The notes beneath the pieces are model-generated. The model made no database searches. It was not told the DNA's origin and saw only the letters and a list, made by a program, of their open reading frames with translations. Shown piece after piece: positions 1 to 64,000 of a DNA stretch of 64,000 nucleotides. Position numbers and translations under genes: made by a program. How positions within the stretch are numbered: the first letter of the stretch is position 1; each line of letters starts with the position of its first letter. This stretch comes from Acidobacteriota bacterium (lineage in GTDB: Bacteria; Acidobacteriota; Vicinamibacteria; Vicinamibacterales; UBA2999). The stretch lies in contig QHWQ01000010.1 in the NCBI GenBank assembly GCA_003222635.1, positions 3,334-67,333 of the forward strand, read 5' to 3'.

Positions 1-1127
1 CCGGCCGCGGCGCTGGCGTGGTGGCGGTTCGAGTTGCTCAGCAGCGTGTTGCGATCGACCTGCCGATACGCCTGGAACGGCAGCTGGCACTCGTGTTTCC
101 GCAGGAAGTTCAGGAACTTCTTGTAATCGGACGATTCCATGTTGAAGAGCCGCACGACGATCTTGTAGCTGCCGCGCGCCTCCTCGAGTCCCTTGCGCAC
201 CAGGTCGCGAACATCGGTGCGCGTGATGTCGCGCTGCATGTAGAGCGGATACACCGTGGACCAGAAACATTCGCCGCCGGTCGTCACGCGCTCGTACAGC
301 TCGTCGACGATGCCGTTGCGGGGCGATTCGACCGCCCGCGGCGAGTGCGGCCGGTGGTGGCCGCGCAGTTCGTCAGGCAGATCGCCGAGCTCGATCGTGT
401 CGCGATGGCCGACCACCATCAGGCGCTCGATCACGTTTTCCAGCTCGCGCACGTTGCCGGGCCACGGATACTCGGTGAGCGCGGCGACGGCCTCGGGCGA
501 GATCGCGCGCACGGTCGTCGACCCGTGGCGGAACTGCTGAAGGAAGTGTTCGATCATCGGCGGAATGTCCTGCCTCCGTTCGCGCAGCGGCGGAACCTTC
601 AGCTGGATGACGTTCAGGCGGTAAAACAGATCCTCGCGGAATAGCCCCTGCGCGATGCGCTGCGGGAGATCGCAATTGGTGGCGGCGATGACGCGCACGC
701 GCACCGCCGCGGTCGGCCGCTCCGCGCCGACCTTCTGCAGCTCGCCCGTCTCCAGGAAGCGCAGCAGCAGTCCCTGCATCCGCAACGTCATCTCGCCGAC
801 TTCGTCGAGGAAGATGGTGCCCTCGTGCGCGATTTCGAGCTTGCCGGGCTTGTCGCGGTAGGCGCCGGTGAAGCTGCCCTTCACATGTCCGAACAGCTCG
901 GACTCGAGGAGCGTCTCCGGCAGACCCGCGCAGTTCATCGGAATGAACGGCCGATGCGACCGCGTGCTGAGCGCGTGGACTTCCCGCGCGATCAACTCCT
1001 TGCCGACGCCGCTCTCGCCGGTAATGAGCACCTTCGCGTCGGAGCGCGCCACGCGCTCCATCTCACGCCGCAGGTCGATCATCTGCGGGCTTGCTCCTGT
1101 CAACTTGCCGTAGGCGTAACCTCTCAT
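1..1127 (-). CDS. sigma-54-dependent transcriptional activator (bEBP), AAA+ core; C-terminus runs off the left edge
   Basis: This gene is absent from the ORF track because it runs off the window. My reverse-strand translation from ATG 1127 reads MRGYAYGKLTGASPQMIDLRREMERVARSDAKVLITGESGVGKELIAREVH...GTIFLDEVGEM...ESELFGHVKGSFTGA...RVIAATN...PGNVRELENVIER. That gives Walker A, Walker B, a GAFTGA-type loop (GSFTGA) and an R-finger. Only about 15 aa precede the AAA+ core, so there is no receiver, GAF or PAS module. An in-frame GTG about 40 nt upstream is an alternative start. Confidence 0.85.
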   Translation of the reverse strand, partial: MRGYAYGKLTGASPQMIDLRREMERVARSDAKVLITGESGVGKELIAREVHALSTRSHRPFIPMNCAGLPETLLESELFGHVKGSFTGAYRDKPGKLEIAHEGTIFLDEVGEMTLRMQGLLLRFLETGELQKVGAERPTAAVRVRVIAATNCDLPQRIAQGLFREDLFYRLNVIQLKVPPLRERRQDIPPMIEHFLQQFRHGSTTVRAISPEAVAALTEYPWPGNVRELENVIERLMVVGHRDTIELGDLPDELRGHHRPHSPRAVESPRNGIVDELYERVTTGGECFWSTVYPLYMQRDITRTDVRDLVRKGLEEARGSYKIVVRLFNMESSDYKKFLNFLRKHECQLPFQAYRQVDRNTLLSNSNRHHASAAA

Positions 1128-1603
1128 CGCAACCTCGCCGGACAGACTGGTGCTGTCAACGCGCACACCGTCATCGACGGCGCCACGCAAGTGCCTCTTC
1201 TTTTTCAGGGCTGCACGTGTTTTCTACCGTTGAGCAAAGAGAAAGCCAGGGTGGCCAATTTTTTGACCATTGACCGCAACCTGCAGTTACGGCAGAGGTT
1301 GTGGTGTTGACCCCACGATGCGAGAGCGCTAAAGGATCGTCCTTTCGCCGTGTGGCCGTTCCACCGATGCCGGATCCAGCAGACCGAAGTCCTCTGTTTG
1401 GAAGACTAGAGGCATCGTGATAACACCATTGAATCAACCTTGGACGGGAAAGTCGCTTGATCGGCGGCATGTTCCAAACTGATCAGTACACACCAGCAGT
1501 TGTCGCAAGATGGATCACGCGTCGCGAACGCAGAACTGCACTCCGATCGTCTAACTGATTGAGAGATAGTTGTTTACGCGATGTGTCCGAGTCGGAGGAA
1601 GAC

Positions 1604-1619
1604 TGGCGATGACCTTGCT
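1604..1619 (+). promoter_or_regulatory. candidate sigma-54 (-24/-12) promoter for the receiver-like gene
   Basis: The sequence TGGCgatgaccTTGCt has its GG and GC dinucleotides at canonical spacing (TGGC-N7-TTGC). It lies about 37 nt upstream of ATG 1655, inside a 527-bp lower-GC divergent spacer next to a bEBP gene. Confidence 0.35.
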
Positions 1620-1654
1620 GAGCTCATTGGTGCTCGAAGGTCAATCTCGGTTCA

Positions 1655-2026
1655 ATGATGCAGGCGCCTACGGTTCTCATCGTTCACGGCGATCGCAGCG
1701 TGTCCGCCCGGATCTCGGCGAAGCTCCAAGGCACGGCGGACGTGTCGATCGCCGCGACGTTTGATGAGGCCAAGGCGATCCTCGCCACAACGCCTCCTGC
1801 GGTGCTGATCACCGGCGTCCGTCTTGGTCAGTACAACGGCCTGCATCTCGTCATCCGCAGCCGCATCGGTCATCCGGAGACCGCGAACTTTGTGATTCTG
1901 GACGAACCGGATGCGGCGGTTGAACAGGAAGCGGCAGCGCACGGCGCCGTCTCCCTCGAGTATCCGGCAAAGGAAAAGGAATTGACGATGCTCGTCGCGG
2001 CCGCGCTCGAGCGCGTGAGCCGTTAG
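1655..2026 (+). CDS. stand-alone response-regulator receiver-like protein (probable pseudo-receiver)
   Basis: This 123-aa ORF has a CheY-like alternating beta/alpha pattern (TVLIVHGD...AVLITGVRLGQYNGLHLV...FVILDEP...). The position of the phospho-acceptor Asp reads LITG, so no Asp is present there. Confidence 0.6.
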   Translation: MMQAPTVLIVHGDRSVSARISAKLQGTADVSIAATFDEAKAILATTPPAVLITGVRLGQYNGLHLVIRSRIGHPETANFVILDEPDAAVEQEAAAHGAVSLEYPAKEKELTMLVAAALERVSR

Positions 2027-2036
2027 GGCACTCCCG

Positions 2037-3008
2037 CTACCCGCCTCCGTTGTTCGCCGCTTCGGCCGCGCCCTGCAGCATGCCGCGCAGCCGCGGCTCG
2101 ATATCTTCACCCAGCGCTTCACGCATCGAGTCGTGCGCCTTGCGCAGACGCGATAGCGCTTTGGGGTAGGGCAGTCCGGTCTTCTGCATCACGATCGCGG
2201 CTTTGACGTTCCAGTGCGCCTTCTTCAGCAGCTTGTCGGCGTCGTCATACTCCAGCCCGGTCACGATGTTGACGATGCGCCGCGCGCGATCCTTCAGCTT
2301 CTCCGATCCCGTCTGTACGTCGACCATCAGGTTGCCGTAGGTCTTGCCGATTCGCACCATCGCGCCCGTCGTCAGCATGTTGAGCACCATCTTCGTCGCG
2401 GTGCCGGCCTTCAGGCGGGTCGACCCCGCGATCACCTCGGCGCCGACCGCAGGGGAGATGGTGAGGTCGACGAACGTCTGCAGCTCGCTGTGGGGATCAC
2501 ATGTGACGAAGATGATGCGCGCACCCGCGCGGCGTGCGCGCGTCAGCGCGCCGCGGACGAACTGCGTCATGCCGCTGGCGGAGACGCCGATCACCACGTC
2601 ACGTTTCGTCGGACTCATGCGCATGATCGACCGCGCGCCTTCTTCGTAGTTGTCCTCGACGCCTTCCTTGGCGGCGAAAATCGCGCCGCGTCCGCCGGCC
2701 ATGATGGCCTGCACCAGGTTCGGATTCGTGCTGAAGGTCGGCGGCATTTCCGCCGATTCGAGAACGCCGAGGCGCCCGCTCGTGCCCGCGCCCACGAAGA
2801 TGATCCGTCCCTCTTTCCGCAGCGCCGACGCCACCATCTCGATGCCGACGGCAATCCGCTCGTGCTCGCGCTGCACCGCCGCGAGCATCTTGCGATCCTC
2901 GCCGAGCATCAGCTCGACGATGTCGTCGGGGTTCAGTTTGTCGATACCGAGGGTGGCGGGGTTGATGGCTTCGGTCGGGAGCGATTGCCACTTCGAGCGT
3001 ACGGCCAT
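2037..3008 (-). CDS. murQ: N-acetylmuramic acid 6-phosphate etherase
   Basis: This 323-aa ORF shows the SIS-domain etherase pattern GRIIFVGAGTSGRLGVLESAEMPPTF...VIGVSASG...GSTRLKAGTATKMVLN and looks full length. Confidence 0.9.
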   Translation of the reverse strand: MAVRSKWQSLPTEAINPATLGIDKLNPDDIVELMLGEDRKMLAAVQREHERIAVGIEMVASALRKEGRIIFVGAGTSGRLGVLESAEMPPTFSTNPNLVQAIMAGGRGAIFAAKEGVEDNYEEGARSIMRMSPTKRDVVIGVSASGMTQFVRGALTRARRAGARIIFVTCDPHSELQTFVDLTISPAVGAEVIAGSTRLKAGTATKMVLNMLTTGAMVRIGKTYGNLMVDVQTGSEKLKDRARRIVNIVTGLEYDDADKLLKKAHWNVKAAIVMQKTGLPYPKALSRLRKAHDSMREALGEDIEPRLRGMLQGAAEAANNGGG

Positions 3009-3064
3009 AAGTTCGCTACAATTCTACAATTCCGAGGACCTCCACTTCAGCGGTTGACACCTAC

Positions 3065-3931
3065 TTGACCCACCTGACGGTTGAGCGGCGGCTCTCTGCC
3101 AATTCCGTGGAAAGTTACGCCCGCGATCTGGTGCTGCTGCAGGAGTTCGCGGCCGGGCACAAGGCGCCGGTCGAGCGCCTGACGCGCCCACGCCTCGAGG
3201 AGCTCGTCCGCCAGCTGATGTCGGAGGGCCGCTCGCCGCGGTCGGTGGCACGCGCGATTGCGTGTTACCGCGGCTTCTATCGGTTCCTCGTCATCGACAG
3301 CCGCCTGAAGACCAACCCGGCGGACCAGCTGCGTGCGCCTCGCTCGTGGAAAGCGCTGCCGCGGCACCTCTCCGTCGAGCAGGTCGACCGGCTGCTCGAG
3401 CAGCCCGACGTGAAAACGCCGCGCGGCCTTCGCGATCGCGCGCTCATCGAACTGCTGTACGCCACGGGGCTACGCGTCTCGGAGCTGGTCTCGCTGCGAC
3501 CGGCCGACGTGAACCTCGAAGCGTCGTACCTGACGTGCACGGGCAAGGGCGAAAAGCAGCGGATTGTCCCGATGGGAGATGAGGCAGCGGCCTGGGTGCG
3601 GCGTTATCTCCGCGAGGGCCGTCCGGCGCTGCTCGGCAAGCGAAGCAGTCCACGTCTGTTCGTCAACGCCCGCGGCGGCGGGCCGGGACTGAGCCGCGTC
3701 GGCTTCTGGAAAATTCTCAAGGCTTACGGCCGCAGCGCCGGCCTCACCTCGTCTATCAGCCCACACGTGCTGCGTCATTCGTTCGCGACGCATCTGCTCG
3801 AACGCGGCGCCGATTTGCGCGCGATCCAGATGATGCTCGGCCACGCGGATCTCTCGACCACGCAGATCTACACGCACGTGCTGCAGCAGCGGATGCGGGC
3901 GGTCTACGACCGCTTCCATCCAAGGGCATAA
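3065..3931 (+). CDS. xerD: site-specific tyrosine recombinase XerD/XerC
   Basis: N-terminal SAM-like motif LTVERRLSANSVESYARDL. Catalytic region ATGLRVSEL...HVLRHSFATHLL...LGHADLSTTQIYTHV gives the R-H-R-Y pattern. TTG 3065 is the first start in frame, yet the in-frame upstream codons (AVDTY) already look like XerD, so the 5' end is uncertain. Confidence 0.85.
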   Translation: MTHLTVERRLSANSVESYARDLVLLQEFAAGHKAPVERLTRPRLEELVRQLMSEGRSPRSVARAIACYRGFYRFLVIDSRLKTNPADQLRAPRSWKALPRHLSVEQVDRLLEQPDVKTPRGLRDRALIELLYATGLRVSELVSLRPADVNLEASYLTCTGKGEKQRIVPMGDEAAAWVRRYLREGRPALLGKRSSPRLFVNARGGGPGLSRVGFWKILKAYGRSAGLTSSISPHVLRHSFATHLLERGADLRAIQMMLGHADLSTTQIYTHVLQQRMRAVYDRFHPRA

Positions 3932-3938
3932 GCGGGGC

Positions 3939-5621
3939 GTGTTTCGGCTGATGCGGCGCCTCGCGATCGTCTTCATCGCCGCCCTTGCGCTCTGGTGGAT
4001 GATGCCGCCAGCCGCGCGCGAGCTTCCCCCGCCTGCGGCCGGGCTCACGCCGGGGCTTCGCGGCGTCATCCACATCCACACGAATCGCTCCGACGGCACC
4101 GGATCCGTCGACGATGTTCTTCGCGCCGCAGCAACCGCCGGACTGAAGTTCGCGATTGTGACGGACCATGGCGACGGGACGCGTGCACCCGACCTGCCGG
4201 ACTATCGCAGCGGTGTGCTCTACATCGATGCCGTCGAGATCAGCACGACAGACGGCCATCTCGTCGCGCTTGGATTGCCGAAGGCGCCGTATCCGCTCGC
4301 TGGCGAGGGACGCGATGTCGTCGAGGACGTGCATCGGCTCGGCGGCATCGCCATCGCGGCGCACCCCGGTTCCGAGAAGCCGGATCTGCGATGGACCGAC
4401 TGGAATGCGCCGATCGATGGCCTGGAGTGGCTGAGCGCCGACAGCGAATGGCGCGACGAGCATCCGTGGACGCTGGCGCGCGCGCTCCTCACCTATCCGT
4501 TCCGGCCGGCGCAAGCGCTCGGGCTGCTGCTCGATCGGCCGGGGCCGGTCATTGCTCGCTGGGACGAGATCTCGCAGCAGCGCCGCGTCGTTGGGCTGGC
4601 GGCCGTCGATGCACACGCGCGCGTGGGCGTACGATCGTTCGGCGAGCCGTACGACAGCGCAGGGTCGCTGCATTTTCCGTCGTACGCGACCTCGTTTCGC
4701 GAGTTCTCGATCACGCTGCCCGATGCGCGGCCCACAGGAGACGCCGCGGCCGATGCGCGCATCGTCCTGGATGCGATTCGGCAGGGCGCGTTCTATTCGA
4801 CGATCGACGCGCTTGCGGGTCCTGCCGCGCTGCGTGTGCGCGAAGCGAGCGGCACGATCACCGTGGATGCGCAGGCCCCGGATGACGCGCGTATCGCGCT
4901 GTTTCGAAACGGCGTCGCCGTGGCGAATACGCGGGGCGCGCGGCTGCAGCACGAGGCCGACGCGGCGGTCTATCGGGTCGAGGTGACGCTGCCTGAGTCT
5001 CCGGGAAATCCGGCGGTGCCGTGGATCATGTCGAATCCCATTTATGTCGGTCGCGGACCCGAAGGGTCCGCGCCGCTCCCGACCGAAGAGTCGAGCGGGC
5101 CGCAGAGGTCGAGCGGCGCGGACCTTTCGGGTCCGCGAACCTTCACCACGCTGTACAGCGGCGGGCCCGCTCGCGGATGGACGATTGAGAAGAGCGCCGC
5201 GTCCGACGCGGCGATCGATGTGATTGGCGCGCTTCCCGGCTCGCAGGCGCTCCTGCGCTTTGCGCTGTCGGGGACGGCGGCGGACAATCCATACGCGGCG
5301 TTTGTCATCCCCGCGAACGCGGCCATCGCAACCGCCGACCGTCTTGTCTTCACCGCGCGCGCCGATCGGCCGATGCGCGTGTCCGTGCAGCTGCGCGCGC
5401 CGGGTGGAGAAGGCGAGCGGTGGCACCGCTCCGTCTATCTCGATCGGACGCCGCGAACCATCGACCTGCCGTTTGCCGACTTCCGGCCTGTCAGTAGGAC
5501 ATCCGCCGCGCAACCTGTGTTATCGAAGGTGGACGCCGTGCTGTTTGTCATCGATGCGGTGAACACGAAGATCGGCTCCAACGGCCAGCTCACGATCGAC
5601 GACATCAAATACGGAAAGTAG
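3939..5621 (+). CDS. membrane-anchored PHP/CehA-type metallo-phosphoesterase with C-terminal beta-rich (CIA30/CBM11-like?) domain
   Basis: N-terminal TM helix, then PHP metal motifs GVIHIHTNRSDGTGS...AIVTDHGD...IAAHPG. The call for the C-terminal domain is weak. The start could be GTG 3939 or ATG 3951. Confidence 0.7.
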   Translation: MFRLMRRLAIVFIAALALWWMMPPAARELPPPAAGLTPGLRGVIHIHTNRSDGTGSVDDVLRAAATAGLKFAIVTDHGDGTRAPDLPDYRSGVLYIDAVEISTTDGHLVALGLPKAPYPLAGEGRDVVEDVHRLGGIAIAAHPGSEKPDLRWTDWNAPIDGLEWLSADSEWRDEHPWTLARALLTYPFRPAQALGLLLDRPGPVIARWDEISQQRRVVGLAAVDAHARVGVRSFGEPYDSAGSLHFPSYATSFREFSITLPDARPTGDAAADARIVLDAIRQGAFYSTIDALAGPAALRVREASGTITVDAQAPDDARIALFRNGVAVANTRGARLQHEADAAVYRVEVTLPESPGNPAVPWIMSNPIYVGRGPEGSAPLPTEESSGPQRSSGADLSGPRTFTTLYSGGPARGWTIEKSAASDAAIDVIGALPGSQALLRFALSGTAADNPYAAFVIPANAAIATADRLVFTARADRPMRVSVQLRAPGGEGERWHRSVYLDRTPRTIDLPFADFRPVSRTSAAQPVLSKVDAVLFVIDAVNTKIGSNGQLTIDDIKYGK

Positions 5622-5897
5622 ATGCCGACGGTACGATTCACGGACAACATTCAGCGCCACGTGGAATGTCCGACGCGGGTCGTCGGCGGCGCGCGCGTCC
5701 GCGATGCGCTCGACGCGTACTTCAGCGCCAACCCCCGCGCCCGGGGCTATGTGCTCGACGAGCGGGGCAGGCTGCGCGAGCACATGGCGATCTTCGTCAA
5801 CGGCGGGCAGCTGCGCGATCGCGCCGGGCTGACCGATCCGGTCGAAGACGAAGGCATCATCGACGTCATTCAGGCGCTGTCAGGAGGAGAGTCATGA
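5622..5897 (+). CDS. MoaD/ThiS-family ubiquitin-like small protein
   Basis: This 91-aa ORF ends ...VIQALSGGES, with Gly-Gly two residues before the stop. Its ATG directly follows the upstream stop, and its own stop overlaps the next ATG (ATGA). Confidence 0.7.
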   Translation: MPTVRFTDNIQRHVECPTRVVGGARVRDALDAYFSANPRARGYVLDERGRLREHMAIFVNGGQLRDRAGLTDPVEDEGIIDVIQALSGGES

Positions 5898-7018
5898 GCC
5901 GGGCGTCCACGTGTCATGTCGCGACGCGCAAGGGACTGTTCACGGTCACACGCGGCGCGTCGGGCTGGTGCGTCTCGCGCGCGGCGTTTCTCGGCGACAA
6001 CTGTACGCTGACGATGCACGACCCGCGCACAGGCGTGCTCGTGGTTGCGCTCGGTCACGGACATTTCGGCGCCAAGCTCCATCGATCGCATGATGAAGGC
6101 GCGACGTGGCAGGAGATCGGCACGCCGGCCTATCCGCCGATGCCCGACGGCTACACGCCGAAGATGACGCACAACGGCAAGGCGATCGACTGGACGCTCA
6201 AGCTGGTATGGGCGCTCGCCCCGGGAGGCGCGAACGAGCGCGGCGTGATCTGGTGCGGCACGATGCCGGGCGGACTGTTCAAGTCGGAGGACGGCGGCGA
6301 CTCGTGGACGCTGAATCGCGCGCTGTGGGACGACCCGAAGCGCGAAATGTGGTTCGGCGGCGGCGCCGACTATCCCGGCATTCACTCGATTTGCGTACAC
6401 CCGGGCGATGCGGACGATGTGGTCATCGGCATCTCATGCGGCGGCGCGTGGGTGACGCGCGACGGCGGACAATCGTGGAGCGTCGGGGGCACAGGGATGC
6501 GCGCCGAATACATGCCGCCGGAGATGCAGTTCGAACCGAACGCGCAGGATCCGCATCAGGTCGTACAGTGCCTGGCCAACCCCGATGCGCTCTGGGTGCA
6601 GCATCACAACGGTATCTTCAGATCCACCGATCGCGCCGCGTCGTGGTCCGAGATCAAGAACGTCAACCCGTCGGCGTTCGGCTTCGCGGTCGCCGTGCAT
6701 CCGCGCGACGCGGAGACCGTGTGGCTCGTGCCGGCGCTGAAAGACGAGAAACGCTATCCCGCCGACGGTCGCGTCGTCGTCAATCGCACACGCGACGGCG
6801 GCAAAACGTTCGAGACGCTGACGACCGGATTACCGCAGCAGCACGCGTACGACCTCGTCTATCGCCACGCGCTCGACATCGACGAGAGTGGGGAAGTGCT
6901 GGCGTTCGGATCGACGACGGGATCGCTGTGGGTGACGGAGAACGGTGGCGATTCCTGGCAGACGGTCTCCTCCAACCTGCCGCCGATTCATTCCGTGAGG
7001 TTCGGTCAGTCCGGCTAA
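5894..7018 (+). CDS. BNR/Asp-box repeat beta-propeller protein (sialidase-like fold)
   Basis: The ORF-track entry 5666..7018 is over-extended. ATG 5894 is preceded by GGAGGAGAG. Six Asp-box motifs are present: SHDEGATW, SEDGGDSW, TRDGGQSW, STDRAASW, TRDGGKTF, TENGGDSW. Confidence 0.8.
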   Translation: MSRASTCHVATRKGLFTVTRGASGWCVSRAAFLGDNCTLTMHDPRTGVLVVALGHGHFGAKLHRSHDEGATWQEIGTPAYPPMPDGYTPKMTHNGKAIDWTLKLVWALAPGGANERGVIWCGTMPGGLFKSEDGGDSWTLNRALWDDPKREMWFGGGADYPGIHSICVHPGDADDVVIGISCGGAWVTRDGGQSWSVGGTGMRAEYMPPEMQFEPNAQDPHQVVQCLANPDALWVQHHNGIFRSTDRAASWSEIKNVNPSAFGFAVAVHPRDAETVWLVPALKDEKRYPADGRVVVNRTRDGGKTFETLTTGLPQQHAYDLVYRHALDIDESGEVLAFGSTTGSLWVTENGGDSWQTVSSNLPPIHSVRFGQSG

Positions 7019-7104
7019 AGCCGGACACTACCGCATCGGTACGAACGCGTCGGTAGTGTGCCTCGGTAGTCGCGTGCGTCCGTAGTGTCCGCCTTCAGGC
7101 GGAC
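7009..7104. repeat. REP doublet (two inverted REP hairpins)
   Basis: GTCCGGCtaaaGCCGGAC+ACTACCG lies at 7009-7033, and GTAGT+GTCCGCCttcaGGCGGAC at 7082-7104 in opposite orientation. Both flanking stop codons (7016-7018 and 7104-7106) fall inside or at the edge of the hairpins. The same family recurs at 21711 and 57866. Confidence 0.8.
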
Positions 7105-9419
7105 TAGGTCCGCACGGTCAGCAACAGATACGCGGCGCCGGCGCCGAACAGCAGGTTTGGCGCCCACGCGGCGAGCATCGGCGCGACGACCCCGCCCGTG
7201 CCGAGCGCGGCAAAGACGCTGAACGCCACCCAGTAGCTGATCGCGATCACGATGCCGACACCGATGCCGTACATCGCGCCGCGGCGGCCTGCGGTCACGG
7301 CAAAGGGGACTGCGATGAGCGTCATGATGAGCGTCACGAACGGAAACGAGGCCTTGCGCTCCAGCGCAACCTGCTGCGCGATGACGTCGAAGCCGCTCGT
7401 CTTCAACTGGTCGATGTAGCTGCGCAGCTGGGAGTAGCTCATGAACTGCGGCTCGGGCTGACGCGTGCCGAAATAGGCGGGCGGTTCGAGCGTGAACTCC
7501 GCGACAGGCTGCGCGGCGAAGCGGCGCGTATCACCTGACGCCAGCAGCTCGCGCGACCAGGTGTGCTCGGCGCGCCACATGTTCGGATGCCCGGGATCGG
7601 GCACGTAGCGCGCGATGTCGGCGTAGGAGCGGCGCGTCAGCGCGCGCATCCCGTCGGAGAACTCGAAGACCTCGAGCCCCATCAGCGCGTTGTTCTTCGG
7701 ATCGAAGTAGTTGTAGTGGTAGATGTCGCCGCGGCTCGACACGACCCACTGGCGCGTCAGCATATCGAGCGTCTCGGGCGCGATGCCGTTCATGACCCGC
7801 CTGATCGCATCCGCCTGGCGGTTCCAGTCGCCGAGGATCGTCTGCTCGAGCATGAAGAGCGTGCTGCCGGCGACGAGCGCCGCGCCGAGCATCGGCATCG
7901 CGACGCGGTACAGGCTGATGCCGCACGCTTTCATCACGATCAACTCGCTGTTTTTCGTCAGCACGCCGATGGTGACGAGCGAGGCGAGCAGCACCGACAT
8001 CGGCAGCACGTAGTAGACGTACTGCGGCAGGAGATACCCGAGATACGCGCCCATCATGCCCCACGTCGCGGCGCCCTTGAACACCTTGTCCGAGCGGTCG
8101 ATGAACGTGGAGATGTAGAACAGGGCAAGCAGGCCGAGCGCGCACAGCAGGAACACCCGCACATACATCATCGTCACGTAGCGATCGAGGATGCTCGGGC
8201 GAGGCAGGCGGGCCAGCAGCCCGCGGCGAACGCTCACGGTCGCCGCGGCGGCGGTGCGAGGGTGCGGCGGTGCGGCGGTGCGACGCCGCTGCAGCCACTG
8301 CGGGCGGACTAGGCGGAACTCCTGATCGGCGGCGCGCGATCGCCACACGAACAGGGCTGCACCCACGAGGCTGAGGATGATGTTGGGTCCCCAGACGGCG
8401 AGCCAGGGCGGAAGCAGATGTCCCTTCGCCAGCGCGGGGCCCAGCGTCAGCGGGATGTAGTACGCGAAGATGACGCCGAGGCCGAAGACGAAGCTTCCCA
8501 GCTTGCCGTCGCGGCGATTGGTGGCGCCGAGCGCGAGGCCGATAACGCCGAACACCAGGCAGGCGACCGGAATCGCGAACTTCCGGTGGATGGCCATGAT
8601 CTGGTTGTGCGACGACGTGCCCGCCTTCTCGAGCTCCGCCGCGCGCTGCCGCAGCTCGGCGATGGTCATCTCGGGATCGCCTTTGGTTGGCCCGCCTCGT
8701 GGAAAGACGACGTCCGGATTGACGGTGACGACCTGCCGCGCGAACTTGACCACCTGATACGTACCGTCCGCGTTCGCCGTGTGGCGCGTGCCGTCCTCGA
8801 GGACCATCTCGACGGTGCGCTTCTTCGCGTCGAGCACGACGCGCCCGTGCCTGACGAGATAGATCGCCTGCGGACGTCCTGGCATGTTGTCGGCCATGAA
8901 GACGTCGTTCCAGCCGCCCTCGGGCGGAACATCGCGAACGTAGATCACGAGATCGGGGAACTCGGTGAAGAAGATGCGCGGCTTGACCTCGCCTTCGGCG
9001 CGCTCGGCGAGGACGTTGAACGCAATCTGCCGGAACGCCTGGTTGGCGTCGGGCAGCGCGTCGATCATCACGTACGACGTGCTGGCCCAGCCGATGATGG
9101 AGAGGATGCCGACCGGCCAGAGCAGCCGCGCGACGCTGACGCCGCACGCCTGCATGGCGACGAACTCGCGGTCGGCGGAGAGCCGTCCGAAGGCGATGAG
9201 CAGCGCGATGAGCAGCGCCGAGGGAATCGAGAGCGCCAGCGATGACGGCAGAAGGGTCGCCATCGCGCGAAGCACGACCGTCGTCGCGACGCCTTTGGCG
9301 ATGAACGCCTCGGCGTACTGCATCATCGAGGGGACGATTAAGATGAACGTGAAGACCAGCAGCGCGATGACGAACGGCAGCAGGACTTCGCGGATGACGT
9401 AACGGTCGAGAATTCTCAC
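7104..9419 (-). CDS. LPS export permease, fused LptF-LptG (two YjgP/YjgQ modules in one ORF)
   Basis: The first module starts RILDRYVIREVLLPF and the second starts SILDRYVTMMYVRVF about 400 aa later, with no stop between them. I prefer GTG 9419 (MRILDRY) to the track start 9452, which would overlap the divergent gene at 9437. Confidence 0.85.
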   Translation of the reverse strand: MRILDRYVIREVLLPFVIALLVFTFILIVPSMMQYAEAFIAKGVATTVVLRAMATLLPSSLALSIPSALLIALLIAFGRLSADREFVAMQACGVSVARLLWPVGILSIIGWASTSYVMIDALPDANQAFRQIAFNVLAERAEGEVKPRIFFTEFPDLVIYVRDVPPEGGWNDVFMADNMPGRPQAIYLVRHGRVVLDAKKRTVEMVLEDGTRHTANADGTYQVVKFARQVVTVNPDVVFPRGGPTKGDPEMTIAELRQRAAELEKAGTSSHNQIMAIHRKFAIPVACLVFGVIGLALGATNRRDGKLGSFVFGLGVIFAYYIPLTLGPALAKGHLLPPWLAVWGPNIILSLVGAALFVWRSRAADQEFRLVRPQWLQRRRTAAPPHPRTAAAATVSVRRGLLARLPRPSILDRYVTMMYVRVFLLCALGLLALFYISTFIDRSDKVFKGAATWGMMGAYLGYLLPQYVYYVLPMSVLLASLVTIGVLTKNSELIVMKACGISLYRVAMPMLGAALVAGSTLFMLEQTILGDWNRQADAIRRVMNGIAPETLDMLTRQWVVSSRGDIYHYNYFDPKNNALMGLEVFEFSDGMRALTRRSYADIARYVPDPGHPNMWRAEHTWSRELLASGDTRRFAAQPVAEFTLEPPAYFGTRQPEPQFMSYSQLRSYIDQLKTSGFDVIAQQVALERKASFPFVTLIMTLIAVPFAVTAGRRGAMYGIGVGIVIAISYWVAFSVFAALGTGGVVAPMLAAWAPNLLFGAGAAYLLLTVRT

Positions 9420-9436
9420 GCGATCGATTTCATTGT

Positions 9437-11508
9437 ATGACGCGCGTCGCACTCCTGTGGCACATGCACCAGCCGTTTTACGAAGATCTGATCACGCACG
9501 AGCACATGCTGCCGTGGGTCCGGCTGCACGCCCTCAAGGACTACTACGGCATGGCGTCGCTGATGCGCGAGTTCCCCGACGTCCGCGCCACGTTCAACCT
9601 CGTGCCGTCGCTGCTCGTTCAGATCGAAAACTTCGCCCTCGACCGCGCGCGCGATCGCTTCCTCGACCTGAGCCTCAAGCCGGCGGCCGATCTCACCGAC
9701 GCCGACGCCGCCTTCATCCTGCAGAACTTCTTCCACGCGCAGCAGCAGCGGATGATCGAGGTCCACCCGCGCTACGCGCAGCTTTTCGCGCGGCGGGGCG
9801 TCGCACAGCCGTCCGATGCCGATGCGCGGGCGCTGGCGCGCCGGTTCACGAGCGACGACCTGCGCGACCTCCAGGTGTGGCACAAGCTGGCGTGGATCGA
9901 CCCCGAGTACCTCGAGCGCGACGAGCGGGTCCGCCGCCTCGTCGCCAGGGGCCGCGATTTCGGCGAGGACGACAAGGCGCTTCTGCGCACCATCGAGCTG
10001 GAGATCTTGAACAGGATCATCCCGGCTTCCGGCATCCGGAGGACGCATCGCAGCAGCTGTCGAACGCCGTGGCGCTGCACGAGCGTCTGTTCGGGCGGCA
10101 GCCGATCGGCCTGTGGCCTTCGGAGGGGTCGGTGTCGGATGCGATGGTGCCGCTCGTCGCGGCGGCCGGCTTCCAGTGGATGGCCACCGACGAGGAGATT
10201 CTCGGGAAGTCGATCGCCAGGGAGTTCACCCGCGACCGCGACGGAAACGTGGAGAACCCCGAGGCGCTGTATCGCTCGTATCGGGTCGGACGCGACGCGC
10301 AGGTCTCGTGCGGCTTTCGCGATCACACGCTGTCGGATCTCATCGGGTTCACCTACGCGTCATGGAACCCGGAAGCGGCCGCGGACAACTTCGTGCAACG
10401 GCTCGCCGACGCCGGCGCGCGCTACGCGGCGCGGACCAATGGGGGAGAGGCGACCATCTTCGTCATCCTCGACGGCGAGAATGCCTGGGAGCACTACGAA
10501 GGACAGGGGCGTCCGTTTCTCCGGGCCCTGTACAAACGGCTTGGCACGCACGCGTCGTTGAAGACGGTGACGATGGCGGAGGCGTGCGCGGCGCCGAAGG
10601 ACACGCTGCCGTCGATCTTTCCGGGTTCGTGGATCAATGCGGACTTCTACATCTGGATCGGCCACCCGGACGATCAGCGCGCCTGGAGCCAGCTGGCGGA
10701 CGCGCGGCGGACGCTCGAGTCCGCGGCCGGCGTCGCGCCGGAGGCGCTGGCGCGCGCGTGGGAAGAGCTGCTCATCGCCGAGGGGTCCGACTGGTTCTGG
10801 TGGTACGGCGACGACCATTCGTCGGACCACGATCTGGTGTTCGATGAGCTGTTCCGTCGCCACGTGCGCAACATCTACCGGGCCATCGACGTGCCGGCGC
10901 CAGAGGAACTGTTCGTCAGCAACATCACGACGCGGCCGCCCGCCACCGACGTCGTCGCGCCCAGCGGGTTCATCCATCCGGTCATCGATGGCGAGATCAC
11001 GAGTTACTTCGAATGGATCGGCGCCGGCTCGGTCGACGTCGCGCCGGTCGGCGACGCGATGCACGAGGTCTCGGCGCGCGACGCGATCGTGTCGGCGATC
11101 GACTTCGGATTCGACCTGACGAACCTCTACGTGAAGGTCGCCGGCGCGGCGCCGATGCGGGACGTCATCCGCGGCGACCAGCAGCTGAGCGTGAACTTCC
11201 TGCGACCGGAGGGCTGCCGGATTGTCGTCAGCGGCGCGGACGGAACGGTGCGCGCGCAGATGGTCGATCGACCGCGCGGCCTCGCCAACGGTGCGTCGCG
11301 GAGCTGCCCGGATATCAAGGTTGCGATTGGCCAGGTGCTGGAGCTGCAGGTACCGTTTCACTGTCTGGGCGTGACGAAGGAGTCAACCGTGGCGTTCCTC
11401 GTCGCCGTCAACCGCAACGCCGCGGAAGTGGAGCACCATCCGCGTCATCAGCCGATCGAGGTGCAGGTGCCGGACGAACGGTTCCCATCGAGGAACTGGA
11501 CGGCCTAG
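9437..11508 (+). pseudogene. glycoside hydrolase family 57 (alpha-glucan enzyme), internally deleted and frameshifted
   Basis: The N-terminal frame from ATG 9437 reads MTRVALLWHMHQPFYEDL...TIELEILNRIIP, then becomes nonsense. A second frame (track ORF 9433..11508) picks up at FRHPEDASQQLSNAVALHERLFGRQPIGLWPSEGSVSDAMVPL... and runs to 11508. Total length is not a multiple of 3. The conserved G-Q-[IV]-E...SPFYHPI block is absent. Confidence 0.85.
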
Positions 11509-11614
11509 CTAGCCATCCGCATTAGTTAACATAACATCTATTGTTTGCGGCATCGACGTCGAAACCGTCGTAATGCCTCAGATTTCCGCAATTTCCACAG
11601 ACCTTTTCTTCCTC

Positions 11615-12328
11615 TTAATAGAAGATGAACGTCTTCGGACGTCCTGGCTTCGCCCTGGCGGTTTCTTTCCTCACGTCCTGTCGCGTGACGCCGTTGCCGC
11701 CGTTGACGAGGCGCTCGACGAGCGCCGTCATCTTCTTCGGGTCCTGCTGACGGACGATCTGCAGCAGCGTCGACTTCGATGTGATGTCCGCCAGCCGGCA
11801 CAGATTCCGGACTTCCTCCGGCATGTTGTTCAGCGACAGCGACTCGGTGATCGCCGTGCGCGACTTCCCGAGCTTCCGCGCCATGTCCTCGTGCGTGTAG
11901 TCGCACTTCTGCGCGAGCTGATGCAGCGCCTCGGCTTCTTCAAACGCCGTCAGGTCCTTGCGCTGCAGGTTCTCGACGAGCGCCAGCTCCATCACCTCGA
12001 CATCGTCGACTTCACGGACGACGACCGGGATCTCGCGAAGACCGACCTGCACGGCGGCGTGATAGCGCCGCTCGCCGGCGATGATCTGAAAGCGGCCGCC
12101 GCGCTGCCGGACGATGAGCGGCTCGATGATGCCTTTTTCCGCGACCGACGCCATCAGCTCCGACAGATCGCCCATGACCTGGCGCGGCTGGTTCGGATTG
12201 GGATCGAGCAGCTCGATGGAAATCATGCGGCCGACGGGCGCGCCCGCGGAGGCGGCCAGCGCCTCGACGTAGTGCTCGTCATGCCGCATCCGCAGCGTTT
12301 CAGGCAGTCCGCGCTTCGACACGTTCAA
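11615..12328 (-). CDS. parB: chromosome partitioning protein ParB
   Basis: ParB box IIAGERRYHAA, an HTH region (THEDMARKLGKSRTAITESLSL), and a position immediately downstream of parA. At 237 aa it is short at the C-terminus. The start could be 12328 or the ATG at 12289. Confidence 0.9.
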   Translation of the reverse strand: MNVSKRGLPETLRMRHDEHYVEALAASAGAPVGRMISIELLDPNPNQPRQVMGDLSELMASVAEKGIIEPLIVRQRGGRFQIIAGERRYHAAVQVGLREIPVVVREVDDVEVMELALVENLQRKDLTAFEEAEALHQLAQKCDYTHEDMARKLGKSRTAITESLSLNNMPEEVRNLCRLADITSKSTLLQIVRQQDPKKMTALVERLVNGGNGVTRQDVRKETARAKPGRPKTFIFY

Positions 12329-13070
12329 TCACCTCTTCGCAGAGACTGTAGTAATCCGTCGCCCCCGACGAATCGGGCGCGAACGTGAAGATCGATTCCT
12401 TGTAGGCGGGGCTCTCCTCGAGGCGGACGCTCTTGGTGATCACCGTGTCGAAGACCTTCCCGCCGAACACCTTCTGGATCTGTTCGCGGATGTCGCGCGC
12501 CAGCGCCGTCCGCTTGTCGTGCATCGTGATGACGACGCCGAGGATGCGCAGCGCGGGATTCGGCCGCTGGCGCACCTTCTCGATCGTCTCGAGCAGATCG
12601 TCGGTCCCTTCGAGCGCGAAGTACGACGACTGAATCGGAATCAGCAGATGCGTCGCCGCGACGAGCGCGTTGACCGTCAGCAGTCCGAGCGCCGGCGGGC
12701 AGTCGATGACGATGTTCGCGTAGCCGCCGTTGAGCGCCTCGATCTTGTCCTTCAGCCGGAAGTGCGCGTCGAGCTCTCCCACGAGCCGCGACTCGAGCTT
12801 CGCGAGGCCGATGCGCGCGGGGGCGATGAAGAGGTTCTCGACCGGCGCCCCGACGATGATGTCCTCGAGCGCGCAGGTCGATTCCGCGATCGCGTCGTAC
12901 ATGCTGCGCGTCACCGATCGGAGATCGAGGAACGAGATGCTGCTGTTGGCCTGCGGGTCGAGGTCGATGAGCAGCGTCTTCTTGCCGCGCATCGCGAGCG
13001 CCGCGGCAAGGTTGACGGCGGTTGTGGTTTTGCCTACACCGCCCTTCTGGTTGGCGATCGCAACGATCAT
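12300..13070 (-). CDS. parA: chromosome partitioning ATPase ParA
   Basis: From ATG 13070 the protein reads MIVAIANQKGGVGKTTTAVNLAAAL, a deviant Walker A. The track ORF start at 13145 adds 25 implausible residues. Confidence 0.9.
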   Translation of the reverse strand: MIVAIANQKGGVGKTTTAVNLAAALAMRGKKTLLIDLDPQANSSISFLDLRSVTRSMYDAIAESTCALEDIIVGAPVENLFIAPARIGLAKLESRLVGELDAHFRLKDKIEALNGGYANIVIDCPPALGLLTVNALVAATHLLIPIQSSYFALEGTDDLLETIEKVRQRPNPALRILGVVITMHDKRTALARDIREQIQKVFGGKVFDTVITKSVRLEESPAYKESIFTFAPDSSGATDYYSLCEEVIERVEARTA

Positions 13071-13107
13071 CGACGCTCGACTAATTGTTCGGCAGGAAGT
13101 TGAAACG

Positions 13108-13136
13108 ATTCTAGGGATGGTGTGCGGATGTGTCAA
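13108..13136 (-). promoter_or_regulatory. sigma-70-type promoter for parAB
   Basis: The minus strand reads TTGACA-N17-TAGAAT, with -35 at 13136-13131 and -10 at 13113-13108. The -10 lies about 38 nt upstream of the parA ATG. Confidence 0.55.
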
Positions 13137-13154
13137 ACACCCCAAGATGGTGGA

Positions 13155-13194
13155 TGTCGGCCGGCCGACAATTCGGAATGTCGGCTGGCCGACA
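13155..13194. repeat. two tandem 16-bp palindromes (candidate operator or centromere-like site)
   Basis: TGTCGGCCGGCCGACA at 13155-13170 is a perfect palindrome. TGTCGGCTGGCCGACA at 13179-13194 has one mismatch. Both sit within a 24-bp direct repeat, ATGTCGGC[C/T]GGCCGACAATT. Confidence 0.75.
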
Positions 13195-13196
13195 AT

Positions 13197-13682
13197 TTAC
13201 ATCTTGTACTTGCCGAGCTCCTCGGGATCGAGGCTCTCGAGCCACTTCTGCAGCCGATCGCTGTCGGTCCGTTCGGCGTTGAAGTCGACGGTCTTCGCCG
13301 TGTCGATGACGTTCTCTTCGACGAGGATCGGTGAGCGTGTGCGCAGCGCGAGCGCGATCGCGTCGCTCGGCCGCGCGTCGATGGCGACGCGCTCGCCGCG
13401 CACGGTGAGGTGGATGATCGCGTAAAAGGTGTTGTCCTTCAGATCGCAGACGACCACGCGGTCGACGCGCCCCTCGAGGTCCGTGATGATGTTGCGCAGC
13501 AGGTCGTGCGTCATCGGCCGCGGCGTCGCGACGTTCTCGATCTGCAGCGCGATGGCGTTGGCTTCGAAGATGCCGACCCAGATCGGCAGCACGCGGTCGC
13601 CGTCCTTGTCCTTCAGGATGACGATCGGCATGTTCGTGACGGGGTCCACCATCAACCCCTTGATGGTCATCTCAATTAACAT
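13197..13682 (-). CDS. bifunctional nuclease (DNase/RNase, DUF151) family protein
   Basis: This 161-aa ORF shows ...MPIVILKDKDGDRVLPIWVGIFEANAIAL...RPMTHDLL...ARPSDAIALALR, the typical BFN pattern. Confidence 0.85.
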   Translation of the reverse strand: MLIEMTIKGLMVDPVTNMPIVILKDKDGDRVLPIWVGIFEANAIALQIENVATPRPMTHDLLRNIITDLEGRVDRVVVCDLKDNTFYAIIHLTVRGERVAIDARPSDAIALALRTRSPILVEENVIDTAKTVDFNAERTDSDRLQKWLESLDPEELGKYKM

Positions 13683-15048
13683 CGCCCGCCGCCCTCCGCA
13701 CGTGTGAGACCACGGCCTCGCCCCACAGGCTGTGGGGACCCGCCCGGTGAACCCATACTGGAACGATCCGTCCCATCCACTCCGACGCGTCGGTGTCGCC
13801 CGGCAGCTGGCAATTGACCACCGTGTTGCCGCTCGTGCGCCCCGACATCTCCGCGTCCCGCCGCCGGCTGGCGGAGTCGATCAGCACGTCGACCGTCGTG
13901 CCGACCGCTTGCTCGTTCAGCCGCGTCTGAATCTCCCGCTGCAAGGTCTGCAGCGCCACGATTCGCCGGGTCTTGACGTCCTCGCTCACGTCGTCCGGCA
14001 GGCGTTTCAACGCGAGCGTGTTCGGCCGCGGCGAATACTTGAACGAGAACATGCTGTGATACTGCGCGGCCTCGGTCAACGACATCGTCTGGTCGAAGTC
14101 CTCAGCGGTCTCGCCCGGGAAGCCAACAATCATATCGGTCGACAGCGTCGCCGCCGGGATGGTCTCGCGAATCTCCGCGACCAGCTCCAGGTAGCTGTCG
14201 CGTGTGTACCGGCGCCTCATCGCCTTCAGCACGCGCGACGAGCCGGACTGCACCGGCAGGTGCAGGTGCTTGCAGACCTTCGGCAGATCGCGCACGGCTT
14301 CGATCAGCCGGCGGCCGGTGTGGCGCGGATGCGGGCTCGCAAAGCGAATCCGCTCGATGCCCGGAACCTCGTTCACCGCCGCGAGCAGGTCGGCAAAATC
14401 AGAGGACGGGTCGTCCGGCGCCTGGTAGTGGTTCACGATCTGCCCGAGCAACTGCACTTCGGTGCGTCCCGAGTCCGCCGCCTCGCGCACGTCCGCGAGG
14501 ATGTCGGCTTTGGCGCGCATCCGCTCGTGGCCGCGCGTGTACGGCACGACGCAGAACGCGCAGTGGTCGTTGCACCCTTCGATGATGGTGACGTAGGCCT
14601 TCACGGGATCCCCGCGCCGCGTGATCCCGAGCGGGAATGTGACGTCGTCCCAGGGATTGATATCGACCTCGGCGAACGGCGATCGTGCGGCCTTCTCGAC
14701 CAGCGCCGGCAGCATCTTGAGACGCTGCGTGCCCATGATCACGTCGATGACGTGTCCGTTGGATTTCTCGAGGAGCGCCTCGCCCTCCTGCTGCGCGACG
14801 CAACCGGCGATCGCCACCACCGGCTTGTGGCCCGTTTGCTGTTCCAGTACGCGGATTTCGCCGAGCCGCGTGTACAGCTTCTCCTCCGCGTGCTCTCGCA
14901 CGCTACAGGTGTTGATGACGATGACGTCGGCATCGATCTCTTCGGTCGTCGGCTCATAGCCGGCCTGGTCGAGCAGGCCCGCCATGCGCTCCGAGTCGTG
15001 GAAGTTCATCTGACAGCCGAACGTCTCAATGAGGTATTTCTTCGCCAT
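13672..15048 (-). CDS. miaB: tRNA-2-methylthio-N6-dimethylallyladenosine synthase
   Basis: From ATG 15048 the protein reads MAKKYLIETFGCQMNFHDSE. The radical-SAM motif CNDHCAFCVVP and a C-terminal TRAM region are present. The track start at 15123 would overlap recN. Confidence 0.92.
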   Translation of the reverse strand: MAKKYLIETFGCQMNFHDSERMAGLLDQAGYEPTTEEIDADVIVINTCSVREHAEEKLYTRLGEIRVLEQQTGHKPVVAIAGCVAQQEGEALLEKSNGHVIDVIMGTQRLKMLPALVEKAARSPFAEVDINPWDDVTFPLGITRRGDPVKAYVTIIEGCNDHCAFCVVPYTRGHERMRAKADILADVREAADSGRTEVQLLGQIVNHYQAPDDPSSDFADLLAAVNEVPGIERIRFASPHPRHTGRRLIEAVRDLPKVCKHLHLPVQSGSSRVLKAMRRRYTRDSYLELVAEIRETIPAATLSTDMIVGFPGETAEDFDQTMSLTEAAQYHSMFSFKYSPRPNTLALKRLPDDVSEDVKTRRIVALQTLQREIQTRLNEQAVGTTVDVLIDSASRRRDAEMSGRTSGNTVVNCQLPGDTDASEWMGRIVPVWVHRAGPHSLWGEAVVSHVRRAAGDVN

Positions 15049-15052
15049 TTGC

Positions 15053-16717
15053 TCAGTTCGCCGCGGACTTTCGCTTTCGCCTTTCGCCTTTCGCCCTGGC
15101 GTTGGAAAGGAGCTCCCGGGCACTCGCCCGAACCTGCTCCGTCACGGATGCGCCGCCAATCATACGTGCCACTTCCTCGACGCGGCCCAGCTCGTCGAGC
15201 CGTTCGACCTGCGTTACGGTCCGGCTGCCTTTGACCGATTTCTCGATCAGAAACTGCGCGTCCCCGCGGGCGGCGATCTGCGGCAGGTGCGTAATGCAGA
15301 GCACCTGAAACCGCTCCCCCAACGCCTGCAGCCTCGCCCCGACGACATCTGCAACCCGGCCGCCGATGCCGGCATCCACCTCATCGAAGATTAACGTCTT
15401 CCCCGGCGCATCCTCCGCGGCGAGCGTCTTCAGCGCGAGCATCACGCGCGACAGCTCGCCGCCGGAGACGATGCGCGCCAGCGGGCGGAGGTCTTCGCCC
15501 GGATTTGGTGAGACGAAGAATTCGGCCTGGTCGATGCCGCGGTCGCTCCACGCCTCGGCCGGCAGCTCACCGTCGTTGAAGCGGACCTCGAAGCGTGTGC
15601 GCGCCATCGCGAGCTCGGCGAGCAGTGCCTCGAGCTCGCGCGCGAATTCGACGGCCGCCTTGCGGCGCTTGCGCGAGAGATCGCGCGCGGCGATCAGATA
15701 CGCCGCGGTCGCCTCATCGAGCGCCTTGACGAGATCCTCCGCGCGCTCCCCTGCTCCGGTCAGAAGATCGCGTTCGCGCGCCAGCGTCTCGCCTTTCTCG
15801 ACGACCTCCTGCAGCGTCGGACCATACTTCCGCTTCAGACGCTCGAGCAGCGCGAGGCGATCCTCGACCTGCTGCAGCCGGCCGGGCGAGGCATCGATGC
15901 CGTCGGCGTAGCTGCGAAGGAAGAACGCGAGATCTTCGAGCTGCGATTTGATCCCATCGCGAGACTCGACATACGGCGCAAAGTGCGGATCGATGGTGGC
16001 GAGCTCTCCGACGCGCTTCCAGACGCCGCCGAGCCCCGCGAGCACCGCCGCCTCGCTGTCGTACAGCGCGTCGTAGCTTTCCTGACAGAGCCGCTGGACC
16101 CGTTCGGCGCTCGCCAGCACCTGCTTGGTTGCGGCAAGCTCCTCGTCTTCGCCCGGCCTCGGCGCCGCCTTCTCGATCTCGCCAAGCTGGAAAGCGATCA
16201 GATCCAGCCGCGCGGCTTTCTCCCGCGCGTCCATCCGCGAGCGCTCGAGCTGCTCGCGCAGCATCCGCACCTTCGTCCACGCGAGGGCAACGTTCGATGC
16301 GATGTCGCCGAGGTCGCCGTATTCATCGAGCAGCGGCAGGTGTGCCAGCGGATCGAGCAGCGCCTGGTGCTCGTGCTGCCCGTGCAGCTCCACGAGCCGC
16401 GCCGATAGATCGCGCAGCGCCGCTGCCGTCGCCAGCGCGCCATTGATGAACGAGCGGCTGCGCCCCTGGCTGCTGATCTCGCGGCGAACGATCAATTCGC
16501 GCTCATCAGCCTCGAAGATGGCTTCGATGGTGGCTTGCGCCTCGCCCGTGCGAACGAGATCAGCGGAGGCGCGCGCGCCGAGCAACAGCCCGACGGCTTC
16601 GACCAGGATGGACTTGCCCGCCCCCGTCTCCCCCGTCAGCACGTTGAACCCGGGCTCGAACTCGACCTCCAGGCCTGCGATGACCGCCAGGTTGCGGATG
16701 CGGAGGAAACGCAGCAT
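15053..16717 (-). CDS. recN: DNA repair protein RecN
   Basis: N-terminus MLRFLRIRNLAVI...VLTGETGAGKSILVEA, long coiled-coil middle, C-terminal SGGELSRVMLAL...LIFDEVDAGIGG. Length 554 aa. Confidence 0.93.
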   Translation of the reverse strand: MLRFLRIRNLAVIAGLEVEFEPGFNVLTGETGAGKSILVEAVGLLLGARASADLVRTGEAQATIEAIFEADERELIVRREISSQGRSRSFINGALATAAALRDLSARLVELHGQHEHQALLDPLAHLPLLDEYGDLGDIASNVALAWTKVRMLREQLERSRMDAREKAARLDLIAFQLGEIEKAAPRPGEDEELAATKQVLASAERVQRLCQESYDALYDSEAAVLAGLGGVWKRVGELATIDPHFAPYVESRDGIKSQLEDLAFFLRSYADGIDASPGRLQQVEDRLALLERLKRKYGPTLQEVVEKGETLARERDLLTGAGERAEDLVKALDEATAAYLIAARDLSRKRRKAAVEFARELEALLAELAMARTRFEVRFNDGELPAEAWSDRGIDQAEFFVSPNPGEDLRPLARIVSGGELSRVMLALKTLAAEDAPGKTLIFDEVDAGIGGRVADVVGARLQALGERFQVLCITHLPQIAARGDAQFLIEKSVKGSRTVTQVERLDELGRVEEVARMIGGASVTEQVRASARELLSNARAKGERRKRKSAAN

Positions 16718-16746
16718 GCACGCGGAACTGCAATCGTATCATACGT

Positions 16747-16775
16747 TTGACAGCATTCAGGGTGCGTGCTACGCT
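16747..16775 (+). promoter_or_regulatory. sigma-70-type promoter for the tol-pal operon
   Basis: TTGACA (16747-16752), a 17-nt spacer, then TACGCT (16770-16775), in the recN/tolQ divergent spacer. Confidence 0.45.
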
Positions 16776-16850
16776 CGCACGACTGCGCTGTCCCAGCGGC
16801 GCGCTGCCGAGCGTGCGCGAGCACGCCCGAGGAGAAGCTCGGAGGCTTCG

Positions 16851-17609
16851 TTGCACACGCTAGGCTTGCTCGTCCTTGCCCTCCAGGCGCAGGACGGCGC
16901 CGCCCCTGTCACGTCTGGGTCCCGCGTCTTAATCGACATCATCACGAAGGCGACCGTCATCAATCAGGCGGTCCTCGCGATCCTCGTCGCGATCTCGATT
17001 GCCTCGTGGGCGATCATCCTGTCCAAATGGCTGACGTACCGAAAGGTCCAGAGCCAGACGTCGCAGTTCCTCGACGCCTTCCGGAAGAGCAGCAAATTCT
17101 CGGAGGTGCAGGCTGTCGCGACGACGTTGTCGGCGAGCCCGCTCGTTGGGGTCTTCCAGGCAGGCTACGCCGAGCTCAACGCGCAATTCCGGCTCGGCAA
17201 GGAGCAGCCGGCCAATCCATCAGGTCCCGCGCCGCGTCCAACGATCAAGAGCCTGACGGCGGTCGATCGCGCGCTGCTGCGCGCGGCCACGGTTGAGATC
17301 AACAAGCTCGAGAAGCGGGTGCCGTTTCTGGCGACGGTCGCCAGCGTCGCGCCGTTCATCGGCCTGTTTGGAACGGTTGTTGGAATCACCATCGCGTTTC
17401 AGCGCATCGGCACGACCGGCTCGACCAACCTCGCCGTGGTCGGCCCGAGCATTTCCGAGGCGCTGATTGCGACGGCCGCCGGACTGTTCGCGGCGATTCC
17501 CGCCGTGCTGGCCTACAACCACTTCAGCACGCGTATGAAGACGTTCGCGGCAGAGATGGACGACTTCTCGCTGGAGTTTTTGAACATCGCGGAGCGCAAC
17601 TTCACGTAG
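16851..17609 (+). CDS. tolQ: MotA/TolQ/ExbB proton-channel protein (TolQ)
   Basis: Three TM segments and the motif FLATVASVAPFIGLFGTVVGI. The track ORF from 16125 is antisense to recN for its first about 600 nt. TTG 16851 is the first start after recN, but the start is uncertain. Confidence 0.85.
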   Translation: MHTLGLLVLALQAQDGAAPVTSGSRVLIDIITKATVINQAVLAILVAISIASWAIILSKWLTYRKVQSQTSQFLDAFRKSSKFSEVQAVATTLSASPLVGVFQAGYAELNAQFRLGKEQPANPSGPAPRPTIKSLTAVDRALLRAATVEINKLEKRVPFLATVASVAPFIGLFGTVVGITIAFQRIGTTGSTNLAVVGPSISEALIATAAGLFAAIPAVLAYNHFSTRMKTFAAEMDDFSLEFLNIAERNFT

Positions 17610-18074
17610 ATGCCGAAAGTTCTTCCGTCAGCTCCGACACCCGGTGGCGGCCGATTGACACGCGGCCGCCGCGTCTCGACCACGCTGGCTGAAATCAACG
17701 TCATCCCGCTCGTCGACGTGATGCTCGTGCTGCTCATCATCTTCATGGTGGCCGCGCCGATGCTGCAGCGCGGCGTCGAGGTGAACCTGCCGGTCGCCAG
17801 CCGCTCGACCGAAATCGCCAGCGACCGCATCTTCGTCAACGTGCCGCTCTCGTTCAAAGAGGATCGGCGCGTGTTCATCGGCCAGGATCCGGTGCGCATC
17901 GACGTGCTGACCGAGCGGATGCGCCAGATGATGGTGAACCGGACCGACAAGCAGGTGTTCCTGCGCGGCGACGGCGGCATCGAGCTGCAGGAGCTGCTCG
18001 ACATCATGGACCGGCTCAAGACGGCCGGCGTCGAGAAGGTCGGCATCGTCTCGAAGCTGCCCGGAGAGCAATGA
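17610..18074 (+). CDS. tolR: ExbD/TolR biopolymer transport protein
   Basis: This 154-aa ORF reads LAEINVIPLVDVMLVLLIIFMV, and its ATG abuts the tolQ stop. Confidence 0.9.
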   Translation: MPKVLPSAPTPGGGRLTRGRRVSTTLAEINVIPLVDVMLVLLIIFMVAAPMLQRGVEVNLPVASRSTEIASDRIFVNVPLSFKEDRRVFIGQDPVRIDVLTERMRQMMVNRTDKQVFLRGDGGIELQELLDIMDRLKTAGVEKVGIVSKLPGEQ

Positions 18075-18847
18075 CCGAAGGGACCGTCACCGACATCATC
18101 GTCGCGCGCGCGCAGGCGAGCGAGCGGCTCGGTGCGGCGATTCCCTGGGCGGTCGCGGCGCACATCGCGCTCTTCGCCTTCATGATCTTCATGCCGGCGA
18201 GCTGGCGTGGCGCGGTGGATGAAGGGCCGCGCACGGTGATGACGATCAGCCTTGGCGGTGCGCCCGGTCCTCGAAATGGCGGGTTGACGACGATGGGCGG
18301 ACGGACGGTGCAGGCGCCGCCGCCGGAACCGGCGAAGAAGGTTGTGGAGACGCCGCCCGCCGCGAAGACGCCGGAGATGGCGCTGCCCACCAAGAACCCT
18401 CGCGTCGTCAAGCCGCAGCCAAAGGAAGCGCCGAAAGAAGCCACTCCGCGCACGCAGCCAGCCACGGGTGAGCCTCAGGAAGGATCAACGCGCGTGAACA
18501 CTGGCGCGCGTGGTCAAGGCTTCGGTCTGACGCAAAGCGGAGGCGGCGGCTCGGGCGTGACCGTCGACACCGCGAACTTCTGCTGCCCCGAATACCTGTC
18601 GCAGATGGTCTCCCTCATTCAGCGGAACTGGGACTCGAAACAGCCGGCAGCCGGCAGCGTCATCATGAAGTTCACGATCACGCGCGCCGGGACGATCGAG
18701 AACGTTCAGGTCGAGCAGTCGAGCGGCTTCGTCGCGCACGAGTTGACCGCGCAGCGGGCGCTGCTGCTGACGCGGCTTCCCGAGCTTCCGATTCAGTATC
18801 CGAATCAGACGCTCACGGTTCACATGCGATTCGAGTATCAACACTGA
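18071..18847 (+). CDS. TolA-like / TonB C-terminal-domain energy transducer
   Basis: TM anchor, a Pro/Ala/Lys-rich linker and a TonB_C-like end (...YPNQTLTVHMRFEYQH). The gene is translationally coupled on both sides within the tol cluster. Confidence 0.8.
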   Translation: MTEGTVTDIIVARAQASERLGAAIPWAVAAHIALFAFMIFMPASWRGAVDEGPRTVMTISLGGAPGPRNGGLTTMGGRTVQAPPPEPAKKVVETPPAAKTPEMALPTKNPRVVKPQPKEAPKEATPRTQPATGEPQEGSTRVNTGARGQGFGLTQSGGGGSGVTVDTANFCCPEYLSQMVSLIQRNWDSKQPAAGSVIMKFTITRAGTIENVQVEQSSGFVAHELTAQRALLLTRLPELPIQYPNQTLTVHMRFEYQH

Positions 18848-20217
18848 TGAGAAATTCCCTGAAATGGTCCGGGCTCGTCGTCCTCGTTGCGCTGACGCTG
18901 TCCGTCCTGCTGGCCGCGCAGCAGCAGACGACTCCCACGCCGCCGCCGCAGCAGCCGTCCGAGATTCAACTCGTGATCAGTGGAGAGCCGGGAACGCCGC
19001 CGCGCTACGCGGTGCCGGATTTCGTGGCGCTGTCGCCCGACGTCGCCGACGTCGCGAAGCTGCTCGGGCAGGTACTGTGGGACGACCTCAACTTCGAGCG
19101 CGAGTTCTACATGATCCCGCGCGACACCTACTCGACGATTCCCGTCGCGCGTACGGGCGACGATATCCCCTTCGCGGCATGGCGCGAGCTGGGCGCGGAT
19201 GCTGTGGTCTTCGGCACGGTGCAGAAGACGGATCCGAACACCGTCCGCGTGCAGGTGCGGCTCTTCAACGTGCGGTCGCGTCAGTCGGTGTTTGCGAAGG
19301 AGTACACGGGGTCGGCCGCGAACCCGCGGCTGTACGCGCACACGATGTCGGATGAAATCCATCAGCAGCAGCGCGCGCTGCGCGGCGTGGCGCGGACCAA
19401 GCTGACGTTCTCGTCCGATCGCAACCGGGAGCGCGTGGCGGGGCCGGTGCAGAACCGCGACGTCAAGGAGGTCTACATCGCGGATTACGACGGCGAGAAC
19501 GTGCGCCGCGTGACGACCAACCGGCAGTTGAACATCACGCCCACCTGGGCGCCCGACGCGCGCGGCATCGCGTATACGTCCTATCGTCGCGGGTATCCGG
19601 ACATCTTCATCGCGCTGATCTATCAGGGTCTGCAGGAGACGCCGACCAACGGCGTCGGCCAGAACTGGCTGCCGATGTTCTCGCCTGACGGCACGCGCAT
19701 CTGCTTCACGTCGAACCGCGATGGCAATCCAGAGCTGTACGTGATGAATCGCGACGGCAGCAACGTCCGGCGCGTCACGAACAATCCGGCCATCGACACG
19801 ACGCCGACGTGGTCGCCCAACGGCGCGCAGATCGCCTTCACCTCCGATCGCGCCGGCACGCCGCAGATCTACATCGTCGGCGCCGACGGTCTGAACCTGC
19901 GGCGCATCACGACCAACGAATCGTGGGCCGACCGGCCGACGTGGTCGCCGGCGCCGTTCAACGAGATCGCCTACGCGGGACGAACCGGGCCCGGGTTCGA
20001 CATCAAGGTGTACGACCTGGCCAGCGGCGAGACGCGGCAGATCACCTTCGGCGAGGGGAGCAACGAGAGCCCCGCGTATTCACCGAACGGGCGCCACATC
20101 GCCTTTTCGTCGACGCGCAGCCGCGGGACGCAGGTCTACACGATGGCGCGCGACGGGAAGAACGTGAAGCAGATCACGCGTGACGGCAACAATGCCACGC
20201 CGTCGTGGTCGAATTGA
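18847..20217 (+). CDS. tolB: Tol-Pal system beta-propeller protein TolB
   Basis: Signal peptide, a TolB N-domain, then repeated ...PTWSPDG/FSPDG/YSPNG... propeller blades. Length 456 aa. Confidence 0.93.
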   Translation: MRNSLKWSGLVVLVALTLSVLLAAQQQTTPTPPPQQPSEIQLVISGEPGTPPRYAVPDFVALSPDVADVAKLLGQVLWDDLNFEREFYMIPRDTYSTIPVARTGDDIPFAAWRELGADAVVFGTVQKTDPNTVRVQVRLFNVRSRQSVFAKEYTGSAANPRLYAHTMSDEIHQQQRALRGVARTKLTFSSDRNRERVAGPVQNRDVKEVYIADYDGENVRRVTTNRQLNITPTWAPDARGIAYTSYRRGYPDIFIALIYQGLQETPTNGVGQNWLPMFSPDGTRICFTSNRDGNPELYVMNRDGSNVRRVTNNPAIDTTPTWSPNGAQIAFTSDRAGTPQIYIVGADGLNLRRITTNESWADRPTWSPAPFNEIAYAGRTGPGFDIKVYDLASGETRQITFGEGSNESPAYSPNGRHIAFSSTRSRGTQVYTMARDGKNVKQITRDGNNATPSWSN

Positions 20218-20225
20218 GGATGGAC

Positions 20226-20804
20226 ATGAAGCGCGCAACCATTGTCCTGATGCTCCTGCTGGCCTTCACGGCCGCCTGCGCGAAGAAGAAGCCCGCGACG
20301 GTCGCATCGGGGCCTCCGCCCGCTGCCACGGCGCCGGCGCCTGCGCCGGCGGCCACGCCTCCTCCACCGCCGCCCCGTCCAGCTGAACGAGTCGAGGATT
20401 CTGTTCCCGTACCGGCAATCAGCGAGGACACGATTGGCAATCGATCGCTCGAAGACCTGAATCGCGACTCGCCGTTCAAGCCCGCGTTCTTCGATCTCGA
20501 CAGCTCCGATCTCGATGACGCCGGCCGGGCGATCGTTTCCGCGAACGCGGACATCATGAAGCGCTACCCGACGTGGGTCGTCACGGTGGAAGGGCACTGC
20601 GACGAGCGCGGCACCGCGGAATACAACCTCGCGCTCGGCGAGAAGCGTGCGGTTGCGGTAAAAACGTATCTGGTGGCGCTGGGTGTTTCGCCCGATCGCC
20701 TGCGGACGGTGAGCTACGGCAAGGAATTTCCGTTCGACACCGGCCACACCGAATCAGCGTGGTCGAAGAATCGCCGCGCGCATTTCGTCATTACGTCGAA
20801 ATAA
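20226..20804 (+). CDS. pal: peptidoglycan-associated lipoprotein Pal (OmpA family)
   Basis: From ATG 20226 the protein reads MKRATIVLMLLLAFTAAC, a lipobox. An Ala/Pro-rich linker follows, then an OmpA_C domain (GHCDERGTAEYNLALGEKRA...NRRAHF). Confidence 0.92.
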   Translation: MKRATIVLMLLLAFTAACAKKKPATVASGPPPAATAPAPAPAATPPPPPPRPAERVEDSVPVPAISEDTIGNRSLEDLNRDSPFKPAFFDLDSSDLDDAGRAIVSANADIMKRYPTWVVTVEGHCDERGTAEYNLALGEKRAVAVKTYLVALGVSPDRLRTVSYGKEFPFDTGHTESAWSKNRRAHFVITSK

Positions 20805-20813
20805 CCGAGGAAG

Positions 20814-21677
20814 ATGATGAAAAGGATTCTCACGATCGTCGCCGTGCTGCTCGCCGCCGCAGCGCCCGCCTCGGCGCAGAGCCGCGAGCAGCGGCAGATG
20901 ATGGCCGACATCCGGATGCTGCAGCAGCAGACGCAGGAGCTGCAGGTCGCCATCGGGACCCTCACTCAGGCGCTGCAGGACCAGATCACCCAGATCAAGA
21001 CGGTGAACACCCGGATCGACGCGGCGAGCGACGCGCAGCGCAAGGGCTTCGCGGATCAGAAGGTCACCATCGACGAGATGGGCAAGGACCTCCGCGCCAT
21101 TCGCGAGCGCGTCGACGACACCAACGTCCGCGTCAGCAATGTCCGCGAGGAGATCGAGGCGCTGCGCAATTCGATTCCCGTGGCGGCGCCGATCAGCGCG
21201 GCGCCGCCCGTGCCGGTTGGTGATCCGAACGCCCCGGCCGCTCCCGCGCCGACGACAGGCCCGACGCCTCCGCCGTCGACAGCCGGCCTCTCGCCGACGC
21301 GCATGTTCGACACCGCGCGCGCCGACTACGCCGCCGGTCAATGGTCGCTCGCCATCACCGGCTTCGATGCGTTCCTCAAGACCTTCCCGCGTTCCGAGAT
21401 GGCCGACGACGCGCAGTTCCTGATTGGCGAGACCTACTACGCACAAAACAAGTGGATGGACGCGATTGCCGCATACAATGCGGTGATCCAGAACTACCCG
21501 ATGGGCAATGCCGTGCCCGAGGCGTACTACAAGCGCGGGCTGGCGCAGGAGCGTCTCGGTCAGCTCGACGACGCGCGCGAATCCTGGAACACCGTGATCC
21601 AGATGGCGCCGGACAGCGACGCGGGTCGCCTCGCCAAGCAGAACCTCGATCGGGTCGCCCGGCGTCCGGCACAGTGA
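20814..21677 (+). CDS. cpoB: Tol-Pal system protein YbgF/CpoB
   Basis: Signal peptide, an N-terminal coiled coil, then C-terminal TPRs (AQFLIGETYYAQNKWMDAIAAYNAVIQNYP...AYYKRGLAQERLGQ). ATG 20817 is an equally good start. Confidence 0.88.
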   Translation: MMKRILTIVAVLLAAAAPASAQSREQRQMMADIRMLQQQTQELQVAIGTLTQALQDQITQIKTVNTRIDAASDAQRKGFADQKVTIDEMGKDLRAIRERVDDTNVRVSNVREEIEALRNSIPVAAPISAAPPVPVGDPNAPAAPAPTTGPTPPPSTAGLSPTRMFDTARADYAAGQWSLAITGFDAFLKTFPRSEMADDAQFLIGETYYAQNKWMDAIAAYNAVIQNYPMGNAVPEAYYKRGLAQERLGQLDDARESWNTVIQMAPDSDAGRLAKQNLDRVARRPAQ

Positions 21678-21710
21678 CCTTTCCCGTCACGCTGCCCCGG
21701 TGAAATCAAG

Positions 21711-21763
21711 GTCCGGCTAAAGCCGGACGCTGCCGATGTTCGGTAGTGTCCGCCTTCGGCGGC
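21711..21763. repeat. REP doublet, second hairpin truncated
   Basis: GTCCGGCtaaaGCCGGAC lies at 21711-21728. GTAGT+GTCCGCCttc-GGCGGC at 21744-21763 lacks the full closing arm and runs directly into ssb codons. Confidence 0.75.
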
Positions 21764-22126
21764 GCCGCCGTTGCGACGTTGAACCTCGCGACGACCGAGG
21801 TGTGGAACGACAAGGGTGGGCAGCGCCAGGAAAAAACCGAGTGGCACCGCATCGTCCTCTGGGGCAAGCAGGCGGAGAGCCTGCAGGAGTACCTCACCAA
21901 GGGGAAACAGATTTACGTCGAAGGCCGCCTGCAGACGCGCCAGTGGGACGACAAGGACGGCAACAAGCGCTACACGACGGAGATCAAGGCCGACCGCATC
22001 ACGCTGCTTGGCGGCGGCGGTGGCGGCCGCGGTGCCTCGATGGAGCGCGGCGCCGTGAGCATGCCACACGCCGGCGGTGACGAGCTCGCGATGGAGCCCA
22101 TCACCGACGACGATATTCCCTTCTGA
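21746..22126 (+). CDS. ssb: single-stranded DNA-binding protein, 5'-truncated (possible pseudogene)
   Basis: The protein reads ...[38 protein letters not shown]...[21 protein letters not shown]... and ends in the acidic tail DDDIPF. The usual first about 22 residues (M..NKVILIGNLG.DPELR) are absent in all frames. The only start is a GTG inside the REP hairpin. Confidence 0.8.
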
Positions 22127-23011
22127 TTATTTCCCCGCGAACGGTCCGACCTCGGGCTTGCCCTGCGTATTCGCAAGCGGCCCGAGTTCGGCTGCAACCC
22201 CACGCGCGATCGCTGCGGTTTCAGTACCCGCCTGAAAACAGGTGAAGTCGGGGCGATCGCGCCAGGCGAGTGGTCCGCACAGCCGCTTGCCCGCGCCGAT
22301 CGCGGCGTCGTGGACGATGTTGATCAGGCGCTCGTAGTCGGGACTCCCCTGCGCATAGCCGCTGAAGTTGCCGAGATCTCCGCTTGCCGCGAAGAGCGCC
22401 GTGACGCCGGGAACTTTCGCGATTTCCGCCGCGTTCTTCGCGCCCTCCAGCGTCTCGATCATCAGGACCAGCACGATGTTGTCGTTGATCGTTTGCCGAT
22501 AGCCGCCGGGCACGCCGCCGAACACCGCCGGATCGAATGCCTGGCCACCACCCTGGCTGCGCTTGCCGAGCGGCGGAAAGTAGACCCAGTCGCGCGCGGC
22601 GATCGCTTCCTCGACCGTGTCGATCGTCGGCACGACGACGACCAGCGCGCCCGCGTCCATCGCGTGCTGAATTTCGCGCTCATCGGCATACGCGACACGC
22701 ACGCCGGGGACCGCCTTCGCGTGCGGACAGGTGCGCCAGAGCCGCGACGTCAATTCCCAGTCGCGGCCGTCATGCTGCTGCTCGGTCCAGATGAAGTCGT
22801 AGCCCGCGTTCGCCATCGCGCAATACGTCGTGGGATCGGTGGCGCTGAAGACGGTGCCGCCGGTGACTTTCTGGCCGGCCATCATCTTCAGCTTCACCGG
22901 ATTCCAGATCTTGCTGCCCGCGGGCGCGTTGAACGCCGGGCCGTATTTCCAGTTGTTGGGATCGAGCCCAAGGGTGACGGCTATGAGGACGCCGAGGCCA
23001 ACGCGTGTCAT
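22127..23011 (-). CDS. HpcH/HpaI-family aldolase with N-terminal signal/anchor
   Basis: This 294-aa ORF shows ...GYDFIWTEQQHD...VVVPTIDTVEEA...VLVLMIETLEGA..., an HpcH/HpaI-like pattern. AAGGAGG lies 6 nt upstream of ATG 23011. Confidence 0.75.
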   Translation of the reverse strand: MTRVGLGVLIAVTLGLDPNNWKYGPAFNAPAGSKIWNPVKLKMMAGQKVTGGTVFSATDPTTYCAMANAGYDFIWTEQQHDGRDWELTSRLWRTCPHAKAVPGVRVAYADEREIQHAMDAGALVVVVPTIDTVEEAIAARDWVYFPPLGKRSQGGGQAFDPAVFGGVPGGYRQTINDNIVLVLMIETLEGAKNAAEIAKVPGVTALFAASGDLGNFSGYAQGSPDYERLINIVHDAAIGAGKRLCGPLAWRDRPDFTCFQAGTETAAIARGVAAELGPLANTQGKPEVGPFAGK

Positions 23012-23047
23012 CGCACCCTCCTTTAATCTGGGTGCGATTCTCTCACG

Positions 23048-23401
23048 CTATGTCCCTTCGCGCCCGTACCGATCTTCGAGCCTGACGACGTCGTCCAGTT
23101 CGGGGGTCGAGACTTCGAGCAAATCGCAATCCTCGAGCGCGGTCATCCGGTGCACGGTGAGCGGGGTCACGTGCACGGAGTCGCCGGGACGCATCTCGCA
23201 CTTCTCCAGCGGACCCCCCTTCGGGCCGATCTCGAACATCATCCTGCCGCTCTGGACGTAGATCGTCTCGTCCTTCTTGTTGTGATACTGGAGGCTCAGC
23301 GCGTGGCCCGCGTTGATGTGCAGCACCTTGCCGGCATAGCGATCCGTCTTCGCCCAGTGCAGTTCGTAGCCCCACGGCTTCTCGACCCGCGTCACACTCA
23401 T
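23048..23401 (-). CDS. cupin-domain protein (type II mannose-6-phosphate isomerase-like)
   Basis: This 117-aa ORF reads EKPWGYELHWAKTDRYAGKVLHINAGHALSLQYHNKKDETIYV...VHR. Its start overlaps the EI stop. Confidence 0.8.
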   Translation of the reverse strand: MSVTRVEKPWGYELHWAKTDRYAGKVLHINAGHALSLQYHNKKDETIYVQSGRMMFEIGPKGGPLEKCEMRPGDSVHVTPLTVHRMTALEDCDLLEVSTPELDDVVRLEDRYGREGT

Positions 23402-25176
23402 TGCGTTTTTACCTCTTCCCGCCCGCCCTCCGGCCCGAAGTGCTCCACGAGGACTTTTTCAATCTCGTCGACCGTGCCGAGCGTCATCACGCGCGCGGCG
23501 ATGCGCGCCATCTCGCCCGCGCTCGTCTCGGAGACGACGCGCCGCGCCATCAGCAGGGCGCCCGGCGTCATGCTGAACTCCGTCAGGCCGCAGCCGATCA
23601 GCAGCCGCAGCAGCAGCGGATCGGACGCCATCTCGCCGCACACCGCGAGCGGAATGCCCTGCCGCACGGCGCCGCGCCGCACCTGACGAATCAGACGAAG
23701 CACCGCTGGATGCAGCGGCTCGTAGCGATCGGAGACACGCTCGTCGGTGCGGTCGACCGCGAGCGTGTACTGAATGAGATCGTTCGTGCCAATCGTGAAG
23801 AAATCGACCTCGCGGGCGAGCAGCGAGGCCGTGAACGCCGCGGATGGCACTTCGATCATGATGCCGATGGCCGCCTGTCCCGCCTCGACGCCGCGCGCCT
23901 GCAGCTCGGCCCGCGCCTCGGCGAGCAGCGCGCGCGCCGCGCGCACTTCGTGCACCGACGAGACGAACGGGAACATGATGCGCAGCGATCCGTGTGCGGC
24001 CGCCCGCAGCAGCGCGCGCAGCTGCGTCTTGAAGATCGCCGGCTGCGCGAGGCCGAAGCGGATGCCGCGCAGGCCGGCGTGCCCCGTGCGTCCCGCATCC
24101 GGAAACCAGCGCGCATCGAGCGCGGTGTCGACCAGCGGCCGCGCGAGCTGCCGTTCGTCGATGTCGAAGGTGCGGATCGTGACGGGCCGCGGCGCCATGT
24201 TCTGCACGACATGGCGGTAGACCTCGTACTGCTCGTCCTCGCCGGCCAGGTCCGGCGGACCGCCGACGAGCAGGAATTCCGATCGATAGAGCCCGATCCC
24301 TTCCGCGCCGGAGGCCAGCGCCATCGCGACATCGTCGGTGCGCTCGATGTTGGCGTGCAGCTGGATGCGGATGCCGTCGGTCGTTTCGTTCGGCCCTTCG
24401 GTGCGCGGCGCGCTCTGACGCCCACGCTGCAGACGCGTGCGCGCTTCGGCCTCGCGTCGATCGGACGGAGCCGGATCGATCATCACATCGCCGCTGTCGC
24501 CGTCGATGATCACGGACGCGCCGGCGGGAATCCGCTGGCTGACGTCGTGCAGGCCGACGACCGCGGGCACGCCCAGGGAGCGCGCGAGGATCGCCGTGTG
24601 GTAGGTGCGGCTGCCGGCGTCGGTGGCAAAGCCGAGGATGCGGGTCCAATCGAGCTGCGCGACCACGGACGGCGTCAGCTCGTCGGCGACGAGCACGCAG
24701 GGCGAATCGAGGTCGTGCAGGAGATCGCGCGCGCCCCCCTTCTCGCCGCGCAGGTTCATGCGCAGGCGCCCCGCCACGTCGTGGAGGTCGCCCTTTCGCT
24801 CGTGCAGGTACGGATCCTCGACGTCGTTGAACACCGCGGCGATCTCGTCGAACGCGCGCTGCACGGCCCACTCCGCGTTGACACGCTCGGCGGAGATCAA
24901 ATCCGCGGCGCGGCCGACCAGCACCGGATCGTCGAGCATCAGCAGCTGCGCGTCGAAGATGGAGGCGAGATCGGCGCCCTTCAGCTCCGAGATGCGCGTG
25001 CGAATCTGCTGCAGCTGCTGGCGCGAGCGCTTGCGCGCGCGCTCGAGTGCCGACAGCTCGCGCGCCACGCGCTCCGGCGCAATCGGAAAGCGAATGACCT
25101 GAGTGCGCTGGATCGCGACCAGCGCCGGACCGAACGCGATCCCCGACGAGACGCCGATCCCCTTCAGGCGTTCCAC
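23398..25176 (-). CDS. ptsI: phosphoenolpyruvate-protein phosphotransferase (PTS Enzyme I)
   Basis: From GTG 25176 the protein reads VERLKGIGVSSGIAFGPALV. The active-site region GSRTYHTAILARSLGVPAVVG and the motifs FFTIGTNDLIQYTLAVDR and LAVCGEMASDP are present. The track start at 25524 runs through HPr. Confidence 0.92.
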   Translation of the reverse strand: MERLKGIGVSSGIAFGPALVAIQRTQVIRFPIAPERVARELSALERARKRSRQQLQQIRTRISELKGADLASIFDAQLLMLDDPVLVGRAADLISAERVNAEWAVQRAFDEIAAVFNDVEDPYLHERKGDLHDVAGRLRMNLRGEKGGARDLLHDLDSPCVLVADELTPSVVAQLDWTRILGFATDAGSRTYHTAILARSLGVPAVVGLHDVSQRIPAGASVIIDGDSGDVMIDPAPSDRREAEARTRLQRGRQSAPRTEGPNETTDGIRIQLHANIERTDDVAMALASGAEGIGLYRSEFLLVGGPPDLAGEDEQYEVYRHVVQNMAPRPVTIRTFDIDERQLARPLVDTALDARWFPDAGRTGHAGLRGIRFGLAQPAIFKTQLRALLRAAAHGSLRIMFPFVSSVHEVRAARALLAEARAELQARGVEAGQAAIGIMIEVPSAAFTASLLAREVDFFTIGTNDLIQYTLAVDRTDERVSDRYEPLHPAVLRLIRQVRRGAVRQGIPLAVCGEMASDPLLLRLLIGCGLTEFSMTPGALLMARRVVSETSAGEMARIAARVMTLGTVDEIEKVLVEHFGPEGGREEVKTQ

Positions 25177-25442
25177 GACTCTTCTCCGAACCCCGATTCG
25201 ACCAGCTCGATGAGCGATTGCACCGCGTTGGCCTCGTCGGGACCGTCCGCGCTGATCGTCAGCGTCGTGCCGCGCGCCGCCGCCAGCAGCAGGATGCCCA
25301 TGATGCTCTTGCCGTCCATCACCTTCGCGTCGCGCGTCACGCGGATCTGCGACGCAAAGCGCGTCGCCAGGTGAACGAACCGCGCGGCGGCCCTCGCGTG
25401 CAGCCCCAGCGGATTCGTGACGGTCACCGAGCGCGTCACCAT
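25164..25442 (-). CDS. phosphocarrier protein HPr
   Basis: The protein reads MVTRSVTVTNPLGLHARAAARF, carrying His-15, and ...MDGKSIMGIL, carrying the Ser-46 context. The start is ATG 25442, or GTG 25445 as in the track. Confidence 0.9.
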   Translation of the reverse strand: MVTRSVTVTNPLGLHARAAARFVHLATRFASQIRVTRDAKVMDGKSIMGILLLAAARGTTLTISADGPDEANAVQSLIELVESGFGEESWNA

Positions 25443-25858
25443 CACGCCTTCTCCGTCGTCTTCTCGCCGCGCAGCAGGTCGGAGGCGACCCAGATGGCCG
25501 CCCTCCCCTGTTCGCGAATCTCACGCGCCGCGGTCAGCAGGTCGGCGCGCTGCCCCGCGTCCGCCAGCTTGATCAGCATGGGCAGATTGACGCCGGTGAT
25601 CACCTCGACTGTGTCGCTCAGGAACGTCATGGCCAGATTCGACGGCGTGCCGCCGAACATGTCCGAGAGGATCAACACGCCGTCATCCTGCCTCACGCGG
25701 GCGATCGCTTGCGCGATCTCCGCGCGTGCATCCTCCGTATCCTCGTGCCAGCCGATCGACACGGCGGCAAACTGCGGCAGGTCGCCGACGATCGTTTCGG
25801 CCGCGTTGAGCAGCTCGGTGGCGAGCTGACCGTGGGTGACGACAACGACTCCGATCAT
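25442..25858 (-). CDS. PTS EIIA component, mannose/fructose class
   Basis: The protein reads MIGVVVVTHGQLATELL, the His phosphorylation-site context, then ...LILSDMFGGTPSN. Length 138 aa. Confidence 0.88.
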   Translation of the reverse strand: MIGVVVVTHGQLATELLNAAETIVGDLPQFAAVSIGWHEDTEDARAEIAQAIARVRQDDGVLILSDMFGGTPSNLAMTFLSDTVEVITGVNLPMLIKLADAGQRADLLTAAREIREQGRAAIWVASDLLRGEKTTEKA

Positions 25859-25870
25859 GCAGGAGCCTGG

Positions 25871-26028
25871 CAGTTCACGCTTCCGCGCTTCTCTGTTCTT
25901 CGTTCGTGTTCATGTTCTGGTTCGATTCCGGCGTTCGCGCAGCGAAGGCCGAACGCGGCACACTGAACGGCGAACCGAACATGAACCTGAACACGAACCG
26001 GGAAGCGAGAACATGGAAGTGTGAACCG
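25871..26028. repeat. 158-bp long imperfect inverted repeat, gene-less copy of the element at 32581-33314
   Basis: The ends are CAGTTCACGCTTCCGC...GGAAGTGTGAACCG. The arms are built from GTTC-rich units (GTTCGTGTTCATGTTCTGGTTCG / CGAACCGAACATGAACCTGAACACGAAC). The repeat fills the EIIA-rapZ spacer. Confidence 0.8.
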
Positions 26029-26032
26029 CATA

Positions 26033-26926
26033 TCAACTGTCCCGATGCTTCACTCTGAGGCGAACGCCTTTCACGCCCTGCAACGATTTCTTCAACGCTT
26101 CCGCGATCATCACCGAACGGTGCTGTCCGCCCGTGCAGCCGACCGCGACGGTCAGGTAGCTCTTCCCTTCGGCGACGTACTGCGGCAGCGCGAACTTCAG
26201 GAACGACGTCAGCCGTTCGAGAAAGTCCTGCGTCTCCGTGTGCTTCCGCATATAGCGCACGACCGGCGCGTCGCGCCCAGTGAGCTTGCGCAGGCTGTCG
26301 ACGAAGTGCGGATTGGGCAGGCACCGCACGTCGAACACCAGGTCTGCGTCCATCGGCACGCCATTCTTGTAGCCGAAGCTCACGAGATTTACCACCATGT
26401 CGGCCCGCTTGCGGCCGTCGCGCGACATCTGCATGAAGACGTCGCGCAGCTCGTGCACGGTGAGATTCGAAGTGTCGATGATGAGGTCGGCCATCGAGCG
26501 AATCTGATCAAGCTTCCGCCGCTCTTCGGTGATCCCCTCGCTCACCGAACGATCCCGGGCCAGCGGATGGGGCCGCCGCGTCTCGCTGAAGCGCCGCACG
26601 AGCGTCGAATGGCTCGCCTCGAGAAAGATCAGCGTCGGCTTCAGGTTGGGCGCGGCGCGCAGCTTCCTGAAGACGCGCGGAAACTGCGACAGAAAGTCTT
26701 TCTCGCGGACGTCGACGACGATCGCCACCTTGTCGAGCGAGCTCGCCTCCCGCGCCGCCAGCTCCGCCATCGTCGGGATCAGCAGCGTCGGCAGGTTGTC
26801 GATGCAGAAGTAGCCGAGATCCTCGAGCGCGCGGATCGCCTGCGTCTTGCCCGACCCGGACAGTCCCGTGAGGATGACGAAGCGGCGTGTGCCCCTGCCG
26901 CCGCGCAGCACCGTCTTCGGGCTCAC
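26033..26926 (-). CDS. rapZ: RNase adapter protein RapZ
   Basis: From GTG 26926 the protein reads VSPKTV...RFVILTGLSGSGKTQAIRALEDLGYFCIDNLP and continues to ...VAVGCTGGQHRSV. The start overlaps the hprK stop (GTGTGA). Confidence 0.9.
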   Translation of the reverse strand: MSPKTVLRGGRGTRRFVILTGLSGSGKTQAIRALEDLGYFCIDNLPTLLIPTMAELAAREASSLDKVAIVVDVREKDFLSQFPRVFRKLRAAPNLKPTLIFLEASHSTLVRRFSETRRPHPLARDRSVSEGITEERRKLDQIRSMADLIIDTSNLTVHELRDVFMQMSRDGRKRADMVVNLVSFGYKNGVPMDADLVFDVRCLPNPHFVDSLRKLTGRDAPVVRYMRKHTETQDFLERLTSFLKFALPQYVAEGKSYLTVAVGCTGGQHRSVMIAEALKKSLQGVKGVRLRVKHRDS

Positions 26927-27921
26927 ACGTGCCCTCCGTGCTCGACGTCGTCCTCGGCGTCGGCGTCGGCAGGCATCTCCTTTTCGCGCAGCTGCTGCTC
27001 GAGCCGGTTCGCGAGATCGCGCGCGGCGTTGAGACCGCGCGTCCGCAGCAGCTGGTTGCGCGCGGCGACTTCGACGAGCACGCCGAGGCTGCGTCCGGGC
27101 GCGACCGGCATGCGAATCAGCGGCACCTTGATGCCGACGATGTCGTAGCGGAGCTCGTCGATGCCGAGCCGCTCGTAGTCGCGACCCGGCTCCCACCGTT
27201 CGAGCTGCACGACCAGTTCGACGCGCTTGGCGTTGCGAATGGCGGCGACGCCGAACAAATCGCGGATGTTGATCAGGCCGAGCCCGCGGATCTCCATGTG
27301 ATAGCGCGTCATGTCCGGGCAGGTGCCAATCAGCGTCGTCTCGCCGCGACGCCGGATTTCGACCGTGTCGTCGGCGACGAGTCGATGCCCGCGTACGACG
27401 AGGTCGAGGCCGCACTCGCTCTTGCCGATGCCGCTCTCACCGATGATCAGCACGCCAAGGCCGAGCATGTCCATCAGCACGCCGTGGATGACCTGCCGCT
27501 CCGCGAGCTCGTCGTCGAGCAGGTATTCAATCTTCGCGATCGACACCGGCGTGCTCACCGCCGTCCGCAGCAGCGGCACGTCATAGCGATCAGATGCCGC
27601 CAGCAGCTCCACGGGCGGGTCCCATCCGCCGGTGATCAACACGCACGGAATGTCGTGGCTGAAGGCGGCCGCCAGCACGTTCATGCGGCTGGGTGCGTCG
27701 AGGCTCTCGAGGTACCGGATTTCGCTTTCGCCGAAGACGAGGATGCGCGCCGGCTGCAGGTACGCGTCGAACCCCGCGAGGGCGAGGCCGGTCTTCTGGA
27801 TGTGAGGGCTGGCGATGGCGCGCTCGAGACCGGAGGCGCCGCCGAGGAGCTCGAACGGAAGGCCGATCGCTTCCGCCCGGCTTTTCAGCAGGCCCGCGAC
27901 CGTGATCGATCGCGTGGCCAT
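26923..27921 (-). CDS. hprK: HPr kinase/phosphorylase
   Basis: This 332-aa ORF carries the P-loop VLIIGESGIGKSECGLDLV and HRLVADD...EIRGLG. Confidence 0.92.
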   Translation of the reverse strand: MATRSITVAGLLKSRAEAIGLPFELLGGASGLERAIASPHIQKTGLALAGFDAYLQPARILVFGESEIRYLESLDAPSRMNVLAAAFSHDIPCVLITGGWDPPVELLAASDRYDVPLLRTAVSTPVSIAKIEYLLDDELAERQVIHGVLMDMLGLGVLIIGESGIGKSECGLDLVVRGHRLVADDTVEIRRRGETTLIGTCPDMTRYHMEIRGLGLINIRDLFGVAAIRNAKRVELVVQLERWEPGRDYERLGIDELRYDIVGIKVPLIRMPVAPGRSLGVLVEVAARNQLLRTRGLNAARDLANRLEQQLREKEMPADADAEDDVEHGGHV

Positions 27922-28371
27922 CAGGCTTCGGGTTCGATCAACCCCAGATTCCCATCCGCGCGGCGGAAGAGCACGTTGATCTCTTCGGTCGACGAGTTCC
28001 GAAACACGAGGAAGGCGTCGCGGCCGTCGGCGACCTCCATCGCGGCCTCATCGATCGACATCGGCTTCACGGCGTAGCGCCGCGCGCGGATGATGCGCAT
28101 CGGCTGCCCGCCGTTGTCGCGCTCGCCGAGGTCGGTGCCGAACGCCGCCGCGCCGCGTTCCGGCCGCGGCGTGGCCGATGCGGCCTTCGCCGCCGAGATG
28201 CCCTGCCGCTTCCGCTCGGTCCATTTGCTCTTCAGCTTCAGGACCTGCCGCTCGATCTTGTCGATGGCGGCGCCGAGCGCGGCCTGCGCGTCGCGGCCCG
28301 TGGCGCTGCTCGGCGATCTTGCGTACCGGCGCGGGGATCGTGAAATGTCGGGCGGTAAGTTCGAGACGCAT
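27921..28371 (-). pseudogene. hpf: ribosome hibernation promoting factor (long HPF), internally deleted and frameshifted
   Basis: From ATG 28371 the protein reads MRLELTARHFTIPAPVRKIAEQR, then becomes nonsense. A second frame resumes at ATGRDAQAALGAAIDKIERQVLKLKSKWTERKRQ...RIIRARRYAVKPMSIDEAAMEVADGRDAFLVFRNSSTEEINVLFRRADGNLGLIEPEA. The beta2-beta4 core between the two parts is missing. Confidence 0.85.
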
Positions 28372-28376
28372 GGGCG

Positions 28377-28403
28377 GTGTAGGGCGGGGCTTGACGCCCC
28401 GCC
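28377..28403. repeat. GC-rich REP-like hairpin in the rpoN-hpf spacer
   Basis: GTGTAG+GGCGGGGC ttgac GCCCCGCC. The GTGTAG-plus-hairpin layout resembles the REPs flanking the RAYT pseudogene at 42283 and 42775. Confidence 0.55.
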
Positions 28404-28406
28404 ACC

Positions 28407-29660
28407 CTAATAAAGAACTTTCCGTTGATTCGACGTTGGGATCTTCAGTTCCTCGCGGTACTTCGCGATGGTGCGGCGCGCGAGCTCGAGGCCCTCGCGC
28501 TGCAGGATGCTGACAATCTTCGAATCGCTCAGGGGCTTTCGCGGGTCTTCCTGTTCGATGATCTTGCGGATGCGCTGCTTGATGGTGACCGACGACACGG
28601 CCTCGCCGTAGGAGCTGGCGATGCCGCTGTGGAAGAAGTACTTCATCTCGAACACGCCCTGCGGCGTGTGCATGTACTTGTTGGTGACAACGCGGCTGAC
28701 CGTCGATTCGTGCATGCCGATGTCGTTGGCGACGTCGCGCAGCACGAGCGGACGCAGGTACTCGATGCCGTGATCCAGGAAGTCGCGCTGGAAGTTGATG
28801 ATGCTCGTCGCGACCTTGTGAATGGTCTTCTGCCGCTGCTCGACGGACTTGATCAGCCAGAGCGCCGAACGGAACTTGTCTTTCACGTAGGCGCGCGTCT
28901 CGTCGGTGTTCTCCGTCTGGGTCTTGTCGAGCAGCCGGCGGTAGACCGGGCTGATGCGCAGCTGCGGCAGCCCTTCCTCGTTCAGCACCGCGACGTACTG
29001 GTCCTCGACCTTGACGACGTAGACGTCGGGGATGACGTATTGCGATTGCGAGGGATTGAGACGGCTGCCCGGCTTCGGATCGAGATGACGAATGAGCTCG
29101 ATGTGCTGCTTCAGTTCGTCGATGGAGAGTCCCAGCTTGCGCGCCAGCTCCGGCACCTGGTGGTTCTGCAGCAGCCGCATGTGCTCGGTGACGATCTTCT
29201 CGGCCGGCGTGCCGCCCATGCCGAGGTGCCGCAGCTGCAGCAGCAGGCACTCCTGCAGGTCGCGCGCGGCGACGCCAATCGGATCGAAGCCCTGAATCAG
29301 CTTCAGCGCCTTCTCGACCCGCTCGACCGGCCAGGGCCCCATGGCCGCGAGCTCCTCGACGGTCGCCACGAGCTGGCCGTCGTCATCGAGGTTGCCGATG
29401 ATGGCCTCGCCGATCTCGCGGATCTGCGGATCGTCGGTCTGCATCGACAGCTGCCACAGCAGATGGTCAGAGAGCGACGTACCTGTTGAAAGCGTGTTCT
29501 CAATCGGCGGCAGCTCTTTGACCTCGGTGGGCGTCCGGGGACGGTAGCCGTCATCGAGGTAGTCGCCGAAGAAATACTCGTAGTCCTGATCGTCCCAGGT
29601 ATCGCCCTTCTGAATGAGCTTCTGGACGAGCTTGGTATGGAGCTTCTGCGAGATCGCCAC
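28407..29660 (-). CDS. rpoN: RNA polymerase sigma-54 factor, apparently lacking most of Region I
   Basis: The RpoN box ARRTIAKYRE, the HTH region (VANDIGMHESTVSRVV) and the core-binding region are all present. The N-terminus reads MAISQKLHTKLVQKL and then passes directly into the acidic region (IQKGDTWDDQDYEYFF...). Length is 417 aa, against the usual 470-500. Confidence 0.9.
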   Translation of the reverse strand: MAISQKLHTKLVQKLIQKGDTWDDQDYEYFFGDYLDDGYRPRTPTEVKELPPIENTLSTGTSLSDHLLWQLSMQTDDPQIREIGEAIIGNLDDDGQLVATVEELAAMGPWPVERVEKALKLIQGFDPIGVAARDLQECLLLQLRHLGMGGTPAEKIVTEHMRLLQNHQVPELARKLGLSIDELKQHIELIRHLDPKPGSRLNPSQSQYVIPDVYVVKVEDQYVAVLNEEGLPQLRISPVYRRLLDKTQTENTDETRAYVKDKFRSALWLIKSVEQRQKTIHKVATSIINFQRDFLDHGIEYLRPLVLRDVANDIGMHESTVSRVVTNKYMHTPQGVFEMKYFFHSGIASSYGEAVSSVTIKQRIRKIIEQEDPRKPLSDSKIVSILQREGLELARRTIAKYREELKIPTSNQRKVLY

Positions 29661-29680
29661 TAGAGACCCATCTTAATCGA

Positions 29681-30406
29681 TCAATCCAATCGAAATTCCG
29701 TGCCCAAATAAATGCGCTTCACGTCTTGGTCCGCCGCGAGGAAATCCGGCGTCCCGCTGCGAAAGATGACGCCGTCGTGCACGATATATGCCCGATCCGT
29801 GATGCGCAGCGTCTCCCGAACATTGTGATCCGTGATCAACACGCCGATGCCGCGCTCCTTCAGGTGAAAGATGATGTTCTGAATGTCGGTGACCGCAATT
29901 GGATCGATGCCGGCGAACGGTTCGTCGAGGAGGATGAACCGCGGAGAAATCACGAGCGCGCGCGTGATTTCGGCTCGTCTTCGCTCGCCGCCCGACAGCG
30001 TATAGGCGGGCGCCTTTGCCAGCGGCGTGAGATTCAGTTCCGCCAGCAGCGACCGCAGCCGCTCGTGCCGCTCCGCGGCGCTCAGCCCGAGCGTCTCGAG
30101 GATCGCGAGGATGTTTTTTTCGACAGAGAGGCCACGAAAGATTGAGGGCTCCTGCGGCAGGTAGCCGATACCCTTCCGCGCGCGCACGTACATCGGGTCG
30201 TCGGTCACGTCTTCCCCATCGAGGAAGACGCGGCCCGAGTCGGGAACGGTCAATCCCACCGTCATGTAGAACGTCGTCGTCTTGCCCGCGCCGTTCGGGC
30301 CCAGCAGGCCGACCACCTCGCCGGAATTGACCTCGAGGCTGACGCCTTTGACTACCGTGCGCCCGCTGTAGGACTTGGTGAGGGAATCCGTGCGGAGCGT
30401 CGACAT
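29681..30406 (-). CDS. lptB: LPS export ABC transporter ATP-binding protein LptB
   Basis: Walker [12 protein letters not shown], signature [11 protein letters not shown] and Walker [12 protein letters not shown]. Length 241 aa. Confidence 0.93.
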
Positions 30407-32566
30407 TCAGCGCGGGCGAGCGGGCGGGGCGGGCGTTGTCGAGCGTCCAGGCGCGGCCGTCGAGCGCGCGGGTGCGGCGGTCGTGCACGCGGGGCTGACG
30501 CCGCTGCGCGTCTGCGTGCGCTGTTCCTCGTTGCCGTCGACGATGATCCTGTCGGTCGATTTGAAGAAGGTCAGGGTCCGTCCGGTTGTCTCCCGGCACT
30601 TTTCGATCACTTTCACCGACTTGATGCCGGCGCCGGACATCACGTAACGCTCGTCGTCCGCGAAGTAGGTGAGGCGTTCGCCGGAGGCGTTGCGCGTGTC
30701 GAGCTTCAGGCTCACGCTGGTGTACGCCTCGAGGCGGTCGATGTGGCCGCCCTGCGGCGCAAGCAGGACTTCGATGCGATCCGCGCGAAGGTCGCCCTGC
30801 GGCCCGCTCAACTGCGCTTGCGCGGCGACGATGCCGGCGGCATTCTTCATCGAGTTGTACGTGATGGTGTGCGCGGCGTCCGCGTACCGGATTTCGGCGC
30901 CGTGCGCGATCGAGTTGCCGGTGTCGAGGACGATCGTCGATCGCGCGTTGCCCGATGCGAGGAAGTCGCCCTTGCTTTGATCGATGGCGATCGAGTCCGC
31001 GCGCACCGCGGTCTCGCCCTGCCACATCGTCGCGTTGCCGGTATAAATCGCCTGGCCCGCGGCGCCCTGGTAATCGAGCGCATCGGCATTGACGTTGGCC
31101 GGCTGGTCCTGTTTCATCAGGCCCGGCAGCTTCGTCGCATCCTTGCCTGCGGCCTTGTTGGCCTGCAGCATCGTCTTGACGCCGCCGCTCGCCTTCATCA
31201 CGCGCGGGTCGAGCGTGACGTCGATCGTCAGCGCGTCGATGGTGACCTGATCGTCCGCCACGCGCGGCGGTGCGCCGGCCTCGACGCCGGTGAGCCGCAG
31301 CGATCCCTTCGTCGGGTCGTAGCGCGCTTCGCCTGATGCCGCCTGCAGGCCCTGTTCCTCGAACTTCACGGCGCCGCCGAAGACGGCGTTGCTGATCGCA
31401 TCGTTCATCAGCGCGACGGTCAACGTCTTCGACCGCGCGGTGCGAGCGGGCGTCGATTTGCCGCTCTCTTCGCGGTACTCGACGTTGTCCGTGAATTTGG
31501 CGGCGGTCAATCCCCCTCCAGGCGCGCCGTCGGCATCGATTGCGCGAGCCTTGATGCTGCGCGCTGGCGAATCGGGCGAGCCGGGAAGATCGAGGCGCAC
31601 GTTGTCGCGGCCGACGACCTTTGTGACGGAGCCGTCCGGCGCCAGCCTGATGTCGAGGGTGTCCCCGAGAAACTGCCGGCCCTTCGAACCGTTGTGGCCC
31701 GTCATCGCGATGGCGGCGCCGCCAATCAGCTGCGCATGTTCCAGCGCGCGCTCGCCTTCGGCCGCGTAGTTCAGGTTCATGTCGCGCGCGCTCATCGAGT
31801 CGACACCCGAGCCGCCGCCGACCACACGCGAGTCGCCGCGCAGCTCCATATTCGTGATGTGCTGCTCGCTCTCGGTGAGGTGCGCGACGCCCTGCCTGGC
31901 GTCGATCACCTGCTCGCCGCGCAGCGCATGGACGTTCCCGTCGAGCGTCAGCGTGTGCGCCATCCGATCGAGCGTGGATTTGCCCGACGTGAACTCCATC
32001 GTCGTGTTGCCGTGCTCGTCGCGCAGCGAAACGCGCGACTGGTCAGCCAGCGACAGGACGTCGGCGTTCTTGTCGTACGACATGCCGGTGCCGGAGCCCA
32101 TCATCCGCTCGCGCTGGAACGTGACGGCGCCCGGCGCGATCATCAGTCCGGTATCCTGATTGAAGCTCGCGGTATCCGCCCTGACGATGAAGCCGTCGTC
32201 GGAGGTGAGCTGAACGCCGCCGGTGAGCTGAAGGTCCTTCTGCCGCTCGCCCGCCTGCGCCTCGCGTCCCGTCACGACGTAATCGCGCCCGCCGCGATTG
32301 CGGACCGTGATCTTGACGCCAACCAGCTTGGTCAGCCCGCCTTCGTAGGTGAGCTGCCGCTCCGCTTCGATCAGGTAATCCTGCTTGGTGCCACGAACCT
32401 GCTGGACGACATTGCCGGAGCTCTCGATGAGGGCTTTCGGATCAATGCGCGCCGGTGCGGTGGCGGGAACAGGCTTGGCGCGCTCCCCCATCGTCGCGTA
32501 GACGACGACGGCCGCAGCGATGCCGATCGCTGCCACCAGAAAGCGGGCCCATTTCTGCCACTTCAT
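30407..32566 (-). CDS. membrane-anchored LptC-like protein fused to multiple OstA/LptA-like repeats
   Basis: N-terminal TM anchor (WARFLVAAIGIAAAVVVYA), then repeated beta-jellyroll-type strings such as ADALDYQGAAGQAIYTGNATMWQGETAVRADSIAIDQSKGDFLASGNA and LRADRIEVLL...LEAYTSVSL. The gene occupies the position of lptC-lptA upstream of lptB. Length 719 aa. Confidence 0.75.
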   Translation of the reverse strand: MKWQKWARFLVAAIGIAAAVVVYATMGERAKPVPATAPARIDPKALIESSGNVVQQVRGTKQDYLIEAERQLTYEGGLTKLVGVKITVRNRGGRDYVVTGREAQAGERQKDLQLTGGVQLTSDDGFIVRADTASFNQDTGLMIAPGAVTFQRERMMGSGTGMSYDKNADVLSLADQSRVSLRDEHGNTTMEFTSGKSTLDRMAHTLTLDGNVHALRGEQVIDARQGVAHLTESEQHITNMELRGDSRVVGGGSGVDSMSARDMNLNYAAEGERALEHAQLIGGAAIAMTGHNGSKGRQFLGDTLDIRLAPDGSVTKVVGRDNVRLDLPGSPDSPARSIKARAIDADGAPGGGLTAAKFTDNVEYREESGKSTPARTARSKTLTVALMNDAISNAVFGGAVKFEEQGLQAASGEARYDPTKGSLRLTGVEAGAPPRVADDQVTIDALTIDVTLDPRVMKASGGVKTMLQANKAAGKDATKLPGLMKQDQPANVNADALDYQGAAGQAIYTGNATMWQGETAVRADSIAIDQSKGDFLASGNARSTIVLDTGNSIAHGAEIRYADAAHTITYNSMKNAAGIVAAQAQLSGPQGDLRADRIEVLLAPQGGHIDRLEAYTSVSLKLDTRNASGERLTYFADDERYVMSGAGIKSVKVIEKCRETTGRTLTFFKSTDRIIVDGNEEQRTQTRSGVSPACTTAAPARSTAAPGRSTTPAPPARPR

Positions 32567-32580
32567 TCGATTAAGGATAA

Positions 32581-33314
32581 CAGTTCATCCTTCCGCTTCC
32601 CGGTTCCCAGTTCGTGTTCAGGTGCTGGTTCAGTTCGGTATTCCGCGTTTGAGGTTAGTTGTTCGACGCTGCAGGTTCTACGTTCTTTATCGGCGTCTAG
32701 GCGCGAGGAATTTGCAGTTCCCGGAGCGAGACGTGTCGATTTCGGCGGAAATCTGGCGGGCATGTCGCGTGCTCATCGACGTCGCATGGGAAAAGGGGTT
32801 CAACGATTCGAGGACCTACGAGCATGGCAGGCGTGCGATGCCTTCAAGAGAGCGGTCTATGACTTGTGTGAGCAGAAGCCGATCGCGCGCGATTTTGGGC
32901 GGCGGAAGCAAATCGAGGAGTCATCTTCGCGAACCACCGCGCACATTGCCGAAGGCTTCGGCCGCTTCTATCCCGCCGATTTCGCGCGGTTCTGCGTGAT
33001 CGCGCGGTCCTCGTTGATGGAATCGCAGAATCATCTGATCGACTTCGTCCACAAGAAATACATCACCGAGGATCGCAGACAGGAACTGAATCAGCTCGTC
33101 GTTACTGCGTTGGAAGAAGTGACCGGGCTGATTGAATACCTGCAATCGCCGGAAGCGCTCCGCAACGCACGCCGCGCACGTGAGCGACGAGTAGTATCGC
33201 GCGCCGAACGACAGGAACAGAGAACCGCCCGAACCAAGAAGAACAAGAACCAGAACGATGAACCGAACGTGAACCTGAACCCGAACGGTGAACGGTGAAG
33301 CGGAAGGGTGAACG
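32581..33314. mobile_element. long inverted-repeat element carrying a four-helix-bundle gene (IVS-like cassette)
   Basis: The left end reads CAGTTCATCCTTCCGCTTCCCGGTTCCCAGTTCGTGTTCAGG.... The right end reads ...GAACCTGAACCCGAACGGTGAACGGTGAAGCGGAAGGGTGAACG and is the reverse complement of the left. The same termini occur on the 158-bp repeat at 25871. The element fills the lptC/A-recJ spacer. Mobility is inferred, not shown. Confidence 0.6.
32786..33298 (+). CDS. four-helix-bundle protein (23S rRNA intervening-sequence protein family)
   Basis: The protein reads MGKGVQRFEDLRAWQACDAFKRAVYDL...SSSRTTAHIAEGFGRFYPADFARFCVIARSSLMESQNHL. Its C-terminal tail (..KKNKNQNDEPNVNLNPNGER) is encoded by the right repeat arm. 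The track ORF 31694..33298 is over-extended. Confidence 0.8.
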   Translation: MGKGVQRFEDLRAWQACDAFKRAVYDLCEQKPIARDFGRRKQIEESSSRTTAHIAEGFGRFYPADFARFCVIARSSLMESQNHLIDFVHKKYITEDRRQELNQLVVTALEEVTGLIEYLQSPEALRNARRARERRVVSRAERQEQRTARTKKNKNQNDEPNVNLNPNGER

Positions 33315-33319
33315 ACCGC

Positions 33320-35041
33320 TTAGCTGTCCGGAGCCCGGAAATCAGCGACAGAGAGCTGCAGGTAGCGCTCTCCATTGTAGGTGTCGTTTTCGAGCGAAAA
33401 GGCGAGGTCGATGGCGCCCTTGTGCTCGGCGACGAAGCTCTCGCGTTCCGACGCGCGCCAGGCGACGCCGCGCAGGATGCGGCCGTCCTGCTTGAACGCC
33501 ATCTTCAGATGCCGGTCCTTCAGGCGGCGGGGACCGTCGACGATCTCCACGCGGCTCGTACGGAAGATGGGGCACGGGTTGCCGGCGCCAAACGGAGCGA
33601 GCGCCGAGAGCTCCGACACGACCTGCTCGTTGATCGACCGGAACGTGAGCGAGCCGTCGATCCAGAGGCGCGGACGCAGGTCGTCGGGCGTGAGGCAGCG
33701 GTCCGCGAAGTCGTTGACGCGCGCGCGCAGCTCGCGAATCTTCGCGGCGTCGATCGTCAGCCCCGCCGCCTGCTTGTGGCCGCCGAACTTCGACATGGCG
33801 TCGGCGGACGATTCGAGCGCCGCCAGCATGTTGAACGACGGAATGCTGCGGCAGGATCCATGCGCGACGTCGCCGTCGACCGAGATGACGATCGCCGGCC
33901 GATGGAACGCGTCCACCAGCTTCGAGGCGACGATGCCGATGACGCCCCGGTGCCAGCCGTCGCCGGCGACGACGATGACGGTGCGCGAGCCGACCTCGAG
34001 ATCCGTCTCGACGATCTTCTTCGCCTGACTGACGATCTCCGCCTCTTCCTGCTGCCGCCGGAGGTTCTCGGAGTTGAGCTGCTCGGCGAGCGCCCGCGCC
34101 TCCTCCCCCATCGTCTCGTCGGAGGCGAGCAGCAGCCGCGCCGCAATGTCCGGCGTGCTCATGCGGCCGGCGGCGTTGACGCGCGGCGCGACGACGAAGC
34201 CGATGTGATAGCTGTCGATCTCGCGGCCGGTGAGGCCGCAGACGTCGAGCAGCGCGCGCAGGCCGATCTTGTGCGGCCCCTTCGACAGCATGCCGAGACC
34301 CAGCTTCGCGATGATGCGGTTCTCGCCGGTCAACGGAACGACGTCGGCGAGCGTGCCAATCGCGGCGACCTTCACGAACGCCGGCAGCCAGTGCGCGTGC
34401 CCGGTGCAATCGCAGAGTGCCTGCACCAGCTTCAGCGCCACGCCGACGCCCGCGAGGTTCTTGTCCGGATACAGGCAGTCGTGACGCTTCGGGTTGATCA
34501 CCGCCAGCGCGTCGGGCAGCTCCGCGCCGGGCTCGTGATGGTCCGTGATGATCAGATCTATCCCGAGCTCGCGGGCGCGATTGGCCGCTTCCGCGGCGCG
34601 AATGCCGCAGTCGACGGAAATGACCACGCGCGCCCCATCCTGGTGGAGACGATCGAGCGTGGCCGGCTGCAGGCCGTAGCCGTCGCGGAAGCGCTCGGGG
34701 AGGAAGTGCACGACGTCGGCGCCGAGCAGCTCCAGCGCGCGGCGCAGGATCACCGTTGACGTCACGCCATCGACGTCGTAGTCGCCGTGAATGGCGATGC
34801 GATCCTTCGACGCAATCGCCGCGAGAATCCGATTGACCGCCGTCGACATGCCCGCCAGACGCAGCGGATCGTGAAGGTCGTCGAGCCGCGGCGACAGGAA
34901 GCGCCGCGCATCGTCCAGATTGCCGAGACCGCGGATGCAGAGCAGCCGCGCCGTCACCGGCGACACGCCGAGCTCGCGCGCGAGCACCTCACTGGGCCCC
35001 TCGTCGCACGCGACGTTCTCCCAGATCAGATCAGCCTTCAT
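33320..35041 (-). CDS. recJ: single-stranded-DNA-specific exonuclease RecJ
   Basis: From ATG 35041 the protein reads MKADLIW.... DHH motifs are present (IAIHGDYDVDGVTS, ISVDCG, LIITDHH), along with DHHA1 (GGHKQAAG). The start overlaps the accA stop (ATGA). Confidence 0.92.
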   Translation of the reverse strand: MKADLIWENVACDEGPSEVLARELGVSPVTARLLCIRGLGNLDDARRFLSPRLDDLHDPLRLAGMSTAVNRILAAIASKDRIAIHGDYDVDGVTSTVILRRALELLGADVVHFLPERFRDGYGLQPATLDRLHQDGARVVISVDCGIRAAEAANRARELGIDLIITDHHEPGAELPDALAVINPKRHDCLYPDKNLAGVGVALKLVQALCDCTGHAHWLPAFVKVAAIGTLADVVPLTGENRIIAKLGLGMLSKGPHKIGLRALLDVCGLTGREIDSYHIGFVVAPRVNAAGRMSTPDIAARLLLASDETMGEEARALAEQLNSENLRRQQEEAEIVSQAKKIVETDLEVGSRTVIVVAGDGWHRGVIGIVASKLVDAFHRPAIVISVDGDVAHGSCRSIPSFNMLAALESSADAMSKFGGHKQAAGLTIDAAKIRELRARVNDFADRCLTPDDLRPRLWIDGSLTFRSINEQVVSELSALAPFGAGNPCPIFRTSRVEIVDGPRRLKDRHLKMAFKQDGRILRGVAWRASERESFVAEHKGAIDLAFSLENDTYNGERYLQLSVADFRAPDS

Positions 35042-36012
35042 TGATGATCTGTTTCTTGAATGCCGATGTTCCCCATCTGGCGGAACTTCTGGTATCGCGC
35101 CTCGAGCCGGGTGGCGGAATCCATCGCCCACACCTCGCGCAGCGTGCGCTCGAGCGCCGCGTCGAGGAGCGAGGTGGCGAGCTCGTGGTTCGTGTGCGCG
35201 CCGCCGATCGGTTCCGCCACGATTTCGTCGACGACGCCGAAGTTGATCAGGTCGGGCGCGGTCAGCCGCAGCGCTTCGGCGGCCTCCACCTTCCTGCCGG
35301 CATCGCGCCAGAGGATCGCCGCGCATCCTTCCGGCGGGATCACGCTGTAGATGGCGAACTCGTGCATCAGGATGCGGTCGCCGATCGCAATGCCGAGCGC
35401 GCCGCCGCTCCCCCCTTCGCCGTGCACGATGACGACAATCGGCACGTCGAGCACGGCCATCTCGCGCAGATTCAAGGCGATCGCCTCGGCGATGCCGCGC
35501 TCCTCGGATTCGACGCCCGGATAGGCCGCGGGCGTATCGATGAACGCGATCACCGCCCGGCCGAACTTCTCCGCCAGCTTCATCGCGCGCAGCGCCTTGC
35601 GGTAGCCCTCGGGCCGCGCGTAGCCGAAGTTGCGATAGATCTTCTGCTTCGTGTCGCCGCCGGCACCCTTGTGATGGCCGACGATCATCACCGGCTCGTC
35701 CTTGTAGCGCGCGAAGCCGGCGACCATCGCGTGATCGTCCGCGAAGCGCCGATCGCCACTGATCTCGGTGAACTGCGTAAACATCCGGTTGACGTAGTCG
35801 AGCACCGTCGGCCGGTTCGGATGCCGCGCGACGAGCACCCGCTGCCACGGCGTCAGCCGGGCATAGATGTCCGCGCGAATCGATTCGATCCGCCGGTGCA
35901 GCTGATCGATTCCCTCCTGGCGCTGCGGCGTGCGCGGCAGCATCGACAATGCCTCGATCTCCTTGAGGAGGACCGCGATCGGCTCCTCGAATTCGAGCGT
36001 GTCAGGAGGCAT
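35038..36012 (-). CDS. accA: acetyl-CoA carboxylase carboxyltransferase subunit alpha
   Basis: This 324-aa ORF shows ...ARHPNRPTVLDY...FIDTPAAYPGVESEERG...GEGGSGGALGI. Confidence 0.93.
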   Translation of the reverse strand: MPPDTLEFEEPIAVLLKEIEALSMLPRTPQRQEGIDQLHRRIESIRADIYARLTPWQRVLVARHPNRPTVLDYVNRMFTQFTEISGDRRFADDHAMVAGFARYKDEPVMIVGHHKGAGGDTKQKIYRNFGYARPEGYRKALRAMKLAEKFGRAVIAFIDTPAAYPGVESEERGIAEAIALNLREMAVLDVPIVVIVHGEGGSGGALGIAIGDRILMHEFAIYSVIPPEGCAAILWRDAGRKVEAAEALRLTAPDLINFGVVDEIVAEPIGGAHTNHELATSLLDAALERTLREVWAMDSATRLEARYQKFRQMGNIGIQETDHQ

Positions 36013-36024
36013 TGACAGAGAAGG

Positions 36025-39000
36025 TCATCGAAGCGTGACTGATCCGCTGCCGCAGATCTTCTCGACCTCTGCAACAAGCGTCTCCGATGGCCGGACGCGG
36101 ATGCCGTTGACGTCCACCGTGATGCGCATGTGGCGGTCGCGCTCGTGCAGGACGATGGCGACGCGGCGATCGCCCTTGTGCTGGGCGAACAGATCCCAGA
36201 GACGCTCGAACGTGGCACGGTCCGCCGGGGGCGTCGTCAGCTTGATTGCCACCGACGTGGCGAGCCGTTCGCGCACCAGGCCAATCGGCACGATCTCCGA
36301 TGCGATGATCCGCGCCGACTCGTCGTCTCGCTCGAACTTCCCTTTCACCAGCACGGTGTTGCCATTCTCTGCCAGGTGCCCATGCTGCTTGAAGGCCTCG
36401 GGGAAGACGACGATCTCGATGCTGCCTGAGGCGTCGTCGAGCATGAAGACGCACATGCGGTCACCCTTGCGCGTCTTCAGCGGCCGCAGACCCGAGACGA
36501 TGCCACCAATGGAGATCTCTTCGCCCTTGCCGTTGCCATTGGGCCGGCTGAAGCCGGCCCCTGCGTCGGCTGGAATCTCGTCGCCCTCCTCCGCTGGCTT
36601 CTTGATGTTGAGGTCGGCCGTCGTCTTCGCGCCGTACTCGCGCAGGTCCTCAGCGTAGCGGTCAATCGGGTGGCCGCTCCAGTAGAGGCCGAGCGCTTCC
36701 TTCTCGTAATTGAGCTGCTCGATCTCGGTCCAGGAAGGAACTTCAGGCAATGCGTGCCCCGGCGCGCCGCCCGCGTGGTCGTCGCCGCCGAACAGGTCGT
36801 GCTGACCCAGATCGTTGTCGCGCTGTTTGCGCGCACCGTGCTCGCACGCCGCATCGACGGATGCAAGCAATCGAGCGCGGCCCGATCGCAAATGATCTCG
36901 ATTCACCAACAGCGAATCGCACGCACCCGACTTGACAAGCGCCTCGAACACCCGCTTGTTCGCCAGGCGCAGATCGAGGATCTCGCACAGCGCGTGCAGC
37001 GCCGGGATGCGTCCGCCCAGCTGCGCGCGCGCGAGGAGGATCGAATTGATCGCTCCCTCGCCGAGTCCCTTGATCGCCGTGAGGCCGAAGCGGACACCCT
37101 TGCCCCGCTCGACCGAGAAATTCAGCTCGCTCTCATTGATGTCCGGCGGCAGCACCGGGATGCCGCGCTCGCGCGCCTCGGCGAGATACATCGCGAGCTT
37201 CTCGGTGTTCTGCGCTTCAATCGTGAACAGCGCCGCGGCAAAGTGCCACGGGTAATTCGCCTTCAGGTATGCCGTCTGATACGCCAGGACTGCATACGTC
37301 GTCGAGTGCGACTTGTTGAAGCCGTACCCGGCGAAGAACTCGATCTGTTCGAACAGCTTGATCGCCTTCTTCTCGTTGATGCTCTTCGCCTTCGCACCCT
37401 CGAGAAACGCGTCGCGCTGCTTGGCCATGACCTTGGGATCCTTCTTGCCCATGGCCTTGCGAAGCACGTCAGCCTGACCGAGCGTGAAGCCCGCGACCGC
37501 CTGCGCGATGCGCATCACCTGTTCCTGATAGGCGATGACGCCGTAGGTCTCCGAGAGGATCGGCTCGAGCTCCTTCAGCTCGTACTTCACCTCGCGCTTC
37601 CCCTGCTTGCGCTCGACCCAGTCGTCCACCATGCCGCTCTTCAGCGGTCCAGGTCGATAGAGCGCGTTCAACGCAATCAGGTCGTCGATGCGCGTCGGCT
37701 TCGCCTTGCGCAGCAGCTCGCGCATCCCGGAGCTTTCGAACTGGAAGATGCCGTAGGCCGCGCCCTCCTGAAACACCTTGAAGGTCTTCGCATCGTCGAG
37801 CGGGATGTTGTCGATGTCGAGGTCGATCCCCTCGGTCCGCTTGATCTCCTTGAGCGCGTCGTCGATGAGCGTCAGCGTGCTCAGCCCGAGGAAATCCATT
37901 TTCAGGAGGCCGACACGCTCGACCTCCTTCATGTTCCACTGCGTCGTCAGCTCGTCGCGCTGCCCCTTGTAGAGCGGCGCGTAGTCGGTAATCGGACCTG
38001 GCGCGATCACCACGCCAGCGGCATGGACCGATGCGTGGCGTGACATCCCCTCGAGGCGCTTGCCGATCTCGATGACTTCCTTGACCTTCGGATCGTTCGT
38101 CCACATGTCTTTCAGGACGGGGTTCTCGTTCAAGGCCTTGTCGAGGGTCATGTCGAGCGTCGGCGGAATCTGCTTCGCGATGCGATCGACGTCCGCGTAC
38201 GGCATCTCGAGTACACGGCCGACGTCGCGGATGACGGCCTTCGCCTTCATCGTCCCGAACGTGATGATCTGCGCGACGTTTTCCCGCCCGTACTTGCGCG
38301 TGACGTAGTCGATCACCTCGCCGCGGCGCCGCTCGCAGAAGTCGACATCGATATCGGGCATCGAGATGCGTTCCGGGTTGAGGAAGCGCTCGAAGATGAG
38401 ATCGAAGTCGATGGGATCGACGTCCGTGATGCGCATGCACCAGGCGACGAGCGAGCCGGCGGCGGATCCGCGGCCGGGGCCGACAGGGATGTGTTCCTCG
38501 CGCGCGTAGCGGATGAAGTCCCAGACGATCAGGAGATAGCCGGGGAACCTCATCTTCTTGATCATCTCGATCTCGTACTCGAGACGACGCTCGTACTCGT
38601 CGATCGTATGACGGAGGTGCCCCCAGATGGCCAGCTCGCGCAGCCGCGGCAGCCTCTGCGCAAACCCTTCGCGCGCCACGTGCTCGAAGTAGCTGTCGAT
38701 GGTGAAGCCTTCGGGCACGCCGAAGGTCGGCAGGTGGTTCTGCCCCTTCGGAATCGTGACGTTGCAGCGCTCGGCAATGAGCAGCGTGTTCTTCAGCGCG
38801 TCGGGGATGTCCTTGAAGACAACGCCCATCTGCTCGGACGTCTTCAGGAAGAACTGATCGCCGTGGTAGCGCAGGCGCTGCGCATCGTTGACGGTCTTGC
38901 CGGTGCCGATGCAGAGCAGGATGTCGTGCGGCTGATGATCGCCCTGCTTCAGATAGTGCACGTCGTTCGTGCAGACGAGCGGCAGGTTCAGCTCGTGCGC

Positions 39001-39579
39001 GAGCGGCAACAGGCCTCGGTTGACGATCTTCTGTTCCTCGATCCCCTGATACTGCATCTCGAGGAAGAAGTTGTTCGGCCCGAGGATGTCGCGGAGACGG
39101 CCGGCCGCTTCGAGCGCGGGACGCGCCTGCTCGACCTTCAGCGCGCTCGCCACCTCGCCCTTGAGGCAGCTGCTGAGGCCGATGAGGCCTTTCGAGTGCC
39201 GCGCGAGCAGCTCCTTGTCGATGCGCGGCCGGTAGTAAAAGCCTTCGGTATAGCCCGCCGAGACGAGCTTGATCAGGTTCTTGTAGCCCTCGTCCGTCTC
39301 CGCGAGCAGCACGAGGTGATTCGTCTCGGTCTGCGGTCCCGTCTTGTCGAAGCGGCTCCCCTGCGCGACGTAGACCTCGCAGCCGAGAATCGGCTTCAGT
39401 CCGCGATCGCGCGCGTGGTCGTGGAAGACGACCGACGAAAACAAGTTGCCGTGCTCCGTCACCGCGAGCGCCGGCATCTTCAACTTGACGGCTTCATCCA
39501 GCAGCTCGTCGATGCGGCAGGCGCCATCGAGGAGCGAGAATTCGGTGTGTAAGTGCAGATGGACGAATTCAGCGGCCAT
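36025..39579 (-). CDS. dnaE: DNA polymerase III subunit alpha
   Basis: This 1184-aa ORF has the PHP domain FVHLHLHTEFSLLDG, the palm motif PDIDVDF, and fingers through the OB domain. It is continuous in one frame. Confidence 0.95.
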   Translation of the reverse strand: MAAEFVHLHLHTEFSLLDGACRIDELLDEAVKLKMPALAVTEHGNLFSSVVFHDHARDRGLKPILGCEVYVAQGSRFDKTGPQTETNHLVLLAETDEGYKNLIKLVSAGYTEGFYYRPRIDKELLARHSKGLIGLSSCLKGEVASALKVEQARPALEAAGRLRDILGPNNFFLEMQYQGIEEQKIVNRGLLPLAHELNLPLVCTNDVHYLKQGDHQPHDILLCIGTGKTVNDAQRLRYHGDQFFLKTSEQMGVVFKDIPDALKNTLLIAERCNVTIPKGQNHLPTFGVPEGFTIDSYFEHVAREGFAQRLPRLRELAIWGHLRHTIDEYERRLEYEIEMIKKMRFPGYLLIVWDFIRYAREEHIPVGPGRGSAAGSLVAWCMRITDVDPIDFDLIFERFLNPERISMPDIDVDFCERRRGEVIDYVTRKYGRENVAQIITFGTMKAKAVIRDVGRVLEMPYADVDRIAKQIPPTLDMTLDKALNENPVLKDMWTNDPKVKEVIEIGKRLEGMSRHASVHAAGVVIAPGPITDYAPLYKGQRDELTTQWNMKEVERVGLLKMDFLGLSTLTLIDDALKEIKRTEGIDLDIDNIPLDDAKTFKVFQEGAAYGIFQFESSGMRELLRKAKPTRIDDLIALNALYRPGPLKSGMVDDWVERKQGKREVKYELKELEPILSETYGVIAYQEQVMRIAQAVAGFTLGQADVLRKAMGKKDPKVMAKQRDAFLEGAKAKSINEKKAIKLFEQIEFFAGYGFNKSHSTTYAVLAYQTAYLKANYPWHFAAALFTIEAQNTEKLAMYLAEARERGIPVLPPDINESELNFSVERGKGVRFGLTAIKGLGEGAINSILLARAQLGGRIPALHALCEILDLRLANKRVFEALVKSGACDSLLVNRDHLRSGRARLLASVDAACEHGARKQRDNDLGQHDLFGGDDHAGGAPGHALPEVPSWTEIEQLNYEKEALGLYWSGHPIDRYAEDLREYGAKTTADLNIKKPAEEGDEIPADAGAGFSRPNGNGKGEEISIGGIVSGLRPLKTRKGDRMCVFMLDDASGSIEIVVFPEAFKQHGHLAENGNTVLVKGKFERDDESARIIASEIVPIGLVRERLATSVAIKLTTPPADRATFERLWDLFAQHKGDRRVAIVLHERDRHMRITVDVNGIRVRPSETLVAEVEKICGSGSVTLR

Positions 39580-40989
39580 CTATTCCCATTCGATCGTTGA
39601 AGGTGGTTTGCTGCTGATGTCGTACACCACGCGGTTGATGCCGCGCACCTCGTTGACGATGCGAGAGGAGATCGTCGCGAGCAGGTCGTGCGGGAGACGC
39701 GCCCAGTCGGCGGTCATGCCGTCGAGGCTCTCGACCGCGCGGATCGCGATCGTGTACTCGTAGGTCCGCGCATCGCCCATCACGCCGACGCTCTGCACCG
39801 GCAGCAGCACCGCGAAGCTTTGCCAGAGGCGCTCGTACCACCCCGCCTGGCGGATTTCCTCCGCGACGATCTTGTCCGCGAGGCGCAGCAGGTCGAGGCG
39901 CGGCCTGGTGATTTCTCCGATGACTCGCACCGCCAGTCCCGGGCCCGGGAACGGCTGGCGGATGACGAACTCCTTGTCGAGGCCGAGATCGCGGCCGACC
40001 GGGTAGAGCGTCCCCTGCGCCAGGAAATCGAAGCGGCCAAGCTCGTTGGCGCGCGTCTCGAACACGTCGATGAAGGTCGCGCCGATGATCTTCCGCTTCT
40101 GCTCGGGATCGGTCACGCCGGCGAGCCGCTCGAGGAACGTGCTCGACGCATCGACGAAGTCGAGCGGCAGCTGCATCTTCTCGCGGAAGCGCTTGACGAT
40201 CTGGTTCGCCTCGTCGTCGCGCAGCAGCCCGTTGTCCACGAAGATGCACGTCAGCCGATCGCCGATCGCGCGATGAATGAGCATCGCGGCGACCGTTGAA
40301 TCGACGCCGCCCGACAATCCGCAGACGACCTTGCCGTTGCCGACCTGCAGCTTGATGCGCTCCGTCGCTTCTTCGATGAACGACGCGATCGTCCAGTCGC
40401 CCGTGCACCCGCAGACGCCGTAGGCGAAGTTGCGAAGAATCGCGAGCCCGTGATCCGTGTGCGCGACCTCCGGATGGAACAACAGCGCGTACAGTTCGCG
40501 ATCGGGCGCTTCCATCGCGGCGATCGGCGCCGTCGCGCTCGTTGCCGCCACATGAAATCCCGGCGGCACCGCATTCACATCGTCGCCGTGGCTCGCCCAG
40601 ACGCGGAGCTCGGACGGCACCCGCGTGAAGAGCCGCGGCGGCGCGCCGTTGCCGGTGACGCGCACGTGCGCGTGGCCGAACTCGCGCTGCCCGGAACGGC
40701 GGACTTCCCCGCCCAGCACATCCGTCATCAGCTGCATGCCGTAGCAGATGCCGAGCACCGGCGTGCCGAGCTCGAACAGTTCAGGCGCGCACTTCGGCGC
40801 GCCCGCTTCCGACACGCTCTTCGGCCCACCTGAGAGAATGATCCCGACGGGGTTTTTCTCTCTGATTTTCTCGAGCGGCGTGTTGAACGGAACAATCTCG
40901 GAGTACACCGACAGCTCACGCAGCCGTCGAGCGATCAACTGCGTGTACTGCGAGCCAAAATCCAGGACGAGAATGGTCTGGTGGGGCAC
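39580..40989 (-). CDS. guaA: GMP synthase (glutamine-hydrolysing), with apparent in-frame internal deletion
   Basis: GATase region [17 protein letters not shown]...GICYGMQ, PP-loop [12 protein letters not shown]-terminal end ...[11 protein letters not shown]. The sequence reads [10 protein letters not shown]|[21 protein letters not shown], so the block IES...IKSHHNVGGLP...LFKDEVR is skipped. I prefer GTG 40989 as the start. Confidence 0.88.
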
Positions 40990-41017
40990 GAACGGCGGTA
41001 TTATCCCACAAGGAATA

Positions 41018-42238
41018 GTGCCTCGACGGACCCGCCCTACGAGATTTGCGATCTTTCTGATCGCGTCGATCGTCTCAACCACCTTCTGTTGGGGCGCCGA
41101 ACCGAAAAAGAAAAAAGTCGAACCTGTGCCGTTGCCGCTGCTCCCAGTGGTGCAGGAATGGATCGCGACGTTGGACGATCTGCCGACCGCCGGCGGCGCG
41201 ATGGATGCGGAGCGCGTCTACATTCCGCTGCAGCCGGAGCAGATCGTCGCGCTGAGCCGCGCGACCGGCATGAGGATCTGGAAGCGCGACATCGAGTCGA
41301 AGTGGCCGCCGCTCGTCGTCGGCGACGCGCTCTTCATCGTCGCCAGCGACGAGATCCACGCGGTGGATGCGGCGACCGGCGCCGAGCGCTGGCGCATCCC
41401 ATTCGATCATCAGCTGACGGCGCCGCTCGTCTCGAGCGGTTCCTCTCTGATCGCTGTTGCCGACCAGGGACTGGTCACGATGATTGCCGTCGCTGATGGA
41501 CGAACGCTCTGGGTGCGCGAGCTCGGCGCGCCCTCACGATTTGCGCCGGCGCTCGACGGCACACGCGCGATCTTCGCGCTCGACGACAGCCGTCTCGTCG
41601 CGCTGCGCGTGATGGACGGACGCGTCGACTGGGAACAGAAGCTCGATGGCAAGTTGAATCAGCCGTCGTTTGCGAAGGACCGCGTGTTTGTCGGGACGAA
41701 CACGAACCTGCTCTACGCGCTCGATAACGAGAACGGCCGCCTGGCGTGGAAGTGGAAGGCGGGCGGCGACGTGATCGGCACGAGCGGCGATGCGAAGGGC
41801 GGCGCCTACTACGCCTCGCTCGACAACGTGGTGCGCGCCGTCAATCGCGGCAACGGGAATCAGCGATGGATCAAGGAGACTCCGACACGGCCGCTCTTCC
41901 CGCCGCAGACGCTCGGCTACGGCGACGGGAAGTTCTACGAAGAGATCGTCGTGCTCACCGGCGTGACGTCGGAGATCGACGCGTTCGCGACGAAGAACGG
42001 AATGATCGTCGGCATGTATCAGCCGCCGACCGGTGGCGACCTGCAGGGGCCGCCGCTGATCGATCCGGATCTGAAGCCGTATCAGGTGGCGATGGTGGTG
42101 ATCACGCGCGACGGCCGCGCGCTCGGCCTCACACCATCGGCGATGATGCTCGCGGAACCGGCCAACGTGCCGTTCACGACGGAATTACCCGGGCGTCGCC
42201 TCGCACGGGAACGCATTACCCCTCGCGCGACGCGCTGA
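41018..42238 (+). CDS. PQQ-like beta-propeller repeat protein (BamB-like), secreted
   Basis: From GTG 41018 there is a signal-like N-terminus ([25 protein letters not shown]). Repeated motifs follow: ...A.D..TG...W...(RIWKRD, ERWRIPF, TLWVREL, VDWEQKL, LAWKWKA, QRWIKET). Confidence 0.75.
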
Positions 42239-42282
42239 ATGTATTCTTCCTTCTTCTTTCGTTTCTTCATTTCAATTTCCGA

Positions 42283-42316
42283 GGGGCGGGTCTGAAGACC
42301 CGCCCCTACACTACCG
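42283..42316. repeat. REP hairpin flanking the RAYT pseudogene (left)
   Basis: GGGGCGGGTC tgaa GACCCGCCCC followed by TACACTACCG. Confidence 0.75.
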
Positions 42317-42367
42317 ATTTATCGCGCGCGGATCGGTCTGGCGCGGCGCGTGCACACGGGCGCGCGC

Positions 42368-42783
42368 ATGGCTCGCGCGCCGGCTCCGAGACTCGCCAAG
42401 GCCGACTACATTGGTCGTCGCGGCTACTTTCTGACGGTCATTCATGCCGGACCACGTGCACTTCGTCGTAGAAGGCCAGCGCAATGATTCGGACTTGTTC
42501 GAGCTGGTTCGCGTTTGGAAATCAGAGACGGCGTTTCATTTCAAACGCGCAACGCGTCGTCCCCTATGGCAAGCGCAGCTTCTTCGACCGCGCCATGCGT
42601 GATCACGACGAGATGGTGGCGTTTGCACGCTACGTAATCGAAAATCCGGCCCGGGCCGGATTGCCCGAAGAACGGCGTCGTTATCCTTTTGTCGGATCGG
42701 ATACGACGACGATTGAGCAAATTCTCCACCGCGATCTGCCGCGGGGAATGTCTCGCAATTCGTCGTCTAAATTCGTAGTGTAG
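42368..42783 (+). pseudogene. REP-associated tyrosine transposase (RAYT, IS200/IS605 Y1-type), decayed
   Basis: Three segments lie in three different frames: MARAPAPRLAKADYIGRRGYFLTV, then FMPDHVHFVVEG...RVWKSETAFHFKRATRRPLWQ, then SFFDRAMRDHDEMVAFARYVIENPARAGL. About 50 residues are missing after YFLTV, and there is a 1-nt shift near 42568. Confidence 0.75.
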
Positions 42784-42807
42784 GCGCGCGTCTTCAGACC
42801 CGCCCCC
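42775..42807. repeat. REP hairpin flanking the RAYT pseudogene (right, inverted)
   Basis: GTAGTGTAG followed by GCGCGCGTC ttca GACCCGCCC. This is the inverted counterpart of the left copy, with two stem mismatches. Confidence 0.7.
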
Positions 42808-42829
42808 AGGGGATGATTGAGAAAAGAGA

Positions 42830-44056
42830 TTACGCGACGGGAGTCGGCATCATCGCTCTTGCGAGGCGTGCGGCACCCTCGCGGATCCGATCGGGCGCCG
42901 GCCAGGAGAATGACAGGCGGACGCGGCCGTGGCCGCTGCCGTCCACGCAGAATGCGCTGCCGATGACGAACAGGACGCCCTGCTCCATCGCCTTCTCGAG
43001 CAGCGCAATGTCCTCGAACCCGTCAGGCAACTGTGCCCACAGGAAGAAGCCGCCCTTCGGCTTGATCCACGAGAGGCGATCGCCAAACTGATCGCGCAGC
43101 GTCTGCTCCATGACGTCGCGCCGATCGCGATACAACTTGCGCAGCGCCGCCGCCTGACGATCCAGCACGCCGCGCGCGATCGACTGATGGACCACGCGCT
43201 GGTCGAGGATGCCGCACATCAGGTCCATCGACTGCTTCGCGGTATCGAAGCGCTCGACGATCGGCGCCGGCGCCGCGACCCACGCGACGCGGAAGCCTGG
43301 CGCCAGCGTCTTCGAGAACGTGCTCAGGTAGATCACCCGTCCATGGCGATCGTCGGCCTTGAGCGGCCGCGTTTCCGCCGCGGTGGCGACGTCCTCGAAA
43401 TACAGCTCGCCGTACGGATCGTCCTCGACGATCAGCATGTTCCGCCGCTCCGCCCACTCGAGCAGCCGCTGCCGCTTCTCGAGGCTGAGGAGAATTCCCG
43501 CCGGATTCTGGAAATTCGGCACCAGATACAGCAGGTTGACGCGCGACCCCGCTTTCCGCTCGCGCATGCAGGACGCGTCGAGATCCTCGAGATTGATCCC
43601 GTCCGCATCCTGCCTGACGCCAACCAGCCGGCACTGCGCGTTGCGGAACGCCGCGATCGCGCCCGTGTAGGTCGGCACCTCGACGAGCACCACATCGCCC
43701 GGCGCAATCAGCACGCGCGCGGTCAAGTCCAGCCCCTGCTGCGACCCGCTCGTCGTCATGACCTCGGTGAGGTCTGCCTTGATGCCGCGCTTCTCGAGCA
43801 CTCCGAGAATCGATTCGATCAGCGGTCGATAGCCGCGCGTTGGCCCGTACTGCAGCACGGAGCCGTCCTTCCCGGAGAGCAGCTCGCTCGCGATCGCGCG
43901 GAACTCCTCCCATGGAAACCCCGCCGGGTCGGGATAGCCGGCGGCAAACGAGATCAGGTCACCACTGCGTGAGGCGATGACCTGCCCCATCTTCCGCAGC
44001 ACCGACTCATGAAGGCTGCGGCCGAGCGGAGACAGAAACGAGTCGTATGAATTCAT
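42830..44056 (-). CDS. PLP-dependent aminotransferase (class I/II; 2-aminoadipate/aromatic transaminase-like)
   Basis: From ATG 44056 the protein reads MNSYDSFLSPLGRSL.... The motifs YGPTRGY, NPAG and YLSTFSKTLAPGFRVAW (PLP lysine) are present. The track start at 44857 is over-extended. Confidence 0.85.
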   Translation of the reverse strand: MNSYDSFLSPLGRSLHESVLRKMGQVIASRSGDLISFAAGYPDPAGFPWEEFRAIASELLSGKDGSVLQYGPTRGYRPLIESILGVLEKRGIKADLTEVMTTSGSQQGLDLTARVLIAPGDVVLVEVPTYTGAIAAFRNAQCRLVGVRQDADGINLEDLDASCMRERKAGSRVNLLYLVPNFQNPAGILLSLEKRQRLLEWAERRNMLIVEDDPYGELYFEDVATAAETRPLKADDRHGRVIYLSTFSKTLAPGFRVAWVAAPAPIVERFDTAKQSMDLMCGILDQRVVHQSIARGVLDRQAAALRKLYRDRRDVMEQTLRDQFGDRLSWIKPKGGFFLWAQLPDGFEDIALLEKAMEQGVLFVIGSAFCVDGSGHGRVRLSFSWPAPDRIREGAARLARAMMPTPVA

Positions 44057-45051
44057 GCGGATTCGGAAGGCCGCCTGAAGGCGGCCTCGACGTACGTAGG
44101 GGCCGGCTTCAGCCGGCCCTCCCGGTAGAGACGAAGGTACGCGCCAATCGAGGTCAGCCCCAGGAACTGGAACACGATGCCGCGGAAAATCCAGGCGAGC
44201 AGCTGCAGCGGCAGCACCGCGAGACCGATGAACGGGACGAACGCGATCAAACCGAGCGCCGCGGTCGCCAGGAACGAGACGCCGGTCGCGGCGACGACGA
44301 GCGCGAGGATGACGCCGAAGACCAGGCTCACGCCGCGCCGCTGCTGGCGGACGAACGCGCCCATGTGGCGCCACCCCTTGGCGACGCTGCAGTCCTCCGC
44401 CGCGATGACGATTTGCATCAGCAGGTACATGAGGTTGATGATCGTGATCCAGCAGACGAACCCAACGGTCATGACGAACGTCAGCAGCCCGCCGAGATCG
44501 CCGCGGAATCCGGACTCGTATGCCGCCACGAGATACAGTCCGCCCGAGACGAGATAGATCGCCATCAGCATGAAGCCGAGGCGCATGTAGCGCGGAAAGA
44601 GCGCTCGCGCCGAGTCGATGAAGACCTCCGCCGAGAATCGCGATGCGCGCGAGACGACGTCGAAATGGAGGGGCGGCTGCTCGATGACGCCCGCTTCGCG
44701 CTCGCCGCGCACGAGCACCGCGACGGCGCCGGCTTTGATCAGAAACACGAACAGCGAGCCGCCGACGACCACCACCCCGAGCGACAGCAGAAACGCCGTC
44801 AGCACCACCGGATGCGAGAGGAGCGACGTGATGATGGTCCCGGCCATCTCGCGCCATTCGAGATCGAGCAGGTCCTCCGGCGCCGTGCCGATCACCAGGC
44901 CGACGAGGAACAACCCGCCGAGCACCGGGGTGGCAATGAGCAGCTTGAAGATCGAATCAGCGGTCGCCTGAATGAGGGTGACGGGCCAGTTGGCCAGTGC
45001 CACCAGCGCGCCGCGCTTGAGGATCGGTTTGATGAATGGTTCGGTATCCAC
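44053..45051 (-). CDS. polytopic membrane protein, function unknown
   Basis: This 332-aa ORF has about 7 hydrophobic segments and GC3-rich codon use. Its stop overlaps the downstream ATG (ATGA). Confidence 0.7.
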   Translation of the reverse strand: MDTEPFIKPILKRGALVALANWPVTLIQATADSIFKLLIATPVLGGLFLVGLVIGTAPEDLLDLEWREMAGTIITSLLSHPVVLTAFLLSLGVVVVGGSLFVFLIKAGAVAVLVRGEREAGVIEQPPLHFDVVSRASRFSAEVFIDSARALFPRYMRLGFMLMAIYLVSGGLYLVAAYESGFRGDLGGLLTFVMTVGFVCWITIINLMYLLMQIVIAAEDCSVAKGWRHMGAFVRQQRRGVSLVFGVILALVVAATGVSFLATAALGLIAFVPFIGLAVLPLQLLAWIFRGIVFQFLGLTSIGAYLRLYREGRLKPAPTYVEAAFRRPSESA

Positions 45052-45079
45052 TGCCTGACTTCATGTTAAATCATCAATA

Positions 45080-46906
45080 GTGGACTCGCCGCTTCGCCGT
45101 GTGCTCCCGATCGCGCTGACCGGCGCGGTTTGCGTGCTGGCGGTGATCGCCGCGGGGCGCATCGCGGAACGCATCGTGCTCGGCGCGGACGCGGCGGCGG
45201 TGCGGGCGCGGGTGGATCGCGACATCCGCGGCGCATTTGCGGTGATGTCCGCGGGGCTGCAGGCCATCGCGCGCGGCGTGGCGAACGCCGACGCGCTCGT
45301 GGCGGCGACCCGCGGCGACGAGGCGGCCGCCCGCCAGCTGTTCGACGCCGCGCAGCGCGTCGCCGTGGCGCGGACGCCCGACGTCGAGCTCGCGGTGACG
45401 GCCTATGCCCCCGATAGCCGTCCGCTCGCCTGGGCCGGCCGGCCGTCGGAGCTGCCGAAGGACCGCGTCGAAGGCGACGAAGCGTGGTTCATCGCACAAG
45501 GCGCGCTCGGGTTGCGTCTCGTGTATGCCATGCCGGTCACCGACGCGCACGGCATTCGCGTCGGCACCATCGCGGCCGAGCAATCGATTCGCCCTCCGAC
45601 ATCGTCCGGCGCCGTCACGCGCGTCGATCAGTTTCAGTTTCCCGGCGAGCTCGTGCCGGTGTCCCTCGAGCTCGCATTCGAAGACATTCGCACCACTCCC
45701 GATCCGGATCGCATCGACATCACCGGCCCGACGGGCCGGCATCTGGTCACCGCGGTCATCACGCCGTCGGATCTCGCGCAGGCACGCGCGCACTGGCGTC
45801 AGATGACGCTGTCGATCGCGGAGATGACCGGCGCGGTCTTCGTCCTGCTGCTCTGCGGCCCGCTGCTCGATCTGCGAGACACCGCCCGTCGCGCGCCGCC
45901 GTATGCGCTGGCGACGCTCGCCGCCGGCGCCGCGATTGGCGGCGGACGACTGCTCTTCCGCACCGCGTCGCCCGCCGACTGGTGGGATGCGCAGATCTTT
46001 TCCGGCCAGGCGTATGCCTCCCCGGAGCTGCGGCCGCTGCTCGCCTCGCCATTCGATTTCCTTGCGACCGCGGCGGCGGCCGCGGGCCTCGTGGCGCTCG
46101 CCTTCTTCGCCTTCGAGGCATGGCGTGTCTATCGCCGTCATGCGCGCATCACGATCGACTCGCCTGCCGCGCTGATCGCCTTCTTCGCGGCGCAATTGGT
46201 GTCGGGCGTCGTCGCCGTGGTGATGCTCGCGGCGCAACACGCATTGCTGGCGGATACGGTTGCCAACACCACGCTCGATCTCCTCCATTTCTCCCTTCAC
46301 CCCTGGAACACCGCTCTCACGGCACTGCAGGTTGGTATCGTCATCTGGGATGCCACCGCGCTCGCGTTGATCGTGCTGATCTTCAGGGCGGCGTATCTGC
46401 CGTGGTGGATCGTTCGCAACCCGGTTGAAAGGACGCTATCGCCAGGGATCGCAGGCCTTCCGCCTCACGCTGTTGTCGATTGGGCTGATCCTGCCCGCGC
46501 TCGCGTTCTACGCCGACATCTTCGAGCTCGCGCACCGTGCGAAGACGCAGCTGGTCGAGACGCGCTACGGTCCGCAGGCGCTCAATCAGCGGCAGACGAT
46601 TCAGACGCTGATGCAGCAGAGCCTGCGGCAGATCGACGGCTTTCCGGGACTGGCGGATCTCGTCTCGGTGCCGCCGGGACCGGAGGGCTCCGAAGCGGTC
46701 ACCGATCGCGCGTTCCAGGTGTGGCGGATCACGGGTCTCGCGATGTTCCCGATCACGTCGTCGGTGGAGCTCTTCGGCCCCGATGGACATCTGGTCAGCC
46801 GCTTCGCGTTCAATCTCCCCGACGACCTGAACGCGGTGCCGACCTCGGAGGAGCAGGTCTGCGTATGGGATGTCTTCGAGGAGGTCTCTCCTTTCTTCGC
46901 GGTTGA
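45080..46906 (+). CDS. N-terminal periplasmic/multi-TM module of a very large sensor kinase; frame is lost near 46420
   Basis: The sequence is protein-like up to ...LIVLIFRAAYLPWWIVRN at about 46415. After that it turns into an Arg/Ala-rich nonsense tail running to the stop at 46906, while the next ORF opens in another frame at the same point. Confidence 0.65.
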   Translation: MDSPLRRVLPIALTGAVCVLAVIAAGRIAERIVLGADAAAVRARVDRDIRGAFAVMSAGLQAIARGVANADALVAATRGDEAAARQLFDAAQRVAVARTPDVELAVTAYAPDSRPLAWAGRPSELPKDRVEGDEAWFIAQGALGLRLVYAMPVTDAHGIRVGTIAAEQSIRPPTSSGAVTRVDQFQFPGELVPVSLELAFEDIRTTPDPDRIDITGPTGRHLVTAVITPSDLAQARAHWRQMTLSIAEMTGAVFVLLLCGPLLDLRDTARRAPPYALATLAAGAAIGGGRLLFRTASPADWWDAQIFSGQAYASPELRPLLASPFDFLATAAAAAGLVALAFFAFEAWRVYRRHARITIDSPAALIAFFAAQLVSGVVAVVMLAAQHALLADTVANTTLDLLHFSLHPWNTALTALQVGIVIWDATALALIVLIFRAAYLPWWIVRNPVERTLSPGIAGLPPHAVVDWADPARARVLRRHLRARAPCEDAAGRDALRSAGAQSAADDSDADAAEPAADRRLSGTGGSRLGAAGTGGLRSGHRSRVPGVADHGSRDVPDHVVGGALRPRWTSGQPLRVQSPRRPERGADLGGAGLRMGCLRGGLSFLRG

Positions 46907-48929
46907 ACGGCGCATTCTCAGCGCGAGCCGAGCGGTCTGCGTCAACGATCCGAGCGGCGCCTCTCACGTCGTCGGCTCAATCGTCGTGCACGCGCTGCTC
47001 GACTACGCCAACCTGCCATTCATCGCGTCGAAGAGTCCGTATGTAGAGCTGCTGCGTCCGGCGGAGCCGACGCGCGAGGAAGGCGTCTCCGGCGGCGACA
47101 TCGAGTTCGCCGTCTATGGGTGGAGTCAGACGCCGCTCTATTCGTCGGCTGAACGCGCGTGGCGCATGGACCAGGCGGCCTTCGAGCGTCTGGTGTCATC
47201 CCGTATGGCGATCTGGGCGCGGCTCGAGCGCGACGATCAGCCGTACGACGTCTACCTGCTCAGCGATCGCGGCGGCATCTACGCGCTCGGCTTCCCTGTC
47301 GTGACGCTGCTCGGCCACATGATGAACCTGGCGGAGCTGACCGTCATCTGCGCGCTCACGTTCCTCGCGCTGGTTGTGCTCGCCGCGATTTTCAGCACCG
47401 TGGCGCGGCGCGCCACCAGCGCGCGTGCGCTGCTGCGCGAGGTGCGCGCCAGCTTCTACCGCAAGCTCTTTCTCGCCTTCGTCGCCGCCACGGCCGTTCC
47501 CGTCGTCGCGCTCGCCGTTGTCACCAGCAACTACGTCGCCGATCAGATGCGCGGCAACGTCGAACAGGAAGCGGTCCGCACCGCCTCAGCGGCGCAAAGG
47601 GTGGTCGAGGATCTGGTGGCGCCGCGCGCCGCGCAGCAGGGCGTCCGCATCGACGACAACCTGATGGTCTGGGTCAGCCGGCTGATCGATCAGGACGTCA
47701 ACATCTTCAGCGGACCTCGCCTGCTCGCGACGAGCGAGCGGAATCTCTTCGCCTCGGGCGTGCTTCCCGTGCGCACGCCCGCGGACGTCTACGTCGCGCT
47801 GGCGCTTCGCAACGAGGCGGCGACCGTGGCCAGCGAGCAGATTGGCGGCGCGCAGCCGTTCCTCGTGGCCGGCACGCGCATGACCGCGCGGCAGATTGAC
47901 GCGCTGCTCACCGTGCCGCTGGCGTCACGCGCGCAGGAGATCGAAGGCCAGATCGATACGCTCGATCGCCGCGTGCTGCTGGCGGCGCTCCTCTTCATCT
48001 TCGCGGGCGCCGGCATCGGCTACTCGATGGCCGAGCGCATTGCCGATCCCGTGAATCGCCTGACGCGCGCCACGCGCCGCATCGCCGGCGGCGAGTTCAA
48101 CGCGCGCATCGCGGCGACTTCGTCGGACGAACTGGGCAGACTGGTCGAGGATTTCAATCGGATGGCGCGCGACCTCGAACACCAGCGCACGGAGCTCGAG
48201 CGCACGAACCGTCTCGAGGCGTGGGCCGAGATGGCGCGCCAGGTGGCGCACGAGATCAAGAACCCGCTGACGCCCATTCAACTCAACGCCGAGCATCTGC
48301 GGCGCGTGAACACCGATCGCGGCGAGCCGCTCAGTCCCGTGCTCGATCAGTCGGTCAACGCCATCCTTCAGCAGGTCAAGCTGCTGCGGCAGATCGCGTC
48401 GGAGTTCTCGAGCTTTGCCTCGTCGCCCACGGTGCAGCGTGCGTCTGTCGATCCCGCGGCGATGCTGCATGAGATCATCGACCCGTATCGAAGCGCGCTT
48501 GCCGGCCGGATCGACTTCACCGCGGATGTCCCGTCCGCCCTGCCGCCCGTCTACATCGATCGAACGCTGATCACGCGGGCGCTGACCAACATCATCGAGA
48601 ACGCGCTGCATGCCATGGGCTCCAGCGGGGCGCTCACCATCGTCGCGACGCGTGATGACGAGGTCGTGCGGATTGCGGTGTCGGATACCGGCGCGGGAAT
48701 GGATGCGGACGCACTCGCCCGCGCCTTCGAGCCGTACTTCTCGACGAAGGCGAGCGGCACGGGCCTCGGGCTGCCGATTGCGAAGCGCAATGTCGAGTTG
48801 AATGGCGGAGCGCTTACCGTGGCGAGCGAGCTAGGTCGTGGAACGACCGTGGAAATCGCACTTCCGCTGGCCGAGACCGCGGAGCCTGTTGAAACCACGA
48901 AGAACCCGAAGGACACGAAGATAGTCTAG
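46425..48929 (+). CDS. sensor histidine kinase (HAMP-HisKA-HATPase), probably the continuation of 45080
   Basis: TM segments are followed by HAMP (PVNRLTRATRRIAGGEFNARIA...LVEDFNRMARDL), the H-box VAHEIKNPLTPI, the N-box NIIENALHAM, G1 DTGAGM and G2 GTGLGLPIAKR. The start is TTG 46425, with no convincing RBS. Confidence 0.85.
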   Translation: MKGRYRQGSQAFRLTLLSIGLILPALAFYADIFELAHRAKTQLVETRYGPQALNQRQTIQTLMQQSLRQIDGFPGLADLVSVPPGPEGSEAVTDRAFQVWRITGLAMFPITSSVELFGPDGHLVSRFAFNLPDDLNAVPTSEEQVCVWDVFEEVSPFFAVERRILSASRAVCVNDPSGASHVVGSIVVHALLDYANLPFIASKSPYVELLRPAEPTREEGVSGGDIEFAVYGWSQTPLYSSAERAWRMDQAAFERLVSSRMAIWARLERDDQPYDVYLLSDRGGIYALGFPVVTLLGHMMNLAELTVICALTFLALVVLAAIFSTVARRATSARALLREVRASFYRKLFLAFVAATAVPVVALAVVTSNYVADQMRGNVEQEAVRTASAAQRVVEDLVAPRAAQQGVRIDDNLMVWVSRLIDQDVNIFSGPRLLATSERNLFASGVLPVRTPADVYVALALRNEAATVASEQIGGAQPFLVAGTRMTARQIDALLTVPLASRAQEIEGQIDTLDRRVLLAALLFIFAGAGIGYSMAERIADPVNRLTRATRRIAGGEFNARIAATSSDELGRLVEDFNRMARDLEHQRTELERTNRLEAWAEMARQVAHEIKNPLTPIQLNAEHLRRVNTDRGEPLSPVLDQSVNAILQQVKLLRQIASEFSSFASSPTVQRASVDPAAMLHEIIDPYRSALAGRIDFTADVPSALPPVYIDRTLITRALTNIIENALHAMGSSGALTIVATRDDEVVRIAVSDTGAGMDADALARAFEPYFSTKASGTGLGLPIAKRNVELNGGALTVASELGRGTTVEIALPLAETAEPVETTKNPKDTKIV

Positions 48930-48968
48930 AACGTCAGACCTTCGTGTTCGTCGCGACCTTCGTGGTTG
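48893..48968. repeat. CACGAAG-unit long hairpin between convergent genes
   Basis: AACCACGAAGAACCCGAAGGACACGAAG ...loop... CTTCGTGTTCGTCGCGACCTTCGTGGTT. Both convergent stops (48927-48929 and 48934-48936) lie in the loop, and both protein tails (..TKNPKDTKIV and ..TKVATNTKV) are encoded by the arms. Confidence 0.75.
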
Positions 48969-49764
48969 AAATATTTTCGAGCTCTTGTCCGTGCCGATGC
49001 AGGCGTGACCACGCCCACATCACCGGACCCGAGATCATGTAGGCATACGCGATCACGACGAGCATGATCTCGTGCGCGGACAGCAGCGCCAGGCCAAGCG
49101 CGAGGAGCGCGAGCACGGGATACGCGCGGCGCGACTGCAGGTCGACCGTCTTGAAGCTGTAGAAGCGGATCGTGCTGACCATCAGCAGGCCCGGCACGAT
49201 CACGAGCGCCAGCACCGCAACGGCCTCGAGCGGGGAGCGAAATCCCTGCGGATACAGAAAGATCGTCGTCGCCGGCACCGCCGCCGCGGCCGGACTCGGC
49301 AGACCGACGAACCACTTCTTGTCGACGCTGCCCGTCTGAATGTTGAAGCGGGCCAGTCGAATCGCGGCGCCCGCGACGAAGACAAACCCCGCCGCCCATC
49401 CGAGCCGCCCGAGCGGCTGCAGGCCCCACTGGAACGCCATGATCGCGGGAGCAACGCCGAAGGAGATGACGTCGGCGAGCGAATCGAACTCGATGCCGAA
49501 CTGGCTGGTCGTGCCCGTCATGCGCGCGACGCGGCCGTCGAGCATGTCGACGATGATGGCGAGGCCGATGAGCGGCGCGGCCTTCTCCAGCTCGCCGCGC
49601 ATTGCGTAGACGATGCAGGCGTAGCCGCTGAACATGTTGGCGAGCGTCAACATGCTCGGCAGAAGGTAGACGCCGCGGCGGAAGCGGCGCGCCGCCTTGT
49701 CGCTGGAGCGCCGCGGCGGCGTGAACACGCGAATTCTCGGCGGTGTTCGTTCCTCGTCAGTCAT
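48934..49764 (-). CDS. pssA: CDP-diacylglycerol-serine O-phosphatidyltransferase
   Basis: CDP-alcohol phosphatidyltransferase motif DMLDGRVARMTGTTSQFGIEFDSLAD, in a multi-TM protein of 276 aa. Confidence 0.9.
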   Translation of the reverse strand: MTDEERTPPRIRVFTPPRRSSDKAARRFRRGVYLLPSMLTLANMFSGYACIVYAMRGELEKAAPLIGLAIIVDMLDGRVARMTGTTSQFGIEFDSLADVISFGVAPAIMAFQWGLQPLGRLGWAAGFVFVAGAAIRLARFNIQTGSVDKKWFVGLPSPAAAAVPATTIFLYPQGFRSPLEAVAVLALVIVPGLLMVSTIRFYSFKTVDLQSRRAYPVLALLALGLALLSAHEIMLVVIAYAYMISGPVMWAWSRLHRHGQELENISTTKVATNTKV

Positions 49765-50414
49765 CCGGTGTAAGGCGGGGCTGTCCGCCCCGCCAACCTC
49801 GCAATAACCGTTACGCCTCCGACGACCTTGTCGTTGACCTTCACCGCAACCTGCGCGGTCGCGGGGATGAAGATGTCCATCCGCGAGCCGAACTTCATCA
49901 CGCCGAACCGATCGCCCGCGTGGACCTCATCGCCTTGCTTGATGCGGCAGACGATACGCCGCGCGAGCACGCCGACAATCTGCCGCATCACGATCGGCTG
50001 ACCGTGATGATCGATCGTGACCTCGGTGAATTCGTTCAGGTCCCCCGCTTCGTGCCGGTAAGCCGGCAGGAAACGGCCGGGATGATACTCCACCTTGGTC
50101 ACTCGCCCACCAACCGGCAAACGGTTGACGTGGACGTCCATCGGCGACAGAAAGATGCTGATTTGCTGCCAGTCGCCCGGCGGGCACGCTTGCCCCGCGG
50201 GTGCGCCGGCGATCATCACGCGGCCGTCAGCCGGCGACAGGACCGCATCCGTATCCTTCGTTATCGGCCGGTCGGGATCGCGGAAGAAGAACAGGAAAAA
50301 GCAGGCAAGGACGACGAAGATCGCCGCGCCGCCGGCGCCGATGAACCAGAGCGCAGCGATAGCGAGAATCAGCGAGCCGCCGATGAACGGCCAGCCCGCC
50401 GGATCGATCCGCAT
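49761..50414 (-). CDS. psd: phosphatidylserine decarboxylase family protein (short, archaetidylserine-type)
   Basis: This 217-aa ORF has N-terminal TM segments and the self-cleavage context MKFGSRMD. It is coupled to pssA (ATGA). Confidence 0.88.
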   Translation of the reverse strand: MRIDPAGWPFIGGSLILAIAALWFIGAGGAAIFVVLACFFLFFFRDPDRPITKDTDAVLSPADGRVMIAGAPAGQACPPGDWQQISIFLSPMDVHVNRLPVGGRVTKVEYHPGRFLPAYRHEAGDLNEFTEVTIDHHGQPIVMRQIVGVLARRIVCRIKQGDEVHAGDRFGVMKFGSRMDIFIPATAQVAVKVNDKVVGGVTVIARLAGRTAPPYTG

Positions 50415-50448
50415 CTCTGTAGTGTAGGCCGGGACCCGTGTGCGCTTG

Positions 50449-50691
50449 TTACGAAGCGCGGCTGTGCTGGCGCGCGTACTCGCGCAGGATCGATTCCATC
50501 TGATCCTTGAGCGCCAGTTTCTTTTTCTTGAGGTTGGTTTCTTCGACTTGTTCGGTGACTGAGAGGTAGTGTTTCTCGATGAGCTGATGGAGGCGATCGT
50601 CCAACTGGTGGTGCTGCTCGGCTAGCGTTCGGAACTGTGGGTCGCTGGCCAGCAGGTGGTTCTTCACTTCCTGGGCTTCTGCTGCGCTCAT
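50449..50691 (-). CDS. DUF465 (YdcH-like) small coiled-coil protein
   Basis: This 80-aa ORF shows ...DPQFRTLAEQHHQLDDRLHQL...LKKKKLALKDQM. AAGGAGGG lies 8 nt upstream of the start. Confidence 0.8.
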   Translation of the reverse strand: MSAAEAQEVKNHLLASDPQFRTLAEQHHQLDDRLHQLIEKHYLSVTEQVEETNLKKKKLALKDQMESILREYARQHSRAS

Positions 50692-50796
50692 ACGCCGCCC
50701 TCCTTATATCGAAAGGTCGGTTAATCGGTCGCTACGCGAACGTTACCATACGTTCACAAAGCGGAGACGAGAAATTCACCTCTGCCGCGAAAAAAG

Positions 50797-51267
50797 TCAG
50801 CCAACCTGATCATCGCGCCACAGGATCAACGCGTCTTCAACGGGGTTCGTGTAGTAGTTGCGTCGCGTTCCTGCAACGTAGAAGCCAAGCCGTTCGTACA
50901 AACGGCGCGCGCCCGTGTTGCCCGTCCGCACTTCGAGCGTCGCGCGCTTTGCGCCAAGTCGCTTTGCCTCCGCGAGCACGTGATCCATCAACGCCGTACC
51001 GTACCCGCGGCCGCGGTACTGCGGCCGCAACGCGATGTTGTTGATGTGGATCTCGTCGAACACGAGCCAGAAGGCGCAGAAGCCGGCGACGGAACACTCC
51101 GGCGTGCGGACGATGTAGATGTGGCAGACGGCGCGGTTCTGCAGTTCCCAGTTGTACATCTCGCGCGTCCAGGGACTGGTGAACGACTCGCGCTCGACTT
51201 CGAGGACGCCCTCGAGATCCTGCTCTCCTTCAAGGAGGTCGATGCGGAAAGCTGGAACGACGTTCAT
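50797..51267 (-). CDS. rimI: ribosomal-protein-alanine N-acetyltransferase
   Basis: GNAT fold with NIALRPQYRGRGYGTALM. The gene overlaps tsaB, the usual rimI-tsaB pairing. Confidence 0.85.
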   Translation of the reverse strand: MNVVPAFRIDLLEGEQDLEGVLEVERESFTSPWTREMYNWELQNRAVCHIYIVRTPECSVAGFCAFWLVFDEIHINNIALRPQYRGRGYGTALMDHVLAEAKRLGAKRATLEVRTGNTGARRLYERLGFYVAGTRRNYYTNPVEDALILWRDDQVG

Positions 51268-51965
51268 GCTCGCGCTCTCGCTGATTCTGCATCTGACCGT
51301 CGCACATAGATTGGACGAATCGCGTGCGGCGCCGGACGGTTCCCGTTCTTGTACTCGATCGTGGCGAGCATGGCGATCACCGCCGCCAGCAGCGGCGCCG
51401 ATGGATCCGCAATCCGCGCCGCATGGCCGAGGCGCGACACTATGAGATCTCTATATGTCTCCGCCCCATCCCCTATGAACAGGACATCGTTGGTGTAGGG
51501 CGCGGGTTTACCCCGCGCCAAATCGTCCAGTAACTCTGCCGGCTTGGCGACCACCGGATCCGCGGCCAGCCGGCCATCTTCGAAGAGCGTCGCGTACACG
51601 TCGCCGCGCCACGCATCCACCCACGCGGCGATGCGCGAGCCGAGAAAGGCGGGCGACGCGACCGCGCGCAGCGCCGCGAAGCCCGAGGTGCCGATCAGCG
51701 GTTTCCCCGTTCCGAACGCCAGCCCCTGCATCGTTGCGATGCCGATGCGCAGGCCCGTGAACGATCCAGGTCCCGTCGCCACCGCGAACGCATCGACGTC
51801 GGAGAGACCGACGCCGGAGAGATCCAGGATGTCGCGCAGCGCGCCCGGAAGCTGCAGCGCGAGCTGCCGCGAAGTGTCGATCGCCTCCTCGTTGATGACG
51901 ACGCCATCGCGCGCCACCGCGCAGCTCGCCTTCGGCGTCGTCGTATCGAGAGAGAGGAGAAGCAC
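51264..51965 (-). CDS. tsaB: tRNA t6A37 biosynthesis protein TsaB
   Basis: The protein reads LLLSLDTTT...FAVATGPGSFTGLRIGIATMQGLA and is 233 aa long, starting at a GTG. Confidence 0.88.
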   Translation of the reverse strand: MLLLSLDTTTPKASCAVARDGVVINEEAIDTSRQLALQLPGALRDILDLSGVGLSDVDAFAVATGPGSFTGLRIGIATMQGLAFGTGKPLIGTSGFAALRAVASPAFLGSRIAAWVDAWRGDVYATLFEDGRLAADPVVAKPAELLDDLARGKPAPYTNDVLFIGDGAETYRDLIVSRLGHAARIADPSAPLLAAVIAMLATIEYKNGNRPAPHAIRPIYVRRSDAESARARA

Positions 51966-51978
51966 ACGAAGAATTTAA

Positions 51979-52042
51979 ACCACGAAGGTCGCGAAAAACA
52001 CGAAGTTCAAGAAATCTTCGCGTTTTTCGTGTCCTTCGTGGT
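51979..52042. repeat. CACGAAG-unit long hairpin (second copy of the 48893 family)
   Basis: AACCACGAAGGTCGCGAAAAACACGAAG ttcaagaaat CTTCGCGTTTTTCGTGTCCTTCGTGGT. It lies between the tsaB start and the stop of the 736-aa gene. Confidence 0.75.
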
Positions 52043-52048
52043 GAGACA

Positions 52049-54259
52049 TTACTTCGTGGTCGTGGCCGGCGCCGTATTCAGCTTGATCGGCTGCACGAGC
52101 GCGCCGTTGCCCGCGATATCCCACGCCGCAAAGCGGACCCACTTCTTCCCCGTCGCATCGAACGGGATCTCGAAGTGTCGCGAGCTGAAACCGCCCGCTT
52201 CCGCCGTCGAGATGATCTGGCGATCCGTGTGCTGGCCGTCGCCCCACACGACCTCGACGAAGTCGAGCGGGAACGTCCACCCGACGTCGGCGACGATCTT
52301 TTTCTGATTGCCCGCGCCCTGGACGCTGTAATTCGGGATCAGAATCTCGCCCGTCGAGATGAAGTAGTCGCCGCGCTGCAGCACCTTGATGATCGAGCTC
52401 GTGTCGTCAGGCGTCGGCACCGAATCGAGCTTCAGGTAGTTGATCGGCTGGAAGCCGTAGATGTCGTCGCCCGGCGCCTGCGTCTGCACCTCCGAGATCG
52501 CCATGATGTATTTCGGCGGCGTCGGATCGTTGGCGAACCAGTTGCTCGCCTCGTCGAGCAGCGGCAGGCAGCGGTTCTCACAGAGGCGACGCTCGGAGCG
52601 ATCGATCCCCATGCCCCACCGGTAGCCGAAGCTCACGAAGTGCGGGTCCTTGAAGAACCACTTGTCCTTGTAGCCGTCCGGGTAGCCCGTATTGTTCTTC
52701 GTGCGCGGATGCGGCATCGACAGAATGATGTCCTCGCGCTTGGCCATCTCCATCAGATCTTCAGGGCTGCCGATGTTGTAGACCTTGCCGTACTTCGGAT
52801 GCTGCTCGACCAGCGGTTTGCCGTTGGCGCGTCCGTAGACCCAGTACACGGGGTGCGAGTAGAGCATGTCCGTGTGGCCGCCAAGCACACTGCCGTAGAA
52901 CTCGTGATCAGGCATCACGAGGAAGTCCTTGTCCGAATGCCGCTTCGCCCCATCGATCTGATACTCGTGCTGCGTCAGCACGGCCTCGGGCATCCGCTGC
53001 CCCGCTCCGCCGCCCACGCCGACGTTGTCCACCGGGCTGACGATGTTGATGCCGACGGCGCGGATGGCGGCCAGGTCGACGATCTCGGCATCGGCACTTC
53101 CCGCGGCCATCAACCGATTGCCGAAGTTCATGTGGTAGTGGTGGATCATCGTCTTGTAGCCGGGGATTGGCTTGTAGCGATCGCTGTGCGTGAAGGCGAG
53201 CACCGCATCGCGCGTCGCTTCGGCGGGCTCGGCGCTCACGTAATAGAAGACCGGCATGTGCTGCATCGTGCCGGGACGCGCGCTGTAGAGCGCGAAGTTG
53301 CCGCGGATGTTGTCCTTCTCCTCGCCGTCCGCCTGGCGCACGCCGAATGAGAACGTCGTGTCGCTGTCTTTCCGGTACCAGCTGTAGCCGAGGTTCTGAT
53401 CGCTTTCGCGCGCCCAGAAGAAGTTGTGCGGCGGCGGGAAGGCGGCAATTGATCCGGCGCGTCCACGTTCGGCGACGATCAGGCGGTTCGCAGTGTGCAG
53501 CGGCGCTTCACGATCGTTGTTCGCGCCGCCGAGTGCGTACTCCTGGCGGATGTTCGCCAGGTCGCGCCAGGTCACCTTGCTATCGGCGGTTGAGAGGCCC
53601 TTCAGTCCCGCGTCGTACTTGTAGGCGACCGAGTTCTGATCCGTCTTCGCGACGACCTCCTGCTGAATCAGGTTGCTCCCCTTGTAGACCGTGAACTGCA
53701 ACTGGCCGGCGAAGACACCAAGCGTGACGCCAGGGAACGTCACCGTCACGTGCGTCTTGTCCGTCTTCATCGTGCAGCTGTCCGCCTTGTAGGTCGCGGT
53801 CGCGCGGTGAACTTCCTCGGGCTTGCGCGGCAGACCGAGCGTCCGCGTGTCGCTCGCCTGGCCGCCGGGCACAAACAGCGGCGCGTCCCAGAACGGATCC
53901 CACTGATACTTCTCGAAGACCTCCGGCGTGATCTCCTTGATGCCGTTCTCCCGGAGTCCTTCAACAGCCTCGCCGTCGATTCGGCGGCGCCCGGACGCGA
54001 CGCGATACTCCGGCGTCACGTTCGAGGCGAGCGTGCCCCAGGCGCCCCCCTTTTTGCGCGCGGCGAGCTCCGCGATGGTCGGCGTCCCGTTGTCGATGGC
54101 GAACGTGAGCCGGAACTCCTGATTCCGGTCGCCATCCCACGTCAGCGTCAACCCGTTGCAGTCGGTCGACTGCGCGGAGACAACCGCGCCCTGCCACCGG
54201 ATGGACCCGCCGATCGTCCCGATAAACGCCAGCGCAAAAACGAGAAAGCCCTTTTTCAT
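52049..54259 (-). CDS. secreted protein of unknown function with PHP-like metal-binding motifs in the C-terminal half
   Basis: From ATG 54259 the protein reads MKKGFLVFALAFIGTIGG, a signal peptide. The motifs ...TMIHHYHMNFG..., ...DHEFYGSVLGGHTDML... and ...SMPHPRTK... follow. The PHP assignment is a weak motif-level call. Confidence 0.7.
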   Translation of the reverse strand: MKKGFLVFALAFIGTIGGSIRWQGAVVSAQSTDCNGLTLTWDGDRNQEFRLTFAIDNGTPTIAELAARKKGGAWGTLASNVTPEYRVASGRRRIDGEAVEGLRENGIKEITPEVFEKYQWDPFWDAPLFVPGGQASDTRTLGLPRKPEEVHRATATYKADSCTMKTDKTHVTVTFPGVTLGVFAGQLQFTVYKGSNLIQQEVVAKTDQNSVAYKYDAGLKGLSTADSKVTWRDLANIRQEYALGGANNDREAPLHTANRLIVAERGRAGSIAAFPPPHNFFWARESDQNLGYSWYRKDSDTTFSFGVRQADGEEKDNIRGNFALYSARPGTMQHMPVFYYVSAEPAEATRDAVLAFTHSDRYKPIPGYKTMIHHYHMNFGNRLMAAGSADAEIVDLAAIRAVGINIVSPVDNVGVGGGAGQRMPEAVLTQHEYQIDGAKRHSDKDFLVMPDHEFYGSVLGGHTDMLYSHPVYWVYGRANGKPLVEQHPKYGKVYNIGSPEDLMEMAKREDIILSMPHPRTKNNTGYPDGYKDKWFFKDPHFVSFGYRWGMGIDRSERRLCENRCLPLLDEASNWFANDPTPPKYIMAISEVQTQAPGDDIYGFQPINYLKLDSVPTPDDTSSIIKVLQRGDYFISTGEILIPNYSVQGAGNQKKIVADVGWTFPLDFVEVVWGDGQHTDRQIISTAEAGGFSSRHFEIPFDATGKKWVRFAAWDIAGNGALVQPIKLNTAPATTTK

Positions 54260-54338
54260 GGTGCTTAATATACGCGCTCGCCGTGCTAGTATCCCCAGCA
54301 AATTCTGCACGGAACCCCAATCTAGCGAGGAACAACCT

Positions 54339-57332
54339 ATGAACGCGCGGCGTTGGTTCGTGTGTGCGGCGACGGTGGCATCGCTGGTTCTTCCGGCTCT
54401 TTCCTACGGCCAGACCTCACAGAGCGCGCTGGCCGGTGTCGTCAAGGACACGACCGGTGCAGTCCTGCCCGGCGTGACCGTGGAAGCGGCAAGCCCTGCC
54501 CTCATCGAGCGCGTGCGCTCGGTCACCACCGATTCCTCCGGTCTGTATCGCATCGTCGATCTCCGGCCGGGCACCTACACGATCACGTTCACGCTTCCCG
54601 GCTTCAACACCGTCAAGGTCGAGAGCTTCGACCTGCGCGCCGACTTCGTCGCAACCGTCAACGCGGACATGAAGGTCGGCGAGCTGAACGAAACGATTAC
54701 CGTGACCGGTGAAGCGCCGCTCGTCGACGTGCAGAGCACGACGCGCGCCGCCGTCTACAACAAGGAGGTGATCGAGAGCCTGCCGAACAACCGGCAGATT
54801 CAGAGCCTCGCGCAGACGATCCCCGGCGTCATCGGCGGTCAGAACATCGACGGCCCTGCGTCGCGCAGCCTCTCGGTGCACGGCAGCCGCATCGCGGAAA
54901 CCAATAGCGCGATCGACGGCATGTCGGATCGCCGTGGAGCGGCGGGTGGCCAGGCCGTCACCTTCTACATGAACGAAGGCAGCGTGCAGGAGGTCAGCGT
55001 CCGCACGGATGGCGGCGACGCCGAGGCGCAGTACTCGGGCGTCTGGATGAACGCGATTCCCAAGGAAGGCGGCAACTCGTTCAACTGGAACATCACCGCG
55101 CTCTGGGCGAACAAGGATCTCTCCGCCAGCAACCTGTCGCAGGCCTACATCAATCAGGGGCTGACGGCGGTGAACGGCCTGAAGCGCACGTGGGATTTCA
55201 ATCCCAACGGCGGCGGCCCGCTCATCAAGGACAAGCTGTGGTTCTACGCCGCCTACCGCAACAACGAGATCGACAAGTACGTCGCCGACGCGTTCTACAA
55301 CACGAACCCGGCGGCGTGGCTGTATGTGCCCGACAAGGCGCGGCAGGCGGCCGACACGCAGATTCACCGCAACTACGCCGGGCGCCTGACGTGGCAGGCG
55401 ACGCCGCGCAACAAGTTCAACTTCAGCTACGAGAAGGATCGGCGTATCACCCCGCTCCGCCGCATCGCGTCCACCGTCTCGCCTGAAGCGACGACCTATA
55501 CGCCGTTCTATCCGAACGCGATCTCCACCATCGTGTGGCGCGTCCCGTACAACAGCAAGCTGCTCTTCGACACCGGCTTCATGTCGTACGTCCAGGACTG
55601 GGACGAGCGCCGGCAGATCAACCCGAAGGTCGGCTTCGACATGATCTCGGTGACGGAAGATTCGACCGGCCAGATCTACCGTGCGTCCACGGTCTACGGC
55701 CACAACTTCGACAACCCGGTCACGCTGCGTTCGTCGGCGGCCTACGTCACCGGCACGCACAGCTACAAGGTCGGGTTCATGCTGCGCGTGCGCGGCAACG
55801 GGCCGACCTACAACAACATCGACGTCAACGGGAACATGAACTACAACTTCCTGAACGGCGTCCCGCGCCGCATCACGCTGTATGCGACGCCCATCGCGCA
55901 GCGCAACGACGTGAAGGCCGACACCGGCATCTTCGCGCAGGATTCGTGGCCGATGAACCGGATGACGATCAACTACGGCATCCGCTACGACTACCTGCAC
56001 GTGCGTGTCCCCGCGCAGCATCTCGACGCCGGCCAGTTCGTCCCCGAGCGCAATTTCGCGCCGGTCGAGAACGCGCCGAAGTGGAACGACATCAACCCGC
56101 GCGTCGGCGTCTCGTATGACCTGTTCGGCACGGGCCGGACCGTCGCGAAGTTCACCGTCGGCCGCTACATCTCCGGCGGCAGCCTGGCGACCAACGTCAA
56201 CCCGGTGAACGCGTCGGTCAACAACGCCACGCGCACCTGGACCGACAGCAACGGCAACTACGCGCCGGACTGCGATTTCAGCAACTCCGCGACCAACGGC
56301 GAGTGCGGTCCGCTGTCGAACCTGAATTTCGGCAAGGTCAATCCGACCGCGACGCAGTTCGACAAGGAAGTGCTCGAGGGGTGGGGGGTGCGGCCGTACA
56401 ACTGGAGCGTCAGCGCGGGCGTGCAGCGCCAGATCGCCAGCGGCGCATCGATCGACGTCGCGTACTACCGCCGCTGGTACGGCAACTTCACCGTCGTCGA
56501 CAACCAGGCGGTGACGCCGGCCGACTACGATCAGTTCTGCGTCACCGCGCCTGGCAACGACTCGCGCCTCCCGGTTGCGGGACAGCAGATCTGCGGCTTC
56601 TACGACGTGAAGCCATCCAAGGTCGGACAGTCGCAGAACCTCGTGCGGCTGGCGAAGCACTACGGCGATCAGTCGGAGGTGTACAACGGCCTCGACTACT
56701 CGGTGAACTGGCGGCACCGCGGCCTGACGCTCTTCGCCGGCGCGACCACGGGCCGCACGGTCACGAGCCAGTGCTTCACGGTCGATGCGCCCGTGATCTA
56801 CCCGACGATCGTGGCGCCTGCACTGCCAACGGCGACGACGCCGATGGATCCGATGTCGAGCTGCAAGTCCGTCCCGCCGCTGCTCACGCAGTACAAAGGC
56901 TACGGCGTGTATCAGATGCCGTATGGCTTCAGCGTCAGCGGCACGTTCCAGGCGGTTCCGCAGCCGCAGAGCGGCGGTCAGTATCAGTCGATCACCGCGG
57001 ACTACGTGGCGACCAACGCCGAAATCCGGCCGACGCTCGGCCGCGATCTCTCCTCGGGCGCCAACGGGACGGTGACGGTGGATCTGCTGAAGCCGTTCGC
57101 GATGGTCGGCGGCCACAGCAAGCAGCTCGACATGCGCGTCGGCAAGGAGCTCTTCTCGGCAGGCAAAAAGCGCGTGCGTCTGTCGATGGATATCTATAAC
57201 GTGTTTAATTCGAGCGACTGGCAGACGCTCACGACCCGGCTCAGCAACAACGCCGCCGCGAACCGCTGGCAGCGGCCGACGCTGATCCTGCAGGCGCGAT
57301 ATCTCCAGATCGGGACGCAGATCGACTTTTAG
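54339..57332 (+). CDS. TonB-dependent receptor with N-terminal carboxypeptidase-regulatory-like domain
   Basis: From ATG 54339 (GAGG RBS) comes a signal peptide, then GVVKDTTGAVLPGVTVEA...SGLYRIVDLRPGTYTITFTLPGFNT (CarboxypepD_reg). A plug-like region (ITVTGEAPLVDV) and a long beta-barrel follow, ending ...ILQARYLQIGTQIDF, with a C-terminal aromatic residue. Confidence 0.88.
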   Translation: MNARRWFVCAATVASLVLPALSYGQTSQSALAGVVKDTTGAVLPGVTVEAASPALIERVRSVTTDSSGLYRIVDLRPGTYTITFTLPGFNTVKVESFDLRADFVATVNADMKVGELNETITVTGEAPLVDVQSTTRAAVYNKEVIESLPNNRQIQSLAQTIPGVIGGQNIDGPASRSLSVHGSRIAETNSAIDGMSDRRGAAGGQAVTFYMNEGSVQEVSVRTDGGDAEAQYSGVWMNAIPKEGGNSFNWNITALWANKDLSASNLSQAYINQGLTAVNGLKRTWDFNPNGGGPLIKDKLWFYAAYRNNEIDKYVADAFYNTNPAAWLYVPDKARQAADTQIHRNYAGRLTWQATPRNKFNFSYEKDRRITPLRRIASTVSPEATTYTPFYPNAISTIVWRVPYNSKLLFDTGFMSYVQDWDERRQINPKVGFDMISVTEDSTGQIYRASTVYGHNFDNPVTLRSSAAYVTGTHSYKVGFMLRVRGNGPTYNNIDVNGNMNYNFLNGVPRRITLYATPIAQRNDVKADTGIFAQDSWPMNRMTINYGIRYDYLHVRVPAQHLDAGQFVPERNFAPVENAPKWNDINPRVGVSYDLFGTGRTVAKFTVGRYISGGSLATNVNPVNASVNNATRTWTDSNGNYAPDCDFSNSATNGECGPLSNLNFGKVNPTATQFDKEVLEGWGVRPYNWSVSAGVQRQIASGASIDVAYYRRWYGNFTVVDNQAVTPADYDQFCVTAPGNDSRLPVAGQQICGFYDVKPSKVGQSQNLVRLAKHYGDQSEVYNGLDYSVNWRHRGLTLFAGATTGRTVTSQCFTVDAPVIYPTIVAPALPTATTPMDPMSSCKSVPPLLTQYKGYGVYQMPYGFSVSGTFQAVPQPQSGGQYQSITADYVATNAEIRPTLGRDLSSGANGTVTVDLLKPFAMVGGHSKQLDMRVGKELFSAGKKRVRLSMDIYNVFNSSDWQTLTTRLSNNAAANRWQRPTLILQARYLQIGTQIDF

Positions 57333-57452
57333 TTCGTAGTTGGTAGTTAGTAGTTGGTAGATCGTTGGTGGTTAGTGGTTGGTGGAAGTTGTTGGAATCG
57401 TAGAACAGTGATTTAAGCAACTACCAACTACCACCCACTAACTACTAACTAA
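57333..57452. repeat. low-complexity long inverted repeat (GTAGTTGG/TTAGTAG units)
   Basis: GTTCGTAGTTGGTAGTTAGTAGTTGGTAG...GGTTAGTGGTTGGTGG faces CAACTACCAACTACCACCCACTAACTACTAACTAA across a central segment of about 30 nt. The repeat fills the receptor-DUF6152 spacer. Confidence 0.7.
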
Positions 57453-57464
57453 AGGAGCCGTAAC

Positions 57465-57866
57465 ATGCGCAAGACAGTTCTCCTGGCGGCCGCGGCCATT
57501 CTTCTGGCGGCCGCGCCGTCAATCGCTCATCACGCGTTTTCGGCGGAGTTCGATCAGGCCAAGCCCGTGAAGGTGCAGGGCGAGATCAGCCGCCTCGAAT
57601 GGACCAACCCGCACGCGTGGCTCTTCATCGACTCCAAGGACGCGGCCGGCAAGCCCGTCACGTGGCGGTTCGAGATGGGCGCGCCCAACGCGCTGCTGCG
57701 CGCTGGCTGGTCGAAGAGCGACATCAAGCCGGGCACGCAGGTGACCGTCAGCGGCTTCCTCGCGCGCTCGGGCGGCTCGGTCGGCAACGCGTTCCAGGTG
57801 CGGCTGCCTGATGGACGCGATCTGTTCGCCGCCTCGTCTCTGAAGGACGCCGCGGAGAGCAAATAG
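57465..57866 (+). CDS. DUF6152-family secreted protein
   Basis: The signal peptide ends SIA|HHAFSAEFD. The motif ...RLEWTNPHAWLFID... follows. AAGGAG lies 7 nt upstream. Length 133 aa. Confidence 0.8.
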   Translation: MRKTVLLAAAAILLAAAPSIAHHAFSAEFDQAKPVKVQGEISRLEWTNPHAWLFIDSKDAAGKPVTWRFEMGAPNALLRAGWSKSDIKPGTQVTVSGFLARSGGSVGNAFQVRLPDGRDLFAASSLKDAAESK

Positions 57867-57940
57867 GTCCGCCTGAAGGCGCGTAGGTCCGCCTGAAGGC
57901 GGACACTACCGGCATTTGTAGTGTCCGGCTTGAGCCGGAC
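57864..57940. repeat. REP doublet with partial tandem duplication
   Basis: TAGGTCCGCCTGAAGGCG occurs twice (57864-57881 and 57884-57901). Then GTCCGCCtgaaGGCGGAC+ACTACCGG is followed by GTAGT+GTCCGGCttgaGCCGGAC at 57919-57940. Confidence 0.8.
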
Positions 57941-57956
57941 CACGGTGGAGGTCGTT

Positions 57957-58934
57957 GTGAGGAAGATTGCTAGAGGCGCGGCGTTGGCCGCGGCGATGAG
58001 CGTGTTGCTGACGCTGCCGCTCGGCGCCCAGGGTCGTCAGGGTCGTGGCAGTGGCGCGGGCGCGAAGGCGCCGGTGGCAGCAGGCGCGAAAGCGCCGGTG
58101 ACAAACGTGTCGCAGCGCGCATCGGCGGTCAAGCGGCTGTCCGACGGGACGCCCGACATCCGCGGCATCTGGGTGCGCGTCGGCGGCGGCATGAACGAGG
58201 CCGGTGCGCCCGACAGCGAGCTGAAGGCGTTCGGTGTGCTGTCAGAGCCGCAGGGCTTCGGGCAGGGGCTCGTCACCGCGGGCCCCGAGGGCGGCAAGAC
58301 CGAGGCGAAGCCGCCGAAGTTCATGCCGAACCCGCGGCCGCCGCAGGGGATCGTCGACCCCGCGGATCGCAAGCTCCCCTACACGGCCGAGGCGCGCACC
58401 AAGCGCATGGACTACGCGAAGAACATGTGCTGCCCCGCCAAGAACCTCGACTACCTCGAGCTGAGCGTGCGCTGCGCGCCGCCGCAGCCGTGGGCCGGCG
58501 GTGGCGTGACGATCTTCGAGAAGCCGGGACAGGAAGTCGCGATGCTCTTCGAGCAGAACCATCAGACGCGCGTCTTCTATCTCGACGGGCGTCCGCATCC
58601 GACGCCGGACATGGTCTTCTTCGGCGGACATACCACCGCCCATTGGGAAGGCGACACGCTCGTCGCCGACACGACCAATCTCGATGGGCGCGCGTACTAC
58701 GGCGTCGGCAACACCTTCGCGCCGTACAGCCGGCAGCTGCACATCACGGAGCGCTTCACCGTCGTCTCCGACAAGCTGATCACCTTCGTGATGACCTACG
58801 ACGATCCGAAGACGTTCACGCGGCCGGTGAAGGTGGCGGGCTACTTCTATCCGCAGGATCCGGACGAAGAGCTGACGCCCGAGTTCACCTGTCACGAAGG
58901 CAGCTATCAGCTGGAAGACATCTTCGGCTTCTGA
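57957..58934 (+). CDS. secreted protein, unknown function (paralog of 58972..59760)
   Basis: GTG 57957 has GGAGG 7 nt upstream and gives VRKIARGAALAAAMSVLLTLPLGAQ, a signal peptide. The track start at 57921 lies inside the REP. Motifs shared with the next gene: G.PD..G.W, HWEGDTLVADTTNL, DDPKTFTRPVK. Confidence 0.75.
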   Translation: MRKIARGAALAAAMSVLLTLPLGAQGRQGRGSGAGAKAPVAAGAKAPVTNVSQRASAVKRLSDGTPDIRGIWVRVGGGMNEAGAPDSELKAFGVLSEPQGFGQGLVTAGPEGGKTEAKPPKFMPNPRPPQGIVDPADRKLPYTAEARTKRMDYAKNMCCPAKNLDYLELSVRCAPPQPWAGGGVTIFEKPGQEVAMLFEQNHQTRVFYLDGRPHPTPDMVFFGGHTTAHWEGDTLVADTTNLDGRAYYGVGNTFAPYSRQLHITERFTVVSDKLITFVMTYDDPKTFTRPVKVAGYFYPQDPDEELTPEFTCHEGSYQLEDIFGF

Positions 58935-58971
58935 ACATGGAGCCGGGGGTCATTTTTAGAGGACACACATT

Positions 58972-59760
58972 TTGAAACGCGTCACTCTGTTAGCAACCGC
59001 GGCAATCGCGCTGTCGAGCGCTTTGGCGCTCGCGCAGGGCGCGCGCCCCGCGGCGATGCCGCGGACGCCCGAGGGGAAGCCGGACTTGAGCGGCATGTGG
59101 CAGTCGCTGAACACGGCGGCGTGGGATATCCAGAACCACAACTCGGATCTCGCCGGCTATCTCGGCGTGCCGCCGGGCAAAGGGATCGTCGAGGGCAACG
59201 AGATCCCCTACAAGCCCGACGCGCTCGCGCAGAAGAAGAAGAACTACGAGAAGCGCGACACCGAGGATCCCGCGTTCGCGAAGTGCTACCTGCCGGGCAT
59301 CCCGCGCGCCAACTACATGCCCTACCCGTTCGAGATCGTGCAGAACCCGAATCAGGTCGGCTTCCGCTACGAGTTCGCGCGCGCAGTGCGCGTCGTCGAT
59401 CTCACCGGCCACTCACGCGAGTGGCTCGAGGGCTGGCCCGACTTCTACATGGGTGATTCGCGCGGCAAGTGGGAGGGCGACACGCTGGTCGTCGACGTGC
59501 GCAAGCTGAGCGAGCGCACCTGGTTCGATCACGCCGGCAACTGGCACACCGAGAACATGCACGTGGTCGAGCGCTACACGCCGATCGACCGCGATCACAT
59601 CCAGTATGAGGCGACCGTCGAGGATCCGGACGTCTTCACCCGGCCGTGGAAGATCGGCTTCCCGCTCTATCGCGTCATCGACAAGCAGCCGGAAGTGTTC
59701 GAGTGGGATTGCCGGTTCGATCAGGACACGCGGAAGTACAAGGAAGCGGTTCCGAAATAA
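58972..59760 (+). CDS. secreted protein, unknown function (paralog of 57957..58934)
   Basis: The start is TTG with an AGAGGA RBS, followed by a signal peptide (MKRVTLLATAAIALSSALALAQG). Motifs: GKPDLSGMW, KWEGDTLVVDVRKL, EDPDVFTRPWK. Confidence 0.78.
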   Translation: MKRVTLLATAAIALSSALALAQGARPAAMPRTPEGKPDLSGMWQSLNTAAWDIQNHNSDLAGYLGVPPGKGIVEGNEIPYKPDALAQKKKNYEKRDTEDPAFAKCYLPGIPRANYMPYPFEIVQNPNQVGFRYEFARAVRVVDLTGHSREWLEGWPDFYMGDSRGKWEGDTLVVDVRKLSERTWFDHAGNWHTENMHVVERYTPIDRDHIQYEATVEDPDVFTRPWKIGFPLYRVIDKQPEVFEWDCRFDQDTRKYKEAVPK

Positions 59761-61800
59761 TCAACGCCCGGCCTGCGCCAACGCAGGCCGCGGCGTCAGC
59801 ACCACGCGCCAATTCTCGTAGTCGACCTGCGTCGGCACCTTGCCGATCTTCGACGGCGTGTAGCGGATCGTTCGCAGCAGCAATCCCGAATCCATGTCGA
59901 AGTACATGCTCACAAACGATCCCCGCGCGCCGTTGCCCTGCAGCAGGTAGACGAATTTCCCGTTGAGCTCGGTGACCGGTCCCACGCGCAGGCCACTCAA
60001 TGCGTGCGCGATGTTCGCCGGGAACGCCAGCTGCGCGTCGATGCGCGCACCATCGAGCTCACCGCCGGTCAACGGATACTTCGGCACGACGGCCAGCGGA
60101 ATCGCAAACCAGCCCGTGCGGCCGTCGAAGGTGCGGCTGCTCTCGCCGTCCGGCAGGTGGCTGAGCATGGCGCGCTTGTCCGGCGCCTGCGCGAAGTACT
60201 CGAAGTTGCCGCCGCCGCCGAAGCTGCCGAACGCGACCACCTTGCCCGTGCCGGTGATCGTGTTGATGCCCATCACCTTGTCCGCGCCGCCGAGCGCCTG
60301 CAGGTACTTGTCGAGCATCTGCGCCGGCGACGGCACGCCCTCGCCCTTCGACACCTGGTCATCGAGCTCGGATTCGGCCTCCGCGTAGAACCTGTCGAGT
60401 ACCGGCGTCTGGACCGGCGTCAGACGAAGGCGATGGCACGTCCAGCAGGTCACCACCTGCTGACCGTTGAAGTTATCGCGATTGATCGCCTGCACCATGG
60501 ACGCCATCTCCCGCGCACGCACCTTGCGCGGATTCTCGTCGGATTCCCAGACGACCTTGTCGGTGCCCGCGCCCGGGTGACAGTCGTTGCAGCAGAGGCC
60601 GAGCGAGGACGACATCAGCCCCATCGTTCCCATGAACTCGTCGACGGTGATCCCCTTGAGCACCTGGACGTTCTTGAAGACGTCCTCGACCATCACGGGG
60701 CCGCGCGTCTGTCCCGCCGCCCGTGCCCGCCCTTGCGCGATCGCCTGCGGCGACTGCGCCGCCGGCGACGGCGTCGTCCGGAATCCCTGGACCGTGAGCA
60801 GCGTGATCATCGCGAAGACGAAGATGAAGCTGCCGATGACAACTGGCCGCTGCCGTGGCGCGCGCTCGGGCCGCGTGTCGATGAACGGCAGCAGGAACAG
60901 GAGTGCGACGACGAGACCCGGGATGACGATGGTCGCGATCGGTTCGAGGCGCCCCGGGAAATGCTTCAGGAGCTCGAACAGGCTCATGAAGTACCACTCG
61001 GGCCGCGGGACGTAGGTGGCGTCGGTCGGATCCGCGACGTTGTCGAGCGGGGCGTTGAACGCGACCGCACACGTCAGCAGCAGCGCGAACACCACGGCGA
61101 TCGAAATCGTGTCCTTGATCGCGTGATACGGATAGAAGGGCGTCGCCGGCCCGGCGACCGGCTTGACCGGGCCGGAGATGCCATGACGGCGCAGCAGGTA
61201 GATGTGCGCGACCGTGAACGCGATTAAGGATGCAGGCAGCAGGAACACGTGCGCGGCGTACCAGCGCATCAACGTCAGCGCGCCGAGACCCGTCCCGCCC
61301 CTCAGCAATCCGCTCACGAAGTTGCCGACGAGCGGCGTGCTCCGCGCGATGTTCAGCGTGACGGTGGTCGCCCAGTACGCCTTCTGATCCCACGGCAGCA
61401 GATACCCGGTCAGCGCGAAACCGAGAATGATCAGCAGCAGCAGGACGCCGATCACCCAGTTCAGCTCGCGCGGCTTCTTGTACGAACCCAACGCCATCAC
61501 CCGCAGCATGTGCACGACCGCCGCGATGACGATGAAGCTGGCCCCGAAGAAATGCAGGCCGCGGAGGACGCGTCCGAACGTGACGCGCTCCATGATGAAG
61601 CGGATGCTGTCGTAGGCGTGGTCCGGCGAGGGCGAGTAGAAGATCGCGAGCAGCACGCCCGTGACGAGCTGCACCGTCAGCAGGAACATGACGATGCTGC
61701 CGGTGACGAACCACCAGCCGGTGCCGCTCGGCAGCGGCTCCTCGAGGAGATCTTTCAGGATTCCGCGAAAGCCGGTTCGATGGTCGAGCCAATCGCGCAT
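59761..61800 (-). CDS. cytochrome b (b6 + subunit IV) fused to a di-haem c-type cytochrome domain and a C-terminal beta-rich domain
   Basis: Haem-ligand His pairs are in LHFFGASFIVIAAVVHML and AAHVFLLPASLIAFTVAHIY, and the PEWY motif reads RPEWYF. Then VFKNVQVLKGITVDEFMGTMGLMSSSLGLCCNDCH and TCWTCH supply two CxxCH sites of reaction-centre cytochrome-c type. About 230 further residues are of unknown fold. Confidence 0.85.
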   Translation of the reverse strand: MRDWLDHRTGFRGILKDLLEEPLPSGTGWWFVTGSIVMFLLTVQLVTGVLLAIFYSPSPDHAYDSIRFIMERVTFGRVLRGLHFFGASFIVIAAVVHMLRVMALGSYKKPRELNWVIGVLLLLIILGFALTGYLLPWDQKAYWATTVTLNIARSTPLVGNFVSGLLRGGTGLGALTLMRWYAAHVFLLPASLIAFTVAHIYLLRRHGISGPVKPVAGPATPFYPYHAIKDTISIAVVFALLLTCAVAFNAPLDNVADPTDATYVPRPEWYFMSLFELLKHFPGRLEPIATIVIPGLVVALLFLLPFIDTRPERAPRQRPVVIGSFIFVFAMITLLTVQGFRTTPSPAAQSPQAIAQGRARAAGQTRGPVMVEDVFKNVQVLKGITVDEFMGTMGLMSSSLGLCCNDCHPGAGTDKVVWESDENPRKVRAREMASMVQAINRDNFNGQQVVTCWTCHRLRLTPVQTPVLDRFYAEAESELDDQVSKGEGVPSPAQMLDKYLQALGGADKVMGINTITGTGKVVAFGSFGGGGNFEYFAQAPDKRAMLSHLPDGESSRTFDGRTGWFAIPLAVVPKYPLTGGELDGARIDAQLAFPANIAHALSGLRVGPVTELNGKFVYLLQGNGARGSFVSMYFDMDSGLLLRTIRYTPSKIGKVPTQVDYENWRVVLTPRPALAQAGR

Positions 61801-61804
61801 ATGT

Positions 61805-62335
61805 CTACGCCTGGACCAGTACGCGGTCGCCGTCGAGCCGCGTCGCGACCTTCGCGAGAGGCGCGGGCGGAGGACCGTCTTTCACGTTGCCGTCGCGGTC
61901 GTAGACGCCGCCGTGGCACGGGCACTTGAAGACCTGCGCCTCCGCATCCCACGCGACCAGGCACCCGAGATGCGTGCACGTCGCGTTGAACGCGTGGACT
62001 TCCGACTCCCCCGTCTTCACGAGAAAGATCGTCTGCCGGTCGAGCACTTCTCTGAAGCCGTCCAGGCGCCGTACTGAAAGCGTGACGGGCGTCGGCTGCC
62101 GATCCGGAAGGTCGAAGAGGGTCGTGGCGGGCAGCCACGAGTCCTCCCGGCGCACCGTCGACGAGAGCACCGCGCCGCCGCCGATGACGCCGAGAATGGC
62201 GCCGATCGCCGCCATGATGCCGCCCGCGACGGAGCTGAGAAAACGACGACGGCCGGGGTCCCCGGAAGATGAAGTTACCGTATCGATTGCCACAATGATC
62301 CGAGCGCGGGAAGGGATATCATAGGCGCCACTCAC
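61805..62335 (-). CDS. Rieske [2Fe-2S] protein with Tat signal
   Basis: The twin-arginine signal RRRFLSS is followed by a TM segment and the cluster ligands CTHLGC...CPCHGG. The start is GTG 62335 or an internal GTG, and is uncertain. Confidence 0.88.
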   Translation of the reverse strand: MSGAYDIPSRARIIVAIDTVTSSSGDPGRRRFLSSVAGGIMAAIGAILGVIGGGAVLSSTVRREDSWLPATTLFDLPDRQPTPVTLSVRRLDGFREVLDRQTIFLVKTGESEVHAFNATCTHLGCLVAWDAEAQVFKCPCHGGVYDRDGNVKDGPPPAPLAKVATRLDGDRVLVQA

Positions 62336-62356
62336 GCGTCAAAGGAGACATTCACG

Positions 62357-63001
62357 ATGCTGCGACGTTTCCTGCTCGTTGCCCTCCTCGCGCTGGTGGC
62401 CGTGCCGATTGCCGCGCAGGGTCCGGCCGGCTGGAAGGTGCTCCCAGACGGAGGAAACGCCACGCTGAGCGTGATGCCCACGGAAAAGGGCTTCCAGCTC
62501 GCTGGCGGGCCGGGCATCTTCTTCAATCCCATGAACACCGTGAAGCCGATCTACCGCGTGCGCGCGACGTTCACGCAGTTGAAGGCGCCGGCGAAGAATA
62601 CCTACTACGGATTGTTCTTCGGCGGCAACCAGATGGACACGTCGCCCGAGTACGTCTACCTGGCGATCGCCGCGGATGGCAGCTTCATCATCCGCCATCG
62701 CGCCGGCACGCACGTGGACGAGATGGACAAGTCGCTGCACTACGCGATCAAGAAGCCGGATGCGAGCGGCAAGGCGGTGAACACGCTCGAGGTGCAGGTC
62801 GCGCCGACCGCCGTGTCGTATCTCGTCAACGGCGCCGTCGTCGACGCCACGCCGACGCGCAGTGCCATCGCCGGGCAGTCATTTACCGTGACGGAGAAGA
62901 TCGGCGGCGTCGTCGGCGTCCGCGTCGATGATCCGATTGACGTGCAGGTCGATAGCTTCCTCTTCCAATCGCCGTTTCAGTTGAACGACCGCGGGCAGTA
63001 G
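62357..63001 (+). CDS. secreted protein, possible concanavalin/LamG-like (DUF1080-like) fold
   Basis: An AAAGGAGA RBS precedes a signal peptide (MLRRFLLVALLALVAVPIAAQ), and the rest is beta-rich. The family assignment is weak. Confidence 0.65.
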   Translation: MLRRFLLVALLALVAVPIAAQGPAGWKVLPDGGNATLSVMPTEKGFQLAGGPGIFFNPMNTVKPIYRVRATFTQLKAPAKNTYYGLFFGGNQMDTSPEYVYLAIAADGSFIIRHRAGTHVDEMDKSLHYAIKKPDASGKAVNTLEVQVAPTAVSYLVNGAVVDATPTRSAIAGQSFTVTEKIGGVVGVRVDDPIDVQVDSFLFQSPFQLNDRGQ

Positions 63002-63017
63002 CCCGCGGCCGTCACGT

Positions 63018-64000
63018 CTACTTCGTGGCGCGCTGCCCAACCGCGCGCTTCAGCTCGTCGATCGAAACCTTCCGGCCATCCGCCGGATAGTGCACCGGCA
63101 CGATCGTCTCGACATCCAGCTTCAGCCGGTTGATGTTGTCCAGCAGAAGGGCGTTCGCCGGGTTCGGCGGCGCCGCGGCGTCGGCCGTAGCCGGCGGGTT
63201 GAACGAATCGGCTTCGAGCAGCACCTTCTCCTTCGGAAGGTACGCGAAGAGGAGCCCTTCGTTGTGCAGGCTGCCCTGCGTCTTGTGGATCTCGATGGTG
63301 TGCACGCCGTCGGTGAGGACGCGCTTGTCGCCCACCAGCTCCACCTTCACCTTCGCGTGGTTCTGCGAGAGCTTGTCGGGGACCAGCGTATGCGGCAGCG
63401 CGAAGATCTTCTCGAAGTAGCCCTTGTTCGTCTGACTCGTGATGATCGTGGCCCCCTCGGCGACGAACGCACGCAGGCCGCTCGAGTGGTCGAAGTGGCT
63501 ATGGGTGTTGAACACGTACTTGATTGACTTCCCCGGAATGTCCTTGTGCACCTCGGCGATGATCTGCTCGCCGCGCATCGTGCTCTGGGGCCCTTCGAGG
63601 ACGACGATGCCATCCTTCATGTCGACGGCGATCGCGGCATACGCGGGCATGATCAGGAAGACGCCGTCGCCGAGCTGCTGTGACGATGGACCCTGCGGCC
63701 CGCCACCGCCCCCACCCGGCGCACCGCCCCCGCGCTGCGGCGGCGCGATGTTAGCGGCCACATTCGCCTTCGCGTCGAGTCGATCCATGTCTCGACCTTG
63801 GCGATCATGTTGTCGGCGCCGATGTAGCCGTTCACTTTCGCCTTGTTGGGCGCGATGAACGTGACGACGCTGTACTTCTTGCCGCCCATCGTCGCCGATC
63901 CGAGCGTGACGTCGTTTCTCGCCGCCTGGCGCAGGAACCCGTAGGGCGTCAGCCAGATCGGCAGCTGGTTCGGCCACGGCGTGTTCGCGTTCACGATCAA
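63018..64000 (-). pseudogene. MBL-fold metallo-hydrolase with N-terminal extra domain; frameshifted, 5' end beyond window
   Basis: The C-terminal frame reads ...LDAKANVAANIAPPQ...GDGVFLIMPAYAAIAVDMKDGIVVLEGPQ...VFNTHSHFDHSSG, the HxHxDH motif. The upstream part, ...TPYGFLRQAARNDVTLGSATMGGKKYSVVTFIAPNKAKVNGYIGADNMIAKVETWIDS, lies in a different frame. The switch is near 63775-63786. Confidence 0.75.

Follow-up and report, generated by a model that had tools for sequence, protein, structure and literature searches.

Nine unmarked deletions in one Vicinamibacterales-like metagenome scaffold: very probably collapsed scaffold gaps or local misassemblies

Results

Nine blocks are missing from genes of the window

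The window, that is the whole stretch of 64,000 nucleotides that was analysed, carries a GH57 gene, ssb, hpf, rpoN and guaA, genes for an HpcH/HpaI aldolase, a sensor histidine kinase, a cytochrome b and an MBL-fold hydrolase, and the remains of an IS200-like transposase (RAYT). Based on alignment to near-identical contigs (99.7-100% identical, from 11 other metagenome assemblies) we found that clean blocks of 120-171 nt are missing at nine sites. The junctions are listed below, with the last and the first window base kept standing before and after the slash.

10024/10025, plus strand: GH57 junction; 133 nt absent, frameshift, at about residues 197-241 of 734
21756/21757, plus strand: ssb junction; 126 nt absent, comprising 58 nt upstream, the ATG and 22 codons (MGSVNKVILVGNLGRDAELRYT)
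22967/22968, minus strand: HpcH/HpaI aldolase junction; 120 nt (40 codons) absent, in frame, residues ~16-55 of 334
28303/28304, minus strand: hpf junction; 131 nt absent, frameshift, residues ~24-67 of 193
29611/29612, minus strand: rpoN junction; 171 nt (57 codons) absent, in frame, residues 18-74 of 474
39998/39999, minus strand: guaA junction; 129 nt (43 codons) absent, in frame, at about residues 331-374 of 512
46412/46413, plus strand: sensor histidine kinase junction; 140 nt absent, frameshift, residues ~445-491 of 1329
59803/59804, minus strand: cytochrome b junction; 120 nt (40 codons) absent, in frame, at about residues 667-706 of 719
63776/63777, minus strand: MBL-fold hydrolase junction; 127 nt absent, frameshift, residues ~184-225 of 477

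The reading frame is shifted by four of the nine lesions. The sizes of the other five are multiples of three, slightly more than the one-third expected, and this excess is not significant. The nine private deletions, each of at least 120 nt, fall within 54.5 kb; the sister contigs used for comparison showed about three N-free lesions per roughly 230 kb aligned, and against these the density in the window is far above chance.

A preliminary description of this DNA had listed eight sites at which conserved genes appeared to lack a block of about 40-50 codons. Each of these sites shows the lesion described, seven as exact deletions against near-identical DNA, and the missing blocks in GH57, hpf, rpoN and guaA are real, with the nine private blocks measuring 40-57 codons. 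Alignment to intact near-identical relatives gave the lengths and the junctions, and the proteins are not full length. Lesions of the same kind in the aldolase and cytochrome b genes had been overlooked.

The GH57 gene encodes 734 aa in L087, L089 and L109; its block is carried by these three and by L110 (the missing length was taken from the global alignment to L087), and in the window positions 51-121 of the Pfam GH57 profile are uncovered. The ssb lesion removes the RBS, the start codon and the start of the OB-fold, and the Pfam match of the window SSB begins at profile position 22; an intact SSB of 145 aa is found in L087, L090 and L091. Intact HPF (193 aa) is encoded in L002-L005 and L087. 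The aldolase has 294 aa in the window compared to 334 aa in the reference, and cytochrome b 679 aa compared to 719 aa. In the window RpoN (417 aa) Pfam matched the CBD and DBD domains and did not find the Sigma54_AID (Region I) domain; rpoN is intact in six sister contigs, as is the MBL hydrolase gene. Intact GuaA (512 aa) lies on scaffold_448 (L001/L093), the only near-identical reference contig for this gene (n=1), and the window shows a single substitution (39996) close to this junction, 3 nt to its left. GTDB relatives that reach guaA likewise have extra sequence at the lesion site. The sensor histidine kinase block is present in all of L093-L098.

A foreign segment in the GH57 gene

The GH57 junction is also the right boundary of a piece of foreign sequence.

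9484..10024, plus strand: 541 nt belonging to another genotype (~72% identity), spliced in within the 5' portion of the GH57 gene

Its left boundary (9483/9484) is a sharp switch of identity without an indel. Compared to L110, the window is 100% identical over 1-9483 and 99.9% identical from 10025, with 156 differences in 9484-9959; L110 itself has a 10-N gap inside the 9484-10024 stretch. This was the single foreign segment found, and no clear strain switching was seen in the other segments between junctions. With this piece, the earlier suggestion of a mosaic consensus was partly right.

The RAYT pseudogene

The transposase gene, also among the eight sites first listed, behaved differently from the nine.

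42350..42783, plus strand: RAYT (IS200-like Y1 transposase) pseudogene; internal loss at ~42440, second frameshift at ~42590

About 36 positions of the Y1_Tnp profile are missing and the gene has two frameshifts, with ORF fragments in three frames and a weak Y1_Tnp match at profile positions 49-85. The same sequence is present, base for base, in the independent scaffold L093, with differences only at 42785-42830. Since L093 shares the lesion, RAYT forms a class apart from the private assembly lesions; the loss and the frame changes reported for it were real, but it does not belong with the others. It is an ordinary, genuine pseudogene.

The deletions are confined to one deposited record

The blocks and the full-length genes are carried by 34 near-identical loci (99.7-100%) from the 11 assemblies, with one to six independent contigs spanning each block, and none of these assemblies has a lesion at any of the nine sites. 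In a collection of about 15 billion proteins the truncated forms of RpoN (417 aa, PYR82458.1), cytochrome b (679 aa, PYR82479.1) and the aldolase (294 aa, PYR82450.1) came from one contig each, and all three map to the same 70,140-nt GenBank MAG contig (locus tags DMF87_, PYR824xx). Their full-length forms were widespread among contigs, with a single RpoN sequence occurring on as many as 23. Neither the rpoN junction 28-mer nor the aldolase junction sequence had a match in JGI contigs (241 million metagenome records). By these comparisons, the nine deletions occur solely in this deposited record. Sister assemblies also have private lesions of their own, indicating that this population, which is of low coverage, often gives rise to errors of this kind.

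No N is present anywhere in the window, and sister scaffolds have N-runs at some of the same places. Both would be expected if N-runs in the public record had been stripped, or blocks excised deliberately or accidentally, when the 64-kb window was prepared. However, the three GenBank proteins are identical, residue for residue and free of X, to the window translations across their junctions, so the record is contiguous at these three sites; as its proteins are already truncated, the loss did not arise from N-stripping during window preparation. Excision at random would moreover miss the contig ends of other assemblies described below. We therefore consider an origin in window preparation to be very unlikely.

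Block edges coincide with break points in sister assemblies

The preliminary description had asked whether the junctions coincide with contig ends or N-runs of the original record; in sister assemblies such a coincidence was seen at ssb, HpcH, hpf, cytochrome b and MBL. At these five of the nine sites contig ends or N-runs were found, in four cases within 0-4 nt of the left edge of the block. The nucleotide at the left edge of the ssb block lies in a hairpin and is both the start of an N-run of L088 and the point where the MEGAHIT contig L089 stops. Scaffold L088 terminates exactly at the left edge of hpf and contig L106 exactly at that of MBL. Contig L106 also begins 4 nt before the left edge of cytochrome b, where an N-run of L104 overlaps and L102 and L107 diverge. 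In the HpcH block, a 60-N run of L088 lies inside the missing sequence and L002 diverges there. At least five coincidences within 4 nt were thus seen, compared to about 0.1 expected by chance (a rough estimate). The rpoN, guaA and kinase junctions showed no coincidence with sister contig ends or N-runs.

N-runs of 10-360 nt occur in the sister scaffolds L087, L088, L094, L102, L104, L109 and L110, several of them at the same loci. Some of these observations count against an artefact. The N-runs represent true gaps of 62-227 nt, whereas the sizes in the window are narrow and have a floor at exactly 120 nt, and sister contig ends coincide with left edges only. In addition, the rpoN, guaA, kinase and MBL junctions lie inside uninterrupted scaffolds of SAMN08902861, which from its near-identity appears to be a re-assembly of the same sample, so that difficulty of assembly is not inherent to all the sites.

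The lesions do not resemble biological deletion or decay

Microhomology was 0-1 nt per junction and summed to 4 nt over eight junctions, compared to 6.7 nt expected for random cuts; the direct repeats pointed out earlier at GH57 (CCGGC) and rpoN (CAGAAG) do not flank the deletions. The missing blocks have a GC content of 56-74%, no sequence shared among them was found, and they are not present elsewhere in the window. At each of the eight junctions aligned only 0-1 substitutions lie within 150 nt, GH57 being the exception, which indicates that the affected genes are not decaying. The segments between lesions are 99.6-100% identical to intact relatives. Five blocks were tested in more distant relatives; those aligning there also carry them, and the blocks encode parts of core domains. 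Their conservation percentiles among 80 relatives were 4, 25, 31, 61 and 95, so the blocks are not specially conserved, as had been supposed when they were called invariant in their families.

Several disrupted genes, together with one true pseudogene (RAYT) in the same window, might suggest independent pseudogene decay in reductive evolution, or the excision of inteins, introns or MITEs that relatives have kept. Outside the blocks, however, the genes are 99.9-100% identical to intact homologues, so selection is not relaxed, and all lesion sizes are confined to 120-171 nt. The view that the lesions are unlike independent decay, already held in the preliminary description, agrees with this identity and with the lack of accompanying substitutions. 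As to excised insertions, the blocks are core protein parts in distant relatives too (sigma-54 Region I, the SSB OB-fold start), and they have no terminal or internal sequence in common. We regard decay or excision as next to impossible.

The narrow size distribution, the clean junctions in a contiguous deposit and the excess, if not significant, of sizes divisible by three would also fit a recurrent process removing ~120-170 nt, such as illegitimate recombination or a nuclease-driven event, in a Vicinamibacterales lineage or subpopulation caught by this MAG. If an allele with the deletion co-occurred, it might by itself make the graphs of sister assemblies branch where the blocks begin and end. 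Nevertheless, L106 runs through the cytochrome b block from its right side and breaks off at the left edge, not the right one, unlike a simple deletion-allele bubble, and one junction is a switch to a 72%-identical genotype, beyond what deletion can produce. The process would also have left ssb without RBS, start and OB-fold start, and placed four frameshifts in genes otherwise perfectly conserved. With junctions in no other source (the 11 assemblies, the JGI contigs and the 15-billion-protein collection), and with neither microhomology nor a common motif, real deletions are highly improbable, and the recurrent deletion through direct repeats considered earlier is not upheld. That a real low-abundance Vicinamibacterales lineage exists in this soil with many clean ~120-170 nt deletions in core genes and no microhomology is extremely unlikely; if true, it would mean that an unknown process deletes sequence recurrently, or that this one assembly alone caught a cell line that is non-viable or depends on others.

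Discussion

We conclude that this is very probably a mosaic MAG scaffold whose nine lesions represent collapsed scaffold gaps or local misassemblies, and not biology. The window is 64 kb of the 70,140-nt scaffold of a GenBank MAG, a Vicinamibacterales-like 'Acidobacteria bacterium'. This scaffold would be a chain of about ten contigs, each of 1.2-13 kb, which were abutted without an N-run while the 120-171 nt between neighbours were omitted, and one short contig (9484-10024) would derive from another co-occurring genotype. The earlier proposal that scaffold gaps had been closed was thus essentially correct: it is the assembly that lacks the sequence, not a cell that deleted it. The junctions are presumably without read support, and in the organism the genes are almost certainly of full length, like those in every other assembly of the population.

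From the accession style and the sister samples, the DMF87 record seems to belong to the 'curated' soil MAGs of PRJNA449266, assembled with IDBA-UD, and it may have been repaired with ra2.py. The source project so indicated used 200-nt trimmed reads with a mate spacing of ~500 nt (PMC6784897). As 120-171 nt is less than both, read pairs could bridge such gaps. Bins of that project underwent automated repair, in which zero-coverage regions were reassembled with Velvet (PMC5079060, Anantharaman et al. 2016), and the same group reports that IDBA-UD scaffolds are notably affected by local assembly errors (PMC7111523; Chen, Anantharaman, Shaiber, Eren, Banfield 2020). The step that removed the gaps may have been the IDBA-UD scaffolder, the Velvet repair of a 'scaffolding error', or N removal before submission.

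The lesions resemble the IDBA-UD errors described (PMC7111523, PMC5079060) in that a wrong consensus covers short regions at contig joins in one assembly only, at sites where other assemblers stop or insert Ns, and in that truncated or frameshifted genes have spread into protein databases. The errors mentioned in print are unsupported sequence, Ns despite overlap and wrong repeat numbers, whereas in the window 120-171 nt are cleanly lost at each of nine points within 54 kb, leaving neither an N nor an overlap. In position, spacing (1.2-13 kb) and a size below the read-pair span the lesions are like the N-run gaps of metaSPAdes and IDBA-UD, but no Ns are left and nothing flags the gap, so that annotation pipelines called truncated proteins across them. 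At 9484-10024 a single gene abruptly takes on a ~72%-identical genotype and then returns, as in chimeric contigs that mix co-occurring strains or species, although only this one such segment was found. Microhomology or slipped-strand deletions and pseudogene decay, of which RAYT is a genuine case, likewise shorten genes internally by tens of codons, at times shifting the frame; unlike deletions in real genomes, the nine lesions have no flanking repeats or accompanying mutations, hit essential genes and occur in no other sample.

The biological meaning of the lesions would then be nil, as ssb, guaA, rpoN, hpf, cytochrome b and the others are almost certainly normal in the organism. The case is rather a warning about data quality, with a deposited 'curated' MAG scaffold concealing about one unmarked gap per 6 kb. 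The artefactual proteins are now in NCBI nr as a sigma-54 without Region I (PYR82458.1), a short cytochrome b (PYR82479.1) and a short aldolase (PYR82450.1), and the record probably gives the four frameshifted genes in pieces or as pseudogenes. Inference of gene loss, domain loss or pseudogenisation, and the training of sequence models, would be misled by such MAGs. They can be recognised by a cheap test, in which near-identical contigs of other assemblies are compared and the edges of a lesion are set against the ends of those contigs.

Blocks missing from the window

Based on exact protein look-ups we found 34 loci in 11 other metagenome assemblies that aligned to the window with 99.7-100% identity across 1-64000; two window proteins had no exact match in this look-up. 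These sister sequences comprise MEGAHIT-style 'k141' contigs, 'CRIT18-1_SAMN0890xxxx_METAG-scaffold' scaffolds and sequences from three JGI metagenomes. The window has a G+C content of 65%, contains no N and has the gene content of a genome in the Acidobacteriota order Vicinamibacterales. Among the matches listed, the best GTDB species representatives were Vicinamibacterales MAGs with about 85% DNA identity to it.

The preliminary description had reported eight genes lacking a block and had proposed that each be aligned to orthologues for the exact length and junction. Alignment to the near-identical sister sequences showed that nine clean blocks are absent from the window, with sizes of 120-171 nt and a sharp floor at 120 nt. 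Seven of the eight reported lesions are exact deletions of this kind, and the aldolase and cytochrome b genes carry two more that had been overlooked. The eighth, in the RAYT gene (an IS200-like Y1 transposase), marks a pseudogene that the population shares.

Blocks missing from the window (gene; junction; missing length; full-length protein in sister contigs; whether previously reported)
GH57; 10024/10025; 133 nt; 734 aa; yes
ssb; 21756/21757; 126 nt; 145 aa; yes
HpcH/HpaI aldolase; 22967/22968; 120 nt; 334 aa; no
hpf; 28303/28304; 131 nt; 193 aa; yes
rpoN; 29611/29612; 171 nt; 474 aa; yes
guaA; 39998/39999; 129 nt; 512 aa; yes
sensor kinase; 46412/46413; 140 nt; 1329 aa; yes
cytochrome b; 59803/59804; 120 nt; 719 aa; no
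MBL hydrolase; 63776/63777; 127 nt; 477 aa; yes

In Pfam searches the window RpoN retained the core-binding and DNA-binding domains and lacked Sigma54_AID, the SSB match began at profile position 22, and GH57 lacked profile positions 51-121. No lesion of this type was seen in 1-9483. A GC3 frame plot for window-wide frame changes was dropped as too noisy. The size floor equals 200 - 2 x 40 (read length minus two minimum k-mers), a relation that was considered and not relied on.

The blocks share no common sequence, and none was found relocated elsewhere in the window. Their G+C content (56-74%, against the window mean of 65%) ruled out drop-out of GC-rich sequence as the cause. The blocks had been called invariant in their families, which did not hold: among 80 GTDB relatives their conservation percentiles were 4 (aldolase), 25 (hpf), 31 (ssb), 61 (guaA) and 95 (rpoN). 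This range also ruled out graph breaks caused by conserved blocks common to co-occurring strains. The impression of invariance arose because a reader without tools notices losses only in well-known domains, and the C-terminal losses in the aldolase and cytochrome b were overlooked for the same reason.

Recurrent deletion between short direct repeats had been one suggested mechanism. Microhomology was 0-1 nt at each junction and summed to 4 over eight junctions, against 6.7 expected for random cuts of the same sizes; thus the short repeats noticed earlier do not flank deletions, and this mechanism is not supported. Within 150 nt on either side of eight junctions (GH57 was aligned separately) there was one substitution in all, 3 nt from the guaA junction, and the affected genes are therefore not decaying. 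This near-absence of differences, the lack of shared sequence and the spread of conservation contradict both pseudogene decay and the loss of inserted elements by excision.

By comparison, RAYT (42350-42783), with about 36 profile positions missing near 42440 and a second frameshift, is base-for-base identical over the entire gene in the independent scaffold L093, with differences only downstream (42785-42830). It is an ordinary pseudogene common to the population and distinct from the nine lesions. After the gene comes a GC-rich palindromic REP-like sequence (42780-42830), where two substitutions and a 1-nt indel are the sole differences from L093 across 42350-42830.

Truncated products in the GenBank record

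Three junction-spanning products, PYR82458.1 (RpoN, 417 aa), PYR82479.1 (cytochrome b, 679 aa) and PYR82450.1 (aldolase, 294 aa), each occurred once among about 15 billion proteins searched by exact look-up, and all three lay on one 70,140-nt NCBI contig of 'MAG: Acidobacteria bacterium' (locus tags DMF87_). These exact matches place the window in that GenBank record. The full-length forms were found on many contigs, a single 474-aa RpoN sequence on 23 of them, and the rpoN and aldolase junction sequences were not found in 241 million JGI metagenome records.

At least three junctions (rpoN, cytochrome b and aldolase) are contiguous in the GenBank record, and their proteins contain no X. N-stripping when the window was cut is therefore ruled out, and the GenBank proteins likewise contradict removal of Ns or of blocks by the pipeline that made the window. 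The suggested check for N-runs in the original record thus found none at these three junctions, as judged from the proteins. Artefactually shortened proteins now stand in NCBI nr, namely a sigma-54 factor without Region I and shortened forms of cytochrome b and the aldolase.

Coincidence with assembly break points

Other assemblies of this population break at the edges of missing blocks. At the ssb left edge, a 98-N run of sister sequence L088 begins at the exact nucleotide where the window sequence stops, MEGAHIT contig L089 ends at the same nucleotide and contig L092 ends 22 nt earlier. The break site is the loop of the hairpin GTCCGCCTTCAGGCGGAC. Upstream of ssb, 21708-21757 holds two terminator-like hairpins, GGTCCGGCTAAAGCCGGAC and GTCCGCCTTC; intact contigs supply AGGCGGAC to complete the second. 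In or beside this second hairpin one N-run starts and two sister contigs end, and it therefore acts as a site where de Bruijn assemblers break.

Elsewhere, L088 has a 60-N run within the aldolase block, the hpf left edge is the exact end of L088, and contig L106 starts 4 nt before the cytochrome b left edge, which an N-run of L104 also overlaps, and ends exactly at the MBL left edge. With 18 block edges and roughly 45 contig ends and N-run edges spread over 55 kb, chance alone would by rough estimate give about 0.1 matches to within 4 nt; at least five were observed. Sister contig ends matched left edges only, not right edges. Of the explanations first offered, sequence missing through scaffold gaps was thus essentially right, and the proposed comparison of junctions with contig ends and N-runs gave matches to sister-assembly breaks at ssb, aldolase, hpf, cytochrome b and MBL. 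The segments between junctions (1.2-13.4 kb) match in size the contigs other assemblers obtained for this population (up to 35 kb); the scaffold carrying the window exceeds 64 kb.

Several sister contigs share further break points, seen as contig ends or N-runs, at which the window is intact: 15245-15378, about 27655, about 28780-28800 and about 45000 (15379/15406, 27655/27656, 29029/29051 and 45681 in restored coordinates).

GH57 provides direct evidence for an assembly artefact. The window is 100% identical to scaffold L110 up to 9483, falls to about 72% identity over 9484-10024, loses 133 nt and returns to 99.9%. These 541 nt (codons 17-196, approximately) are about 72% identical to every sister contig, with flanks at 99.9-100%, and L110 has a 10-N gap inside the same stretch. 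Assembly has placed a 541-nt contig of another genotype inside the gene. The earlier suggestion of a mosaic consensus holds for this piece; segment identity comparison revealed no strain switching at the other junctions.

The nine lesions and the chimeric segment are not biological; they are an error in a publicly deposited MAG. That a rare lineage truly carries these deletions is very improbable: this would need nine microhomology-free events without accompanying mutation, affecting genes that include ssb (start codon and ribosome-binding site gone), guaA and cytochrome b, seen only in the assembly of a single sample and in one case coinciding with a genotype switch.

Likely origin of the error

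The closest scaffolds, such as L110 (0 mismatches over 9.4 kb; BioSample SAMN08902861, study label CRIT18-1), and the GTDB match L054 ('...14_1009_16_40cm_scaffold_5337_curated') lead us to infer that the record derives from the Angelo grassland soil MAGs (BioProject PRJNA449266; PMC6784897). In that project 250-nt reads were cut to 200 nt, with a target mate spacing of about 500 nt, and each sample was assembled with IDBA-UD (k 30-200) with scaffolding (PMC6784897). 'Scaffolding errors' in bins were 'corrected' by finding zero-coverage regions and reassembling local reads with Velvet, and where this failed Ns were inserted or the scaffold was broken (PMC5079060). Gaps of 120-171 nt, shorter than a read, would be easily bridged by mate pairs of this spacing, and may have been collapsed by the scaffolder, by automated repair or by N removal before submission. 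In 17 kb of L054, a second MAG of the project, we saw no such lesions, only natural linker indels; the problem is therefore not uniform across the data set, and lesion density probably depends on coverage.

Other variants in the population

Sister assemblies have private errors of their own:
L087 18815-18927 (window 27414-27600): unrelated 113-nt insert in place of 187 nt of hprK
L107 about 1354-1373 (window 60900-61228): 329-nt cytochrome b deletion between copies of GCAGCAGGAACA
L098 about 5136-5146 (window 45935-46021): 87-nt deletion in the kinase

At 11543-11620 a rather AT-rich segment of 78 nt replaces 175 nt present in L087, L089 and L109, which costs ParB about 35 C-terminal residues. 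L110 has the window's version and L088 begins 21 nt into the alternative; the difference is either true strain variation or a mistake made in both of two assemblies from one sample. About 86 nt at 33108-33193, present in the window and L001 and absent from L003, L004 and L006, adjoin a 23S_rRNA_IVP-family gene whose called length is 144 aa in one group and 115 aa in the other, and represent either a natural or an assembly polymorphism.

Two further arrangements appear to be normal features of the lineage:
7104-9452 (-): LptF and LptG fused in one 771-aa protein, the same in all relatives found
59761-61800 (-): cytochrome b extended at its C terminus by a multihaem cytochrome c (CytoC_RC-like)

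The annotation of the LptFG protein PYR82437.1 adds 11 residues relative to other assemblies, which reflects start-codon choice.

Follow-up and report, generated by a model that had tools for sequence, protein, structure and literature searches.

A probable intervening-sequence-type hairpin cassette outside rRNA: a four-helix-bundle gene bracketed by inverted arrays in the lptC-recJ spacer of an acidobacterium

What is a gene of the 23S rRNA intervening-sequence (IVS) type doing between long inverted repeats in the spacer between lptC and recJ? The question is raised by a 64,000-nucleotide stretch of Vicinamibacterales (Acidobacteriota) DNA, hereafter the window. An earlier reading of its letters, the original prediction, proposed that this spacer is filled by a discrete unit of about 730 bp, whose GTTC-rich ends are reverse complements and enclose a 23S-IVS-type gene with its C-terminal tail encoded by the right arm. 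Where rRNA IVSs and their S23p open reading frame (ORF) come from, whether they move, and what they do have been open questions since about 1990 (PMC4990558). Our preferred answer, which we hold with a probability of roughly 0.6, is that this intergenic spacer contains a hairpin cassette of the IVS type that lives outside rRNA.

We placed the whole cassette at 32583..33313 on the plus strand (731 bp). It runs from GTTCATCCTTC to GAAGGGTGAAC, termini that fit the consensus of the family, GTTCAC-N-CTTC ... GAAG-N-GTGAAC. In the spacer between the start codon of lptC, which ends at 32566, and the recJ stop codon, which begins at 33320, the cassette leaves only 16 nt on its left and 6 nt on its right. 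The left arm (32583..32664, unstranded) is a degenerate array of GTTC-containing 6-7-nt units with the family core GTTCGTGTTCAGG; it pairs with the right arm (33226..33313, unstranded), which is made of GAAC-containing units and overlaps the 3′ end of the ORF. Unit periods of 6 and 7 are mixed in this copy. A repeat search returned an ungapped inverted repeat of 54 nt, 81% complementary, between 32583-32636 and 33260-33313, and in a computed RNA fold of 32570-33325 the cassette ends paired over ∼85 bp (85 long-range pairs, 32571-32687 with 33213-33323, of which only 4 were G-U). This fold had an energy of -312 kcal/mol compared to -276 ± 8 for shuffled sequences (z = -4.5), and 0 of 20 shuffles were as good. 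Rfam searches of the whole window at gathering thresholds gave no family match and no rRNA, and no intrinsic terminators were found in 32400-33500.

The four-helix-bundle (4HB) gene occupies 32786..33298 on the plus strand (ATG at 32786, TGA at 33296-33298) and encodes 170 aa matching the profiles PF05635 (E = 1e-19; 71.2 bits, cutoff 33.8) and TIGR02436 (63.4 bits, cutoff 24). PF05635 was the sole domain found in the cassette ORF; there was no Y1/HUH (RAYT) transposase. The right arm encodes the last ∼25 codons as a low-complexity tail, and the unit, its complementary ends, and this gene with its tail were thus all recovered as first proposed. An AF2 model (pLDDT 88) has four helices plus a fifth, which we read as a four-helix-bundle core followed by a conserved Arg-rich helix (about aa 121-153) and the tail. 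Foldseek aligned the model with 2gsc (TM 0.92 on target), 2rld (0.81-0.86), and also 4dwl; as far as a model can tell, the expectation of a fold like those of XCC0516 and BT_0352 was met. Avd of diversity-generating retroelements (PDB 4dwl, 8ub7) has the same fold (Foldseek TM 0.80-0.83 on target) and falls in the same Pfam-level superfamily as PF05635 (PMC10053308), but sequence identity to it is only 8-11%, and the gene lists of loci L008 and L009 contain no reverse transcriptase or template/variable repeat nearby, with no reverse transcriptase domain in called genes within 8-10 kb of either. It is probable that the protein is a pentameric nucleic-acid binder like XCC0516 and Avd, a function that is inferred without assembly data. 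Among same-site orthologs dN/dS was ∼0.09 with dS saturated, a sequence measure by which purifying selection acts on the 4HB gene.

Within the 64 kb, GTTC/GAAC was dense only in the cassette and at 25871..26030 (unstranded), where the original prediction had put a gene-less sibling. This sibling is a hairpin of 160 nt between rapZ and the EIIA-Man gene, with termini CAGTTCACGCTTC ... GAAGTGTGAACCG; it folds into 58 bp (z = -6.0) and has its termini and core in common with the cassette arms. In the syntenic close relative L009 the same site is empty and the rapZ and EIIA-Man genes overlap; by comparison of the two genomes, the sibling is an insertion relative to L009. Terminus motifs were otherwise absent from the window except for one left-type match at 54587, which we rejected as a chance match within a long ORF and without a partner.

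The window cassette proved, on sequence comparison, to be one of many paralogous copies in Vicinamibacterales. Its termini are conserved in ∼70 related elements, 7-nt-unit arms ending in GTTCAC...GTGAAC were present at 66 of 83 related metagenome or genome loci, and the architecture held at 7/7 related genome loci. Family arms are 50-190 nt of tandem 7-nt units (best period 7 in 123 of 132 homologous arms), and Watson-Crick pairing of the two arms within an element (0.762) exceeded that with shuffled partners (0.700 ± 0.011). These comparisons demonstrate that a 4HB (S23p/Avd-fold) gene is enclosed by two inverted arrays of ∼7-nt units whose termini are conserved. The original prediction would have been undone by arms that do not pair, by a lack of copies or shared termini elsewhere, or by loci with the gene and no repeats; the first two are not the case, and the last are rare, at ∼5 of 83 after contig truncation is allowed for. 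The explanation that an unremarkable ORF in GC-rich DNA is flanked by an inverted repeat through chance alone is already refuted by this recurrence of arms and termini, as well as by the fold z-scores of -4.5 and -6, although GC-rich windows do occasionally yield inverted matches of 20-30 nt. Flanking inverted-repeat scores were likewise ≤25 for control ORFs versus 29-69 for 4HB genes. In a control on the 88 other ORFs of the window, the median of the best flanking scores was 20 and the highest was 43, the highest scores being short GC-rich matches within genes; high scores near 18.8-19.4 kb and 15-16.7 kb were discarded as short GC-rich matches in coding DNA.

The same plan recurs beyond this clade. 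Locus L114 is a true 23S rRNA IVS, in a plasmid rrn operon of Azospirillum lipoferum 4B (Rfam LSU, 2529 bits), and consists of a heptamer array, a 4HB ORF, and an inverted heptamer array, with CAGAGGA/CGGATGA set against CCGTCCT/CTGTCTT; the likeness to 23S IVSs on which the original prediction was built is thereby borne out. 4HB genes in Cyanobacteria, Bacteroidota, Gemmatimonadota, and Xanthomonas follow this plan, each with its own repeat unit. Outside Acidobacteriota, 26 of 28 sampled full-length 4HB loci had the gene between inverted arrays of a unit specific to the lineage, with a length of 7 nt or, in two cases, 8 nt. At the level of sequence, the hairpin-bracketed design around the PF05635 family is present in at least five bacterial phyla. 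We found no paper that describes this architecture across the 4HB family. The IVS design, as this locus and its relatives show, is not restricted to rRNA; it is a gene-between-inverted-arrays module found in spacers and operons of these phyla.

We then compared occupied and empty sites within Vicinamibacterales. At least 10 distinct genomic sites are occupied, an approximate figure counted from pairs of flank clusters after tblastx clustering had merged several flank families. The recJ-lptC spacer itself occurs in several states: with the cassette (the window, L009, and others), with the cassette inverted (L006 and L008), with a pseudogene copy (L119), with a gene-less hairpin of 290 nt that has the same junctions and a left arm alignable to the cassettes (L120), and empty, at 35-101 nt (L121-L124). 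The empty spacers are limited to these four more distant relatives, and precise loss and gain cannot be told apart. Together with the empty sibling site in L009, they are in keeping with the suggestion of a possibly mobile module. Filled and empty sites are only ∼80% identical, and breakpoints could not be placed to the base. As first noted for the window, no target-site duplication was seen at the junctions of its copies, nor in the comparison of filled with empty sites. Copies at the same site were much more alike than copies at different sites, which, together with the saturated dS, marks the elements as old residents that are not actively moving. Scans of viral contigs with a single protein returned 0-1 loci, and a cultured-phage collection gave no match.

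These observations bear on whether the unit is a conventional inverted-repeat transposon, with arms that are terminal inverted repeats (TIRs) for a transposase encoded elsewhere, the 4HB gene as passenger cargo, and the 160-nt sibling as a MITE. Such an element would have the sharply conserved termini, TIRs, short gene-less copies, insertion polymorphism, and many sites that we see. We nevertheless think it unlikely: target-site duplications were absent at every junction examined, site residence is old, the arms consist of tandem 7-nt units over 50-190 nt, unlike short TIRs, and the cargo is always of the same gene family, across phyla in which the arm sequences are unrelated. The flanks of the syntenic loci L008 and L009 contain no transposase. 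Our own reading is weakened by the absence of an encoded mobility enzyme and by the signs of old residence.

An IVS-type cassette with long arms could also invert, and both gene orientations were found, with the same junctions, at at least four sites (A, C, E, and I), in between-genome comparison only. L008 and L009 hold opposite orientations at the same site (ORFs 86% identical, flanks 82-83%), and the left junction of L009, ggataacagtcc|GTTCAC, is the reverse complement of the right junction of L008. The arms, compared gene side against flank side, are too symmetric to distinguish a flip of the whole element from one of its interior. Plastid inverted repeats and the 2-micron plasmid undergo flip-flop inversion via long inverted repeats, and the cassette resembles such segments in having its interior in both orientations at one site between identical junctions and near-identical arms. 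It differs in encoding no site-specific recombinase, and its inversion is inferred from genome comparison and was unobserved within a population.

We further analyzed the region between the left arm and the ATG, where a sigma-54-type -24/-12 element, GGCATGTCGCGTGC (GG-N10-GC), lies at 32759..32772 on the plus strand, 13 nt before the ATG as measured from its GC. In the window alone this pattern is not significant (3 matches versus 1.7 expected), and the weight of the promoter call therefore rests on conservation and not on the single window match. GG-N10-GC was present in 74 of 90 homologous starts, 12-14 nt from the ATG in 67 of those 74, and positions that the search did not force were conserved as well (C in 69/74, A in 67/74, T in 68/74), giving the consensus (C)GGCA(Y)-N6-(R)TGC(T)C. 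Two boxes upstream on the plus strand are candidate activator sites: a distal palindrome, GCAGGTTCTAC (32671..32681, -115 from the ATG), with one mismatch to GCA-N5-TGC, and a proximal box, GAGGAATTTGC (32705..32715, -81), which has two mismatches and is degenerate in the window copy. Of 69 distinct upstream regions, 45 had exact GCA-N5-TGC at one or both of these positions (0.043 expected per sequence), and in the 10 sequences with both boxes exact the spacing was 34-35 nt in all 10. rpoN was found in the genome neighborhood, and no sigma-70-like promoter was found in 32400-33500.

A conserved sigma-54-type box 12-14 nt before the ATG predicts a leaderless mRNA; there are no RNA data for this organism, and the transcription start and sigma-54 dependence of the 4HB gene remain predictions without expression data. 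Since this promoter abuts the ATG, the left arm should be missing from the mRNA that the gene itself makes, and an IVS-like stem would be possible only on read-through host transcripts. The original prediction of such a stem around the gene is therefore upheld in part: the stem forms computationally, but not, if the promoter call is right, in the message of the gene itself.

Under strong purifying selection, long resident at fixed sites, and with a regulatory region that looks complete inside the unit, the 4HB genes could also be an ordinary, vertically inherited sigma-54-regulated family without any mobile or selfish history, its hairpins serving as bidirectional insulators or terminators or as activator or architectural sites. 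We regard this as very unlikely in view of the empty spacers, pseudogene copy, and gene-less derivative at one site, the gene-less hairpins inserted elsewhere between overlapping genes, and the orientation flips. The architecture is also found in 23S rRNA and in the unrelated operons cas6|cas4, cas10|cmr3, and accB|accC. On genome comparison, the module in one clade has many copies, is under selection, can invert, and is apparently sigma-54-regulated.

We next examined whether the arms carry a strand signal. In the anchored outer 42 nt of the arms, G-U (0.048) and A-C (0.044) were equally frequent. Ten acidobacterial elements had 32 G-U on the sense and 63 on the antisense strand, and the antisense hairpin was slightly more stable in 8 of the 10; of 24 elements from other phyla, 10 were more stable on the sense strand. 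Neither hairpin energies nor G-U counts thus gave a usable signal of strand bias. The equal G-U and A-C frequencies and the antisense stability do not point to selection for the stem in any single RNA, and without a G-U strand bias, arm complementarity looks maintained at the DNA level.

Taken together, these data suggest how an IVS-type cassette might persist in this spacer. The element would have entered as DNA, by a mechanism without target duplication. Its long arms may recombine with each other and flip the interior, and gene conversion could keep them complementary. On read-through host transcripts from either side, the arms would fold into the ∼85-bp stem and be cut by RNase III, as in rRNA IVSs, and this cut, by separating the recJ from the lptC mRNA, may make the insertion tolerable. 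The 4HB gene would be expressed not by host read-through but from the internal sigma-54 promoter with its two upstream activator sites, as a leaderless mRNA carrying the right arm only. Its protein, with the added Arg-rich helix, may have nucleic acid as its target, the repeat arrays themselves being one possibility, and gene-less hairpins such as 25871-26030 could be internal-deletion derivatives. RNase III processing, sigma-54 dependence, and the function of the protein are inferred here and have not been shown.

Known systems resemble this arrangement to different degrees. In Coxiella, RNase III excises an ORF-bearing IVS at its terminal stem, and GACAGAT heptamers lie inside (PMC4990558). 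The cassette has the PF05635 gene in common with the ORF-bearing 23S rRNA IVSs of Leptospira, Coxiella, the Xanthomonas type (S23p), and Azospirillum (L114), and like them it encloses an ORF in terminal inverted repeats pairing into a long stem, uses tandem heptamers, and has shorter ORF-less versions. In contrast to them, it lies between lptC and recJ, in a window without rRNA, and not in helix 25 or 45 of a 23S rRNA gene. Its arms exceed the 28-bp Coxiella stem 3-6 times in length, a predicted sigma-54 promoter and leaderless start are part of the cassette, and cassettes occur in either orientation with respect to host transcription. Purifying selection acts on its ORF, in contrast to that of Coxiella, which is decaying and probably untranslated. 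REPIN/REP, Correia (Neisseria), and ERIC sequences are dispersed intergenic hairpins, and palindromes of the Correia and ERIC types are processed by RNase III; Correia elements have TA duplications and short TIRs. The likeness here is to intergenic hairpins of 100-200 nt without target duplication. REP/RAYT systems have one protein gene, a Y1 (HUH) transposase, flanked by the same repeats, whereas the cassette gene encodes a 4HB protein and its arms are tandem 7-nt units.

A REP/RAYT-like partnership, in which the 4HB protein is a dedicated partner that binds, spreads, or maintains the repeat hairpins around its gene, and gene-less hairpins and arrays at other places in the genome are its non-autonomous dependants, is nonetheless conceivable. 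It draws on the lineage-specific inverted arrays around those 26 of 28 non-Acidobacteriota loci, on the Avd-like nucleic-acid-binding fold with its Arg-rich helix, and on gene-less hairpins of the same unit near or adjoining the 4HB gene in the window, L007, L011, and L113. In Xanthomonas, moreover, GGGAATC-type units flank the 4HB gene that separates accB from accC; this heptamer is reported from ∼186 dispersed arrays, 70 inverted pairs of unknown function among them (PMC4692102). We remain doubtful, as 4HB proteins have no known nuclease, recombinase, or polymerase activity, common descent also predicts that related proteins share a repeat unit, and in Cyanobacteria, with many heptamer families, the arrays are mostly unpaired (PMC4692102).

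The cassette and its relatives offer a large comparative data set for the questions surrounding IVSs and for the origin of bacterial heptamer repeats, which is equally unexplained. TAACTGA heptamers are known from Beggiatoaceae, Cyanobacteria, and Bacteroidetes (PMC4679880). These repeats (cyanobacterial STRR, GGGAATC, TAACTGA) resemble the cassette arms in being intergenic arrays of 7-nt units, often in convergent inverted pairs, but the reported arrays are mostly unpaired and gene-less, and 4HB genes go unmentioned in PMC4692102 and PMC4679880. We tentatively raise the possibility, without rating it as the probable outcome, that PF05635 proteins and short-unit (mostly 7-nt) inverted arrays form one widespread element class, of which ORF-bearing and ORF-less 23S IVSs would be copies landed in rRNA and the protein the specific partner of the repeats, as binder, maintainer, or spreader. 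If true, this would account for how the cyanobacterial STRR, Xanthomonas GGGAATC, and Vicinamibacterales GTTCNNN hairpin families arose. Apparent associations of PF05635 with CRISPR-cas call for caution, as they may simply reflect insertion of the module into operons unrelated to it, as at cas6|cas4 and cas10|cmr3.

The finding holds up and the original prediction's interpretation was right in its essentials: this is a hairpin cassette of the IVS type situated outside rRNA, and a gene-less derivative lies close to it. The unit placed at 32581-33314 has the long inverted repeats described for it: an inverted-repeat search gave ungapped 54-nt arms, 81% complementary, at 32583-32636 and 33260-33313. 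Between them, on the plus strand, lies an ORF (ATG at 32786, TGA at 33296-33298) that clearly belongs to PF05635 and TIGR02436, the four-helix-bundle (4HB) family named for 23S rRNA intervening sequences (IVSs); its final ~25 codons consist of right-arm GAAC units, as was proposed for the C-terminal tail. The cassette is bordered by the lptC start 16 nt to the left and the recJ stop 6 nt to the right; these two genes run on the minus strand, and the 4HB gene is thus antisense to both neighbours. When the segment 32570-33325 was folded as RNA, the arms paired and the entire segment was closed by 85 long-range pairs (32571-32687 with 33213-33323), only 4 of them G-U, at -312 kcal/mol versus -276 ± 8 for dinucleotide shuffles (z -4.5). 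A predictor scan of the cassette region found no sigma-70-like promoter and no intrinsic terminator. The adjoining lptC gene (30407-32566) encodes a 719-aa LptC + LptA/LptD_N-like fusion conserved in the clade, with 2.7 copies of a 21-nt tandem repeat (30438-30493) near its 3′ end encoding an Ala/Pro-rich tail.

The gene-less sibling claimed at 25871 is a 58-bp hairpin (25871-26030, z -6.0) between rapZ and the EIIA-Man gene, with the termini of the cassette and the same core, GTTCGTGTTCA / TGAACACGAAC. A scan of the 64 kb of the window revealed no third place resembling either one. In related genomes, 7 of 7 loci followed the same plan, and a metagenome scan with an alignment of these relatives added 80 further loci. 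A strong arm pair was present in 66 of the 83 loci with enough flank, so the gene rarely occurs without both repeats: loci lacking the pair were mostly on truncated contigs, and only ~5 of 83 could not be so explained. These elements are 610-940 bp long and share the ends 5′-GTTCAC-N-CTTC ... GAAG-N-GTGAAC-3′. Their arms are tandem GTTCNNN units, with period 7 best in 123 of 132 arms; the window copy is degenerate, with mixed 6- and 7-nt spacing.

Among 53 distinct elements, the two arms were Watson-Crick complementary at 0.762 of positions in their outer 42 nt, versus 0.700 ± 0.011 when arm partners were shuffled between elements, indicating that the arms co-vary inside each element. Shifting the register by exactly 7 left 0.53 complementarity, and other shifts 0.21-0.31. 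G-U and A-C oppositions were equally frequent (0.048 versus 0.044), and comparison of both strands of the elements revealed neither as folding consistently better. Judged from these alignments, selection on a single RNA accounts for the pattern less well than does maintenance of the arms as DNA or use of both strands. In the same 53 elements, base 7 counted inward from either end (N in GTTCAC-N-CTTC; 32589 and 33307 in the window) is usually non-complementary (Watson-Crick 0.36) between nearly always paired neighbours, giving a conserved mismatch near the ends.

Flanking genes defined at least 10 distinct genomic sites, at 4 of which both gene orientations occur relative to the same flanks. 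At the recJ-lptC site, the relatives L008 and L009 carry the element in opposite orientations, with ORFs 86% and flanks 82-83% identical and the same lptC-side junction. We infer from this that it is one resident element that has been flipped, most simply through recombination of one arm with the other; such recombination would account for inversion and arm homogenisation alike. Among recJ-lptC spacers of further relatives, fetched via LptC homologs, one cassette (L119 1952-2173) is a pseudogene copy with a premature TGA in the 4HB ORF (73-aa product called). Another spacer (L120 2200-2490) holds a gene-less hairpin of ~290 nt with the cassette termini, the same junctions (GGCC|GTTCAC ... GTGAAC|TGCTAT) and a left arm that aligns to the cassettes; from its sequence it looks like an internal-deletion derivative. 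Empty sites, which the original prediction had proposed to seek, were also recovered: the spacers in L121-L124 (35, 56, 76 and 101 nt) have no element, and the sibling site is empty in the syntenic L009, where rapZ and the EIIA-Man gene overlap. At the same junction in L008 (17400-17475) there is a 24-nt spacer, AATGACGAACGGGAAGGCTCTCCG, which is similar to the end of an arm and may have been left as a footprint or remnant. No target-site duplication was present at any junction examined, in line with the earlier reading of the window. Further gene-less hairpins occur in four other loci (L006 1006-1102, L007 2202-2384, L050 3147-3251 and L095 1810-2035). We also observed solo arms that are possibly decayed elements: an unpartnered GTTC array of the left type and, directly after guaA, a GAAC array of the right type (L003 1575-1650; L008 3340-3420).

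The likeness to 23S rRNA IVSs, originally drawn from the architecture, was substantiated by a tblastn match on plasmid AZO_p2 of Azospirillum lipoferum 4B (L114) that falls within a 23S rRNA gene (Rfam LSU, 2529 bits). Here a genuine IVS (1447-1913) interrupts the helix-45 region, with the 4HB ORF preceded by the heptamers CAGAGGA CGGATGA CAGAGGA CGGAGGA and followed by CCGTCCT CTGTCTT CTGTCAT CCGTCTT. Since this is a left array, 4HB ORF and inverted right array within 23S rRNA, a bona fide IVS shares the plan of the window cassette. The ATG of its ORF lies inside the left arm. The Coxiella IVS has tandem heptamers before its ORF and a terminal stem of 28 bp that RNase III cleaves; the authors describing it cite old ideas of a transposition remnant, or of a mobile element whose ORF aids mobility, and state that IVS origin and function remain unclear (PMC4990558).

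The plan is common to the Azospirillum IVS and to 4HB genes in at least five phyla. Outside Acidobacteriota, 26 of 28 full-length PF05635 loci, several of them orthologous to one another, lay between inverted tandem arrays whose short unit is specific to the lineage; the sample covered Cyanobacteriota, Bacteroidota, Gemmatimonadota, Alpha- and Gammaproteobacteria and unassigned IMG/VR contigs (L010-L018, L100-L110, L113-L117, L125-L127). All 9 plasmid genes conformed (Nostoc, Aulosira, Calothrix, Anabaena, Pseudanabaena, Geminocystis, Picosynechococcus and Riemerella), as did all 11 full-length genes on IMG/VR contigs of GC 0.42-0.71, where period 7 was best in 22 of 22 arms, and the genes in Stanieria, Leptolyngbya, Gemmatirosa, Xanthomonas and Stenotrophomonas. 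The unit is 7 nt long in nearly all of these loci and 8 nt in Leptolyngbya and Gemmatirosa, and differs by lineage (AGTCAGG, TAGCTTT, GGTTYAA, AAAAGGG, AGGTGAC, GGGTGTA, GGCNTTC, TAGGGAG, GGGGCTT, GCAGAAG, GGGAATC). The exceptions are Pseudanabaena PCC 7367, without arrays, and Nostoc PCC 7120, in which one arm is missing, probably displaced by an IS. Inverted-repeat scores were at most 25 for non-4HB control ORFs in the same loci versus 29-69 for 4HB genes, and three spurious partial matches had no arrays. Extra hairpins adjoin two of the genes: in Gemmatirosa (L113 1340-1500), the 4HB gene is immediately preceded by a gene-less hairpin made of the same GGGCAGGA octamers as its own arrays, and so has three arrays (left, right, right) around it; Pseudanabaena has a similar extra hairpin (L011 1272-1510).

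Outside Acidobacteriota, arms and ORF adjoin directly, and the module also occurs inside operons (cas6|cas4, cas10|cmr3, accB|accC) in operon orientation, an arrangement in which the operon mRNA would form the stem. Modules with different heptamers occupy type I-D cas6-cas4 in Pseudanabaena and Anabaena sp. 90, and another lies in cas10-cmr3 of Picosynechococcus (cas-operon modules: L011 1510-1869, L015 1495-1863, L017 1492-1848). Two CRISPR surveys list the 4HB family as cas-associated; our data suggest that this association may reflect module insertion rather than cas function. Between accB and accC of Xanthomonas campestris and Stenotrophomonas, a gene of the XCC0516 type (L125/L126 1925-2372; L127 1985-2423) has GGGAATC-type units upstream and inverse units downstream. 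The same kind of unit makes up the ~186 dispersed arrays of X. campestris, 70 of them convergent inverted pairs, with no known role (Rehm et al., PMC4692102). We found no paper linking PF05635 genes to flanking inverted short-unit arrays, but most subscription journals were outside our search and a prior description is not excluded.

The AlphaFold model of the 4HB protein (pLDDT 88) has four bundle helices, a long fifth helix (residues 121-153) holding the nearly invariant segment SPEALRNARRARERR, and a disordered tail. The nearest solved structures are XCC0516 (2gsc) and BT_0352 (2rld), then Avd (4dwl, 8ub7), the accessory protein of a Bordetella phage retroelement; nucleic-acid binding is inferred. 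For the core in 14 recJ-lptC copies, median dN was 0.14, dS was saturated near 1.7 and dN/dS was ~0.09, from which we deduce that the gene is maintained by selection. The cassette ORF is thus under purifying selection, whereas that of the Coxiella IVS is decaying (PMC4990558). Tail length is variable (homologs of 110 to 233 aa). The coding sequence of the tail consists of 7-nt units, so that gain or loss of any one of them causes a frameshift. Translation in many copies ends at the TGA contained in the terminal GTGAAC.

Upstream of the ATG, GG-N10-GC is invariant in the alignment and was present at 74 of 90 4HB gene starts, with a consensus of (C)GGCA(Y)-N6-(R)TGC(T)C. Positions not forced by the search were also conserved (C in 69, A in 67 and T in 68 of the 74), and the element lay 12-14 nt from the ATG in 67 of 74. 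The sequence of this gap was variable, with no Shine-Dalgarno motif. The established sigma-54 consensus is TGGCAC-N5-TTGC. We infer from the conservation that the element marks a -24/-12 promoter of the sigma-54 type, with transcription predicted to start at the ATG or 1-3 nt before it, giving a leaderless mRNA. Two palindromic boxes, GCA-N5-TGC (consensus GTYGCAGGTTCTGCGT), lie at fixed positions -115 and -81, 34-35 nt apart in 10 of 10 sequences with both exact; exact boxes occurred in 45 of 69 sequences versus 0.043 expected per sequence. Paired boxes are the usual layout of enhancer-binding-protein sites, and their conservation here suggests that the two are laid out in this manner. In the window, the GG-N10-GC match is at 32759-32772 and the boxes are at 32671-32681 (one mismatch) and 32705-32715 (two mismatches); given the number of matches within one window, a single promoter match is not significant by itself. 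Because the predicted start adjoins the ATG, an mRNA begun there would include the right arm but not the left, and the long stem could form only on transcripts entering from outside. We propose leaderless expression that may be driven by sigma-54, and possible RNase III processing of read-through transcripts. The Stanieria and Nostoc PCC 7120 modules (L116 1380-1495; L115 1440-1512) have a common interior leader with repeated ACTTCAAACTT, and the TAATATAAT between left array and ORF in Stanieria may be an internal sigma-70-type promoter of this subfamily.
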